In this document: piece after piece, positions 1 through 64,000 of the stretch
Layout of the letters: each line of letters opens with the position of its first letter
Numbering within the stretch: position 1 is the stretch's first letter
DNA from: Cyanophora paradoxa CCMP329
Lineage: Eukaryota; Plantae; Glaucophyta
Length of the DNA stretch: 64,000 bases
Assembly (NCBI GenBank): GCA_004431415.1
Contig: QPMI01000408.1
Coordinates: 930,001-994,000, forward strand
Direction: 5' to 3'
Notes under the pieces: model-generated
Databases searched by the model: none
What the model saw: only the letters and a program-made list of their open reading frames with translations
What the model was told of the DNA's origin: nothing
Made by a program: the position numbers and the translations under genes

Positions 1-450
1 CACTGGCCAGTTAGCGGGGCGGGCCCGGAGCGCGGCGAAGGGCTGCGGCGGCGCGTCAGGCGGGCCCATAGGCGCAGCGGTCGTCGGCAGCAGCTCACCG
101 AGCGGGGCGAATGCACGGCCGGCGGCAGCGGCGGCTCGCGGAGAGGGCCGGATGGGCGGCAGGCGGCGGCAGCAGCTCGCGGGGCGGGCCGGAAGCGCGG
201 CGAGGGGCGGCGGCGGCGCGTCGGACGGTGCAGAGACTCGGCAAGGGCTGCAACACATCACGGGGCGGGCCGGAGGCGCAGCGGACGGCGGCGGCAGATC
301 CCGGGGCGGGACGAAAGCGCGGCATGGCTGGCAGGCGGAGACGGGGCGGAAGCGCTGCAGGGGGCACCGTGTCTCGCAGGGCGGGACGGAGGGGCACCGG
401 GCGGCAGAGACGGCTCACGGGGCGGACCGGACGCGAGGCGAGCAGCAGCA
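1..450. repeat. GC-rich degenerate minisatellite (GGCGCGGCGGGCGGC / GGCTCGC-type)
   Basis: Same motif vocabulary as the minisatellite at 4440-6058; ORFs here are low-complexity G/A/R or P/A/R. Confidence 0.6.
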
Positions 451-899
451 GTACTAGCTTCCGACCTCCCCCGTTCAAACGCTGTATCACCAACAATATT
501 CACGGTATACAATACATATTTAACATAGATATCTACCGATCTATATACCGAGCTGGCGCTAGATCTAGTGACAGGATAGGCGGGAGATTCACAGGGGGCT
601 CCGGATCTAAACTGCACCCCGCCACGAGTCGGAGCTAAACTGCACCCCGCATCGACGAAGACCAGATGCCATTGAGCATCCTGAGATAGTAAGCAAAGCG
701 GCAGAGCGCACACTTACGGCAAAGAGTAGAGATTGAAGATTCAAAGCTGACGAACGAGACGGGGGGGGGGAGTGGAGGGGGGGGGAGGGGGGGGCGGGGC
801 GCACGGGCCGCAGAGCCGAGAGGGCACGGAGAGAGGAGGTGGCGGGCCTGGAGGCGAGGAGCTCCACGGCGATCCCAGCGTCGTCCCCCAGAGTGGCCT

Positions 900-1560
900 C
901 AAACTGCGGCAAAGGTGTCGTACGCGTCAATCTTGAAACGGGCCGAGTAAGGCATGTCCGTCAGGAACATCAGGCACGACAGATGAGCAGAGTAGTTCCA
1001 ACTCAATGATGGACAGGAACATGCAGCGACCACGCCCAGTATTACTATCGATCGCGATATAGACTCACTGAGCCAGAGACTGGCTGCAGCTGACGTAAGG
1101 GGGGTAAGTCAACAAGACGTGTATCTTGCTCATGATCAGGTGGGCAACGTACACGAAAGCGGTAGCCGGCAATATGAACGAAGACGGCGGCCGCAGATCG
1201 CTCGACCGGGGACGCATCGCCGGCGGCTGATCATGATCGAGCACACACGTCTAGATCTGCACGATTGAGCACATGCGAGGGCGATGCCGCACGGCGGCGC
1301 GCGCCAGGAGCAGTAGCGACGGATGCGCACCAGGCGGCAGCAGCACCAAGCGGCGCGGGAGGAAGCGTAAACTTGAGGACATCCGAAGCGACACTTGCAG
1401 CGTTCCTTGTACTCTGCCATGAAACTGGCGATCCGTGCTGAACGCGCCATATGCGCGGGGAGCTGCTTTAGCGATACGCGAGCTGTGTACGCGCGAACGA
1501 GTAGGAGAGCAACACACCTAATCGTGACATCTCCAACTCCAACGTCCACGGCATCGGCAC
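900..1560 (-). pseudogene. Internally deleted relic of a Helitron RepHel gene (Rep fragment fused near an OTU-like fragment)
   Basis: 1375-1460 translates to HMARSARIASFMAEYKERCKCRFGCP, versus HVARSARIAKFMAEYKERCKCRFGFP in the long RepHel (~43195-43280). 1000-1045 translates to SNTGRGRCMFLSIIE, versus SNSGAGRCMFLSIID (~38615-38660); both are followed by VPDVP. Confidence 0.85.
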
Positions 1561-1653
1561 TGATTCCTTCGTAACCTCTGTCCGTAAGTGCAACTTATAG
1601 CTTTCAGCCGCAGTCCGTACCTGTATATCTGCACTTTTGGAGTATTGCAATAC

Positions 1654-1997
1654 TTGGTCGACAGAATCAGTCGATCGACAGAATCAGTCGATCGACTGAT
1701 TTTGCGCCAGAATCGGTCGACCGAATCAGTCGAATTTTATCGACTGATTCTGCGCCAGAATCGGTCGACAAAATCAGTCGATCGACAGAATCAGTCGATC
1801 GACTGATTCTGCGCCAGAATCGGTCGACCGAATCAGTCGAATTTTATCGACTGATTCTGCGCCAGAATCGGTCGACAAAATCAGTCGATCGACAGAATCA
1901 GTCGATCGACTGATTCTGCGCCAGAATCGGTCGACCGAATCAGTCGAATTTTATCGACTGATTCTGCGACAGAATCGGTCGACAAAATCAGTCGATA
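1654..1997. repeat. Left subterminal tandem array, ~107-bp unit, rich in TCGA/GTCGAC quasi-palindromes
   Basis: GACTGATTCTGCGCCAGAATCGGTCGACCG recurs at 1801 and 1908; about 3 units. Confidence 0.9.
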
Positions 1998-2626
1998 TAA
2001 ATCTGTCGATACTTGATATATTAATATATATTGATATATCGCCAGGTTTGTCGATAAATTGATTAATATTCTTCATATTAGGATTATTGATTTGTAGATT
2101 ATCTTGTATAAATATTGAGCCAGTACTAGTGGAGGATCTCCGGGGGATCCAGCTGCAAGTCGCATGCACAGGCATAGGTCAGCTACACTATAGCCTATAT
2201 AGCTATATATAGGCCCTGACGGCCCATGACTAGCTATAGGCGGGCCAGAACACATGTACATCTGGCATTGGCTTTTTGCATCTATATAAATTAGTTAATC
2301 TGCAGGCCACCTATTTTCACATATCGTGCGGGCCGCCTAATTCATGATCTGCATGCACACACCTATGCATACATGTCACATCGCAAATATGATCCCTACT
2401 CTGGCCTAGCCCTGCCTAGTCCTGCAAATATAAACCCTACCCTGGCCCCGGAAGAAGTATAAACCCTGCAACAAAGGGCGAGTCAGAAGCTGGAGGATAA
2501 CGGGTGAAGCGATGCGGCCCGCACCAGGTCGTTCTGCACCTCGCCGCCCTCGCTGCGCCATGCGCATCGCGGTGAGCGAGAGCTTAAATCGAATGGAAAG
2601 AGGAAAAGGCCGGCACGCAGGCGGCT

Positions 2627-5600
2627 ATGCACCTCGGCGAGGAGAGGAGGCAGAAGATCAGCTTGCGATCGCTCCGCGTCCGCTGATGGCGAGAGCGACG
2701 CGCTCGCTGCGCTTGGAGAGTCAATCGAAAGAAAAGAAGCGTCCGCGCCGGCGAACGACCGCACCTCGGCCCGAGCGGCCGAAAGCATGATCTCCGAGGC
2801 GCCCGGCAGCCCGCGACCGCGACCGCGAGGGCGAGGGCGAGGGCGAAGAGCTCGCTGCGCTCGGATCGAAAGAGAAGAAATATGCGCGACAGCAAACGAC
2901 CGCACCTGCGCCCGAGCGGCCGCAAGCATGAACTCCGAGGCCGATCCCAGCAGCCACGGGCCACACGTCCGGAAAGCGGCACGCACTGCGCTGCGCACGC
3001 CGCCGGCGTTACAACAAGATCAAAGGGCGAGCAGTGGAGACAAGAGCGAGCACCTGGCCTGCGGAAGAAGGCGCCGGGCGAACTGGGCGGTGGTGTTCTG
3101 CTCGCGGGGACCAGTCACGCCCGCTCCCTGGCCCGCCAGCGAAATGAGGGATTGAATCAAAGGAGAGGAAACGAAAAGCACCTTGCTTCGCCTCCGCAGC
3201 CGCCGCCTACGTTCCGCGCGTGCCTGTCAGCGGCAGAACGCCCACTGGCGACAGCCGCGGGAGGAATGGACAAAAAAGGCAACAAGGAGGTCGACAGCGA
3301 TGCGTTCGCGAGCGTTCGCGGCCGCAACCGGGCGCCAGCCACCCTGAAGCAGCGCTCTGCGTTTGAAATCAGGCGGGCGACAGGCGGCGAGAGGCGCCAG
3401 AGGATGCAAGAGAGGACCTTCGAGCATCGTTCGCGCTGGAAGCCGACGAAGTTCGCTGCGGCGGCAGCAAGTCCGTTCGACCTGGTTTGAAAAGCGGAAT
3501 CAGAGACGCGGGCAGCGCTGCGAGACCCCGGAGGAGCCAACGAACCGAGCCGCTGTGAGAGTGAAGCGCGTCCGCGCGGCAGCCTTCAGTCGAGGCTGCA
3601 GCTGCTGGCAGCAAGGCACATGAAGGCGCTTCAAGGCAGCAAGTTTGGGGTACACGACTGTTGGGAAAAGCCTTGTGAGGCCCACAGCGGCAGGGCCGCC
3701 GCGGCAGCCGCGCCGTAGTATAGCTTTCCGAAGCCGCCTGAAGCGATTGCCAACGGCTCGACCTGGCCCTCGGTCCGGAGCGCCTCCCGCTGCGGCACCT
3801 TCGCGCGTGCTCGCAGCACGCAGCGCGAGGCAGCTACAAGCACGTGAGCTTGTAATCATGGGTCCAGCTCCCCCCGTAGCGTCGTCCCTGCGCCGCGCCG
3901 ATCCACAGCTAGATCGACGTCGACCAGCTGCAGGCCCGCAACCCCGCGCTGGGTGACTTCGCCGTGCTGGCCGGGTTCTTTGCGTGGCTTTCAGCTCACT
4001 TACATCCGCAGTATCTCTACCAGACAGCCCCGCGGTCGATTTGGAGGGTTGAGGTGCACGCCGGCCGGCGGAGCTCTCTCACATGTTTCGGTTCATAGCG
4101 CGTCCCTCTAAGATGCTCACGCAGTGCCTCTGACTCTGGACTGGCCGGGCGCTGCGTGAGCGCGCGGACCGACGCAACCTCCCGATCGGCGGTCGCCTCG
4201 GGTGCGCCTGCCAAGCACAGCATTTGGCCAGCGACGCGCGAGCGCGTAGCTGACGAGGCCCAGATCGCCAGGATGGGTGAGCCGCCTCGGATCGTCGCAG
4301 TTTGGGAGACATTCTTCTACACTGCCTGGGTGAGCCGGCTGGGCCCGTGCGCGTCGCTGACGGGACGCGTACGCGTCGCTGACGGGGCGCGCCGGTAACA
4401 CAGGATACCGGAAAACGCCGCGTGAAGCCCAGGGGCTGGGGTGCGGTGGTTGGCGACGCCGCTCGCGGGGCGGGGCGGATCCGGAGGCGCGGCAGGCGGC
4501 CGCGTGAATTCCAGGATAGGGCGGAGGCGCTTCCTGCGGCGCTGCAGCTCGCGGAGGCGGGCGGGCGGCCGGAGGCGCGGCGCGTGGCGGCGCGGCTCGC
4601 CGGGCGGGGCAGAGGCGCGGCGGGCGGCCGCACGGCTCGCCAGGCGGGCCGGGGCGCGGCGGGTGGCGTCGGCGGCTCGCCGGGCGGGGCGGAGGCGCGG
4701 CAGGCGGCGGAGGCAGCTTGCCGGGCCGGGCGGAGGCGCGGCGGGCGGCCGCGAGGCTCCGCTGGGCGTGGCGGAGGCGCGGCGGGCGGCGGCGAGGCTC
4801 GCCAGGTGGGCCGGGGGCGCGGCGGGCGGCGGCGCGGCTCGCGGAGCGGGATGGATCCTCGCGGGCGGCAGCGAGTGGCGGGGCAGACGCTCGGCGGGCG
4901 GCCGCGCGCCTCGCGGGCCGGGGCGGAGGCGCGGCGGGCGGCGGCGCGCCTCGCTGGGCGGGGCGGAGGCGCGGCGGGCGGCGGCGCGCCTCGCGGGGCG
5001 GGCGGAGGCGTGGCGGGCGGCGGCGGCGGCTCGCCGGGCGGGGCGGAGGCGCGGCAGGCGGCGGGGGCAGCTCGCCGGGCCGGGCGGAGGCGCGGCGGGC
5101 GGCCGCGAGGCTCCGCTGGGCGGGGCGGAGGCGCGGCGGGCGGCGGAGGCGGCTCGCGGGGCGGGACGGAGGCGCGGCGGGCGGCGGCGGCGGCTCGCGG
5201 ACCGGGGCAGACGCTCGGCGGGCGGCCGCGCGGCTCGCCAGGCGGGCCGGGGCTCGGCGGGCGGCCGCGCGGCTCGCCAGGCGGGCCGGGGGCGCGGCGG
5301 GCGGCGGCGCGGCTCGCCGGGCGGGCCGGGGGCGCGGCGGGCGGCGGCGCGGCTCGCCGGGCGAGACTGTGGCGCGGCGGGCGGCGGCGAGGCTCGCCAG
5401 GTGGGCCGGGGGCGCGGCGGGCGGCGGCGCGGCTCGCGAGGCGTGACGGAGGCGCGGCAGGAGGCGGAGGCAGCTCGCCGGGCCAGGCGGAGGCGCGGCG
5501 GGCGGCCGCGAGGCTCCGCTGGCGGGGCGGAGGCGCGGCGGGCGGCTGCAAGGCTCGGCTGGGCGGGGCGGAGGCGCGGCGGGCGGCGGCGGCGGCTCGC

Positions 5601-6058
5601 GGGGCGGGACGGAGGCGCGGCGGGCGGCCGTGCGGCTCGCCAGGCGGGCCGGGGGCGCGGCGGGCGGCGGCGCGGCTCGCCGGGCGAGAATGTGGCGCGG
5701 CGGGCGGCGGCGGGGCTCCGCCGTGCGGGCGGAGGCGCGGCGGGCGGCAGAGGCAGCTCGCCGGGCGGGCGAAGGCGCGGCGGGCTGTGGCGCGGCTCGT
5801 GGGGTGGACGGAGGCGCGGCCGGGCGGCGGCGGCGGCTCGCGGACCGGGGCAGACGCTCGGCGGGCGGCCGCGCGGCTCGCCAGGCGGGCCGGGGGCGCG
5901 GCGGGCGGCGGCGCGGTTCGCCGGGCGGGGCAGACGCGCGGCGGGCGGCCGCACGGCTCGCAAGGCGGGTCGGGGGCGCAGCAAGCGGCGTCGGCGGCTC
6001 GCCGGGCGGGGCGGAGGCGCGGCTCTCCGGGCGGGGCAGAGGTGCGGCGGGCGGGCAC
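2627..6058 (+). repeat. Left arm of large internal inverted repeat (ends in GC minisatellite 4440-6058)
   Basis: 2627-~4870 is the near-identical reverse complement of ~9355-11604; mirrored ORFs include 3500..3859(-) = 10371..10730(+). Confidence 0.9.
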
Positions 6059-6067
6059 TAGGCTCTC

Positions 6068-8762
6068 AGTGCTGGATTTGATTTTGAGGTCGGCGCAGGC
6101 CGCAAGCTAGCTAGTAGCGTGCCGTGCATTATTTTGCAGGGCAAGTCGCCATTATTTTTGGCGGGCATTTTGAGGCCTTCCCGCGCGCCAGGAAATGCGA
6201 ATAGAAGCCCGGCAGCCGGTAATCACGTTGAGGCCCTATCTAACACGCTATCAAATGACTCGTATCCGTTGGCATCTGAGCTGGAAAGGCACGGGCGGAC
6301 TGGGAATCGGCTCTCAAAATTGATCTCGGGAGAAACCCTATAAGGGAGTCGTTCTTCCCCGCCGCAATGCCCGGGAGCCCTGAGCTTCTCGTCAAATACT
6401 CTACAGATACACAGTGGGGCGCTGATATCATCTCCGGGTGCTTACATGTGCCAGGAACCCAGTATTCTTTTAATGGCAGCTAGAGACTCATGATCATGAT
6501 CATGTGCAAAGAAGTGCGAAGTCGCCGCGCTGAGCATATGAGAACGGACGAGCTGACGAGAACTTCAGATTCGGATTCCCCACCCTCGAAATGGGCGGGG
6601 TGCGAATGTGGAGTCAGTCGCGGACCAAGATGACGGAGCGGCGTCAGGTCAAGCGAGCTCTCCGAGACTGTCAACTTGCCCGAAGAGGCCTCGAGGACAG
6701 AAACTTCGGAAATCACCAAGGATAGCATCTTATCTGACAAGTTACATCCGGGCGATGAGACGCTTTCGGGGTTCTTGACAGTGCTGGATTTGATTTTGAG
6801 GTCGGCGCAGGCCGCAAGCTAGCTCGTAGCGTGCCGTGCATTATTTTGCAGGGCAAGTCGCCATTATTTTTGGCGGGCATTTTGAGGCCTTCCCGCGCGC
6901 CAGGAAATGCGAATAGAAGCCCGGCAGCCGGTAATCACGTTGAGGCCCTATCTAACACGCTATCAAATGACTCGTATCCGTTGGCATCTGAGCTGGAAAG
7001 GCACGGGCGGACTGGGAATCGGCTCTCAAAATTGATCTCGGGAGAAACCCTATAAGGGAGTCGTTCTTCCCCGCCGCAATGCCCGGGAGCCCTGAGCTTC
7101 TCGTCAAATACTCTACAGATACACAGTGGGGCGCTGATATCATCTCCGGGTGCTTACATGTGCCAGGAACCCAGTATTCTTTTAATGGCAGCTAGAGACT
7201 CATGATCATGATCATGAGCAAAGAAGTGCGAAGTCGCCGCGCTGAGCATATGAGAACGGACGAGCTGACGAGAACTTCAGATTCGGCTTCCCCACCCTCG
7301 AAATGGGCGGGGTGCAAATGTGGAGTCAGTCGCGGACCAAGATGACGGAGCGGCGTCAGGTCAAGCGAGCTCTCCGAGACTGTCAACTTGCCCCGAAGAT
7401 GCCTCGAGGACAGAAACTTCGGAAATCACCAAGGATAGCATCTTATCTGACAAGTTACATCCGGGCGATGAGACGCTTTCGGGGGTTCTTGACAGTGCTG
7501 GATTTGATTTTGAGGTCGGCGCAGGCCGCAAGCTAGCTCGTAGCGTGCCGTGCATTATTTTGCAGGGCAAGTCGCCATTATTTTTGGCGGGCATTTTGAG
7601 GCCTTCCCGCGCGCCAGGAAATGCGAATAGAAGCCCGGCAGCCGGTAATCACGTTGAGGCCCTATCTAACACGCTATCAAATGACTCGTATCCGTTGGCA
7701 TCTGAGCTGGAAAGGCACGGGCGGACTGGGAATCGGCTCTCAAAATTGATCTCGGGAGAAACCCTATAAGGGAGTCGTTCTTCCCGCCGCAATGCCCGGG
7801 AGCCCTGAGCTTCTCGTCAAATACTCTACAGATACACAGTGGGGCGCTGATATCATCTCCGGGTGCTTACATGTGCCAGGAACCCAGTATTCTTTTAATG
7901 GCAGCTAGAGACTCATGATCATGATCATGAGCAAAGAAGTGCGAAGTCGCCGCGCTGAGCATATGAGAACGGACGAGCTGACGAGAACTTCAGATTCGGA
8001 TTCCCCACCCTCGAAATGGGCGGGGTGCGAATGTGGAGTCAGTCGCGGACCAAGATGACGGAGCGGCGTCAGGTCAAGCGAGCTCTCCGAGACTGTCAAC
8101 TTGCCCGAAGAGGCCTCGAGGACAGAAACTTCGGAAATCACCAAGGATAGCATCTTATCTGACAAGTTACATCCGGGCGATGAGACGCTTTCGGGGTTCT
8201 TGACAGTGCTGGATTTGATTTTGAGGTCGGCGCAGGCCGCAAGCTAGCTCGTAGCGTGCCGTGCATTATTTTGCAGGGCAAGTCGCCATTATTTTTGGCG
8301 GGCATTTTGAGGCCTTCCCGCGCGCCAGGAAATGCGAATAGAAGCCCGGCAGCCGGTAATCACGTTGAGGCCCTATCTAACACGCTATCAAATGACTCGT
8401 ATCCGTTGGCATCTGAGCTGGAAAGGCACGGGCGGACTGGGAATCGGCTCTCAAAATTGATCTCGGGAGAAACCTATAAGGGAGTCGTTCTTCCCCGCCG
8501 CAATGCCCGGGAGCCCTGAGCTTCTCGTCAAATACTCTACAGATACACGTGCACAGTGGGGCGCTGATATCATCTCCGGGTGCTTACACTGTGAGACATG
8601 TGCCAGGAACCCAGTATTCTTTTAATGGCAGCTAGAGACTCATGCATATGATCATGATCATGAGCAAAGAAGTGCAAAGTCGCCGCGCTGAGCATATGAG
8701 AATGGACGAGCTGACGAGAACTTCAGATTCGGATTTCCCACCCTCGAAATGGGCGGGGTGCA
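6068..8762. repeat. Tandem array of ~712-bp units, ~3.8 copies, forming the loop of the inverted repeat
   Basis: The same MPCIILQGK ORF start recurs at 6119, 6831, ~7545 and 8256. Confidence 0.95.
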
Positions 8763-8821
8763 TATCCGATGATCTACGCAAGAGTACTACGGTACAGAGC
8801 GAGCATCTGCAGGCTTCCCAC

Positions 8822-11604
8822 GAGCCTCCGCCGCGCCACTCCTCCGCCCTGCCCTGCGAGCCGCGCAGCCGGCCGCCGCGCCTGCGCACCGCCGCCCGCC
8901 GCCCTCTGCCCCGCCCGGCGAGTCGCGCCGCAGCGCGCCGCGCCTCCGGCCGCCCAGCGAGCCGCGCGCCGCCCGCCCCGCCTCCGCCCGGCCCGGCGAG
9001 CTGCCTCCGCCGGCCCGGCGAGCTGCCTCCGCGCCTGCCGCGCCTCGGCCCCGCCCGGCGAGCCGCCGACGCCGCCCGCCGCGCCTCCGCCCGCCCAGCG
9101 GAGCCTCGCGGCCGCCCGCTGCGCCTCCGCCCGACCCGGCGAGCTGCCTCCGCCGCCTGCCGCGCCTTCGCCCCGCCCGGCGAGCCGCCGACGCCGCTTG
9201 CTGCGCCTCCATCCCGCCCCGCGAGCCGCCGCCGCCGCCCGCCACGCCTCCGCCCCGCCCAGCGAGGCGCGCCGCCGCCCGCCGCGCCTCCGCCCCGGCC
9301 CGCGAGGCGCGCGGCCGCCCGCCGAGCGTCTGCCCCGCCCGGCGAGCCTCGCCGCCGCCCGCGAGGATCCATCCCGCTCCGCGAGCCGCGCCGCCGCCCG
9401 CCGCGCCCCCGGCCCACCTGGCGAGCCTCGCCGCCGCCCGCCGCGCCTCCGCCACGCCCAGCGGAGCCTCGCGGCCGCCCGCCGCGCCTCCGCCCGGCCG
9501 GCAAGCTGCCTCCGCGCCTGCCGCGCCTCCGCCCCGCCCGGCGAGCCGCCGACGCCACCCGCCGCGCCCCGGCCCGCCTGGCGAGCCGTGCGGCCGCCCG
9601 CCGCGCCTCTGCCCCGCCCGGCGAGCCGCGCCGCCACGCGCCGCGCCTCCGGCCGCCCGCCCGCCTCCGCGAGCTGCAGCGCCGCAGGAAGCGCCTCCGC
9701 CCTATCCTGGAATTCACGCGGCCGCCTGCCGCGCCTCCGGATCCGCCCCGCCCGCGAGCGGCGTCGCCACCCGCCGCACCCCAGCCCTGGGCTTCACGCG
9801 GCGTTTTCCGGTATCCTGTGTTACCGGCGCACCCCGTCAGCGACGCGTACGCGTCCTGTCAGCGACGCGCACGGGCCCAGCCGGCTCACCTAGGCAGTGT
9901 AGAAGAATGTCTCCCAAACTGCGACGATCCGAGGCGGCTCACCCATCCTGGCGATCTGGGCCTCGTCAGCTACGCGCTCGCGCGTCGCTGGCCAAATGCT
10001 GTGCTTGGCAGGCGCACCCGAGGCGACCGCCGATCGGGAGGTTGCGTCGGTCCGCGCGCTCACGCAGCGCCCGGCCAGTCCAGAGTCAGAGGCACTGCGT
10101 GAGCATCTTAGAGGGACGCGCTATGAACCGAAACATGTGAGAGAGCTCCGCCGGCCGGTGTGCACCTCATGATCAACCCTCCAAATCGACCGCGGGGCTG
10201 TCTGGTAGAGATACTGCGGATGTAAGTGAGCTGAAAGCCACGCAAAGCTTAAGAGCCGGCCAGCACGGCGAAGTCACCCAGCGCGGGGTTGCGGGCCTGC
10301 AGCTGGTCGACGTCGATCTAGCTGTGGATCGGCGCGGCGCAGGGACGACGCTACGGGGGGAGCTGGACCCATGATTACAAGCTCACGTGCTTGTAGCTGC
10401 CTCGCGCTGCGTGCTGCGAGCACGCGCGAAGGTGCCGCAGCGGGAGGCGCTCCGGACCGAGGGCCAGGTCGAGCCGTTGGCAATCGCTTCAGGCGGCTTC
10501 GGAAAGCTATACTACGGCGCGGCTGCCGCGGCGGCCCTGCCGCTGTGGGCCTCACAAGGCTTTTCCCAACAGTCGTGTACCCCAAACTTGCTGCCTTGAA
10601 GCGCCTTCATGTGCCTTGCTGCCAGCAGCTGCAGCCTCGACTGAAGGCTGCCGCGCGGACGCGCTTCACTCTCACAGCGGCTCGGTTCGTTGGCTCCTCC
10701 GGGGTCTCGCAGCGCTGCCCGCGTCTCTGATTCCGCTTTTCAAACCAGGTCGAACGGACTTGCTGCCGCCGCAGCGAACTTCGTCGGCTTCCAGCGCGAA
10801 CGATGCTCGAAGGTCCTCTCTTGCATCCTCTGGCGCCTCTCGCCGCCTGTCGCCCGCCTGATTTCAAACGCAGAGCGCTGCTTCAGGGTGGCTGGCGCCC
10901 GGTTGCGGCCGCGAACGCTCGCGAACGCATCGCTGTCGACCTCCTTGTTGCCTTTTTTGTCCATTCCTCCCGCGGCTGTCGCCAGTGGGCGTTCTGCCGC
11001 TGACAGGCACGCGCCGAACGTAGGCGGCGGCTGCGGAGGCGAAGCAAGGTGCTTTTCGTTTCCTCTCCTTTGATTCAATCCCTCATTTCGCTGGCGGGCC
11101 AGGGAGCGGGCGTGACTGGTCCCCGCGAGCAGAACACCACCGCCCAGTTCGCCCGGCGCCTTCTTCCGCAGGCCAGGTGCTCGCTCTTGTCTCCACTGCT
11201 CGCCCTTTGATCTTGTTGTAACGCCGGCGGCGTGCGCAGCGCAGCGCGTGCCGCTTTCCGGACGTGTGGCCCGGTGGCTGCTGGGATCGGCCTCGGAGTT
11301 CATGCTTGCGGCCGCTCGGGCGCAGGTGCGGTCGTTTGCTGTCGCGCATATTTCTTCTCTTTCGATCCGAGCGCAGCGAGCTCTTCGCCCTCGCCCTCGC
11401 CCTCGCGGTCGCGGTCGCGGGCTGCCGGGCGCCTCGGAGATCATGCTTTCGGCCGCTCGGGCCGAGGTGCGGTCGTTCGCCGGCGCGGACGCTTCTTTTC
11501 TTTCGATTGACTCTCCAAGCGCAGCGAGCGCGTCGCTCTCGCCATCAGCGGACGCGGAGCGATCGCAAGCTGATCTTCTGCCTCCTCTCCTCGCCGAGGT
11601 GCAT
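8822..11604 (-). repeat. Right arm of large internal inverted repeat
   Basis: Reverse complement of the arm starting at 2627; the match ends at GAGGTGCAT (11604). Confidence 0.9.
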
Positions 11605-12337
11605 GCCCGGCCGCGTACCCCGTGCGCCCCCGCGCCCCTTCCCCGCCCGCCGCCCGCCGCCCGCGCCGCCTTACGCGCGCCCGCGCAGGCCGCGCCCGCG
11701 CATCGACTCGCGGGCTTCGCTCTCCCGCCGCCGCCTCGAGGTGCTCGCGCTGGGCCCCGCCCCCGCCGAGGCCGACGGGGCGGCGGGGGCGCAGCCGGTG
11801 AAGCTGGAGGCGCTGCGGGCCCTCCTGGAGGAGCGCGCCGCGGAGAAGGTGGCCCGCCCCCGCCGCCCCCGCCGCGCCACCGGGCGCGGCCCCTGCGGCC
11901 CCGCGAGCTCGGAGCTCCCGCCGTGACGGCGGGGCCCGCCCCGCGGCCGGCGCCGCTCAATTTTGGCCGGAGACCTTTGCCCTGGCCGCGGGCCGCAGGG
12001 GGACGTGCCGACGTAGTACTAGTACTAGTCTCTTTGGCTACTCTTGCTAGGCCCCCCGTGCCACGCTGCCTCACACGGATTTGCTGGGGGCTATTTGTGC
12101 TGCCTGCTGGGATGCTGGACCGCTGGGATTGCTGCCTGCTGGGATGCTGGAAGGCGCCTGGGCCAGTCCAGGATTGCTGCATATGGACGGATGCAGCAGG
12201 CGGTAGCAAGGGCTGCGTATAATTATATATAACACAATATTTTTCAGAACTGGCTATAATTGATTTCAGTTGATATTATATATATATAAGAAATAGATCG
12301 ACAGATAAGGGTGAAATTATTATACGATAAAACACAA

Positions 12338-12741
12338 CTGATCGACTGATTCTGCGCCAGAATCGGTCGACCGAATCAGTCGAATTTTATCGACTGATTC
12401 TGCGCCAGAATCGGTCGACAAAATCAGTCGATCGACAGAATCAGTCGATCGACTGATTCTGCGACAGAATCGGTCGACCGAATCAGTCGAATTTTATCGA
12501 CTGATTCTGCGCCAGAATCGGTCGACAAAATCAGTCGATCGACAGAATCAGTCGATCGACTGATTTTGCGCCAGAATCGGTCGACCGAATCAGTCGAATT
12601 TTATCGACTGATTCTGCGCCAGAATCGGTCGACAAAATCAGTCGATCGACAGAATCAGTCGATCGACTGATTTTGGGCCAGAATCGGTCGACCGAATCAG
12701 TCGAATTTTATCGACTGATTCTGTCGCAGATTCTGTCGAAG
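12338..12741. repeat. Right subterminal tandem array (same ~107-bp unit, same orientation as the left array)
   Basis: The asymmetric core GTCGAATTTTATCGAC reads identically on the + strand in both arrays. Confidence 0.9.
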
Positions 12742-12985
12742 GTATTGCAATACTCCAAAAGTGCAGATATATACCTGTGGCCAAACGATTCCGCGGCCGC
12801 AGTTCCACGAGGGAGCCGCAAGCGGATCCGGTCGAATGCCCAGGGGGGGTGAACCAGTGTACGGGTACACGTTCCCGCAATTCACCTGCAGGCACAGTTG
12901 CATACGCGACAGCCAGGGGTGCAGAACCATTGAAACTGTTCAGCACCAGCGTCCTATCGACAGAACACCGCAACCTTATACTCGA

Positions 12986-13190
12986 CGGATCCGACGTGCT
13001 GAACTGTTCAGCACGGGGGGGGTGGAACAGCGTACGGGTACACGTTACGACTCCCGTCCCTCGCATACGAACGCAAAAGCCAGGCGTCCCGCCAGCAAAA
13101 GCACAGATCCACTACAAGCGTGCGACGCCTGCATAGAGCGCTGCAACACAAGCCCTTCCGCACGTGCATCCGCATGCGATGCAGTCGGGG
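12986..13190. promoter_or_regulatory. ~200-bp hairpin/G-run cassette, copy 1 (function inferred, possibly promoter or element end)
   Basis: CGGATCCGACGTGCTGAACTGTTCAGCACG-G-run-...CAGCGTACGGGTACACGTTA is shared with 25650-25850; palindrome at 12995-13015. Confidence 0.45.
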
Positions 13191-13804
13191 TCCGCCCCCA
13201 AAGATGCACCGTCCGGTACGCCATCACTACGCCATACACGTGTACTATCCACGTGCACGCTCTGAACTGCCCCCGCGTAGCGTGTGGCGCGCGCGGCCTT
13301 GAGGAGCAACAGGGGGTGGCTTGCGGACCACCGCCCTCGAGACTGAGACCCATCACCCGGAAGTGCGTGATTCTCACTCTCATTCTTATTGTGACTATAG
13401 TCTCTGCATCCCGGCCCAGGATCTGCAGTATGCGCCCCTAACTCTGCACCACCAGCACGAGAACAGCAGCCAGTTAGCCAGTTTTTTTTGCAAAAGTGGA
13501 CGTCGCATTGATACACCACGGCACATGTATCAATGTTCTACGTGACGTGCCCTTCCGACCGGTCATCTATCTAGCCGAGGGTGCTAGCTAGGTGCCGGCC
13601 ATGGGTCGCTCAATATGGGAGGTTCGCCTGAGTGGGGGAGCCATGGTTTTCGGTGATAGCCGTAACCAGACCCACGCGCCCACCCCTTGATCAACTCCTC
13701 CATCCCTCATGAGCCCTGGAAGTGAAATGTCTCGCAGTCCGCCGCCCTCCCTTGCCGCCGCTCCGCCACGCCTCCTCCTCCCCACTCCGCCTCCTCCCTC
13801 CTCC

Positions 13805-16260
13805 TCACCTGCGCCCCAGGACCCCGATTAATCGGTGTCCCGTTTTGTCGAGGTGAAGAAGGTGGTAGGAGGAAGATATGAGGAAGGAGAGGGAGTGGGC
13901 GGAGGCAGCAGCTTGGGGCGGGCAGCGGATGCGGGGCAAGGCAGGGAGAGGTGCCGGGACAGCAGTGTGGAGTGAGCGTGGGCATTGGCAGGCGGCGCAG
14001 AGAGCTGGGAGTGCGGAGACGAGGCGGGCCGCGAGGGGTCGGGAGGGGTCGACCGGGTGAGAGGGGGGGGCCGAGGCCAGGGGGGTGGCCGAAGCCATGG
14101 GGTTGGCCGAAGCCAGGGGGGTGGCCGAAGCCGATGGGGTGGCCGAAGCCAAAGGGGGGGCCGAGGCCATTGGGGGGGCCGAAGCCATAGGGGTGGCCGG
14201 AGCCAGCGGGGGGTCTGGCACTTGAGGGCCGGTTGGGGCCGGGGGGGAGACCGTAGGGGGCTGAGGGGCAGCGTCTTGCGAGGTCCCGAGCGGGGGGGAC
14301 AGCTGAAGCAAGGGGGGGGAGGGGGAGTTGGCTGCTTGCAGCGTCGTAAGTGGTTTGTACACTCCGGGTGCAAAGAGGGACGTGATTGTGGGTTGCCCCG
14401 TAGGTATCGGCACCGTTCGCGCTTTTTTGGTCATGCGCCTGGGAGTCTTGCGGCCGGTTGCCTTTCTTTTCGCCGTAGGTACGGGCGGGGCGGGTGTAGA
14501 GGCGGGAGGGGAGGGGTCGCGGGGCGCGGGCATTTGGGTGCCGGGGCGGAGGGGGTATCGGCTGTCCGTTTACGTGAGGCAGGCGACGGGCGTGTTCGTT
14601 TCGGGGGAGGGGCCAGGCGGGGCCCCGGAGCGGGGCGTTTGGAAGGTTGGGTAGTGTTCGTAGGACCCGCGGGCGAAGCGGGCAGGATGCCAGTGTCGGA
14701 GTTCTCGTGTGACTGTCGTGCTGGGGGTACCGCAGGTAGGGAGGCAGGGCAGGAGGTGATCTCAGGGCGGGCGGGGCATTTTCCCCGTCTGGCGTCGGAG
14801 TGGGCCTGGAGGGCAGATGCAGAGGCGAACCGAGTGCCGCAGGTGCAGGAGAAGTCAGACGTCCCGGCGGCGGGTCCTGCATCGGGCAGCTGGGGGAGGG
14901 GGGGCCTGGGTGAGGGGGCGACGGGGAGTCGTGCAATTGCTTGGCGGAAGTTTTCCAAGAGAATCCATGGTTGGCCTTCCGAGCCCAATTCGCAGCAGAA
15001 GTCGGTGATGGAGATGGTATCATGGAGGGAGGGGGCGGGGGGAGGGCGGGGGGGAGGGGGGGGACTGGGCGGCTGCACTAGAGGCGAGCGGGAGGGTTTG
15101 GAGTCTGCATGTTTGCGGTACCGACGTTTGGTTCTGTCATTGATGCCGTGTCGGAGCTCCCAGGCGTGGTTGCGGGCGCAGCGGTCTCTCCAGATCGCAC
15201 GGAGGTGTTGGTCGAGGAGCAGCGCTAGGTCTTTTTGGATTGACATTGTGGTGGTTTTGTTGATGCCCAGAGCTGTGCAGAGGGCGGGCAATCCTGCCGG
15301 GGTACCGAGGCGCAGGAGGGCAGGGGCGGGGAAGGGGAGCATGTCAGCCAGGGCCGGGCTAAGCTTTGTCCATAGGGTATCGGTGAGACCTGGGGGGCGG
15401 AAAAGGGCCGGATTTTCGGTGGGGAGAGGAGGGCGGATTGGAGGGAGAGGCGGGGTCAGGAGAACGAGGCGGAGGAAGGGGAAGAGTTGAAAGATGGTAT
15501 CGTCGTGTCCTAGTGTTTGGGCGAGTGGCGGAGAACCCGGGTACGGAGGAAGGTCACGAGTGCGTCCTGGAAAGCTTGGAGAAGGAGGCGAGCGGCGGGG
15601 CAAGTAAATATGTGGACGAAGTCTTCGGGGGGGTGGGTTGTGGGGTCGGGCGGTCTGGGGTCTGCGGCCGCCGGTGGGGAAGAGGGCGAGGGGGAGCCCG
15701 GGGGGGTGCATGTGGCAGGGGGCGGGGAGGGGGAGGGTGGGGAAGCAGCATCTTCGGGGATGGGGGCAGGGGTGGGAGGGAGGTGACAGAAGGGGCAGTG
15801 GGCGGTGCCGTCGGGGAAGAGAGGGCCGTAGAGGTCGGGGTCGTGGAGAAGGCGGATGGTGAGGGAGGGAAGGCTTCCAAGCATGCATTGGAATCTGACT
15901 TTGCGGAGGTGGTCGCCTGTGGGGGTGCGGCGGTCCGGTGGCTTGTCGGACACTAGGGAGAGGGCTGGAGCAAGGGTAACATGGGGGTTGCTGAGGACGG
16001 CCCCCGCGTTGCGAAGCTGGCGCCAGTCGAGGTATTGGGAGAGGGAGGCTTCGGCTAGGAAGTGAGAGCGGGGGTCCCCCTCGACGCGGTACGCATGGAG
16101 TCTGCCTCGGTAGGGCTCGGCCCGGGGACTGGGCCGTGGGATAGTGGGGGCGGGAGGCCAACACGGATGAGGAAGCATTTGAAACTGTGGGGAATGAAAA
16201 GAAGGGCGGAGAGGGGGCGTCGGGGGCTGTTTTAGCAAGCTTGTCAACGGCGTCATTGTG
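13805..16260 (-). pseudogene. LINE ORF C-terminal region: RNase H final helix, CCHC finger, conserved C-terminal helix, C2H2-like finger and Pro-rich tail (frameshifted)
   Basis: HNDAVDKLAK (16260-16231), VEGDPRSHF, GSLPS..PDLY..CPFC...EDFVHIFTC, IWRDRCARNHAWELRHGI, CTCGTRFASASALQAH; 7-aa repeat PMASAPP/PLASATP at ~14060-14215. Confidence 0.75.
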
Positions 16261-16780
16261 GCGGTTGTCAGGGTGTAGGCTGGGTTCGGGATACGATTCT
16301 TAGCCGGGGTGCGGGCCGCCTCTTTCTGTGCGGCTGTTTTGGATGTTTTGGCGGACCGTGGTTGCGGCAGGGTGGCTTCACGGTGAGCGGCTTCAGTTAG
16401 GATGGACGCCGCTTCGAGTGGGGTAACGTGGGACGGCCGGAAGAGACGGCGCGCTGTGGCGGAGGCTTCGTTGCGAGCCAGGTCGGCGAGCTGAGAGGCG
16501 AGTTCTTGGGCGTAGCGGGCGCCGGGAGGGAGGGGGTGGCGGGCCCTTCGGGGCGGGGCGGGGGAGACTCAAGCACAGTTGGGAGCGCGGGAGGGCTGGA
16601 TGGTTGGGGAGGATGGTGGGGAGTCGAGGGTAGGGAGGGTGCCGCCGGTGGAGACTGGGGGCGGCGCGGCGGATGGGTACGCCCGGGAAGGTCGGCGGGG
16701 GCCGGAGGGCCGGGAGGGTTGGGCTGCAGCATAGGGGGTCAAGGGTGACGGACCCGTAGCAGAGGCTGAGGGCAATATAT

Positions 16781-17548
16781 TCACGGTATCTGCGGAGCGC
16801 TGCAGCGTCGGCCTGAATGTAGGCTGGGGGCGGGGCAGGTCCGACGGGTAAGTGCTGAGGAGCGACTGAGTAGGTCAGCTGTGAGGAGGAGGAGTGGACC
16901 GCAGGCCGTGCTGTTTGGGGGCTGGAGAACGGAGAGGGATGTCTCCGGGCGTAGATAGGTCCATCTGCAGAAGGGAGTGGGGGGGAGGGGAGATCCAGAG
17001 TCGCGCTGACTCCAAGTGGCCGCCAAGTCTTGTGCAAAGGAGACAAGGTGGTCAGGGACGTCGAGGGAGCCATTGTAGAAGTAGAATGAGCGCGTCTGTG
17101 GAAATAGAGCAAGTAGGTGCCAGTGTCCCGGAGGTCTGCTGGAGGAAGGGGTCAGCGAGGGGGCTGGTCGGGTTTGTTGAATTGGGCAATAGGTGAGGAT
17201 GGGGACGAGAACGAGGCGGGCATCGAGGAGTCGTCCGTGGGGATGTATCGGTGTAGGGGAGGAGGGCAGAACCCGAGAGTCGAAGTGGGAGGCTGCGCTA
17301 GCAGGGTAGGAGCTGGACGATAGGAAGTGAGCAGGGTGGGGCGAGGCCAGGGCGGCTTCACGGGAAGAGAGCAGGTCAAAAAAGGCTTCCACGAGGGGAG
17401 GCTGAGGGGGCATTCGGACGGAGGTGTAAAAGGTCGCCTCGTCGAATGAGTGAGTAACAGTGAGGGTCGGCTCGGGGGCGGGTGGGAGGGGGGCTTCGAC
17501 GCGAGGTTTGCTCCGCGCAATAATCATTGTCTGCGAAGCGGAAGGCAT
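16781..17548 (-). CDS. Ulp1/SENP-like (peptidase C48) domain within the LINE
   Basis: LVPIL...GHWHLLALFPQTRSFYFYNGSL...LQPPNSTACGPLLL gives the His, Asn (at the Asp position), Gln, Cys order of clan CE proteases. Confidence 0.75.
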   Translation of the reverse strand: MPSASQTMIIARSKPRVEAPLPPAPEPTLTVTHSFDEATFYTSVRMPPQPPLVEAFFDLLSSREAALASPHPAHFLSSSSYPASAASHFDSRVLPSSPTPIHPHGRLLDARLVLVPILTYCPIQQTRPAPSLTPSSSRPPGHWHLLALFPQTRSFYFYNGSLDVPDHLVSFAQDLAATWSQRDSGSPLPPTPFCRWTYLRPETSLSVLQPPNSTACGPLLLLTADLLSRSSALTRRTCPAPSLHSGRRCSAPQIP

Positions 17549-18934
17549 TCCCAGCCAGCTTTTCTCCGCCAGCGTCAGCGGGCGAGGGAGGGGAATTCAG
17601 TCGGGTGGACGGGGTTCGGCCTGGGGAGGCAAGCGCAGCTGGTGGGCCGCGGGCGACGGAGGGCGTGGGATTGAGGAGTGGGCGTGGGAGGGGTGGAGGA
17701 TGCGGGAAGGGGGAGGGGAGTTGGGGACGGGGGGTGTAAGGGGCGAGGGGGAAGGGGGGGGACGGAAGGGAGGGGGGGTGGGGTCTCGTTTGCGTCGGAC
17801 CCGGCGGCGGGCTTTTGCTGCCGTGTGCTGGGAGGGGCGGGAGCTGGTGCGTGGGGTCGTGCGCTGCCGTTTTGTTGTGAAAGCCGGGCCGTTGGCCTGG
17901 ATTGTCCCCAGGAGGACCTCAGGGTCCCGGAGGAGGAGAGCGGCCGCCCAGCGTTCCCGGTAGATGGGGGCGTGGAAGGGGATGGGGCGGCCCCGTCCTT
18001 TGCCGTACAGGTGGACTTCCTCGCCGCGGCCAATGAACTCAGCGGCGGTCATGACGAAGAGAGCGTCTTCACCCGTGTGGACGTGTTTCCAAGCTTGCGT
18101 GGGGAAGGTGCTGGTGTCGTATTTCCAGGCCGAGCGTGGAGAGGGGTCGCCAGGGCGGAGGGTCGCCGTCCACCATTTGAGGACCAGTCTTTAAGAAGGA
18201 CCGTGACGTCGGAGGCGGGTTTGCGGGTGACGTCCAGGATGCGGATTTCGCGGAGGCGGGCTGAGATGATTGCTAGTCGCCAGGGTCGGGACCCAGAGGT
18301 GGTAGGGGAAGGAGAATATAGTCGTACTCCGTTGGGGAGAAGGGGTGCGGGACGTAGGATCGGTCCGTTAGCGGCCGGCCTGCGCGGGTCTTGAGCGAGA
18401 GGGTGGAGGGGGCTGTGCCCATGAGGATTGAGGTTGCGTGGGAGGACGAAAGAAAGAGGCACTTGGGGTGGTGGGGGCGTGCAGCCGGAAGGAGACTTGC
18501 CGGTTCTGAAGAAGTCTGAAGAAAGCGTCAATGGTTCTGCAGGTATGGGTTGTTCGAGGAGAAGGGGTGTGGCCAGGTGGCCCCAGACCGGGGGTTGGGT
18601 CGATGAGGGAGAGAGGAGCCGCTCTAAGGGCGGCCAGGCGAGATTTTATGCCATCAAGGAGGGGAAGTACTCGGCGGTCATACCGGGGGCCGTCAGGATC
18701 GATGGCAGCCGAGTAGGGAATGGCTCGGCGGCCATATCGTTCGAACAGTATGGGGAGGGCGCCGGTTTGGTCGCGGAGTGGAAAGTGGGTGGGGGCCGGG
18801 CGGGGCGGGGTGGGGTGGCAGTGCGGGCAGGATAGGGCAGGTCCCCGTGCCCATTGTTCTGCGATCAGGGAGGAAATGGGGAGTCCCACATGCCAGGATC
18901 ACAGCGGTGGTACGCGATCGGAGGGGCACCAGCC

Positions 18935-21259
18935 TCAGCTTGGGAGGTGGGGCAAGCGTGAGATCTTCGTCCAATACCAGGCGGGGAGAGGCGTGTCGCG
19001 GTCGGCGGGGACAGCCGGTTTGCAGAGGGAAGTTTGATAGAAAGTCCAGCTGGGGCCGGGGGCCCGAGGGTGGGCTAAGTGGTGGTCGAGGGCGAGCTTC
19101 CTTGTAGGCCCGGGGTCGGGGTATTCGGCGTCGGGGGGGTCCTCGGGGAGTGGTTGAAGGAAGATTGGGTTGGGAGGGGAGTAACATTGGAAGGAGATGT
19201 TGCGAGTGATGTTTTTGCGTCCGAAGGCTTCTAGGAAGGCTGAGTAGGCGCGGAGGATGTCGCAGTCCGAAGTGATGGTGAGATGTTCGTCGGAGGGGAG
19301 GAGAGCGTGGTTTTTGGGGATGCGGATGCAGCGGTTCCAGATGAGAGTTTCCTCCGCTGCGAATGCCCGTTCGAGTCTGGCCGACGCGAGGGGGACGAGG
19401 TCTAGGATCAGGTGGGTGTTGGTAGTGTCAGAGGCGTCGACATATTCGGCTAGGTCCGCCTGGCAGCGGAGGAAGTTGTAGTCGGCCGGGCTATCTGCTA
19501 GAATATATGTGCGAAGATGCCGGCGAGGCGGAAAGAGGGACGAGAATAGCGACGGGGGGAGGGGCGGGGAGGAGTCGTCCGAAAAAAGGAGTCGGGCGTC
19601 GGGGATGTCCATTCCACCAATATAATGATAAGGGGCCGAGGCAGGGAACGTCTGCGGGGCAGTAGGTGGGGGGCAGCTGGTCCGCTGAGGGGACGCGGGT
19701 CGGCGGGGGGAGGAGGGGACCGGGCGTCGGGTCGCCTGTGGGGTTGTAGCCGTTGCGGTTGGCCGCGGAATGGTCTTTGGTTGGTGAGAGGGGACCCATT
19801 GGAGCGTGATTTGGAAGTTTGGGTCTTGAGCGATACGAATGGCGTATTGCGTGCGAGCGTTGAGGAGAAGGGCCCTGTCTTCTCGGCGGAGCAGGGTGCG
19901 GAAATTGATAGGGTGGGAGAAAGAGGAGGGGTCTCGGAAGGCGAAGGCTGTCAGGGCCCGGATAGTGTTTTGGCTGTCCGTGATAATTTTCCCACCCGTG
20001 GGCCCAAAGTACGTGAATGCTGCGGAGATCGCGCCTGCTAGCTCTCCCAGGTTCACGTTGTGTTGGACACCGGGGAGGCGGTGGGCGAACTCGATGTGGT
20101 TAGGTAGGTCGGGATTATTTTCGAGGGGTGCAAGGCCGGCGTAGGTGGTTCGGACTGATGCGGAGCCCTGTTTTTGTGTGCTGGCGTCCGTGTATATTAC
20201 CCGGGGAGTAGGGTCGGGGGGACGAGGTGGGGAGTTTAGGGCACGGAGCGTGGGGCAGAGCTCAGCGAAGAGGGCTCGGGAGGTGGCGAAGAGGAAGTCG
20301 AGCCCGGCCGAGGAATCATAGAATTCGCGGTCGGCTTGTGAGGGAGGGGTCCTCGGGCGTGGGCGTCGCTCGAGGGCGACATTGGTGGCCTGGGCTTCCG
20401 CGCGGAAGGAGTCCCACCAGTCAGTTTCCCGGAGCCAGAGGTCGATGAAACCAATATGTGTGATTTCGCGGGGGAGGTTGGGAGGGGGGAGTTCGGGGTC
20501 ATATTGGGCGGAGGGGGTTTCTGAGGAGGGGTCGAGGCGGGCTTTTTTAGCTGCTCTTGTGGGTTGAGCGCGGGTGGGCTGTTGTCCTCTGAAGCGGGAG
20601 CATGGGAAGGCGGGGGCGGAGTCGGGCAGCTGCCGGGAGCGGGTGGGAGCCGGCCTATTTAGGTTGGAGAGGCTCGGAGACCAGCCCTTCGATTCGCACG
20701 AGGAGCCCGCTGGAATTCGGCGAACGTGGGATGCGTACTCGACCCAGCAGCAGGCCGTTGTGGAGAGGCCCAGCTCGCGATGGAGCTGTTCGGAGCCGCA
20801 ATATTTTGGGTGGGGGCAGAATTGGAATTCGAGTCTGCGTTCACGCCAGGCAGGGTCGAGTTCAAGAGCCGATAGGCCGGGGTCGCGTGTGGAAAGTCCA
20901 TCGTATGGGGTGAGGCAGTAATGGACGAGTTCCACCCCATAATTATACTCTGAGTCTCGGGGGCAGTTAGGGTCCGCGTCGGGGTCCTCGGGAGCCAGTT
21001 CGTCCGGGTTTTCGTCCGGGAGAGGGGGTTTCCCGACGACGCGACCAACTAGGCCTTGGGACGTCCAGACAAAGTCACCAATTTTGAGTCCCGCAAGGAC
21101 GGCGTCGGCTTGGAGAGAGCGACGGATGTCTGGGATAGAGGGCGGCGGGGCATGGGGTATCGGGGAGGAAGGGGGACTGGATGGAAGGGCGGGGAAGAGA
21201 GAGTTCTTCGCGGACCGCGTCCCACCAGGAGGGGGCACGTTTGTAGTATGCCGGGACAC
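18935..21259 (-). CDS. LINE ORF segment with the N-terminal three quarters of RNase H
   Basis: VIYTDAS (~20190), NLGELAGA, IITDSQN, LQWVPSH (19798-19784): D, E, D and the His loop of RNase HI. Confidence 0.85.
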   Translation of the reverse strand: MSRHTTNVPPPGGTRSAKNSLFPALPSSPPSSPIPHAPPPSIPDIRRSLQADAVLAGLKIGDFVWTSQGLVGRVVGKPPLPDENPDELAPEDPDADPNCPRDSEYNYGVELVHYCLTPYDGLSTRDPGLSALELDPAWRERRLEFQFCPHPKYCGSEQLHRELGLSTTACCWVEYASHVRRIPAGSSCESKGWSPSLSNLNRPAPTRSRQLPDSAPAFPCSRFRGQQPTRAQPTRAAKKARLDPSSETPSAQYDPELPPPNLPREITHIGFIDLWLRETDWWDSFRAEAQATNVALERRPRPRTPPSQADREFYDSSAGLDFLFATSRALFAELCPTLRALNSPPRPPDPTPRVIYTDASTQKQGSASVRTTYAGLAPLENNPDLPNHIEFAHRLPGVQHNVNLGELAGAISAAFTYFGPTGGKIITDSQNTIRALTAFAFRDPSSFSHPINFRTLLRREDRALLLNARTQYAIRIAQDPNFQITLQWVPSHQPKTIPRPTATATTPQATRRPVPSSPRRPASPQRTSCPPPTAPQTFPASAPYHYIGGMDIPDARLLFSDDSSPPLPPSLFSSLFPPRRHLRTYILADSPADYNFLRCQADLAEYVDASDTTNTHLILDLVPLASARLERAFAAEETLIWNRCIRIPKNHALLPSDEHLTITSDCDILRAYSAFLEAFGRKNITRNISFQCYSPPNPIFLQPLPEDPPDAEYPDPGPTRKLALDHHLAHPRAPGPSWTFYQTSLCKPAVPADRDTPLPAWYWTKISRLPHLPS

Positions 21260-23948
21260 GACCGTGACTCCAGAGGAGGGACCAATCAGCTAGTGAGCCG
21301 TCGGAGGACGTAATGTCACGGATGGTGAGGAGGCCGCAGCGATAGAGGCGCTGGCCGGCTCGTTGGAGGGTGAGGGGCGTCAATTGTGATGATATAATGT
21401 ATTCTCGTCGAAGGTGGACCGTCGGGAGGGAGGCCGTGCGTCCAGGAATCGCATGTTGTGAGGATGTGGTGGAGGTGGAAGTCAGGTCTGCCGTGATGGC
21501 GAGCGTAATATTTTTCTGTAGTGTAAGGGGCCCCGAAGGAAGGTTCGGATATTCATGTGGGAGGAGAGGGAGCCCGTACCGGGCCTGGGTGTCGAGGACG
21601 CGTTGTCGGTATATTTGGCCGTAGAGTGATGATGTGTGGGAGGCGAGTTCCTGGCGGAGGCGCTCGTCGACGCACTGCTGTTGGCGTTGGATGACTGCTA
21701 TTGAGGGAAGGCGATAGATGGAGGAGAATGCAGCCGTGGAGACGGACTGGGCTAGGTTGGCAGTGTGTTTGGCCGCGGTGAGCCAAACAGCGTCGAGGGA
21801 CTGGCATTGGGATGGCGTTAGGGTCATGATGCGGAGGGGGTATGACAGTTTAGGGAAGAGAACCCGGTGTAATATCACTTGGAATTCGTGAACGGTAATC
21901 TTTTTCGTGGCTAGGATCGAGATTGCAGATTGGAGCTGGGATTTGAGTAGGCGGACTTGGTGGGTCCAGGACAGGTTCGCAGTAAACTGGACGCCGAGGA
22001 CGCGGAAGGGCGTTGTGGGGGAGAGGATGTGGCCAACCTCAGCTCTGGAATCGCCAACTCCGACATAGTATTTGCTCTTGACCGGCTCTTCGGATCGGGG
22101 GGGTTTCCAGTGAAAAATTTCCGTCTTTTGGCGTTCAAGTTCATGCCATGGATATGTAGAAATTCGGACAGCCAGTCAAGCATATGTTGGAGGCCCTGAG
22201 CCGAGCTGGCAAGCATGGTGGTGTCGTCGGCGTATGCAAGCACAGAGACTGTGGGGCAGGGACCGGCGGGGAAGTAGAGGGGTTCGCCAGGGCATGGTGG
22301 GCGGGGGGAAAGGGGGCGGGTCGGATCAGATCGGTGCGGCCCAAGCTGGTAGCCGAAATTGGACTGAGTCGCTCGTTCTTCAATGGCGGTGAGAGCGGCG
22401 TCGAAGAAAATGCGCCAGTGGAGGGGGCTTCGATGCCACCTTGGGGAGGCCACAGGGACTTGAAAATATTCAGTGCGGCCGTGGGGGGTAAGGATGCACG
22501 CCGTGCGGTGTTGAGCTGCTTTTTTGTGGAGGGCTATATATCGTTTCCCTTCAGGATGGAGGTGGAGTTGGATACGGTTAAGGCTGAGCTCTTGCTATGC
22601 CAGGAGACACTGTCGTAGGCGCTGGCGATATCCCCAGGCCGCCAAAGATTGGCTTTTTGAACTGGTGCGCGTCCTCGAGGGAGGATCGGAGGGCGTAGAG
22701 GACAGGGTCGGTAGATTCGCGGCGACAGAAACCATAATTACGGCGCGTAGAATGTTATGTGTATCAATGCGGTCTTCCATGCGGTGGGTCAGGAGGCCCG
22801 TGACCAGCTTCCAGGTGACTTCTTGAAGGGTGATGGGCGGAGATCGGCGAGATCTGCTGAATTATCTCGTTTCGGGATAGCGTAGACTTGGCCGCGAAGT
22901 GCGTGGTCGGGCACGTGGCCGAGAAGAGTGGATTGAACTAGAGCTCGGATGGCGTCGCGCGAGGTGGTCCAGTGGGCCGCGGACTCGAAGCTGTTTATCT
23001 CGTCTGTAGAGTGTGAGGCGGCCAAGGTCTGGCGTTCCGTCTTGGAGAGGCGGAGGGGGGACCAGAGCATTTTAAGCATTCCGTTCGTGAGGCCGGAGGG
23101 ACCGCCAGCGCCATTGGACAGGGACGAGATGAGGCGGTCGAGTTCGGGGTCCTCTGGCATGGCCATTAGCCCGTCCCAGACGGCGGGGGCGAAGTGGGTA
23201 AGGGGTCGGTACTGGCGTTTCCAGAATCTGCCCAACCAGGCGCCGTTTTCAATGACTTCGAATTTCGTAGCTATGGCATCCAGGTTTGGGGCGGCCTTGC
23301 GGAGTCGCCAGAAATTTTTGAAGTGATCCAGATGTGCGCGTTTAATTTCAGTGGGATCAGTGAGCACTTCGGGGAGTCCCGCTGCCGTGCGGGTAAGATA
23401 CAGGCGAGGGGCTGATCGGAAGCGGGAGAGAAGGAGTTGAATAGCCCGACCCATGCTTCGACAGTGGGACAGGAGGTGGCGGCGGGTGTCAATATTGCGA
23501 GCGATGTCGGCTTCGGTGTATGCGCGGCGATGATTGTCCAGGGCGGCCCGCGCCTGTAAATGCCACATGCTGAGTTGAGCATGTACTCGGCGATTTCAGA
23601 TCCTGTAATGATACCATTCTCGAACTCAGGGTAATTAGGAGGGTCGGGGAAAGCGAGGAGGGAGGGGCAAAATGCCAGCGTGGTGTCCGAGCCCGCAGAT
23701 TTTCGGATGTCTGTCACGTCTTTGGGAAGGTCCCGGAAAACAGCCCGAATAGTTTCGTCAGGCGGGTGGTCTGTGGAACCTTGGCGCGCCCAGTCGTTTA
23801 GGGCCTGTCCGACGCGGCCAACAAGTTGTTCGTCGTCAGCGTCCAGCGCAGACAAGTGGTTGAATTTAGCCATATCGCCCTGGGCGGCTACTCGGTGTTG
23901 GAGGACTTTTGCAGTAGAGAATTCTTTAGTGTGAGCGACGGACTTGAT
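21075..23948 (-). pseudogene. Non-LTR reverse transcriptase and thumb region (frameshifted)
   Basis: AGGPSG, IPKR..LRP, GDIASAYDSV (~22605-22640), PQGG..PLHWRIFFD, VLAYADDTTML (YADD at 22234-22223), GMNLNAK, VLFPKLSY. Confidence 0.92.
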
Positions 23949-24497
23949 ACAGCAGCCAGTTAGCCAGCACTGCGCCCGCGGCAAGTCTCGTTGAGCTTTA
24001 GCTGTACGTAACCGGGCTGAACTGCCGACGTCCAGCGAGCGCAGCCGGCATGCATATATGGTCCAGATGAACACTGTGGCAGCACGGCTCCTTCCTGCAC
24101 TGGAGCTCTCTACGTCCGCATGTTGCAGTTTCTGGCTTTGATGATGGCTGCAAACGCAGGCCGCCTACTATCAGTGGCGGCGGGGGTCTACCGCTGGGGA
24201 ACGACAATGTGCGGAGGACAGCCCACCGCAGACCTGGCCCTCGACTCGTTCGCATTCGATAGAAGCGGCTAGATACCCGGTATGATGTCGTGGTCGTAAG
24301 CCCTCGAATCAAAGTACGTAATCGACTGCAACTAATATTGGGCTATCATCAATGTCACATACTTGCAAGACAGAAACACCGCAGCCGTATAACTTAAGCT
24401 TGCTGAATTTTAGTACCGCGCAAAAATAGTAGAGTGCATCACACCTGCCGCAATGATGACGTCAAGTAATGAGTGGGAAGATAGTAGAAATATATCG

Positions 24498-25578
24498 CTA
24501 TTGGGAGGGCTGACATGCAGAGAAGTCCAACGCAGGACCTGGGTATGTGGAATTCCTCAGTTGCTCTTCCATCAGAGCGATCGAAGTCTTCCGCTTGCGC
24601 GAGATGAAGGTCTGGTTCATTCTTGATATCGTCATCACCTTCGTCATCTCCTCAACGCTGAAGTTCGCGATATCGAGTGCAATCCAGTCGACTTCCGCAG
24701 GCCAAACAGGCGAGCTCATGCCACTATCAATCTCGTCCAGAGTAGCTTCGAAGCAGACGCAGACCCAATCGCCGCAATTAATCACTCCAGTCTGCAGCTT
24801 GAAGCCAGATGGAACTGCAGATGTGCAGCTATAATCTGGGAAAAGGCGTTGTAGCTCTAGCTCTAGGTCTTCCGGCATGTCCTCTCCTTTCGAATCGAAC
24901 CAGCGAATTTGCTTCACCTCCTTCATGATGGACATCAGGCAAAAATGCTCTCCAAACCCGCGGGGGTCAACGGTGTCCCCTGTACTAACTGGACACGAAA
25001 AGCAAACAGCAGTACCACCATTCAACATAAGGCTCGCTGCTATATCTGGAGTGTTCAGGCTGCGTAAAGACTGCAGCAGCTGCTGCTCGTGCATCGGGTA
25101 GGCGAGCATCACGCGCTGACGCAAGCGATTGTACTTCTTGGACTTGAGAGCCGCAGATGTCATGCAGGCAATGTGAACGTCCTGCGTGTATCATATCAGA
25201 ACGCTATGCTCGAAAGACCAGATCTAGCATATTCATGATGCTCTAACCGTTAGCCAGTCCTTGGGAGTGGGGACTGTCTGTTCTGTATGCGTCCGGCTGG
25301 TCGTCCTCCGCCGCGCTTGATTCACCTTTCCGCGCTTCGCAATTGGAACTCCGCGCGCGTTCTCCATACCCTAGGCAAAAGTGAGTTGGAAATACAGACA
25401 CCCAATGGCAGACGCATGAAGGGACCCACGTCTCTTGCACCGTATCCAACAGCAGTAGTAGAGCCGGCAGCTTCGCGTCCGGCCGCGATCGAGACCGACG
25501 AGCTGTGGCTCGGCGATCAGCTCGAAGTGTAGAAGAGCTTGAAACAGCGGCAGTTACAAACCTTCTCTTGGGAGGCAT
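24498..25578 (-). CDS. Stand-alone spliced Ulp1/SENP-like (C48) protease
   Basis: GEHFCLMSI..IRWFDSKG...KLQTGVINCGDWVC shows complete H-D-Q-C residues; short upstream exons start MPPKRR (NLS-like). Confidence 0.8.
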
Positions 25579-25649
25579 CACACGGCAGGGACACTACGGC
25601 AGATGGTGAAGACGAGCCCGACCGATCGCAGCAACCGTACGAGACCCGG

Positions 25650-25850
25650 CGGATCCGACGTGCTGAACTGTTCAGCACGGGGGGGGGGTAGACCAGCGTA
25701 CGGGTACACGTTATGACTATCCGTCCCTCGCATACGGACGCAAAGGCCAGGAGTCGCCCCTCCTAAAGCACACATCCCCTACACGCGTGCGAAGCCTGCA
25801 TAGTGCGCAGCAGCGCAGGCCCTTCCGCGGGCACTTCCGCAGGCATGACC
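25650..25850. promoter_or_regulatory. ~200-bp hairpin/G-run cassette, copy 2, ~70 bp upstream of the Ulp1-like ATG
   Basis: Diverged direct repeat of 12986-13190; palindrome CGTGCTGAAC-T-GTTCAGCACG at 25659-25679. Confidence 0.5.
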
Positions 25851-26199
25851 GGCGCGCATCCGCCGTCCAGTTCGGCAATCACACGATGCCAATACCATGG
25901 AAAGTACCGGTAAACACTCCCCCGCACGGAATTCCTAGAGCGCAGCTTCCGCCACGCGCGCGCCGCTCCTGTAGCTATCTACGGTCGCTGATCTTGCCGC
26001 GCTAAAACAGACTCACGAAGACGAGCTCGGCAGTTGGTGGCGCCATTGGCCAGTAAAGCTAGCACGGCGAGCCTTTCGAAAGCAGCGGCGCACGCTCCAA
26101 CCAGGCGAGCGTCGTGTGTCACGGGCCTCCGTGTGCGTACACTCGCTCAGGCATAATACCCGCTACGCGCCTGACCGAATAGCAGCAAACGTGAAGCAC

Positions 26200-28107
26200 G
26201 ATACTATGTTAGATGCTGGTGTCGGGAACGAAGTACTAAAGAGCCACCAGCATGGATCAAGTTCCAAAGACGTGCGCCGCGTTCCTGCAACCTTCAGACC
26301 CCTGACAGCAACCCACTGCTGAGCATATGCATGGCCGAATGCGCAGCCCTGATTTATGCGACGTGGATCGAAGGAAGACTAACACTGCTTGCAAAACACG
26401 GCCGAATCCCTTGAATGCTGACAGTTATGCTTATTCTGAAACGGCTGCACAAATTCAAACAGTACTATCCGCCAACAGACGCATGCTTATCATGCACTTC
26501 AATCTGCTTCCAGTGATCAAGGCTAGAAAATGTGGGATGCTAATTCCCACCGCCAGGCCTTCAAGGGCAGAGGGAAGAATACCCGTGCGTGCAAAAGACT
26601 GTGTATAAATACTTCTTGGGAAAAGACTGTGCAAGGCCAAGCTTACTTATCATGCGCATTGACTCAGTGAGCTTCTTCAAACTGTCATACTCATGACACC
26701 TAGCAAGATATCTTGATTTCTAGGACTAGATAATGTGACATGCACGCATCCCAGCCTGCCAACGCGTCCGTTCGTACATAGGAAAGACAGCACTTGCATG
26801 CACAGAGTGATAACTGATATACACCGACTCCGTCACTTCAGACGGGACTATTCGCAAGCAAAAGCTTGCTTCTCAAGCGCTTCAATCTTCTTTCGGAGAA
26901 GCGACGCCTGCATGCACAAAGACAGTAAGTTGATAATCGTGGTGCACATATGTATATGACACACACACCTCAGCCTCAAGTTCAGCGGTACGGAGAAGAA
27001 TAGAGTCCAAATCCTCCTTCCTGCTCGTTACAAAGGAGTGAGCATACTACATTAGCTAAGGTTAAGCATCCACACATTGCTCACTTGTACTTGACGTGCG
27101 CTGCAACAATGTTGTTAAGATGAACAAGATGCCAGCCTAGCAAGCCTAAGGAATTCCTAACACTCACAAAGAGCTCCGTGGCAGAGTCAATCAGAAGTTC
27201 TGCATCAGTCTTCTCTGACGCCGTCATACGGCCAGAGCTGTCCTCGTGTACAATCTGCTTCGACTTGGGGAACACGCTCATGAAATCGCTCAGCTGCTGA
27301 AGAAGACGATCGAAGATTCCAGCAGTCATCATCCCCCTGCCAGGAGAGGCCATAGATGCAAGAGTGCAATCCGGCGCTACATCAAAGTCAAAACCAGCAA
27401 TAAATAGGCCTAAAAGTAGAGAGCAGGAAGCGACGTACCCGTGACAGGGCAATCAATCACATCACCGTTCTGTGCTCTGAAAGAACAGTCTGCATCTTGC
27501 AACTCATCCTCGTATATGATGTACTGCTCGATCGCCCCTTTGACTAAATCATCGATGGATGACTTGTCCCCGACGAGCAATATCTGCAACACCTCCACCT
27601 TCCATGCCACGTCACGAAGCGCGTCCTTTCCAGGGCACACAGGCCTTGGCTGCATCATGATTTTCGCGAGACGTGAAGGAGCTATGCGGCCCATAGACTT
27701 GAGGAGCGATAGTATCGTTGCATGCCAGTCTTGCCACGCAGAGCCGCCGTCCACGACGATTGTTCGACAGCGACGTATCCAGTCCACGAGATCGCTGACG
27801 TGCCCAGACGTGCACACACATGCAGTCAACTGTAAAAATACGAGATTATGCCCACGAAGACCGTGGAAGCAAATCTAGGCAGACGTACGTGGCACGGTTC
27901 CAGCTGGGATCTAGACCTCTTCCCGGCTGGCATCCGCAGGCTAATCTGCGCGGGGCGGCCAACGGAACGATGCTTAGACCAGAAAGATGCAGGAGGAGGT
28001 CACCACACCAGCAACACGGTCTAGGTGCACTATCAGGGAAGCGATACAAGTCAGACTCTCCACGCGGCCCCGACCGTCTGCTCCGACTGCAACTACCGCT
28101 GCTCATG
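26200..28107 (-). CDS. Multi-exon gene of unknown function (boundaries approximate)
   Basis: Normal-complexity ORFs 27410..27829 and 27081..27452 with GT/AG-like edges; Cys-rich start CCWCG..CGC. Confidence 0.45.
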
Positions 28108-29159
28108 CGCAGGGCGGCCAGAGGAGCGCAGTTCAGGACGGGAAGGGCTTGAGCATAGTCATCACACATTCAGCGCAGACGATATGCAGGGGCAATAACG
28201 TACCGGAAACGCGCAACGACGACCTCACCAGGCCTAGGCGTCTACCGCTGCACACGGCGGTCAGCTTTCAGCCGCTCGATTCCCAATCGGAGCATACGGC
28301 AGTGCGGCCAGAGCACATATGGCACGCACGCAACAGCCGTACGCCAGCGCCCAGCAGAAGAGCGTCTCCACTAGCGAGCACACGAGCGAGCAGGGGTCAA
28401 CCCAAGCAGGGCTACCGGTATCGAGTCCACGGGTGAGCAGCTGCTATAGCTCGATATCCCTGCCAAGTCCGCTAGGACCCGACTGCGGAACTTACTAAAA
28501 CTCATGTACCCCCCAGAATCTCTTCGCAACCATTGTAAGTCATAATGACATCATTGAAACTTAAACTCCGGCACCATGAGTCAGGAATTGGATCGACTCG
28601 AAGAGTGCGGATCTCGGCACTACGAAGGCCTCGGAGCTTCCAAACTCGGGAACCCCTGAGCCCCGGAAACAGCGCACGCCGACCTCCAATCACAATCTAC
28701 GCCAGAGTCACTAACACTCATTCACTTAATACCTACTACCCCAAAAACCTCGATAGTGATGGTACTGCTCGATGGTAACGGGTCAGAAGTGGGCAGTATA
28801 AACAGTCCTGCCCCGGGGCAGTGCAGCCTCTGGTCTGTATCAGGTCTCCGCCGGCACGGAAATGTTTAAAATGCCAGAAGGATAGATCGATATCCGGACA
28901 ACATATATAATTTTCACGCAGAATTCAAATATTTAATACCTATAGTAGCCGGCGTACGTAATTTTGAAATATTTCGTATATATCATCAGAATTAAACCGG
29001 GTAAATAGGGAGGAGCGAGAGTGCTGAGGGATGAAAATTGGAAGGGTAGAAGGAATGATGGGGTACGACATCGAGCTCCCGGCGGCGGGGGTCTAGATCT
29101 GCAATCGCGAGAGGAGGAGAGTCGTGTAGAGCGCTATTAATATTGGCAGCTAGCTATAT

Positions 29160-29790
29160 AGCTCCCCGCAGCGGCGCCCCTCAGCGGCGGCCCATCTCTC
29201 GCTTGGTGCGGGCCTCCCTGCACTTCGGCGCCGCGCTTCGCGCGACGGGGCGGGCGCAGGGAGGACCTCTCGCGGCGCCCGCGCGGCGACGGTGGCCGGG
29301 GCGAAGCGGCGGTTCATCTCTCGCTTGGATCGCGCATCCCCGCCCTTCCGCGTCGCGCCCCGCGCGAAGAGGTGAGCACAGGCGACCCGACTCGCGGAGC
29401 ATTCGCGGCAGGGACGGGGCGGCCGGGACGCAGCGGCGGCCCATCTATCGCCTGGTGCGCGCTTCACCGCCCTTCCCCACCACGCCCCGCGCGAGAAGCC
29501 GAGCGCAGGCGCCCCGAATCGCTGCGCCTTCGCAGCGGGGCAGCCGGGGCGCAGCGGCGGCTCATCTCTCGCGTCGTGCGCACCTCCCCGCCCTTCGACG
29601 CCGCGCCCCGCGCGATAGCGCGGTTGCAGGGAGCTCGACTCGCAGCGCCCTTGCGGCGGGGGCGGTCGGAACACATCGGCGGCCCATTTCTCACTTCGTG
29701 CACGCCTCCCCGCCCTTCAACGCCGCGCCCTGCGCGACTAGGTGAGCGCAGGCGACCCTACTCGCGGAGCCTTCGCGGCGGGACCGGGAC
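29160..29790. repeat. GC-rich ~120-bp degenerate tandem repeat
   Basis: GCGGCGGCCCATCTCTCGCTTGGTGCGCGCCTCCCCGCCCTTC variants about 5 times; same family at 35965-36910. Confidence 0.75.
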
Positions 29791-31252
29791 GGCCGGAGGA
29801 TAGCAAGTGAGAACATAAATCCCAAGCCCGGGTGCGTCGGCGGCGGTCACAGAGGCCAAGTCCGCAGCTGCAAGCAAGATTCGCAAGTCTCTCTCATGCC
29901 AGACGCCGACTATATCTAGGCAGCGGGGCCCGATCCCTGGCGGCGGTAAAGATAGATCTATAGATTCCTTGCGGGCGCACACCCCTGAATGTTTTGCAGA
30001 GGCTCAATAAACTAACAGACACTATCAGGCGCCGGCTAGCCCCACGGGCCCGCCCCGCGGTCGCCTTGCCCCGCCCAGCGGCCGCCCTGCCCCATGGCCG
30101 CCCTGACCCGCCCCGCCCCGCCCCGCCCCACCACACCCCGCCCCGCGGTCGGGAAACTAAATTGTACGAATACAAGTGTAATGCTAGCTGGCTTCTCCGA
30201 AGTAAGAACCGTGCTGGCAGCCATGCAGCCATAGAGCTTAAGATTGCTGAAGCACCCGTACCCCCGCCCAAGCTCAGCCCAGTCGATCTGCTCGCAGGCC
30301 CCCCCGCCAGGGCCGCACTCTAGCGTCTCTCTCATGCCACCTCCCAGTGCCTTACCCGCGCAATCTGGCTCCTCGGCCCCCGGCGCCCTCCCGCGCACTC
30401 TGGCTTCTCGCGATCGGCCCCCGGCGCCATGTCTTAGCTGCGAGCTCCGGAAGAGAGACGGCGGCGGCCTTCACGTCCAGGGACACGCCAGCGGCCCGCA
30501 CCCGCCGTCATTCAATGGACATGCCTATGGCGGGCGCCCTGCCCGCACACTACCTCCGTCGCTCTACATCACATCGCACCTGCCGCCACCATGGCCAGAT
30601 GCAGTGCCCCACCCGCGCCCTCCAGCACCCCGCTCCCCATCGCACGTCATCGGCCCGTCCCCGCCGCCATCAATTGCCCCGCCACTGGTGCATCGCAAGC
30701 GACCCGCCACCGCCGCCGTCCAGCAGCAGCAAATTGCGAATTGTGTGCTGCGTCCGTTCAGGCTATTCACGATCATCAGATTGTATAATCACTCTTCGAT
30801 ATTTTCTAACAATCTCGGCTGTACTGCCACGTGCGCTGCAATCGAAAGAGGTGTCGGCATTCCTGTGAATCCAGGTCGGGTAATGTCCAAGTGCGCGAGC
30901 GTGCACTTGGTGACTGTAACCGGAGTTGAAAAGCGGCAGCGCTGGGCCCTCGCCAAACGGACAGCGCGGATACGCGCGAGATGTGGTGCGTCTGGAACGT
31001 CGTGCATGTGTCTGGCATGAGACGGCGTCAGCAGGGCCGGCGGGATCTGTTAGAGGGCGGGAACAAGGTGTACGGTGGCGAGTTAGAGAGCGCCAGCATG
31101 AAGCAAGCAATGCAAGGGTGCAGCGATTCTAATCTAAACGGGAACTTTTGCGGGGTGTACGCAATTTTGGTTAGTACGCAATCGATACCGCAGTGTTAGA
31201 GCAAAGTTTGAAATTCACCGCGGTCACTCGGGTGTGCACCTCTTCAAGCGTC

Positions 31253-33536
31253 ATGGCCCGTCAACCCAAGACCACGGCCCCTGCCGCGCAAGGTGATAAT
31301 CCTGAGGAGGCCAGTGTGAAGACGCCTAAGAAAGCGTCGGCGACAGCTCCACCTGCAAAGGCAAAAGGGAGTGGTAATCCAGCGAAGGGACTGCATCCGG
31401 AAGCCGAGGCGGAGGAGACAGCGATTGATGTCGCTGAGAAGCCCGAAGCTTCTGGAAATCCGGTTCCGGCGGCCAGGTGGGTTTTGAAACTTTCAACGCC
31501 AGTGGTGTGTACGGTCCTTGCGCTGTGTCTAATTTTTAGTTGTGACAGTGGACATGCCGTGGATGGTGCCGACAAGGTCCTCGATGATCGCAGGGATGCG
31601 GACGGGCGAGAGCAGGTTCCCTCGGCTATCGCAGGACAGCCCCCCGTCGCATCAGGCAATCAGTAAGTTCACTGTATCGTCGGAATTCAACGCGTATTGA
31701 GACAGATAGCACAGCTCGCTGGTTAGCCCTACCTCAAAGACAAGTACCGCGCTTGCGCCGATTTCTCCCGCTGCGGTCGGCCCGCCGGTTGGCCACACGT
31801 TGACCATGATATCGTAAGCTCCGCATACAATTTAGACACCTAACCGGCGGAGTCTAATGACCATTACAGACCTCTCAAGCGGATCACTGTGGCGCGCACC
31901 TTCGCGGATTTGAAGGATGGCAGGGATTTCGAGGGCATCGTTCGAATCGGGAACATGCACAGCATCAACGGACAGAATGGGACTGATTCGAATTCAATCC
32001 GAGGCACGTTGGAGGACGAGGTACGTTGCATCAACATAAGTTCCACGTACAACGCACGCTTACGCCGTCTCCCTCAATGCCTAGGTCGGCGACAAAATCG
32101 CAATTCGTATTTTCACAGGAGCTATCGTGAAGAATGCGGAAAAAATGGCGGCCAAGGGAGATATTGTTCAGCAAGTGAACGCGATCACCGACCAGTTGAG
32201 CACCAGCTGCAGCATTGATGGAATGGTCAGCCATTCCGCTCCATAAGTAGTACGCTCATATCTACGCTCACACAGAAGTTTTTGCGGCAGTATTTGATCA
32301 TGCGGGCCTCCAAGGCCCGTTACCTTGTGAAAGGTACGGCCAACGAAAAATTGGCTTGGCCAATTTCGCGGGATCGCACAATGCTGAAAGAGATTCAAAT
32401 CAATTCTGGTAACGTTGGGAACATTGCATTTGAGGCCGTACACGAACAGGTACATTCCGCTATAACACTCTGGAAATCTGCTTTAACACGTGTATGTACT
32501 TATGCAGGACCCTCGACTTTCTAGTCTGCCGCATAAACTGGCGAGCATGGAACACGCGGTGTTTACTATCATGCGTTACGAAATCGTCTCAGACTTCAAG
32601 GCTGCAACCCTTGACTACATGAGTGTGAACAGGCAGTGCGAATCAAATCGGTTCAGCGAATGTGTGCTCCACTATACGTTAATACCCAAGTTAGGCTGAT
32701 TGCGAGACCACAGACAATGTGCATTGTGTTATCAAAGAGGACGAGGATGGATATGTTTGCATGGACAAGCACGGATGCAAAGTTTCTGCTCGGTTTGGAA
32801 AGGATGCCAAGTTCGACACCCTTGGAGTGCTGTACGACAATTACAGCGTCAACAACGTCGCCGACATCGTCGTATCGTTTGTCGAGGTGCTTCAGTATAT
32901 CACGATGGTGGTATATGCCAAATTCACCCTTCCTTGGCAGTTCAAGTTCGAGAGACCCGCAGGCAAGCCGGTGGAAATGTGGTTTGGCTACTTTTCTGAG
33001 GTCATGGGACTTGCGGAGTACGAACAGCGGAAGACAAGCCTCCCAGACGGGTTTGTGACGAAGTCGCTCAAGACACCCGACGTGCAGGCCCGCATGCATG
33101 CGTCCGTTCCGCTTGGCAACGCTACCAATCGGCTCGGTGCAATATTTCCATAAATATGTAGACCTCCGGCTAATAACTACAGTCAGGTCTTTTCCCGATC
33201 GGGCCAGCTGCAAACAGTGGCAGTGGTCTAGCCCTCAACGGGACCGGAGGACCAGTTACTGGTGGATTCAATGGTATTGGAGGGGCTGGATCGATTGGGC
33301 ACTCGAGCTCGTCGATGGCAATGGCGGCAATTGGATCGGGGATGCAGCCGCAGCTACTCACATTCAAGGCAAACCCGTTTGCGGTCTCTCGTGGCGGCAG
33401 CGAGGCGTCATTTCACATGGGCCAGTCTGAGCGCGAGGTACGAGTTTACACAGACACCTCCAATTAATACGGCGTAATCGTAAACACGTCAGCCAACGGG
33501 GACCAAGCGGAAGTCCGGCGGAAACGCTCAGGTGAC
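31253..33536 (+). CDS. Spliced RPA70/SSB-like OB-fold protein (end approximate)
   Basis: GIVRIG..IRGTLEDE|VGDKIAIRIF spans intron 32021-32083 (OB-fold L.D..G.I pattern); later C..HC..GYVC..GC followed by LYDNYS resembles the Zn-ribbon OB fold of RPA70. Some Helitrons are known to encode RPA-like proteins. Confidence 0.55.
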
Positions 33537-34116
33537 TCCCAAGAAGACGCGAAAGACGAAAGACGCCGACGTCACGTCGGATGTCGAGGGACAGGAAGAC
33601 GCGGGTGAAGAAGATGAGGAATATTAACGTTGGCAAGTCCAGGACATGAACAGGTGGCAAGTCGAGGGCATGAACAATAAATAGCGAGTAAATAGACGGG
33701 GAACCGGTGGATATACAGAGATGTATTGGGGGTAGACGGACATGGTTGGGGTAGCAATTGTATTCATGGTCCGTGAACATGGATAAAGCAAACTGGTTTT
33801 CATTTGCGAGGGTAATGGGCAAGTGAGTCACTCAGAATCGGCACAAATAACACACAGCAGAACCTCATTTATAGGGGCAGACCAATAAGTGCGGGAGGGG
33901 GAAAGAGGATTAGGGAGGACCAGCTGCTCAGGTGGGTTGCTCACAGGGTTCACCCCGCTCAAAAACAACGCACACCCCGCTCAAAAACAAAAAAGTGCGA
34001 TTACAGACGGAGCAAGAACTGGTGCCTAAATGATAGAAACGACATACCCACTGCCGCCCCCATTGCCACACCCATGACCTCCTGAACCCCGCATCAGAAA
34101 TTATATGCATCATCGA

Positions 34117-34821
34117 TTACACGTGTGTATCTTCGGGATCAGAAAACGTGGGAAAGAAAAGTCCTCCTACTAACGACCGGAGCCGAAGCGCAAATGCAAG
34201 TTCCGAAAGCGCCCGTCTACGGACAACCGCTAAGTCGTCATCATTTGAAAGACTAGCGGTATCTGGGAAGGGAATTTCGGATACAATGGATCGCAATTGT
34301 ATCGCAAACGCCATGTTTGCATGTGCACGACGTCGAATGGCAGTCAAGTCATCATCGTATATCAGAGGTTCGTTCTTAAGTTCGGAGAAGGGAGATATGG
34401 TGTCCGGCCGCAATATGGGTTCAGCATCGGAGCTCGCGATGAGTGGGGGATTATCTCTTCTTGGAGTACGCAGTTGTTTACATAGCTGAACCTAGGAGGG
34501 CGGGCATAAGCGCACAGGTCAGTCAACATCAGACGTCTGGATAGCAATATTAATAAGAACCTTAACACGTCGCCAAGCCTGCAAGGAATTGAAAGCATCT
34601 TCCATGCCAGGTTCAGTGGCTAGTTGGAAATATGCAGGGAGAACCTCATTGTCACAATGGACATACGCTATCATACGAGGCGGCACAAGCAGCCGCGGCA
34701 GGTCGTCTTGAGCAACCGTAAAATATTCTTGGATTAACCGGAATTGTCGAGCGTATCGAATCAAATCCTGAGCACATAAATTACGGGGAGACTCGGTCAT
34801 CTGTGCATAGCGCCCTAACAC
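34117..34821 (-). CDS. Small orphan gene with an internal duplicated helix motif
   Basis: DDDLTAIRRRAHANMAFAIQLRSIV and DDDLAVVRRRALSELAFALRLRSLV in ORF 34117..34413; possible upstream exon 34519..34821. Confidence 0.4.
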
Positions 34822-35531
34822 TTATTTAGATTAACACTTATAGATAACCCTCCCTCCTTGCTCCCCTATTTTAAATATAGTTATACGGTCGGCACATCAT
34901 GTGACTTACCCATCCGGTCCGAATGGGAGTGAGGATGTTCGAGTCCCAGTGCACCAATGCGAGACAAAAATGCTGGAAGCGGCTAGCGGGTGTCGTCGCT
35001 GACAAGAAGGGTAATGTGCCAAGAACGATGATCATGTGAACAGGTTTCAAGCGTACCTCCATCTGAAGGATACCAGCCCATGACCGCGTCAATAAATTTG
35101 AGTGGCGGATCACTGTACGACCATGCATGTATTCATTGTTAAATTTGAGAATCCACAAGGAAATGCCCACGTAAACAATGATGCATACGTCAGTTTATCA
35201 AGTTGTTGTATATCGGATTCGCCCACGGCTAGTGGATCAGCTGGTAGGAGAACTCCGACGTCGCCAGCCGAGATGGAACGTTCTCGCGGCACTCCGCGCG
35301 CGTAACATACATAGCCAGACACCTGTCGTTCGCATACTATCCACGTCAGTCAACCAATGGCATGTTACCATGAGTAGGCTGCATGTATACCTTAGCTAGT
35401 ACATGCACACACTCGTACGCGAACTGTAACATATCCAGGTATCGCGAACTTAGCTGTCGACATGAGAGCTAACTGGGTGAGCGGTAGCAAATGACCGGAT
35501 GCTTGCAACCGGACGAACCTAGGCCTGGCCG

Positions 35532-35965
35532 ACAATATGGTAAGCCGCCGGAAGAGAATCTGACCGGCGCCAACCAAATGGTTCGGGCTGAAGCTTGGCT
35601 ATTCGGTACCCGTAGACCAGCCGACCCGGACGGCTGCTCGCATCGCTTAGACCCAGGTTCGAATCCTGGGAGTGAGTCTTTTTTACCATCTTGCTTTCAG
35701 TCCGTGGTACGAAAATCTTTAGCTAGGACATGGACTACAAAATAGTAAGCCGCCCGAAGATAAGCTGACCCGCGCCAACCAAATGGTTCGGACTGAAGCT
35801 TGGCTATTCTGTACCCGTAGATCTAGACCAGCCGTCCCGGACGGCTGCTCACATCGCTTAGACCCAGGTTCGAATCCTGGGAGTGAGTCTTATTCGCCAT
35901 CTTGCTTTCAGTCCGCGATGCGAAGATCTTTAGCTAGGACATGGACTAGAATATAGTAAGCCACC
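35532..35965 (+). ncRNA. Tandem ~208-bp units, each with a tRNA-like T-arm/B-box minihelix
   Basis: CCCAGGTTCGAATCCTGGG at 35652-35670 and 35863-35881, flanked by GCTC(G/A)C...GTGAGT; copy 1 is followed by T6. No D or anticodon arms. Confidence 0.5.
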
Positions 35966-37192
35966 CGGGGCGCAGCCTCGGATCATCTCTCGCCTGGTGC
36001 GCGCCTCCACACCCGTCGCCACCGCGCCCCGCGCGACGGGGCGGGGGCAGGGATCTCGACTCGCGACGCCCGCGCGGCGGGGGCGGCCAGAACGTAGAGG
36101 CGGCCCATCTCTCGCTTGGTGCGCGCCTCCCCGCCCTTCAGCACCGCGCCCCGCGCGACGAGCTAGGTGAACGGAGGCGACCCGATTCGCGGCGCCTTCG
36201 CGGCAGGGCCGGCGCGGCCGGGTTGCAGCGGCGGCCAATGTCTGGCTTGGTGCGGGCCTCCCCGCCCTTCTTCGCCGCGCCCTGCGCGACGGGGCGGGTG
36301 CAGGTAGCTCGACTCGTGGCGCCTTCCCGGCGAGGGCAGCCGGGACGCAGCGGCGGCCCCGCTTTCACTCTGGTTCACAGCCCCCGCTGCCCCGCTTTCA
36401 CTCCGGTTCGCAGCACCGGTGCAAGTTTCGCTCCCACTATTCGCAATTGCCCCGCTTTCACTCCAGTTCACAGCCCCGGCTGCCATATCTTAGCTGTGAC
36501 CCCCAAACATGCAAGTACGGCGGCATCCACTGCGAGGGGCACGCCACCAGCCCACCCGGCTCACAACGCCCCCCACTGCCCCATGGCCACCTCCGTGGTT
36601 CGGGGCCGGTAACATTTGCTCACATCGCAGTGCCATCCATGGCCGGAACGTAGAGGCGGCCCATCTCTCGCTTGGTGCGCGCCTCCCCGCCCTTCAGCGC
36701 CGCGCCCCGCGCGACGAGCTAGGTGAACGGAGGCGACCCGATTCGCGGCGCCTTCGCGGGAAGGCCGGCGCGGCCGGGTTGCAGCGGCGGCCAATGTCTC
36801 GCTTGGTGCGGGCCTCCCCGCCCTTCATCGCCGCGCCCTGCGCGACGGGGCGGGTGCAGGTAGCTCGACTCGTGGCGCCTTCCCGGCGAGGGCAGCCGGG
36901 ACGCAGCGGCGGCCCCGCTTTCACTCTGGTTCACAGCCCCCGCTGCCCCGCTTTCACTCCGGTTTGCAGCACCGGTGCAAGTTTCGCTCCAACTATTCGC
37001 AATTGCCCCGCTTTCACTCCAGTTCACAGCCCCAGCTGCCATGTCTTAGATGTGACCCCCAAACATGCAAGTACGGCGGCATCCACTGCAAGGGGCACGC
37101 CACCAGCCCACCCGGCTCACAACGCCCCCCACTGCCCCACCTCCGTGGTTCGGGGCCGGTAACATTTGCTCACATCGCAGTGCCATCCATGG
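35965..37192. repeat. GC-rich repeats with a 556-bp tandem duplication
   Basis: ORFs 36138..36368 and 36694..36924 are nearly identical with a 556-bp offset; internal CCCCGCTTTCACTC sub-repeats. Confidence 0.9.
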
Positions 37193-37434
37193 CCCTGCTC
37201 CCGGCACCCAGCCGGCGCCCCGCCCCACCGGCCATCCGGCGCCTCGCATATGCTGCCCCCCATCACCTCCAGCGCCCCGCGCCCGCTGCCACCCAACGCC
37301 CTACGGTTCCACTGCAGGCTCCAAGGTAGGAAGGACGGCGGTCGCAACATTGGAAAGCACGCCAGCGGCCAACCTCCGCCCCCCACTAGGGCTCAGACAC
37401 AGCCATCCACCAAATATGGACTGTATTCAGAGTA

Positions 37435-38160
37435 TCACATGTTCTTCGGACCCAGGACACTGATCTCTAAACGAGGAAGTAACTGAGTCGCAAGGTCTCT
37501 GACGGGCATGGAAGCATCAAGACGAATCACGGGTAAAGTGCGACTGGACTCGAGAGAGAATATCCAGTCACTATAACGTGCGTGGAGTCCTGGAATAGTA
37601 CTGAGAGCTTCGTGATTATCTCCACGGGAAAGAGCTCTCTCCATACAGATGCCAGGTGATACATCTAGTGATACGACAGCAAGTGGATCGTGAAATGAAA
37701 GAGATGCCTGAATTTCTTGCAGCAAACCACGCTCCGCATCCGTGAGGTAACCACGGGCGTACCAGTACTCTGCAAAGATTTCCTGTGAGGAAAGATGGCA
37801 GCGCTCGACGAGACCAACAAGCGGGCGATCGTGATAGGCAGAACTACATGCATTCAAAGCTGACAGTTGCTGTAAGTGGGTTGAATGGGAAAGGAGCGCT
37901 CGAAGTTGCATGCCAAGTACGGCACCAGGTTGCGGGCCGCCTTCCGCAAAAATGCCAGTCAACCATGGTTTCCATAGATGCAGAGGCTCGGGAAAGATGC
38001 GAAACTTGACCGCGCAGTTTACTTCCGCGGCGACTACCATCAGGTCGGAAATGAGCGTGCTTTTACCCGCTCCGGGAGGCGCTTCGAACGCTATATACGG
38101 GGGAAGCATCGCCTTGCGATCCACGCGTACGGTCGTCGGTGCGGTGTCTACAGATTGCAT
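37435..38160 (-). CDS. Deoxynucleoside kinase (dNK family), intronless
   Basis: YIAFEAPPGAGKST (P-loop), FPEPLHLW, LVERCHLS..IFA, P.AVVSLDVSPGICMERALSRG (lid). Confidence 0.88.
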   Translation of the reverse strand: MQSVDTAPTTVRVDRKAMLPPYIAFEAPPGAGKSTLISDLMVVAAEVNCAVKFRIFPEPLHLWKPWLTGIFAEGGPQPGAVLGMQLRALLSHSTHLQQLSALNACSSAYHDRPLVGLVERCHLSSQEIFAEYWYARGYLTDAERGLLQEIQASLSFHDPLAVVSLDVSPGICMERALSRGDNHEALSTIPGLHARYSDWIFSLESSRTLPVIRLDASMPVRDLATQLLPRLEISVLGPKNM

Positions 38161-38299
38161 GATATAATTATACTACTATGTGATGAAAATGACATTCGAG
38201 GGGTACAGTCGCAATTCGAAAACTTCGTAACTGAGGACCAAACAGCACCTGAAGCTGCCTATAGTAGTAATTTCTTGCCATTATAAGACATACGGTACA

Positions 38300-41200
38300 T
38301 CGGTTCTCGCAAGACCTTTCAGCTGAAGCGTGGACGGATCATCCACGCATCACGTCAGGTGCCATGCATAGCGAGCCGCGCGAGTTGTGATCTGATTCAA
38401 CTGTACGAATGCAGAACGGAGGCCCCAAAATTGTGAGCCGGTTGCCCATGGGGTACGTCGGGTACGGCAGCTGAGTTGAGTAAAGGAAAAAGAGGATGCA
38501 TCGGATTAATGGACATCATCAGATCAACCACGTCGGAACGCAATCGATCCGCCCAATCACATTTATCACTATTACGCGTAAAAACAGGAAGGGTCCCTTC
38601 CGCAATCATGCTGTCAATTATTGACAAAAACATGCATCGTCCTGCTCCAGAATTACTGCGTGGAATACCGCATCAGCCACTGGGGAACTGCATTTTAAAT
38701 ACGAGACATATCAGATGTAATAAAGGCGGACCTCACTGGAATTAGGTTAGGAGAGACTGTAGCGGAAAGCAACACGTTCTGCATTCCCATGTCGTAGATA
38801 CGGGCAGACATTACACCAGCTATCGATAGTCGCATATCCGGAGGAACAAGCATGGCCGCAGTGGATGCAGGTGAGGGATGCGACGAGTTACGATCACAGG
38901 TTCCTTCAGGTGGCAATGAACCCCCCAAAGCTGCACTACACGACGCCTGCTGAAAAGCAGCTGACAAATTCCGTGGTGGAAGAGCGTGGGTCGTGTGGGG
39001 TAAGAGAGAAGTCGACGAAGTAGGCGTCGTCCGATCACGAGGTACACTGGAAGGCATCGCTGAAGAGCTCGAGGGAAAGGATGCAGCGGATCGCTTGTTC
39101 GTCGACGTTAAAGTAGACTCATTGCGCTTACGCTTTGGAGTCTTGGGAGATGCACGCGGTGGGTCGGTGTGAGATACACGCGGGGGGTCGGTAGACGGAG
39201 CATCAATGCGTGTACGAGTACCCGCAGCGCCAGAGTTGGGAGTCGATGCAAATTTCTCGGCCAAGGTGCGCTGCTCTTCTACCACCAGTTGCGGTTTAGC
39301 GACTTCAAAAACAGACGTGCCCCAAGCGATATGAAGATTGTCTGACGGGACACCAATCCGCGTGGCCAGTGCACGGAGCCGGGCATTCTCCCGTATATCC
39401 GACGGATTCGGAGCGAAGTACAACCAGCGGTCGAGTGACGGAGTGCTGCACATTGCAATGTCCGGTAACTCGGAGACGTCGCTGTCGGAATCCATTGTAC
39501 CCAGTGGGATCGCAGATTGGTGCGCACGTCCTTTGCCTTTCTTCCGTCTAGCCATAGGGTCACGCAGTACATTGGTGAAAATGATGTCCGCAGATGATCG
39601 AACCCGACTACATGCGACATACGCCATGTTGTAGGTGAAAGCGCGTGACAAATCAACGACTATCTTTGACAGTGTGAGGCCTTGACACTTGTGAACGGTT
39701 ACAGCCCACGCCAGACGAAAAGGGAACTGAGTGCGAGAAGGAGCCGAACTTGAAGATTTTGCCGCATTCGTCAAACCAGGAATCACTTCGTGCTCAGTTT
39801 GAGTAGGCGGTGCTGAAGACTTGTCGTGGATAACTGGTTCGTTGGATATGTCACGCTCAGACGGCTCAACACGTACGGCCTGGTAATCAACACCGGCTAG
39901 TGTCACTTTCGTACGCCCGCGCTTCCTGCCGACTTTGTCGTCGTCAAAAGCCACATACATGGCAACTGGAGAATTCTTGTCAAGTAGCCGAACAGTCGAC
40001 GAAGCTGTAGGTACTGGACCGTCAAACTCCCATCCAACCAGCGTCCCCAGCGCGCCATTTACAAGACCATCGTGCGTGTCCTCATTGATGATCATCATAA
40101 CCCGCGAGCCCAAGCAGAAGGTGAACTTCGCCAATAAGAGGTCGCCATTTTTATTCTGCACCACGAACGCACAAGCTTAAAAAGCAACTGATACACTGGC
40201 GGACATGGGTTCGTACCTCAACCGGTTCAGCTGGTTTACACGTTTTGGATTTGTGATCGTACTCTCCTTCATCGAAAGCCTCAAGTGTGATAATCGGAGC
40301 CAAATACCGACGGGACGTTGCAAAGAGACGATCATTGTTGTAATTCAGTACTTCTCTGTTGCAAGGGAAGACTCGCAACGCTGTTTCCCAGGCGGGGGAT
40401 GCCAGTTCGCAAGCCAGTGCAGCATACCCCCGACGATTCTCCTCGGGGTTCACAGATCTGCACGGTGCGTTCACAGAAAGGCGAGCGGGCGGTGCAATAC
40501 AAGGATGTAATGGTTTCAGAACGTACCTGGACAGAATGAATTGCTTATCACGGTCATCAAATTCTCCGACTCGTAATCGCAAACATGTGTCACGCCACAT
40601 GGTGTCTCCAGCTTGCCTGACGACCTCATCGAGGAAGATAGGGTGAAACAAAGACAGCCACAGGTGAATATCATCAACCAGTTCGCCACTGCGCTTGAAG
40701 GTACGCCACATCCGTCTTTCGAAAATGTTGTAAATCCGTTTCTCCTGCACTGGCGGAAGTTGGAAGAAATCCCCGAAGCACAGGATAGATTTCCCTGCGA
40801 ACGGCTCCGCCACCTGGAAGATCTCCTGTAACCGCTGATTGATTCGAGGAAAGTTCTTGCCGCCAACAAAGCTGATCTCGTCAATAATGATAAGTTCGAC
40901 ATCACGGAACCTTGCATTCAATTGGCACGCTCGGGCGCCAGATAAAGGATAGAATGTATTTTTTTCGCCGTGTTTGGGAGGAGCCCCAAAAGCTAGCACA
41001 GATGACACGGTGCTACCTCCGATGTTGAAGGATGCCACGCCAGACCAGGACATGAGTAATATGCCGCCATTGCCACACGGTTGCTGCATGTTTGCGTGGT
41101 CACGACTCCAGTGGAGCATGTACTTAACAATGGTTTTGATAAGAAAAGATTTGCCAGTCCCGCCTGGACCAACACACGCAATGTGCAGAGGCTGCTTAGG

Positions 41201-44200
41201 GGATACGACAGGAAGCTCTTTGTGACGACATTCGGGCATCCCGGAATTAGCGGCCACAATAGAGTTGTACCTGTTCATATAGTACAATTAATAAAAGATC
41301 ACCACACCATCTAGAGCACGAGCAGCGTACTCAGCTTGGGTTGAGTAGTGCTTTTCGAGCCGAGTTGTCATCTGACGAATCGCAACCATCAATTCCCGCT
41401 GCCTTGGCTTCAGCTTATCCTCCATTTCCGAGAGGCTCATCGAATCGAGGTCATGTAAATCAACTCCCGAAGAGGCGGGGGGTCCAGGCGGAAGTGCGGT
41501 AAGAACATCATCCGCACCAGAGGGGCTGAAGTCATCCGCACCAGAGGGGCCGAAGTTAGATACGTCGGAGGTGGGCAGTGCCGACAACGTTGCATCACGC
41601 GCTACGGTTGACGTAACTCGCGTCGGTACTATCGATGGCTCGTCACGAACGTCATCGACCCCATTAAATCCGACTGTTGGCCCAGGGCGCAGGTGATGTA
41701 CAGAAGAAGCAGTGCCAGTTGTGGACCGGTTATCCGGGTTTAAATTCTTGCCGGCGACCAAGCGAGCATCACGATCGAACTTCTGGAGGGACCGTTCAAT
41801 CCGGGCAGCCATTTGACAGTGAGTGAACTGAATATTGTACTCGATAGTAGCACGATGCCGGGTGACGGCAGCAGAAATGACGGCAGGAGTAACTTGATCC
41901 TCGGACTCAACACCAAGTAAATCACGTAGCTCGTTCCGAAATGGTACGTGCATCAACAGCAGACTGTACAGGCCTTCGGGGTCACCATCCTTTGGAATTC
42001 GTACTCTCACAGTCCTCGGTCGACGTCGCTGTTGAAGGATGTGGCGTTGAAAGGGCCTCAACAGAGAAGACCGAGGGCACACACTGCGCAGGCAATAAAT
42101 GAGATAGAGCTCGAGGGGCACGTGAGAACAAACGAATTACGACGTAAACGTTCACCTGGATCCCGCCTTCTTTGAGCGCAAGGGTGCAGTACTTTGCGGA
42201 TGCTGTTTTCGAATCTCTGCATTCGCCCACGCGGGATTAGGCTCCCAATCATTGAGTTCCGCCTCATCCTCGTCTCCCTCACAAGCAACGTTTTCAGACG
42301 TGAGATTTGCGTCTGGGCCGCCTCCTTTTGGCGCATCACCAAGAAAATGTAAGTTAAACCAGTTCATGTACTGCATGAAGGTTATAGATTCGAAGACAGG
42401 TTCAGCACCTGGGCAAGAAGAAATGTCAGTCAGTAGCGAGATTTCATTTGTACCATAAAAAGACAGATTGGGCACCGTCGGGATCCTTACTGCGAGCCAT
42501 ATAGTAATCAACCTGGTCGTCGGCCCAAGCATCTTGATCGTTCGGATTATGTTGCATTCGAAATTCGAGCTCCCGTTTATGCCGCAGGTGCTTTCCACGT
42601 TTACCAGGGAGGTAGGCCCCGACAGAGCACGATGATCGTGACGAAAAAAACAACGGAATGCCTGGACAGAGTGCCCAAGCATGAGCATGCTGCATGGTTA
42701 CAGGCGATGATATACATAAATGAGGCATAATTATAACACTGGCTTACATTGATGCTACGCACCTAGACAATACAACCCAGCTTCCTGCTTGGACATTGTG
42801 CGACACCCCAACATGGCATTTCGCATCTATTTCGCAATGCCGGTAGAGTTAATTTAGGGAACCGCGCAGCATCAGAAATTGAGAAACATTACCTTTAGGA
42901 GGATCTGGTTAGTTGACGCATCCTCTGGTAGGTCATTTAGGACGTTTTCCACCGCCTTCATCTCCTCCGTCTCGTCTTTGGTCATATACCCTAAAATGTA
43001 CGCTGCTATCTTGTATGGATTTGTGACGATTTGGATATCCATATTAGCTTGCCAGAGCTGGATGATAATGTTGTGGAAATTGTTCGTGTAGCGATCATCC
43101 TGTGTGAAGCGCCTAAATATCACTTCCCGGTCCCCACGACACATAAAACGTTCTTCGTGAGAGCTCCGCAGATGCGTTTTGGCGGCAAACACATGTGGGA
43201 ATCCGAAGCGACACTTGCACCGCTCCTTATACTCGGCCATAAATTTGGCGATCCGGGCTGAACGAGCCACGTGCTCGTGCGGAGCAGCTTTTTCCATGGC
43301 CTGTAGCTGGTCTTCTAGCACGTTCAGCTTCGTGGCATCAGTGATAGGGTCATGCAACTCGGCGTTTTCGTCGACGGTCGCAAGCTTGCGACGGCGACGA
43401 AATTTGCCCGCTGCGGCGGGATCGATGCGACATGTGTGAGAGTGTTTATGGCGATTGAATCGTGCCACGTAGTCCTGTAGGCGGGGTGTAGCCCATTCTT
43501 GGGCGAAAGGACCTTCCGTCCGAGGTTGCTACATTCAAGATTAATAGTGTGCAGCATCCTGGAAATTAGCAACAACGGTAATGGCTTACCTCGGTCTGAA
43601 CAACCGTATCCAGCCACGCGCAGACTTGTTCGCCATTGAAACCGGGGTCTGCGGGGTCTAGGACGGGCGGGGGCGTCGTGACACCATCTCGGGTGCGCTC
43701 GCCCAGCCAAATCACCAAATGTGCGTGAAGCGACCCTCGACTCTGAACTTCATACCTTGGTAGAAACAGGTAAGACAGCAAATGTGCAGGGTCACAGGAT
43801 TCAAAAAAATCGGCGCACCGGACAAAGAAATCAACAACAGGCCAACCAAAAAGCACTTCACCAGCCGTAGATTGGAAAAGGTCAAGCATGGCGCGAACCC
43901 GTTCATCAAAATGCTCAGCCACAATGCCGGGATTCTCGTTCAGCAATTTTACAACATCGTCCCGATTCTTAGTAAATTCGGCGACGGCAGCGCTGGACGG
44001 GAACTTGACAGGATCGATGGCCCGAAGAAGATCGGGCCAATGTAGATCATCGCTGGACAGCGTCATATAAATATGAGGAAATCCGATTGTCGTAAACATG
44101 CTGTGTAATTTATTTCGTGCATTGTTCCAGTATGCGGCGGTTCCACGAACCTGTACATGTGGTCCTCGGACACATTAGCCCAAGGTCGGAAGTGCAATGA

Positions 44201-46830
44201 ACACAAAACATAAATTCACATTACGAGTCATCGTACGATAACACCGCGTGCGAATGGCGAGAGCATCTAAGGAATGATCTTCAACAGTACTGTTGATTAA
44301 ATTTAAAGCGTCAGCAACCGTCATGGTGGTCGTTGACGTGACAGCATGTGCCTCGCGGTTTTCGCTGGAAACAGCATTGACGATATTATCTCTGACAAAG
44401 TTAAATCCACGCCACGCATCGTCATCGAGTATAATCGAAATCGAATTAAGAAGAGCGGCCGGGTCGCGTTGAAATGGGGCGGATGATGACGCGAGGCAAC
44501 GGTGGGAGAAAAATTCACGTGCCGACAGTTGGATCGGTCTAGCTGGGTCGTGCAAACCATGCGTGCCTGACAATAAATGTAGGAATGATATCAAATGTGA
44601 CATGGTCGCGGGCGCATCGCACCTGTTGGATAAACAGACAAGAAGGAGCACACATCTGTTTCCGGCGAATGGGCACGCAGAATACGACCATCGTTCACAG
44701 GAAGGGTGCTGAGGGAAGTCCCCTTTAAATTGACGGCAACCGACGGGCAGATAGGACGGTTCATGTGAGCCGAACCAGCATCGTCGTTTTCCGAGTTGTC
44801 GCTATCAGAGTCCTCCGTGTCGCGAGGATTAATGACATTATCTGTCGTGCCAGCATTCCACTTATCTATTTCTGCTAACAACTCCGGATCGTTGGGATCC
44901 CGTAGTTGTATGTTCTGATAATATATGTGTTTTGTAGTGTCACGAAGGCACTCAAGAACCTCGAAGCACCGGTCCAACCTGACACGATTATACCAGGTCT
45001 CCCCACCTTTCGGCTTTCGCTGGTTGACCAAGCAAACTTTTCCTCTAGGTGGCAGAGGAAATATTGATTTGATGTTATTGATGGGATTGCACGGTACAAA
45101 GATAACGCGCCCTTGCGAGCCGAGCTGCCCTCCACCGATCCTCCGACCGTTTTTCCCTTTCGGGCCACGGACGTGAATTAACTGAGAATAGCAGGTCACG
45201 TGCAATATGAGCGACAACAAGATGACTCGCATTATACTGACAGACTCCGAACCTGGTAATTATTAACCCGTTGACACATCAATAATTCGGGGTAGGTTAA
45301 GTCGGATAAAAGGTTACGTGTACGGTCGTCCACATCCACGCAATGCAGACGGTTCTTTTGCACCGCTGAATTAGGTATAGTGTAGTGAACCGAGCAGTCC
45401 GAAATACATTGGAACGCACCAAACTTGAGAAGGGGCAGAAGGGTCGATCGGGGGCACACTTGAAAGCATTACACCGGCTGCAAAATTCAACTGTAGCTTG
45501 TGACGAAGGTATTCCGTGTAGATTCATAATTGAACAGACATGACATCGCACGTCGCCCGTCACGCACTGACAGTCCTTACTGTGACTATACGAGGTACTA
45601 GTACTCTCAGAGGCGATGCACTTGCACCGCAGAATATGTAATTTGTCTGCACGTCGTGATTCGGTGCAGCAACTACAAGTGCGACGGATGCAGTATAGCT
45701 TGAGAAAGAACACTCTTGCAGCATCCTTCAGATCGAGATTGGAGATTTCATTCCAGAATTGTACAGGTTCATAGCTTAGCAAGACGTCAGCAACACACTA
45801 ATGCAGGTTATAAGATGCAGAAATAAATGCACTTTGCTAAAATGGTTTCAAATTTGGCATGACGTTATGCGCCCCGCCGCACAGGGTGATGGTCATGCCG
45901 AAAGACATGCAACTCGCTCGGTGTATATTGTCGGGTATAATGTAAAAGTCAGATTCGCAGCAGTGATTTCACTTATGCTTAGCTGCATATCAAGCGCTAG
46001 CGCTCTACCGACTTTGAAGTCGACGTCCCTGCTATTGAACCGACTTCCGAGTGCACGTCCTCTCCAGCTGCAGCTCCATGGATTTGCAATTGCTCTGTAG
46101 CTAGGCCTAACGCCGAGCTCGTGGCTTGCTTATGGCGAGTACATCTGGCCGATCCTTTGAATTTCATATGCCTCTTCAACCGGGCTTCCACACAATCTGA
46201 GCTGCGCCCACAACGGTTAATAAAATATATAATTCCCTGCGGCATTCGGGGATTTCTATATACAGAACTTTTGGATAATCCTGCGTATGCTTACCATCCA
46301 AACCTGGATAGCATGGTTTTGGCAGTTCTCCTGCCTCCAAATTCCATCCTCGCGATTTGTTCATCAGCCGCTGCGATCGCATCCACCTCGTTGGCAAATG
46401 TTTCAAGCTCTTCGCGACCGCCGTCCAGCGAGTCATTCGCTTTCCACGTCCACTGCCGGCGCAGGGACAGTACGCGCCACTCAATGCCGGTCACGCTCGT
46501 AGCGTGGACTACGCCGCAGAACAGCGGGCGGTCACTGTTTGAGCTGAGGTTGACAGCTTCGGCTACCAGAAACCGGTCATCCGGGCCCATGTACATCGCT
46601 GCTGTCCATACTAGGCGGTTGAATTGCCTATCTGTTATCAATCTCAGGCCTGTTCGCTGTATGGTTGCATATTCGAGCTCTACCAGCTCCAAGCGCGTGC
46701 TTGCCTCGAACGCCCGGTGAACTTCGCTTGCGCAGCATGTTACTTCCGAATTCCCTCTGGCGAATTGCACGACCTTCAAGTACACCGGCATCGCGTACCG
46801 CATTGCGCTAAACTCGGCAGAGTTTCTCAT
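38300..46830 (-). CDS. Helitron RepHel (HUH-Y2 Rep + Pif1 SF1B helicase + C-terminal OTU-like motif), multi-exon, Helitron2/Helentron-like; 5' exons uncertain
   Basis: Rep: YMTLS, YEVQSRGSLHAHLVIW, HKHSHTC..CRFGFP, WQANMDIQ, YILGYMTK. Helicase: GPGGTGKS, IIDEISFV, FGDFFQLPPV, VVRQAGD, RTQFPFRLAWAVTVHKCQGLTL, YVACSRVR. N-terminal Cys-rich region and GQLGSQGRVIFVP. GAGRCMFLSI near 38620-38650. Confidence 0.93.
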
Positions 46831-47031
46831 ATCTACCGTCTTGATTATGCCACGACTTTTACTGTTCTCGTTGCGCTCGTCTCACGCTGCAATTGCAGTC
46901 GACTCGTCGCTCGGAATAGAGGTCTGATGAGCGACGTAGGGGTACACAATACATCGAGTTTCATATCATCATTACCTACGGCTTAAATGACATCGACTAT
47001 GCTGCCGCTTGCCGACCGAGAATATATATCC

Positions 47032-48925
47032 ATGGGTGATGCTGCAGCAGATACATTGCCGCCTTCGAAACGTAGGCTTGTCGCGCACCGCATTCGAGAC
47101 GCAAGCTGATTGAACTTGCAGGCCAGCGTTCGATCACTAAGGTGAGACAACCGCAACTGTGTTTCTACGGATCATGCGCGGACGGCGGCAGACAAGTCGA
47201 CATCTGATATGCCGCAGATTGCCGCTCGTCAAGAAGCATCAATGATGAACGCAGCAGCAGAGAGAGCGATGCCTTCGCAACGTAGGCTGCTTGCGCACCT
47301 CATTCGAAACGTAGGCTGATTGAATTCGCAGGCCAGCGTTTGATCAGCAAGGTGCGACGCCACCGAAAGTGGTGCTGCTCGATTGCGATGTTCGAGGCGC
47401 AGGGCGACCGGATCCTGGAAGTCCTGTCCATGGTCACAATCGGTGACGAGTGTGCGGGGCGTAGGGACGTAGGCACATTGACGGAGCTGCCGATTCCTGC
47501 CGGGTATGACCTATTGTATCCGGAAAACGAGTTCGTTCAATTCTCGATCCCATCAATTGTGACTTTCCCAGTAACTGATCGAAAGAAGGCCTGCTGAGTG
47601 CAATATTGAAGTGAAATTCTTTGTGCCCCACGCAGAAAAGAAGGTAACATTAAGTTTCTCTGTCGAATATGTGAACCGAAACTAATTACATTTCGTCCCC
47701 ATCGCAGACATCGTTACACACATGGCCGCGTGGATCCTTCAACGACGCGTTTAATTACTGGTGTATGAAGTACAACTTGCGCAAAGGGGCGTTCGTATTT
47801 GGAGGGAAACAAATACGGCCTGTGGACAGTCCGGGATGCGTTGGGGTATGCAATGGCGACACCGTTATATACGTAGAGGAGAGCAAGCTGACAGCTGAAA
47901 GTCTGAAACGGTGCGCGCTGAACGTGTACATACCGGATGGTGATCTAACGTGGGTGCCGGTCCTCGAGCACGGCCGCAGGGAGGAAGAGTTTGATTCGTA
48001 CGTCGAGTGTCACGATATAATGAACTCGCAATTCCGATTATTTACGCTTGTTCAGAGTCGACATTGAGAGTGCGATGGAGGTGGTGATCGTGGGCGACAG
48101 CGGGCACCAAGACATGAGGATGGTGGAAATCCTCTGATCTATATACTCGTTATTCGAGTGGATCTGTATCTTGTTATTCAAACGTTAGCGTGTGCATCGC
48201 AGGGGCTGAAAGTGAGTCGGGCGACCGGAATGTACTGGATGCCAGCGAGGCAAAGGTTCGTGTATGTACTTGATCGGGCCGCCGAGCACGAATAACGGAC
48301 GCACCTGCTTTGCAGCGTGAACCTGCGGATGACCGTGATGGGAACGCACGATTCTACACTACCTGCAGCATTTGAGTTGCACATGGTGCCAGGCCAATCG
48401 CGGGCCACGATACGTGATGTATATCTACGACGAACTGATTATACGCCGGTTCACAGAGTGACATAGCCGTGCTGATTGATCGACCTCTATCCGAGTCCAT
48501 GCGGGTGTACGTTGATAAAATTATCGTGCCCCATAGGCACGTTTTCTCCTGCCATATGGGCGTCGCATGGATATACCACGTTACATGTCCCAATCATGCC
48601 CCTCAGGCACGTGTTTACAGGATATGACGCGGTTGAATTCGTGTACAAAGGGTGCTTGCTAAAGATAGGACCGACTCCGGCTGAAATGGATATGAAGCAC
48701 GGTGATGAAATTAAGTACGTGCTTCTTGTATTTATTGCGTGCGAATCACGATGACACCTTTCCAGGGTAATACCATACAATAGAGTTGTCGGCTCGACGC
48801 TCGGCTGTGGTCTTCACGATTTTTGCTATTGCCTTCGACTACAACTGATGCAAGACGACGCCCTCCAGTACCCTGCCTCTGCTATCACCGACCTTGGTTC
48901 CCGCTAGGGCCTTGATCGTGAACTT
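47032..48925 (+). CDS. Spliced protein with at least two SUMO-like (Rad60/Esc2/NIP45-type) domains (end approximate)
   Basis: AFVFGGKQIRPVDSPGCVGVCNGDTVIY (~47790-47872) and EFVYKGCLLKIGPTPAEMDMKHGDEIKY (~48635-48719) match the SUMO C-terminal pattern F.F.G..I....TP....M..GD.I. Confidence 0.65.
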
Positions 48926-49907
48926 GACCCCGTCGTACTGAGCGCCTCTATCTCAATACATTGAGTGCACCGCTCTCACTGTTTTCAATTGCCCCGCTTC
49001 TACTACCCTCCAGTGCTCTGTGCTCATACACTCCGTCCATCCCGCCTTAGCTCCCAGCGCTCGTGCCTGTACTACCCTCTAGTGCCCGCGCCCTCCTGTA
49101 CCCCGCCACGGGCGCCCCACCTTAGCTGTGCCCCGCCCGCACCCTCCGGCATCGCGCCCTGGGTATTTTGCATCAGCCGCGCTCCGCCCGCACCCTCCAT
49201 CACCCCGCGCCGGGCACATCCCACTGTCTATAATGCGTAGTTTACATGAGTATATTTGGTTGGAAAGGGTATTCAGATTCAAGGCACGAAAAGTCAAGCG
49301 GACTTTCCGTCGAGCGTCACGACCCTAGGCCTCCAGCCGGCGATCTGGTGACAGTAGTACTTCAGGCACGAAAATCACAGTGGACTTCAACCTCTGCAAC
49401 ATCCCTTTTGCATCTGTGCGCCAGACGCTAGCTCACAAGGACCGGTGCGTTTCACGTCACCAATCGTGTGATTGGTATGGTCGCAATGTAACTTTTTTGT
49501 CGCTTGCGTTTCACGGACCCCCCCCCCCCCCCCGCCCGCCCCCCCCCCCACCCCCCGGGTACCGATCACCCTCTCTATACCTAAACTGCCTGTTCGCACG
49601 TTCATGGGCAAGCGGAGGTGCGCATTATCTCGTGCTTTAACTTCTTCTGCGTTTACATAGTCACAACGATCTATACTTGGTCTACGTTCTGACGATTTCG
49701 CGTGCAGACCTTGCAAGTCATCTAGTGTCACAAAGACAGGTGTAGCACAAGATACGTCTTCTGACTCCGAAGATTGCACGCCTGCTAGGTGCGCATCTCG
49801 GTCTCCATGCGAAGCTGAGTTCCCATATGCACGTCTCAATTGCTGATCGTAGTCTACTAGTGCGTCCGTGCGCGCACGCTTGTCTGCAGAAGCTGTGCAT
49901 ACGTCGT

Positions 49908-50215
49908 CACCTCAGTCCCCTGGCTCTGCGCCCGTGCTGGCCGGGTTCGCATGCACGCGCCCTTTGCGTACGCCACTCCAGACCGCATTGCAACCTGACG
50001 CCGAACGAACAGAGCCGCCCATATATCCATGGATTCCCTGCCTGAATCTGATCATATGTCGACACCTCAGTCCCCCGGCTCCACGCCCGGGCAGGCTGGG
50101 TGCGTATGCGCCCCACGCGTGTGCCCTCCATGACGGCATTGCAACCTGACGCCGAACGAACAGAGCCGCACATATATCCATGGATTCCCTGCCTGACTGC
50201 GTACTGGTGGAGTTT
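49908..50215 (+). repeat. Tandem duplication of the F-box gene 5' end
   Basis: GCATTGCAACCTGACGCCGAACGAACAGAGCCGC..ATATATCCATGGATTCCCTGCCTGA occurs at ~49985 and ~50136. Confidence 0.85.
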
Positions 50216-52056
50216 TTTCGAAGCCTGTCTTCCGATCGCAAGTCGGCCGTGGCGTTCTCCCAGTCGTATCAACGCGCGCGTCGCATTTTCCTGTCTTCCT
50301 CAGACTCAGTCCCTGTGTACGGGGACCGTGGTGTTGTGTTCGACCTGGACGCTGCACTGCGCGAGCTTGGCTACGTTGATCCGCGCGAGATGGTCGACGA
50401 TTTGCAAATGTCTGATATTAATGATGTCCTTCGCCGCTGGGTGTACCACCTCCTCACCCAGGAGAGCAACTTCTTGCGCATCGTGTCCACCGCATTTGCA
50501 GATCCTGTGTGGCGGCGCCCGTACATCGCTGACTTTCTTCACCGCGTCATCCTCTGGGCTTTCATGCCAGAACCTTCATCATCTCCCATCCCCGATGATC
50601 GGCGTGCTCTTGCATTGTCTACTAGCTCACTCGACGTTGAGCATGCTCGCCCAGTACATGTAGGATGGCTACGTTTGGCAATGACAACCAGTGCCAAGAC
50701 GCTGATTGTGGACGACCTTGCGGCCGAAGATCTCGGCGTAATAGACGCTGCTCACGCGGATATGCCAACAGCGCCAGGCATCTGCATCCCTATCTACCGC
50801 AGCCTCCCGTGCGCAGCCACAGCGCTGCTTCTTTGCTCGGCCAAAGTACTTACCTAATCTCTCGCACTACGCGCAGGCTTGTCAAACCGTCTGCCGGGCC
50901 TTTTCGCATCAATAAACTTGTCATTTCCGGTACTGCCATCGCGTACCACTACGCTACCAACTATAGCCAACTCGTCGACGCCCGGCTTGAAGCCAGGGAG
51001 GTTATCGTTCGCGGATCCCACAACACCTTACAGGACTTGCCGCCGCTGGCCCGGCCCCCTGTCATTCTGCGGCTTGAGTGCACTGAACAACCGTACCATG
51101 TGGAACGACTCTTCACATTGCGTGTCCCACACATTCATATCATTCCCTCCGCACGTGTGTCACCTGCATGGGCCTCGCACATGCACATCAACCTCGAGCC
51201 CCGCTGGGTAGGTGACGGCAGCAAGCTCCAAGGCCCGTACCAGACAACGCATCTTGAAATTGAGATCCCAACTTCGCCTGTTGGTTGCATGCGGATGCAG
51301 TCCCTGCCTCGGTCCCTCGTTGTACTACGTTGTCCCGTTTCGGATTGTTGCCTGCAACCTGTAGCCTCTGGTATAGCCTTGCTTCCGCATCTCATATCGC
51401 TCGATCTCTCTGCGGCAGCCCTGTTCGACCATAGATATAGGGCCTCAGACATCGCTCGCTTTGCATCAGCCATCTCTTCTTCTACCCTTCGTCGCATTGT
51501 GATCCCCGTTGTATGCCCCCAGGGGGTCGAGTGCCTTGTTATCGTCAATGCCGTCGCGAATCTTGCGCGCAACTGCCGTGTCCTGGAGTCTCTCGGTCTC
51601 ATCGGCGGCATTCTGACGTTGCCAAGGCAGGTCCCGCGCTATGCGGCCGCTGCGGTGGCCGCAGCGTTTGAGACGTCCACCAGCATTAACGAGGTCTTTC
51701 TCGATGTCCCATCACAAGAGAACACCGTGTCCCGCGAGGTTGCAGCCTTCTTCCGAGCCTACATTACAGCTTTGCACGAACGCAGCACGATCGCCGATCG
51801 GCTACTCAAGGAGAAACGTGATATCGCCGCGGCCGGAGCTCGCGTCTCCAAGGCATGCTCGCAGCCTGGCGAGGATGGCTTTCGTGGTCCGCTCGTTGAG
51901 GCTAAAGCAACCTATGAGGCTGTTCAGGCGGCAGAGACGCGGACCACCTTGCTCAGGCTTCGCGATTCCGAGCTAGCTGATGAGATGGCCCGTATACAGC
52001 AGGCCTTCAGTCCCTTCGAAATCGTCGATAATGATGTGATTGTTATTGATGACTGA
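50180..52056 (+). CDS. F-box-like / leucine-rich-repeat protein, one intron (50809-50876)
   Basis: Starts MDSLPDCVLVEFFRSL (F-box LP..I...IF pattern); LRR-like LPRSLVVLRC, LPHLISLDLS, CRVLESLGL. The 68-nt GT..AG intron joins ORFs 50180 and 50665 in frame. Confidence 0.65.
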
Positions 52057-52967
52057 TATATATATGCTTCCTGCAAATAGGCTATGTAGATGCTGTTCTA
52101 ATTTAGTTTTGGTATTCATGAAGCCGCACTGATCGCACTCCTCCTGCAAATTGGTGCCAGGGTGTCCGACCATCTTGCATTTCAAGCTCGGGCATCTTCT
52201 GCTTCAGTCGCCGCTGTATTTTTTTAGTTGCAGCCAGGAGGCAAAGGACTTCTTCATCCGGCACATGGATTCAATCCATGCACTTGATTAGGCTTCTCGG
52301 GTCTCACGCGCATCGCACTCGGAAGCTGCAGGGCTGTAGTCTAGCCTGTATCTATATAGCTACCTGCACTTCTTGAGCATGTCTCTTTTCGTAATTGTGA
52401 TCAAATGATTTGTAGAGTACACGAACTCGCTGTCTGTAGCACACATGCACACACTCTCATTCTTTTGTAGCTGCAGGCTTAAGGTCCAGATCGGGTACTG
52501 TAGCTACTGTACTTGGGATACTGGAGGCGACGACGTATCTCGTGATGTACTCCGCCATGCCTAGCGGCCGTGGCATACCCTGAAGATCGCTGTTGCCCTT
52601 GGAACTTGCTATTAAGCTCATATTATACACGGTACTGTAGGCCTGCTGCAGCGCCGCAGCACTACGAGTGAGCGTCATTGTCGTCGTGATTGTGAGTCGT
52701 CAGCGCGTGCACACCTGCTGCACGCCGTCCGAAAGGCCAGGACGGTGCGTGTTGCTGTGTGCAGCTTCGTACCGGTCCTTGTCGTTCGGCGATGGGCTGC
52801 GCATCTCGGCGTCCAAGTGAGCAGCTCTCGTGCGCGCATTTCCTCTTCGCGCGTGATTTGCGCACCGAGACCGCTTCATTGCCGTATGCGGTGCGATATC
52901 AGGCTGGTCACGGCTGGTCACGGCAACCTCCTTTCGAAGAAAGTACCAGTATTAATATTGTCAAAAC

Positions 52968-54830
52968 GATGAGGCGAAGGAGGAAGAGCCTACCCCACAC
53001 GGGCCCCCTAGCCGGCTTCAGGGTTGCAGCTGCCCAACCTACGGGAGTCTTTCCAACGCCAATTGTTTCGAAGTATTCGGACCCTTTTACACTTCGGCAG
53101 ACTACGGCCGAGGTCGACAAGTGGGACTCTGAGTTGCGATCGCGCTACTTTACGTATACTTTGGTGTCAACTTGTCTCATCGACTAACGAATTTCAGCTA
53201 TATTAATGGTTTCATGTTCGCGCGTTTTCGTGCTCTCGTTTATGCAATCTTCAGGCATCAATGTAATACAGTACCCGTTTTGACGGCCGTTCTGGTAATG
53301 CCGTTACCGTTGCGCGACCGGCTATCGGATTCAGTATGAATTACGTGGTCATCAAGTCTTTTGTTTGAAGCACCCCCTGGATGACTGCAGCTGATTGCCT
53401 CCGCACCGGCGTTCTTTAGTTACCGTGCATTGGGACCTGCAGCTGCTGCGACCGGCTACCGGAACGCGGGTCAAGCTCGCACGAGTACTCGGTAGCGGTT
53501 TCTCATCGCTACCGGCGCAAGGTTGTTAGTTTCGCTGATTGATCAGCTTTGGTTTCATCGAACGGCTACTGGTACATCGGTGGACCGCGTACGTAGTGCG
53601 CACTATCGCCTTGGTAGCGGCCGCAAGGGAGGGAGTACGGCTGATCACGTGCGTGCCAGCGTGTTTTCTCGGCACCCGCCAGTTCCCGCTGAAAGCTACT
53701 TTAGGTCGCATGCTAGCTGCCGCCGTCGAGTCCAGATTCCAACTACTTTCGCGAGCAAGTCATGTGCGTATTGGCGTTGGCATATGTTGAACATCGCGTC
53801 TTCTACCTTACTCTGCTTTAATCGGGCGCATGCGCGTAGAATCTTACGACCTGGTTCTGTCGAGAGTCGTCGCTGTACCTACACTCTGTTTTTGTCAAGT
53901 GTCGTCGCTGTATATCTTGTCACCTGGTTGTTAATTCAAGGATCACTACCACTGGCAAGACACTGTATCGCGCCAGGTAATCCGTGATGCTGACGCTTTG
54001 TTAACTTGACTTATGAGAGCAGTAACAGCTTTTCAAATGGCAACTCTTGTTGGACTTCCTAGGCAATTTATGTATGAATTCCCCTCTTCTCACTCGCACT
54101 TCATGTCATTACCTGCTCCATCGTTTGTGCGCATCTAATGTTCTTGCCTTGGGTGCTGTGCACTGGATGCTGATGTCCTTGTTACCAGGCACCTTGCAAT
54201 CCGCCGATTCAGTACATCGCAAGTAATATATCCCGACCTGCTCATCGCCTAACTGGGACTAGCGCAAGTTTATCCGCGGAGGTGACGTTGCGATGTGCTG
54301 TGCACATCTTTTGCTCGTTCTTGAATTCAGTTTTTGTCGCAGTTCTCCTATAGATGTACCGTCCTTGCGTCATGCACAGCAGCATTCCGTACCGAGCATG
54401 ATTTGCGGTACCATATGGCAGGGGCACATGACACTACACGTGATGGCATTTTCCCATGCGGATATTGTGCCATGGTCCTCGCCGACCGTCCAGCTTGGGA
54501 TGCACACCGTGTGTCCGTGCATCATGTAGGCCGGCTACGTACGTATGGGTCTCAATGCGATTGTTCTCCGGGTCTCTTACCTGAACTGTACGGGTGTAGG
54601 GCAAAATCGTGCGTCTGTCCGTCGGAGCGAATATTCGAATGCGGATAGACAGATATTGCGGACTGCCGATTCCGGTGAGTTTCTTTATTTTGCATTTCGT
54701 GCCTTCTCTCATTCTTAACATATCCGTGCTGCAGTTCGTCATGCATCTAACTCTCGTCGGACCGCGGAACATGCTAGGAGTGCACTTCGAAGTTTTCACA
54801 CCCAGCGTAATCGGTCGCTGGTAGTTGACA
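52968..54830 (+). CDS. Multi-exon C2H2 zinc-finger protein (exon structure uncertain)
   Basis: CTVLASCTAAFRTEHDLRYHMAGAH and FPCGYCAMVLADRPAWDAHRVSVH at ~54355-54525. Confidence 0.55.
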
Positions 54831-55468
54831 CGAGCGGGATGTTAGGGGACGGCGGGGGTATGGGAGGGGAAGGGGGGGGGGGGGGGGGGGCGACGAGGAG
54901 AGGTTAGGAGAGAACATAAATGAACAAGGGCTGCAGGTTGCTCAGATTAGTGACAGTGGCGAGGCAATAGGGGCCGGAGGAGGCGCCCCTCTCTCCCACT
55001 GGAGAGGGGCCGGAGGGTGCGATAGGGACAAAAAGGGGCACGCCAGCGGCCCGCCCCCGGCGACACGACAGCGCACCGCCCCCGCCGATATCCCCAGTTA
55101 CAGACCTGACCGCAACAGCCCATCGCCCTCCACACCGCACGCTCCGCCCCCATGCACCAGCCCGCCGCAGTGCATCGTCCTTGCCGCCCCATAGAGCCCC
55201 ACCCGCCGTCGCTCCCGGTCAAGCCCCCCCCGCAAGCAACGCGGCACTGGCCCGGCCATCCTCCGGGGATCCTGCCCCATCAGCCAGTCAGCGACCCACC
55301 ACCACCGGCATACAGAGCCGGCCCCGCCACGTCTACCCTCCCGTTCAGGAGCACCCGTCGCCCTCCAGCTCCCATCACGGCACCCTAACATGTCGGCAGG
55401 GCATCAAAGAAGACGGAAGGAAAGAGTGCATTGTACAAAGACCCAGAAACATATACACACTGTCGCGA

Positions 55469-58400
55469 CTAAAACCATGCAGGCCATCTGGCCCCGTCTG
55501 ATAACAAGCCTTTCAGTTCTTCGGGAGGGCGAAACGCAAATGCTGCGCTGACGGCAGGAGCACAAGTTGGAGATGCCGCCGCAACAATCGTGTCCCGAAC
55601 ATGATCGAGGAGGCCGCCGTTTTTATGCTGGACTACATGCCTGAGATACGAGTACACCTCGTAGGCATTAACTCCCGCAACCCGGGGAGCAGCCAGCAAG
55701 TACTTCAATAAATTGGGGTGTAGTGCAAGGAGACACCCAATCTGGAGTCAAACAGCGTTAAGAAGAACACGTGGAACAAAAAATTAAATCGCCCGAAACG
55801 TACCCGGTACAACACCAAAACACAATCACTCTTCGTGAGGTCGAATGGAAGTTTCTGATCCGGAGGGCAGATTCTTCTTCACAAGCCGGGTACAGGCACG
55901 CCAAGGCGGCCTTCACTTCCGGCCAGAAGCGAATGCTGATCTGCTTCTTGCGAAACGTCCCCCAAAGACTGTCGATCTGAGAGTCAGTCATCTGCATCAT
56001 CTGACGTGCGCCTGCGATCGACATAGACCGTATGAGCATGAGCAGTACTAGGGATTACACAGCGTCAGGTGTACCTTCCTTCTGGATAATCCACAAAAGG
56101 AATTGGACTCGCTTGAAATAGAGTGCACTACTCGAGCAAAAGAGCAGACACAATCTTCCCTGCTCAATTCTGGCTATAGATTCCGAAAGCGACAAGCCAT
56201 TGCATGCGATGGCCGTATACAGTCTCTCGCCGAAGTCGAACATCTTCGAGTTTCGGGAGGCGACAGGTCCGATTCCGGGAGTGGATGCTGCAACAAATTG
56301 CGGAACTGCTGAGCAGTCATCGGAGACCAAACACGTGAAAATGTCATCGATTGATAGCGGAAGCTGCGGAGTGCTGAAATTGGAGCCACTAGCACAAGGC
56401 ACAACTGGTCCAGATGAACTGCCCGTTGATGTAATCATCGGCCCAACTGAACTCTGTAGGGTATCCGCAGATGCAGATAAAGATTTGACCATCCACGCCA
56501 CCCGAGCCTTACGCGACAGAAATTTCAAGGACTTCCGCTCATTTTCCACTATGGTCGACGTCGCTGGTATAAGCTGAACAGGGATCAGAAAATACAAATG
56601 TCGAGCTGGATATCGGGAGACCACTCACCGATAGTGCCTCACCCACGTTTCCGCTTCTGCCACCGGAATGGCCAGGAGGTGTATCCGACTGGGATCCAAC
56701 GAAGGTCATCAAAAAAAACCAAGTAAGAGAATCGCACAGATATGCATTCACCGACAAAGAAACACTGTCAATGTCGCTAGCATCAGCATCCTTCGATACA
56801 ACACAAAGAATCAAACGGGAATCATCGACACATATATATAGAGTAAACTACTCACACGATCAGCACCGTTGTCGTCATCATCGGAATCACCCGTTCTCGC
56901 CCTTTTCCCAGCCTAATATACAAAACACCGCATATTCAAAGGGGAATCATAAATAGTGCGATTGAGTACAACTATTAATCACTCACGCCGCTGGCATCGC
57001 GCCGGGGAACAGTTACTTTGCTTGCTTTCCGCTTTTTGGACGCAGAACGGCCTTGGAGTGCAACCATTCCTTGTGTCGAACCCGGAGACTTTTTGCTACT
57101 TGCACCAGTCGATACACGCGTGCGCCGTCTGTCAGCAGCATCTTCCTTGGACTGATCCTGGTAGGATCGTAGTGAATAATTGAGGATGTTCAAATGGTGT
57201 GATAAATATTAATTGAACCCGCACCGGTGCATCAGAAGATGAACTACAGATTTTATACTTTTTTCCGTCGACTTGAAACTGGACAACTGCAGGATTCGAT
57301 CGTTGGCGGTCACCTGCTCATGTTAAATAAGCAGACACTCGAACAGATTTAATTAAGGATTCCATCAGGATAGGCCCAAAAATCAACCTCACCATCTGGC
57401 TCTTCTCGTATCTTACCACTGCGACGTGAACCAGGTACACTCGCTCCTGCGACACCTTGTTGAATAGCAGCTGCAAATAGGCCAGCAACGATCAACGACA
57501 GATAATTATCGCGTGTTTTTCTACCAAACCTTGGTCGGGGACCCGCACAATGGTCCGCACAATGGGACATGCGAGCACTCCGCGCAGAGAGACGGGCCTC
57601 CAAAAGTTTACTGCCAAGCTTGGGTGACCCGTCGCGGGCTGCAACGCGGCTCAGAACCTGCGAACTTGTCATTGGAATTAATAGACGGGCCAGTTGAAAG
57701 AGCGCACGACATACCGATTTAATGGCATCGGATTGTTGAAGCCCACGCTGACCGGATGAATCATGTAGGCCAACACGAGGCTCGTCGGCAGGAGGTTCCG
57801 AGGATTGCTAGGTAACAGTTGGTGAGAAAATAAAATAAATAACAATAAGCCAAGCAAAACGCATGCAGTCACCAACGATAACAGCATGTCCGAGTACCTC
57901 TGAATCGCGTCCTCATTGCGTGCAATCTGATGTAGATCTGAAATCTGAGAAGTCCATAAACGCGCAAAATATATTAATCATACATTTCAAATGATGCAGG
58001 TCAAAAAACATGAGAACCCACCTTCTCACAAGCCAGGGAATATATGAGCGTCCTCATATTCACGATGTCGTCAGGGTGCAAATGAACTATTAGCAAAATC
58101 AGGAGATATGGAGTGAGACGACACACAACAGTAACCTGTGGAGTAGATACGCTACCACCCTCAGTTTGCATAAATTCGGTTAGGCAACCTGTAACGAGTA
58201 GCTCTGAGTTCACACAAACATGAACACCGCAATCAACGCCTCCTTGACGCGTTGCCTGCAAACAGCCCCCATCAATCGAATGCCTTAAATATTATAATCC
58301 AGCCAGAATGTACGTACTTCGGCTACAACATAGTTGAAAACAAGGTCACCGGATAATATATCGCGAGGTGACCCGGGAAACAGAGCCTTGTCCCGGTACG

Positions 58401-61400
58401 CCGATTGGAAGAACCTGAATCGGATTCACGTTACAGAGCCCCCGTAGTCATATACACAAAGCCGACCTTATAAGCGAGCCCTTAAGGAGACGTGTACATT
58501 TCCGGTCCAAGAATGCGTTCTCGTCCGTACCCATTGAACACACTTGCACAATAGCCGGTCGCAGTCGAGGGTCCGATATTCGTTGGCCGAGGCTACCCAA
58601 ATTGCAGACAATTACGAGAATCCAATGACTGCACATTGATCAGTATGCATGCCGCTGCACTAAAAGAAGGCGAGACGCTTACTTGGGCAGGTGCACAGGA
58701 AACCCAAGAAACTGGGTTTTGAAAATATTCACGCCAGCCTTAACGAACCATTTCCTAGCCCGATCCGATTCCCCGTACCCCGCCTGTGCATAGTCAATAT
58801 CGGCAAGACGGAATAAGGCGATACATGATACACACCTTCAGAAGCACGGTAAAATACGTGTTGAAAAAACAGACACTCGTCGCAGGTACAGAAGCCCTGA
58901 ACGTCGGATCACGCAACTTTTCCATCAAGCAACTATACCGTTCGTGGTCACGGCAACAATCAAAAGCGCATGACGCTGCAAGAAACTGCGTTAACTCACT
59001 GGTGGAAAAAATTCACGACCTCATCAGTAAATTCTTCGTTCGGTCTCAGGGTAGCAATGTCCCGACGTTTGAGAGATCCACTAAGAACCCCATCATCGAA
59101 ACTATAAAGTACTGTGTCTCCGTCCTTCGCGTTCCAATCTGCGCATTCCAGTATTAACTCAGGCGATACAGAACAGTGGCATCACCAAATTCGAGGCACC
59201 CGCAACTGACGTGCCCAATCGCGTGATTGTAGATTTAACAATTCGGATGAATGCATCTTTGGCGACGCGCGACATTTTGCCATCACTACCGTTTGAATCA
59301 TACGTTATCACAGAGTCCCTCCAAGACAAGACGATTCGGTTTCTCTCGGTTAGAATTCCGGATATCACTGGACATTGCAAAGAAAGTAGCTCGGCTTCAT
59401 CTGCGCACGGGTGCGACGACGACAACTTTCGCTCGAATTCAAGACGCAAATTCTTCAATTCGCTGATGCAGTCCAGAAGATGGGTCAGATGCTTGAACCC
59501 AGAACCGATATCTGGATTCGGCGACGACAATAAATGCTGTAGACGACAGTAATCATCCCACATCGATCCGTAAGTAGCCTTCGAGACCTCTTCGATCCGC
59601 GATAATTCAATGAAATTGATGAACGACGCAGCCATCATCTCGACGTGCAGATAGTGTTTCACTCCGTCATCGCGCATCTTCGCTAGTTCCACCACAATTT
59701 CACGGGGCGTCAGTCCCTGTGCAACCCACGACTTGAAGGTCGTCTCTGTCATCTGGCGCATGTTCGACGTGGCCTCGTCATCCAGGAATGACGTGTCGAA
59801 GGCATTAGATGACCCGTACGCAGATATTTCAGCCGCGTCCTCCAAAGTGACTGATTTAGAGTTAAGCAGCCAGTTGAAGGCACGCTCCATGGTACTGTGT
59901 AGATGAATGCTGTACGAACGCCGTTGGGTTAGGACGACAAACTTGTTGAAGGCCTCCGCTGCTTCCCGCAAGTTGTACTTCAATTTGAAGACTGCCGTCA
60001 TAATATTGTTCAGCAACAAGTAAAGACCACAATGCCCTCGGATATTCCAGGGACGTTCCAGAAGATCTCAGGCGGAAACACCGGTTTGGCTGGAAGGAAA
60101 GACACATTCAAAAATAGATGAGAGTACAAAAAATCAAGATACAAGAACATACTGAGGGGTAGCCAATCGTCGCCTTCCCACGGCAACAGATTCGTCGCAT
60201 TCACAACCGCATCGAACGCCCTCTTAAGATCTTTCGCAGCACCCACCGCGCGTTCCATGACGAGTGACGGCAGCTCGAAATCTCCCGCAGGCAAGGACCC
60301 TGCTGAAAAAAGCCAGAGAATTAGAAGGAGTTTGAGCGAAGTGAATCATGCACACCCCCTCCTGTAGTGGGAGCGTCCCTCTCTCCCGCTGGAGCCGCAT
60401 CCGGAGCCAGCTGTAGGACGAATGGATCGGTCTGCAAACCGGCATGCGGAGGGCGCAATCCCAGAGACCCGGTCTCGACGCCCGCGGCCCCCTGCACCAG
60501 GGCGTCGCCCTCAAGACCGCCAGGCAGACGAGAAGGCGCAGACGCCGACGCGGCAACCTGCGCCGTGATCGGCGTAAGGGCAGGCGCCGCAGGACAGCGC
60601 GGCGCCTGCTGCAACATCGAGCACCAGACTCACCGGGTCGGACCCACTCTCGACGCCCACGGCCGCCTGCCCCACGGCGTCGCCCTCAAAACCGCCAGGC
60701 AGCCGAGAAGGCGCAGACGCCGACGCGGCAACCTGCGCCGTGATCGGCGTAAGGGCAGGCGCCGCGGGACAGCGCGGCGCCTGCTACAACATCGAGCAAC
60801 AGACTCACCGGGTCGGTGGCGCTGCCGAGTGTTGGCAGATTTGCCGCAGCAGCGGCACGGTCGTCTGCCGCATCGGGAGCCAGCTGTAGGACGAATGGAT
60901 CGGTCTGCAAACCGACATGCGGAGGGCGCGATCCCAGAGACCCAGTCTCGACGCCCGCGGCCCCCTGCACCAGGGCGTCGCCCTCAAGACCGCCAGGCAG
61001 ACGAGAAGGCGCAGACGCCGACGCGGCAACCTGCGCCGTGATCGGCGTAAGGGCAGGCGCCGCAGCACAGCGCGGCGCCTGCTGCAACATCGAGCACCAG
61101 ACTCACCGGGTCGGACCCACTCTCGACGCCCACGGCCGCCTGCCCCACGGCGTCGCCCTCAAAACCGCCAGGCAGCCGAGAAGGCGCAGACGCCGACGCG
61201 GCAACCTGCGCCGTGATCGGCGTAAGGGCAGGCGCCGCGGGACAGCGCGGCGCCTGCTGCAACATCGAGCACCAGACTCACCGGGTCGGTGGCGCTGCCG
61301 AGTGTTGGCAGATTCGCTGCAGCAGCGGCACGGTCGCCTGCCGCATCGGGAACCAGCTGTAGGACAAATGGATCGGTCTGCAAACCGGCATGCGGAGGGC

Positions 61401-62900
61401 GCGATCCCAGAGACCCAGTCTCGACGCCCGCGGCCCCCTGCACCAGGGCGTCGCCCTCAAGACCGCCAGGCAGACGAGAAGGCGCAGACGCCGACGCGGC
61501 AACCTGCGCCGTGATCGGCGTAAGGGCAGGCGCCGCAGGACAGCGCGGCGCCTGCTGCAACATCGAGCACCAGACTCACCGGGTCGGACCCACTCTCGAC
61601 GCCCGCGGCCCCCTGCACCAGGGCGTCGCCCTCAAGACCGCCAGGCAGACGAGAAGGCGCAGACGCCGACGCGGCAACCTGCGCCGTGATCGGCGTAAGG
61701 GCAGGCGCCGCAGGACAGCGCGGCGCCTGCTGCAACATCGAGCACCAGACTCACCGGGTCGGACCCACTCTCGACGCCCGCGGCCCCCTGCACCAGGGCG
61801 TCGCCCTCAAGACCGCCAGGCAGACGAGAAGGCGCAGACGCCGACGCGGCAACCTGCGCCGTGATCGGCGTAAGGGCAGGCGCCACAGTACAGCGCGGCG
61901 CCTGCTGCAACATCGAGCACCAGACTCACCGGGTCGGTGGCGCTGCCGAGTGTTGTCAGATTTGCCGCATCAGTAGCACGGTCGTCTGCCGCATCGGGAG
62001 CCTCAACAGATGGATCAGGCTCCGAAACAGCACGAGGAGAACGCGCTCTCGGAGACCCCTCCTCGTCGCCCGCCTGCCCCAAGGCATCGCTCTCATCAAC
62101 GATGATGATAATCGGGTCGCTGTCTCCCGGGAAAGGAGACACACGACGCTCGCCGGCCGGTCGCCCGGCAGGCACAGAGGCCGGAGAGCTGGAAGGAGAG
62201 GCGTAGGACCCGGGGGTGGGCACGAGGGGGCGCGGAAGTTCAGCCGACCCATGATCCTCGCCTCCCTCGTTGACAGGCAGATCCTCGGCCCCCTGGCCGT
62301 GCGGGTCTACAGCCGTCGCAGTCGAAGCATTCCCTCCAGACCCAGTAACTCTCGGTAAAAAAGAGCCTGCATCTGATATAATTGCTGTCAATCGCAATTG
62401 CGAAATAAAACGTCAGAAGAGCAATCACAGTAATCAGACAAGTCACCATCGAAAACATGATCATCACCATCAGTTGGTTCCAAAGTAAGGCCACCTTCAA
62501 CAACAAGCTCATCATCATCGAAATCAGCTGGTTTCAAAGGGCGGTTCCAACATGCCAGATTTCGCCGGAACCGCTCCTTATGAAACGCTGCCGCAGGCCG
62601 ATAAAACGTTCAGATATATCAGAATATGCGCTAAGAGAATAAGAAAGAAAAACGACAACTTATTAAATAAATGACGCACCATCAGCGACAGGAGTAAAGT
62701 CCGCAGCGGTTGCTGGAAGATCCTTAGAACTGTCTTCCGCGGCGGCAGCGCTCTCATCGGTAGAAGACGAGCTAAGCGACGGAAAGCACTCGTTTGACGA
62801 AGGAGCAGTGCCTGCAGCGATGATGCTCAAGTCAGTTGCAGAAGGCAGGTCGCGCCGAACACGCTAACAATGTAGAGATTCGCGACCACCTTCGCTAGCG
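55469..62900 (-). CDS. Large multi-exon gene with a SENP6/7 (Ulp2)-like C48 protease domain and acidic N-terminus (boundaries approximate; may be two genes)
   Basis: DIATLRPNEEFTDEVVNF (~59060-59005), ARKWFVKAGVNIFKTQFLGFPV (~58760-58695), SHWILVIVCNLG..PAIVQVCSMG (58630-58530), RQGGVDCGVHVC (~58250-58215). Confidence 0.7.
60368..62010 (-). repeat. Tandem array of exon-intron cassettes (175-bp and 298-bp units, 7 copies)
   Basis: The 175-bp unit is a 99-nt exon (VAASASAPSRLPGGLEGDALVQGAAGVESGSDP) plus a 76-nt GTGAGT..GCGCAG intron. Confidence 0.85.
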
Positions 62901-63714
62901 GAGCTGACCGCAGCCGCACTCATCAGAGTCCAATCCGACAGGCGCCGGCGGTGACTAGTACTAGTACTGCGTCCAGGAATCAGGTCGCGTCCCACGGAGT
63001 AGCCGCACTCCGTGAGATCAAATAGTCACCTTATACGCCTCACCGGGAGCCTACCCAAACTGAGGCTCCCGGAGTCTTTGCGACCGCAAGTAACGGAGCC
63101 CTTGCGACCGCGAGTAAAACGAGCGGCCTGGCTTAGCCAAGCGTGCGGCACAATAGGATGTGCCTGTGTCCAAGCAACTGCGCTCTCCGCGGTGCCCGAA
63201 CGACGATGCTGTGGCCAAGCAACTAAGCAGGCAAGACAAGGGTACAACTATAAGACCGGAGAGCAAACGCTACAGACGGCGGACGGAGGAAAAACCACAG
63301 CTGCCGGACGACGGAGGTGTACACCGTCCACAATACGAGCTCGAGTCGCGTCGTGCTCGACCAAGCGGCGCTCAAAGCAAAGCCGGAAGTGCGCCTCGCA
63401 CCGGAGAGATCCTGAGCACGCGCGCTCAACTGCTCAACAGAAGGAGACCGAGATGCTGGGCCCTCGAACGCAAGGGTGCGGCAGTGCGCTCCACCCGACC
63501 CGTCCCGCAGGTGGCACAGAGAATTCTGTCGCCTTCTCCAGCCCGAGGCCCAGGGAGAATCGCGTACCAGTTTTGCCGCTTCGCGTGTCTCCTCTGACTC
63601 GACGGCAGATATTGATCCCCCGATCTGTGGCTCGGTACTGATCGGCGCGCAATGACGTTTTCTCAGTCATTCAGCACCGGCGAGGTTGCGGGGAGCGTCA
63701 GCGACATCCCTCCA

Positions 63715-64000
63715 TGCTGCGCTGAGAGCCACGCAGGAGGCAAGGCCTCTGCACGTCGCGTCGAGCGGCAGCTCGACGAGCAGCCTCGAGCTTCTGCCCG
63801 GGTGCGTAAGCCGCCCCGCCCCGCCCCGCCCCGCCCAGCCCCGACGCCATGCTGCGATGCGAAAAGTGCACGAGGCAAGGCCTCTGCACGCCACGTCGAG
63901 CGGCAGCTCGACGAGCGGCCTGCTGCGCTGAGGGACAAGCAGGAGGCAAGGCCTCCGCACGCCGCGTCGAGCGGCAACTCGGCGAGCGGCCTCGAGCTTC
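63715..64000. repeat. Tandem repeat (GGCAAGGCCTCTGCACG..GTCGAGCGGCAGCTCGACGAGC), runs off the window
   Basis: Three copies at ~63740, ~63875 and ~63945. Confidence 0.75.

Follow-up and report, generated by a model that had tools for sequence, protein, structure and literature searches.

An apparently intact Helitron transposase gene paired with a deoxynucleoside kinase gene, and its SUMO/ubiquitin-like neighbors, in a low-GC tract of Cyanophora paradoxa

The window analyzed here is a 64,000-nucleotide stretch of the genome of the glaucophyte Cyanophora paradoxa CCMP329 (contig QPMI01000408.1, positions 930,001 to 994,000 of the forward strand). The features on which our analysis relies are as follows, in window coordinates.

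24498–25581, minus strand: Ulp1 #1, a candidate C48-like protease gene (catalytic motifs, ESM-Atlas features)
29182–29782: GC-rich satellite with a 122-bp unit, akin to the 35985–37194 array
35532–35967: tandem repeat of a 211-bp unit (2.1 copies), the plus strand of which contains GGTTCGAATCC, resembling a tRNA T-arm
35985–37194: GC-rich satellite with periodicities of 131 bp and ~556 bp that directly adjoins the stop codon of the dNK gene
37435–38160, minus strand: deoxynucleoside kinase (dNK) gene (Pfam dNK and PDB 6ybh matches)
38695–45782, minus strand: RepHel transposase gene (Pfam domains, alignment with P0064, RNA contigs)
45823–45866, minus strand: edge of the RepHel unit and candidate 5′ terminus (contig junctions in runs X5 and X2)
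45997–46926, minus strand: gene G1, two exons at 46926–46295 and 46201–about 45997 (RNA contigs)
46978–48963, plus strand: candidate gene with two SUMO-like domains, ~12 exons (RNA contigs X15 and X17)
49784–52056, plus strand: F-box/LRR-like gene (RNA splice junction, ORFs, Atlas leads)
54802–54821, plus strand: hairpin and second rearrangement breakpoint, with stems CCAGCG/CGCTGG enclosing 8 nt of loop; its last bases are CTGG, and T comes next
58004–60019, minus strand: Ulp1 #2, a 286-residue N-terminal ORF (59159–60019) followed by C48-like exons
60394–61937: GC-rich satellite (473/175 bp) at which the low-GC tract ends

The tract from 24 to 60 kb is approximately 50% GC, with its genes ranging from 0.46 to 0.57, which lies 17 points under the 67.6% GC of the C. 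paradoxa genome (PMC6704402). Satellites and tRNA-like arrays interrupt this tract from within, and neither ARAGORN nor Rfam called anything at the tRNA-like repeat (35532–35967). Among the ~50 tract ORFs that were scanned there were no viral hallmark, integrase or recombinase genes, and RepHel was the only mobility gene recognized inside the low-GC tract.

With respect to RepHel itself, the gene named in an initial sequence-only reading of this DNA was confirmed by Pfam matches to Helitron_like_N (E = 2e-11, 43566–44099) and PIF1 (E = 2.7e-17, 40151–41287), as well as by tblastn alignment with P0064, a 1723-residue RepHel protein that is collinear with the window gene over 44588–39574. The encoded protein consists of a Cys-rich N-terminus, a Rep domain (HAH, YILGY), a PIF1 helicase (GPGGTGKS) and a long Ser/Pro-rich tail. 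Its HUH, YxxxY and Walker A motifs are all intact, with HAH and YILGY aligning to the Rep domain of P0064. Stop codons within the gene coincide with intron-sized gaps of the P0064 alignment, and RNA contigs confirm two introns (45045–45110 and 45182–45252). Transcription is weak, the 5′ part being covered at an RNA contig depth of ~2. A Rep transcript of 84% identity also exists, as does a Rep fragment at 1361–1453. Given the intact motifs, RepHel would be expected to nick and unwind its element for rolling-circle transposition. The OTU-like Cys motif that had been suggested for its C-terminus found no support, as Pfam returned no OTU match at E up to 10 on either the tail or the ORFs at 38168–38633. 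The OTU-PIF1 proteins P0016 and P0031 align by their helicase part only.

Located 535 bp downstream of RepHel and oriented in the same direction is an intronless gene that matches the dNK profile PF01712 at E = 2.6e-12 (47.4 bits, the cutoff being 27) and the dNK structure 6ybh in the PDB at E = 8.6e-4. It contains the P-loop GAGKST, and its GC and GC3 values resemble those of RepHel. Relatives of this kinase were absent from IMG/VR. The kinase may supply dNTPs to RepHel-driven replication. The earlier statement that the tract holds no housekeeping genes agrees with the scanned ORFs in that none was recognizable there, but it overlooked this recognizable dNK gene. As far as we could find, the pairing of RepHel with a dNK has not been described, and the literature mentioning Helitrons yielded neither a dNK gene nor a gene with two SUMO-like domains (SLDs). 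Taken together, these observations establish that this glaucophyte has an expressed Helitron gene that looks intact and has a dNK as its partner.

On the opposite side of RepHel lies a 9-kb block (45,867–54,821) with three genes: G1, the SUMO-like gene and the F-box/LRR-like gene. G1 encodes a product of about 246 residues with a C-x2-C...C-x2-H tail, has no Pfam match, and is represented by RNA contigs at a depth of 18 that remove an intron at 46202–46294. It is arranged head-to-head with the SUMO-like gene at a spacing of 52 bp. The latter is well expressed (depth 59 in RNA contigs X15 and 21 in X17), and all of its introns are GT..AG, with a 17-nt micro-exon at 47981–47997. Transcripts of the block genes, which have their own promoters, are present at 10–30 times the RepHel level. 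The expectation of a tandem SUMO-like-domain gene was upheld insofar as the gene is spliced and expressed and its expressed exons carry the pattern F.F.G..(I/L)...P......GD.I twice, each copy closing a Ubl-like unit. Profile matches, however, remained below threshold: Rad60-SLD was detected on a single 36-residue exon (48605–48712) at E = 0.044, or 14 bits where the cutoff is 23.8, with exons searched singly, and SUMO2 in the PDB matched at E = 0.94. These features point weakly to a protein with two SUMO-like domains, which would not be conjugated since no di-glycine follows the last unit. Two tandem β-grasp-like C-terminal units behind a repeat-bearing N-terminal region recall the layout of the universal RENi family (Rad60/Esc2/NIP45-NFATC2IP; PMC549199), from which the window gene differs in being very divergent and low in GC, and in residing within a repeat island with diverged paralogues.

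In terms of the third block gene, an RNA contig joins a spliced 5′ exon at 49784/49857, and downstream ORFs encode an F-box-like segment (50180–50857, N-terminus LPDCVLVEFF..) and an LRR-like segment (50665–52056, 463 residues) that ends in a coiled coil. The LPD..L...F motif followed by leucine-rich segments resembles SCF adaptors of the FBXL type, and Atlas leads of 0.88–0.92 pointed to F-box/LRR families including FBXL18-type clusters. In contrast to FBXL proteins, the ORF has no Pfam F-box or LRR match at E up to 10 and no homologue that could be detected among 5.8 billion proteins, and its AF2 model is poor (pLDDT 42) and unusable apart from the C-terminal coiled coil, which alone is confident. 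The motif and the Atlas leads thus speak for the F-box/LRR gene that had been proposed, whereas the profile, homology and structure results do not, and the product can only tentatively be called F-box/LRR-like.

The two Ulp1-like genes flank RepHel at 12–13 kb, one per side. Ulp1 #1 consists of a 221-residue ORF (24498–25163) with His, Asp, Gln and Cys in canonical spacing (H+17 D, Q+6 C) and an upstream ORF (25243–25581) that starts MMPPKRR. ESM-Atlas features assign it to Peptidase_C48 (0.96 and 0.95, 22/30 matches), and no match was found in Pfam or the PDB. Sequence relatives were recovered only from C. paradoxa itself, as six gene models spread over five contigs, and immediately downstream of the gene is a LINE RT/RNase H. 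Ulp1 #2 contains at least four C48-like exons (59181–58999, 58798–58682, 58639–58472 and 58291–58004) with motifs in family order (RRDIATL..FTDEVVNFF; HWILVIV; QGGVDCGV). Its Cys exon matches Peptidase_C48 in Pfam at E = 0.065 (cutoff 20.7 bits), with no clear catalytic Asp, and its 286-residue ORF has no relatives in IMG/VR. The claim of two Ulp1/SENP protease genes is therefore favored by motifs in both genes and by the Atlas assignment of Ulp1 #1, but the Pfam matches are sub-threshold or absent, and a C48 identity is only weakly suggested for either gene. As in transposon-borne C48 families (Ginger, Mutator-like KI-MULEs), C48-like domains here lie beside mobility genes, and the triad spacing of Ulp1 #1 is canonical; the window genes differ in being separate from RepHel by 12–13 kb and in scoring below the Pfam threshold.

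These genes could be ordinary single-copy host genes (Rad60/Esc2-type, F-box and SENP-type) among which a Helitron and a LINE have inserted. Intron-rich, spliced and well-expressed genes with promoters of their own, the two-SLD layout of the RENi family and the single-copy status of 43,900–49,880 at 80% identity are all consistent with this view. It is nevertheless highly improbable in our estimation, as the GC content falls 17 points below the genome mean, diverged paralogues exist, no homologue of the F-box/LRR ORF was detected among 5.8 billion proteins, and relatives of Ulp1 #1 were confined to Cyanophora. Large DNA viruses often carry F-box, Ulp1-like and dNK genes as accessories, and the island might instead be what is left of a different large insertion, mobile or viral, for instance a giant endogenous viral element (GEVE), that later received the Helitron and the LINE. 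Its low GC within a GC-rich genome and the GEVEs reported in C. paradoxa (PMC12344493) fit such an origin. The scanned ORFs, however, hold no viral hallmark, integrase or recombinase, IMG/VR contains no relatives of the dNK or the 286-residue ORF, and the genes carry many spliceosomal introns, so we regard a viral remnant as improbable.

The relationship between RepHel and the 9-kb block is further illuminated by a structural variant, mapped to the base, at the RepHel unit's edge. On the minus strand this edge reads AACGTCATGCC... from 45866 rather than TC, and the breakpoint 45866/45867 falls upstream of RepHel, 84 bp from its first ORF, between RepHel and the SUMO-like/F-box block. Public DNA runs additionally connect base 45,866 to 54,821 in reverse complement: past 45866, the sequence of X5 contig 21 and of X2 contig 15 exactly matches 54792–54821 on the minus strand. 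The window's own junction is present as well (X5 contig 20), and RepHel adjoins the 9-kb block in both arrangements. The second breakpoint coincides with the hairpin at 54802–54821 (ΔG −6.3 kcal/mol, z −2.0), and no inverted repeat was found at the two breakpoint sites. Since the block occurs in both orientations relative to RepHel and a breakpoint coincides with the transposase unit's edge, the neighboring genes are best seen as a separable segment. The alternative flank of the 5′ edge comes from 9 kb away and from the opposite strand, so an inversion would account for it just as well.

Termini were sought according to the known Helitron-like classes, namely a 5′ TC and a 3′ hairpin with CTRR for HLE1, and terminal inverted repeats of 12–16 nt with a 3′ stem-loop for HLE2. 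Candidates with a hairpin and CTGG/T occurred only at 35828 and 35617 on the minus strand, the weak 3′-end candidates of the 211-bp repeat, and at 54821 on the plus strand. No TC...CTRR pair enclosing RepHel and the toolkit genes was found, nor were terminal inverted repeats or an inverted partner for the 45866 edge. The window unit resembles HLE1 and HLE2 in its Helitron_like_N domain, its PIF1 domain, intact HUH and Tyr motifs, and accessory genes up- and downstream; it differs in its AACGTCATGCC edge and in showing none of the end structures sought for either class. With respect to copy number, comparison of 43,900–49,880 with other DNA contigs at 80% identity recovered only 31–37-nt pieces of a diverged SUMO-like paralogue. 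Contig depths suggest that the region may be at ~2x a paralogous locus, with a window-identical variant at ~24% in run X2, and near-identical copies with RepHel and the block may accordingly exist.

These data bear on a composite reading, in which RepHel, the dNK and the SUMO-like/F-box block (perhaps with Ulp1 #2) would move together as one large Helitron-like or RepHel-duplicated unit, present in a few ~99%-identical copies, the window copy carrying an internal inversion of the block. RepHel adjoins the block in both arrangements, the alternative one placing the SUMO-like, F-box, RepHel and dNK genes in a single direction; low GC is common to all of them; and the depth and minority variant fit such copies. 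The alternative junction, hairpin-CTGG/AACGTC, resembles a Helitron 3′ end running into a 5′ end, and under a composite reading hairpin-CTGG/AACGTCATGCC would be a RepHel-made joint of a 3′-end-like signal to the element's own 5′ end. HELIANO moreover describes Peptidase_C48, FBA_3, OTU and UCH domains stably inside some Helitron-like element families (PMC11417382). Against this stand the absence of termini, terminal inverted repeats or a TC...CTRR pair around the gene set, the lack of a second copy at ≥80% over 43,900–49,880, and cargo genes with a bidirectional promoter and far higher expression than RepHel. Alleles explain the depth pattern equally well, and satellites separate RepHel from Ulp1 #1, which belongs to another multi-copy family. 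We consider a composite unit unlikely.

Overall, the tract is best described, with a probability of roughly 0.55, as a low-GC, repeat-interrupted neighborhood of separate units rather than one demonstrated element. The first would be a Helitron-like unit no shorter than 8.4 kb, running on the minus strand from 45,866 down to 37,435 and carrying RepHel and the dNK. The second would be the 9-kb block, a separable segment of three expressed, intron-rich genes with their own promoters, encoding G1, a putative non-conjugatable Rad60/Esc2/NIP45-like two-SUMO-domain protein and an F-box/LRR-like protein. The third would comprise the two divergent flanking Ulp1/C48-like genes, one of them multi-copy and beside a LINE. 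Several points weigh against this reading of separate units: the breakpoint could reflect an inversion within a larger element, given the adjacency of RepHel and the block in both arrangements; the contig depths leave room for near-identical copies containing both; no mobility gene other than RepHel was recognized inside the low-GC tract; and no 3′ end could be placed for the RepHel unit.

The giant Helitron of the sequence-only reading is thus supported in part. Most of the listed genes are present, share a low GC content and include a RepHel adjoining the block, and profile searches recovered the dNK and the RepHel domains; C48 and Rad60-SLD stayed sub-threshold, and F-box and OTU gave no match. 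What gained no support is a single 38-kb element bounded by the two Ulp1 genes, in view of the breakpoint between RepHel and the block, the failure to find enclosing ends or, over 43,900–49,880, a second copy at ≥80%, the internal satellites and tRNA-like arrays, a multi-copy Ulp1 #1 beside a LINE, and cargo genes expressed from their own promoters at 10–30 times RepHel. The proximity of the SUMO/ubiquitin-type genes to RepHel does not imply that RepHel moves them, and the counter-defence role proposed for them is purely speculative.

The structural variant at the RepHel edge provides a base-precise handle for finding the true ends of the element. Should the SUMO-like and F-box genes truly be RepHel cargo, a transposon would here be equipped with a whole protein-tagging countermeasure, going beyond the single captured C48, OTU and F-box-associated domains catalogued in Helitron-like elements, and a composite unit would mean that Cyanophora Helitrons carry SUMO-mimic and E3-adaptor cargo together with a nucleotide-salvage kinase. 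Under the preferred reading of separate units, the SUMO/ubiquitin-type genes would belong to fast-evolving, divergent families and would be recurrent in the mobile, low-GC DNA of C. paradoxa.

The tract at 24,498–62,900, which the sequence-only reading had put forward as a candidate giant Helitron carrying a SUMO/ubiquitin toolkit, is in the reading that we favor (probability roughly 0.55) a mosaic low-GC island made up of a unit of RepHel and a deoxynucleoside kinase (dNK) gene, a separable 9-kb block and two Ulp1-like genes. GC content is ~50% over 24–60 kb of the window, with every gene there at 0.46–0.57, compared with a mean of 67.6% for the Cyanophora paradoxa genome (PMC6704402), and the tract therefore coincides with a compositional island. 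Its features and left neighbor are as follows.

18,935–21,259 and 21,911–22,453: RNase H and RVT_1 regions of a GC-skewed LINE, left of the island
24,498–25,581, minus strand: first C48-like gene (Ulp1 #1)
29.2–29.8, 36.0–37.2 and 60.4–61.9 kb: GC-rich satellites, the sole interruptions of the low-GC stretch
35,532–35,967: 211-bp tandem repeat with a tRNA T-arm-like sequence, GGTTCGAATCC, and a strong 8-bp hairpin
37,435–38,160, minus strand: dNK, 241 aa, intronless, co-oriented with RepHel and 535 bp downstream of it
38,695–45,782, minus strand: RepHel, the Helitron transposase gene
45,867–54,821: the block, holding G1 (45,997–46,926, minus), the SUMO-like gene (46,978–48,963, plus) and the F-box/LRR-like gene (49,784–52,056, plus)
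58,004–59,181, minus strand: exons of the second, spliced C48-like gene (Ulp1 #2), following a 286-aa ORF at 59,159–60,019

The right flank of the island consists of satellites. Satellites and the tRNA-like 211-bp repeat, on which ARAGORN and Rfam made no call, also lie between dNK and the remaining tract, which argues against a single 38-kb element. Elsewhere in the window, a 2.7-kb inverted repeat (2,623–5,351 and 8,885–11,607; 96.5% identical) encloses tandem arrays of very high GC content (as much as 84%), along with a 712-bp tandem repeat at 6,067–8,761.

The RepHel gene itself is well established. Reading from 45,782 to 38,695 on the minus strand, it matches Pfam Helitron_like_N (E 2e-11) and PIF1 (E 2.7e-17), aligns collinearly with a 1723-aa RepHel protein (P0064) across 44,588–39,574, and retains intact HUH (HAH), two-tyrosine (YILGY) and Walker A (GPGGTGKS) motifs. 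An OTU-like Cys motif, which had been proposed at its C-terminus, found no support in Pfam or in alignment with OTU–PIF1 proteins. In-frame stops might have marked a pseudogene; this was rejected, as the stops sit in alignment gaps of 60–100 nt, the usual local intron size. Two 5′ introns (45,045–45,110 and 45,182–45,252) are supported by low-depth RNA contigs, and 0.44 of the words sampled from 38.0–47.9 kb are present in RNA-type runs. Close copies of RepHel were not found in protein and contig databases that represent Cyanophora by EukProt gene models alone: a protein-homologue search with a 489-aa ORF gave a top identity of 36%, the PIF1 ORF reached 32–40% among protein representatives (from nematode, fungal and other contigs), and JGI metagenomes yielded none. 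Some 40 kb from RepHel, a 31-aa fragment at 1,361–1,453 (minus) is 81% identical to its Rep core and is, judged by sequence, a probable relic of a related Helitron copy.

The adjoining dNK ORF, absent from the initial gene list, scores 47 bits against the Pfam dNK profile (cutoff 27) and matches PDB entry 6ybh. Neither an exact look-up nor IMG/VR scans with this ORF returned a match, and an IMG/VR scan with the 286-aa ORF of Ulp1 #2 was likewise empty. Giant endogenous viral elements (GEVEs) have been reported in C. paradoxa (PMC12344493), in keeping with an island left by a large older insertion, viral or otherwise, an origin that we consider less likely.

The strongest evidence on how RepHel relates to its neighbors came from contigs of public DNA and RNA runs compared with the window over 43,900–49,880. 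In two DNA runs, X5 and X2, one contig tracks the window up to base 45,866 and is unlike it thereafter; the 30-nt loose end beyond this base matches 54,792–54,821 exactly, on the minus strand. X5 also contains a contig that keeps the window's own 45,866|45,867 junction. Base 45,866, where the contigs depart from the window, lies between G1 and RepHel, 131 bp past the G1 stop and 84 bp before the first RepHel ORF in the direction of transcription; it is therefore a breakpoint, and the edge of the RepHel unit there reads AACGTCATGCC on the minus strand. The block (8,955 bp) is thus found either way round with respect to RepHel or, equivalently, RepHel can lie on either side of it; the 45,866/54,821 junction marks either an inversion of 9 kb or a RepHel unit in an alternative position. 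No inverted repeat was found at the two breakpoints. At the 54,821 site, a hairpin with a 6-bp stem ends in CTGG just before a T, in the manner of a Helitron 3′ end; it is a modest one (dG −6.3 kcal/mol, z −2.0), and sites of this kind turn up roughly every 15 kb in this DNA.

The breakpoint cuts both ways: the joint at the very edge of the RepHel unit is separable, yet RepHel and the block are neighbors in both states. A single 38-kb Helitron is not borne out, given this joint, the lack of any TC...CTRR pair or short terminal inverted repeats enclosing RepHel and the toolkit genes, and the lack of a second copy at 80% likeness over 43.9–49.9 kb; a search of the RepHel unit for terminal inverted repeats of its own was also blank. 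A composite element with the block as cargo is possible, though less likely than the mosaic, and has points in its favor: low GC is common to all genes of the tract, RepHel is the sole mobility gene recognized among the ORFs scanned in the island, and surveys describe C48, OTU, UCH and F-box-associated domains as stably included in Helitron-like elements (PMC11417382). In the favored mosaic, RepHel and dNK would make up a Helitron-like unit, no shorter than 8.4 kb and with 45,866 as its 5′ edge; next to it would lie the separable 9-kb block with its expressed SUMO-like and F-box-like genes, and farther out the two Ulp1-like genes.

With respect to copy number, DNA contigs carry mismatches to the window at ~1% of positions, and only ~0.75 of words across 43,900–49,880 are common to all 14 DNA runs. 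A bubble retained in X2 (45,279–45,369) carries the window variant at 150/630 (~24%), and depth of the region is ~1.8 times that of a contig from a diverged paralogue. These values could come from alleles, from strains or from a small number of near-identical copies. The RNA contigs show no difference from the window, which together with the divergence of the DNA contigs fits expression from a single allele or copy, or different strains. The only other matches to 43.9–49.9 kb in two genome runs, with likeness set at 80%, were a Rep transcript of 104 nt (84% identical) and stretches of 31–37 nt from a diverged paralogue of the SUMO-like gene.

Among the toolkit genes, the SUMO-like gene is the best documented. 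On the plus strand, RNA contigs from two runs trace a transcript that extends from 46,978 as far as 48,963 or beyond; it comprises ~12 exons, among them a 17-nt micro-exon, GAGGAAGAGTTTGATTC, at 47,981–47,997 supported by both runs, and its GT..AG introns measure 51–93 nt. Its Ubl-like units are closed by two exons, FVFGGKQIRPVDSPG..GDTVIYV and FVYKGCLLKIGPTPAEMDMKHGDEI, and no di-glycine follows the last unit, a layout that matches Rad60/Esc2/NIP45 (PMC549199). The proposed tandem SUMO-like-domain gene is therefore real as a spliced and expressed gene with two Ubl-like ends. In searches that, here and for the other spliced genes, went exon by exon, one Ubl-ending exon matched the correct part of Rad60-SLD at E 0.044, and SUMO2 came up in the PDB at E 0.94. 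Contigs from other loci, one of DNA (3.1 kb) and one of RNA, match the gene only at 47,782–47,812 and 48,222–48,258, and a diverged, expressed SUMO-like paralogue thus exists elsewhere in the genome.

The starts of G1 (minus, 46,926) and the SUMO-like gene (plus, 46,978) are 52 bp apart, a gap that looks like a bidirectional promoter region. G1, whose end carries a C-x2-C...C-x2-H motif, fits no recognizable family. Both genes are transcribed ~10–30 times more than the 5′ part of RepHel, as gauged from RNA contigs, and this shared promoter region and expression level speak against a single 38-kb Helitron. The F-box/LRR-like gene is also expressed and spliced (5′ junction 49,784/49,857) and has an F-box-like start, but its assignment otherwise leans on weak leads toward F-box/LRR families from the ESM-Atlas feature search: it had no Pfam match and no homologue in 5.8 billion proteins, and structure prediction of the LRR ORF without alignments was unusable (pLDDT 42).

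Of the two Ulp1/C48-like genes, Ulp1 #1 (24,498–25,163, minus) has His then Asp at +17 and Gln then Cys at +6, as in C48 enzymes, and its language-model features fall in Peptidase_C48 clusters (0.96 and 0.95; 22/30 hits), but it matched nothing in Pfam or by sequence in the PDB, and its alignment-free structure prediction was unusable (pLDDT 33). Its sequence relatives are C. paradoxa gene models only (EukProt EP00741), at least six on five contigs, a family that further weakens the case for one giant Helitron. Ulp1 #1 may instead be ORF1 of the LINE, which it adjoins directly upstream in the same orientation, both being bracketed by a 185-bp direct repeat (12,980–13,161 and 25,644–25,828; 86% identical) that could be a tandem LINE 5′ end or a small repeat; its GC content and GC skew, however, are unlike those of the LINE body. 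The exons of Ulp1 #2 carry the C48 family motifs in the correct order, with Pfam C48 touched by the Cys exon alone (E 0.065) and a Cys at the expected Asp position.

Taken together, the original observation is confirmed in part: RepHel and toolkit-like genes are present, and the OTU motif and the single 38-kb element found no support. That the toolkit genes are plain host genes is less likely. Their proposed role as a counter-defence module is hypothetical. Our literature search found no paper linking Helitrons with SUMO-like-domain proteins and none joining Helitrons with a deoxynucleoside kinase, which makes the pairing of RepHel with dNK the clearest new finding of the tract.
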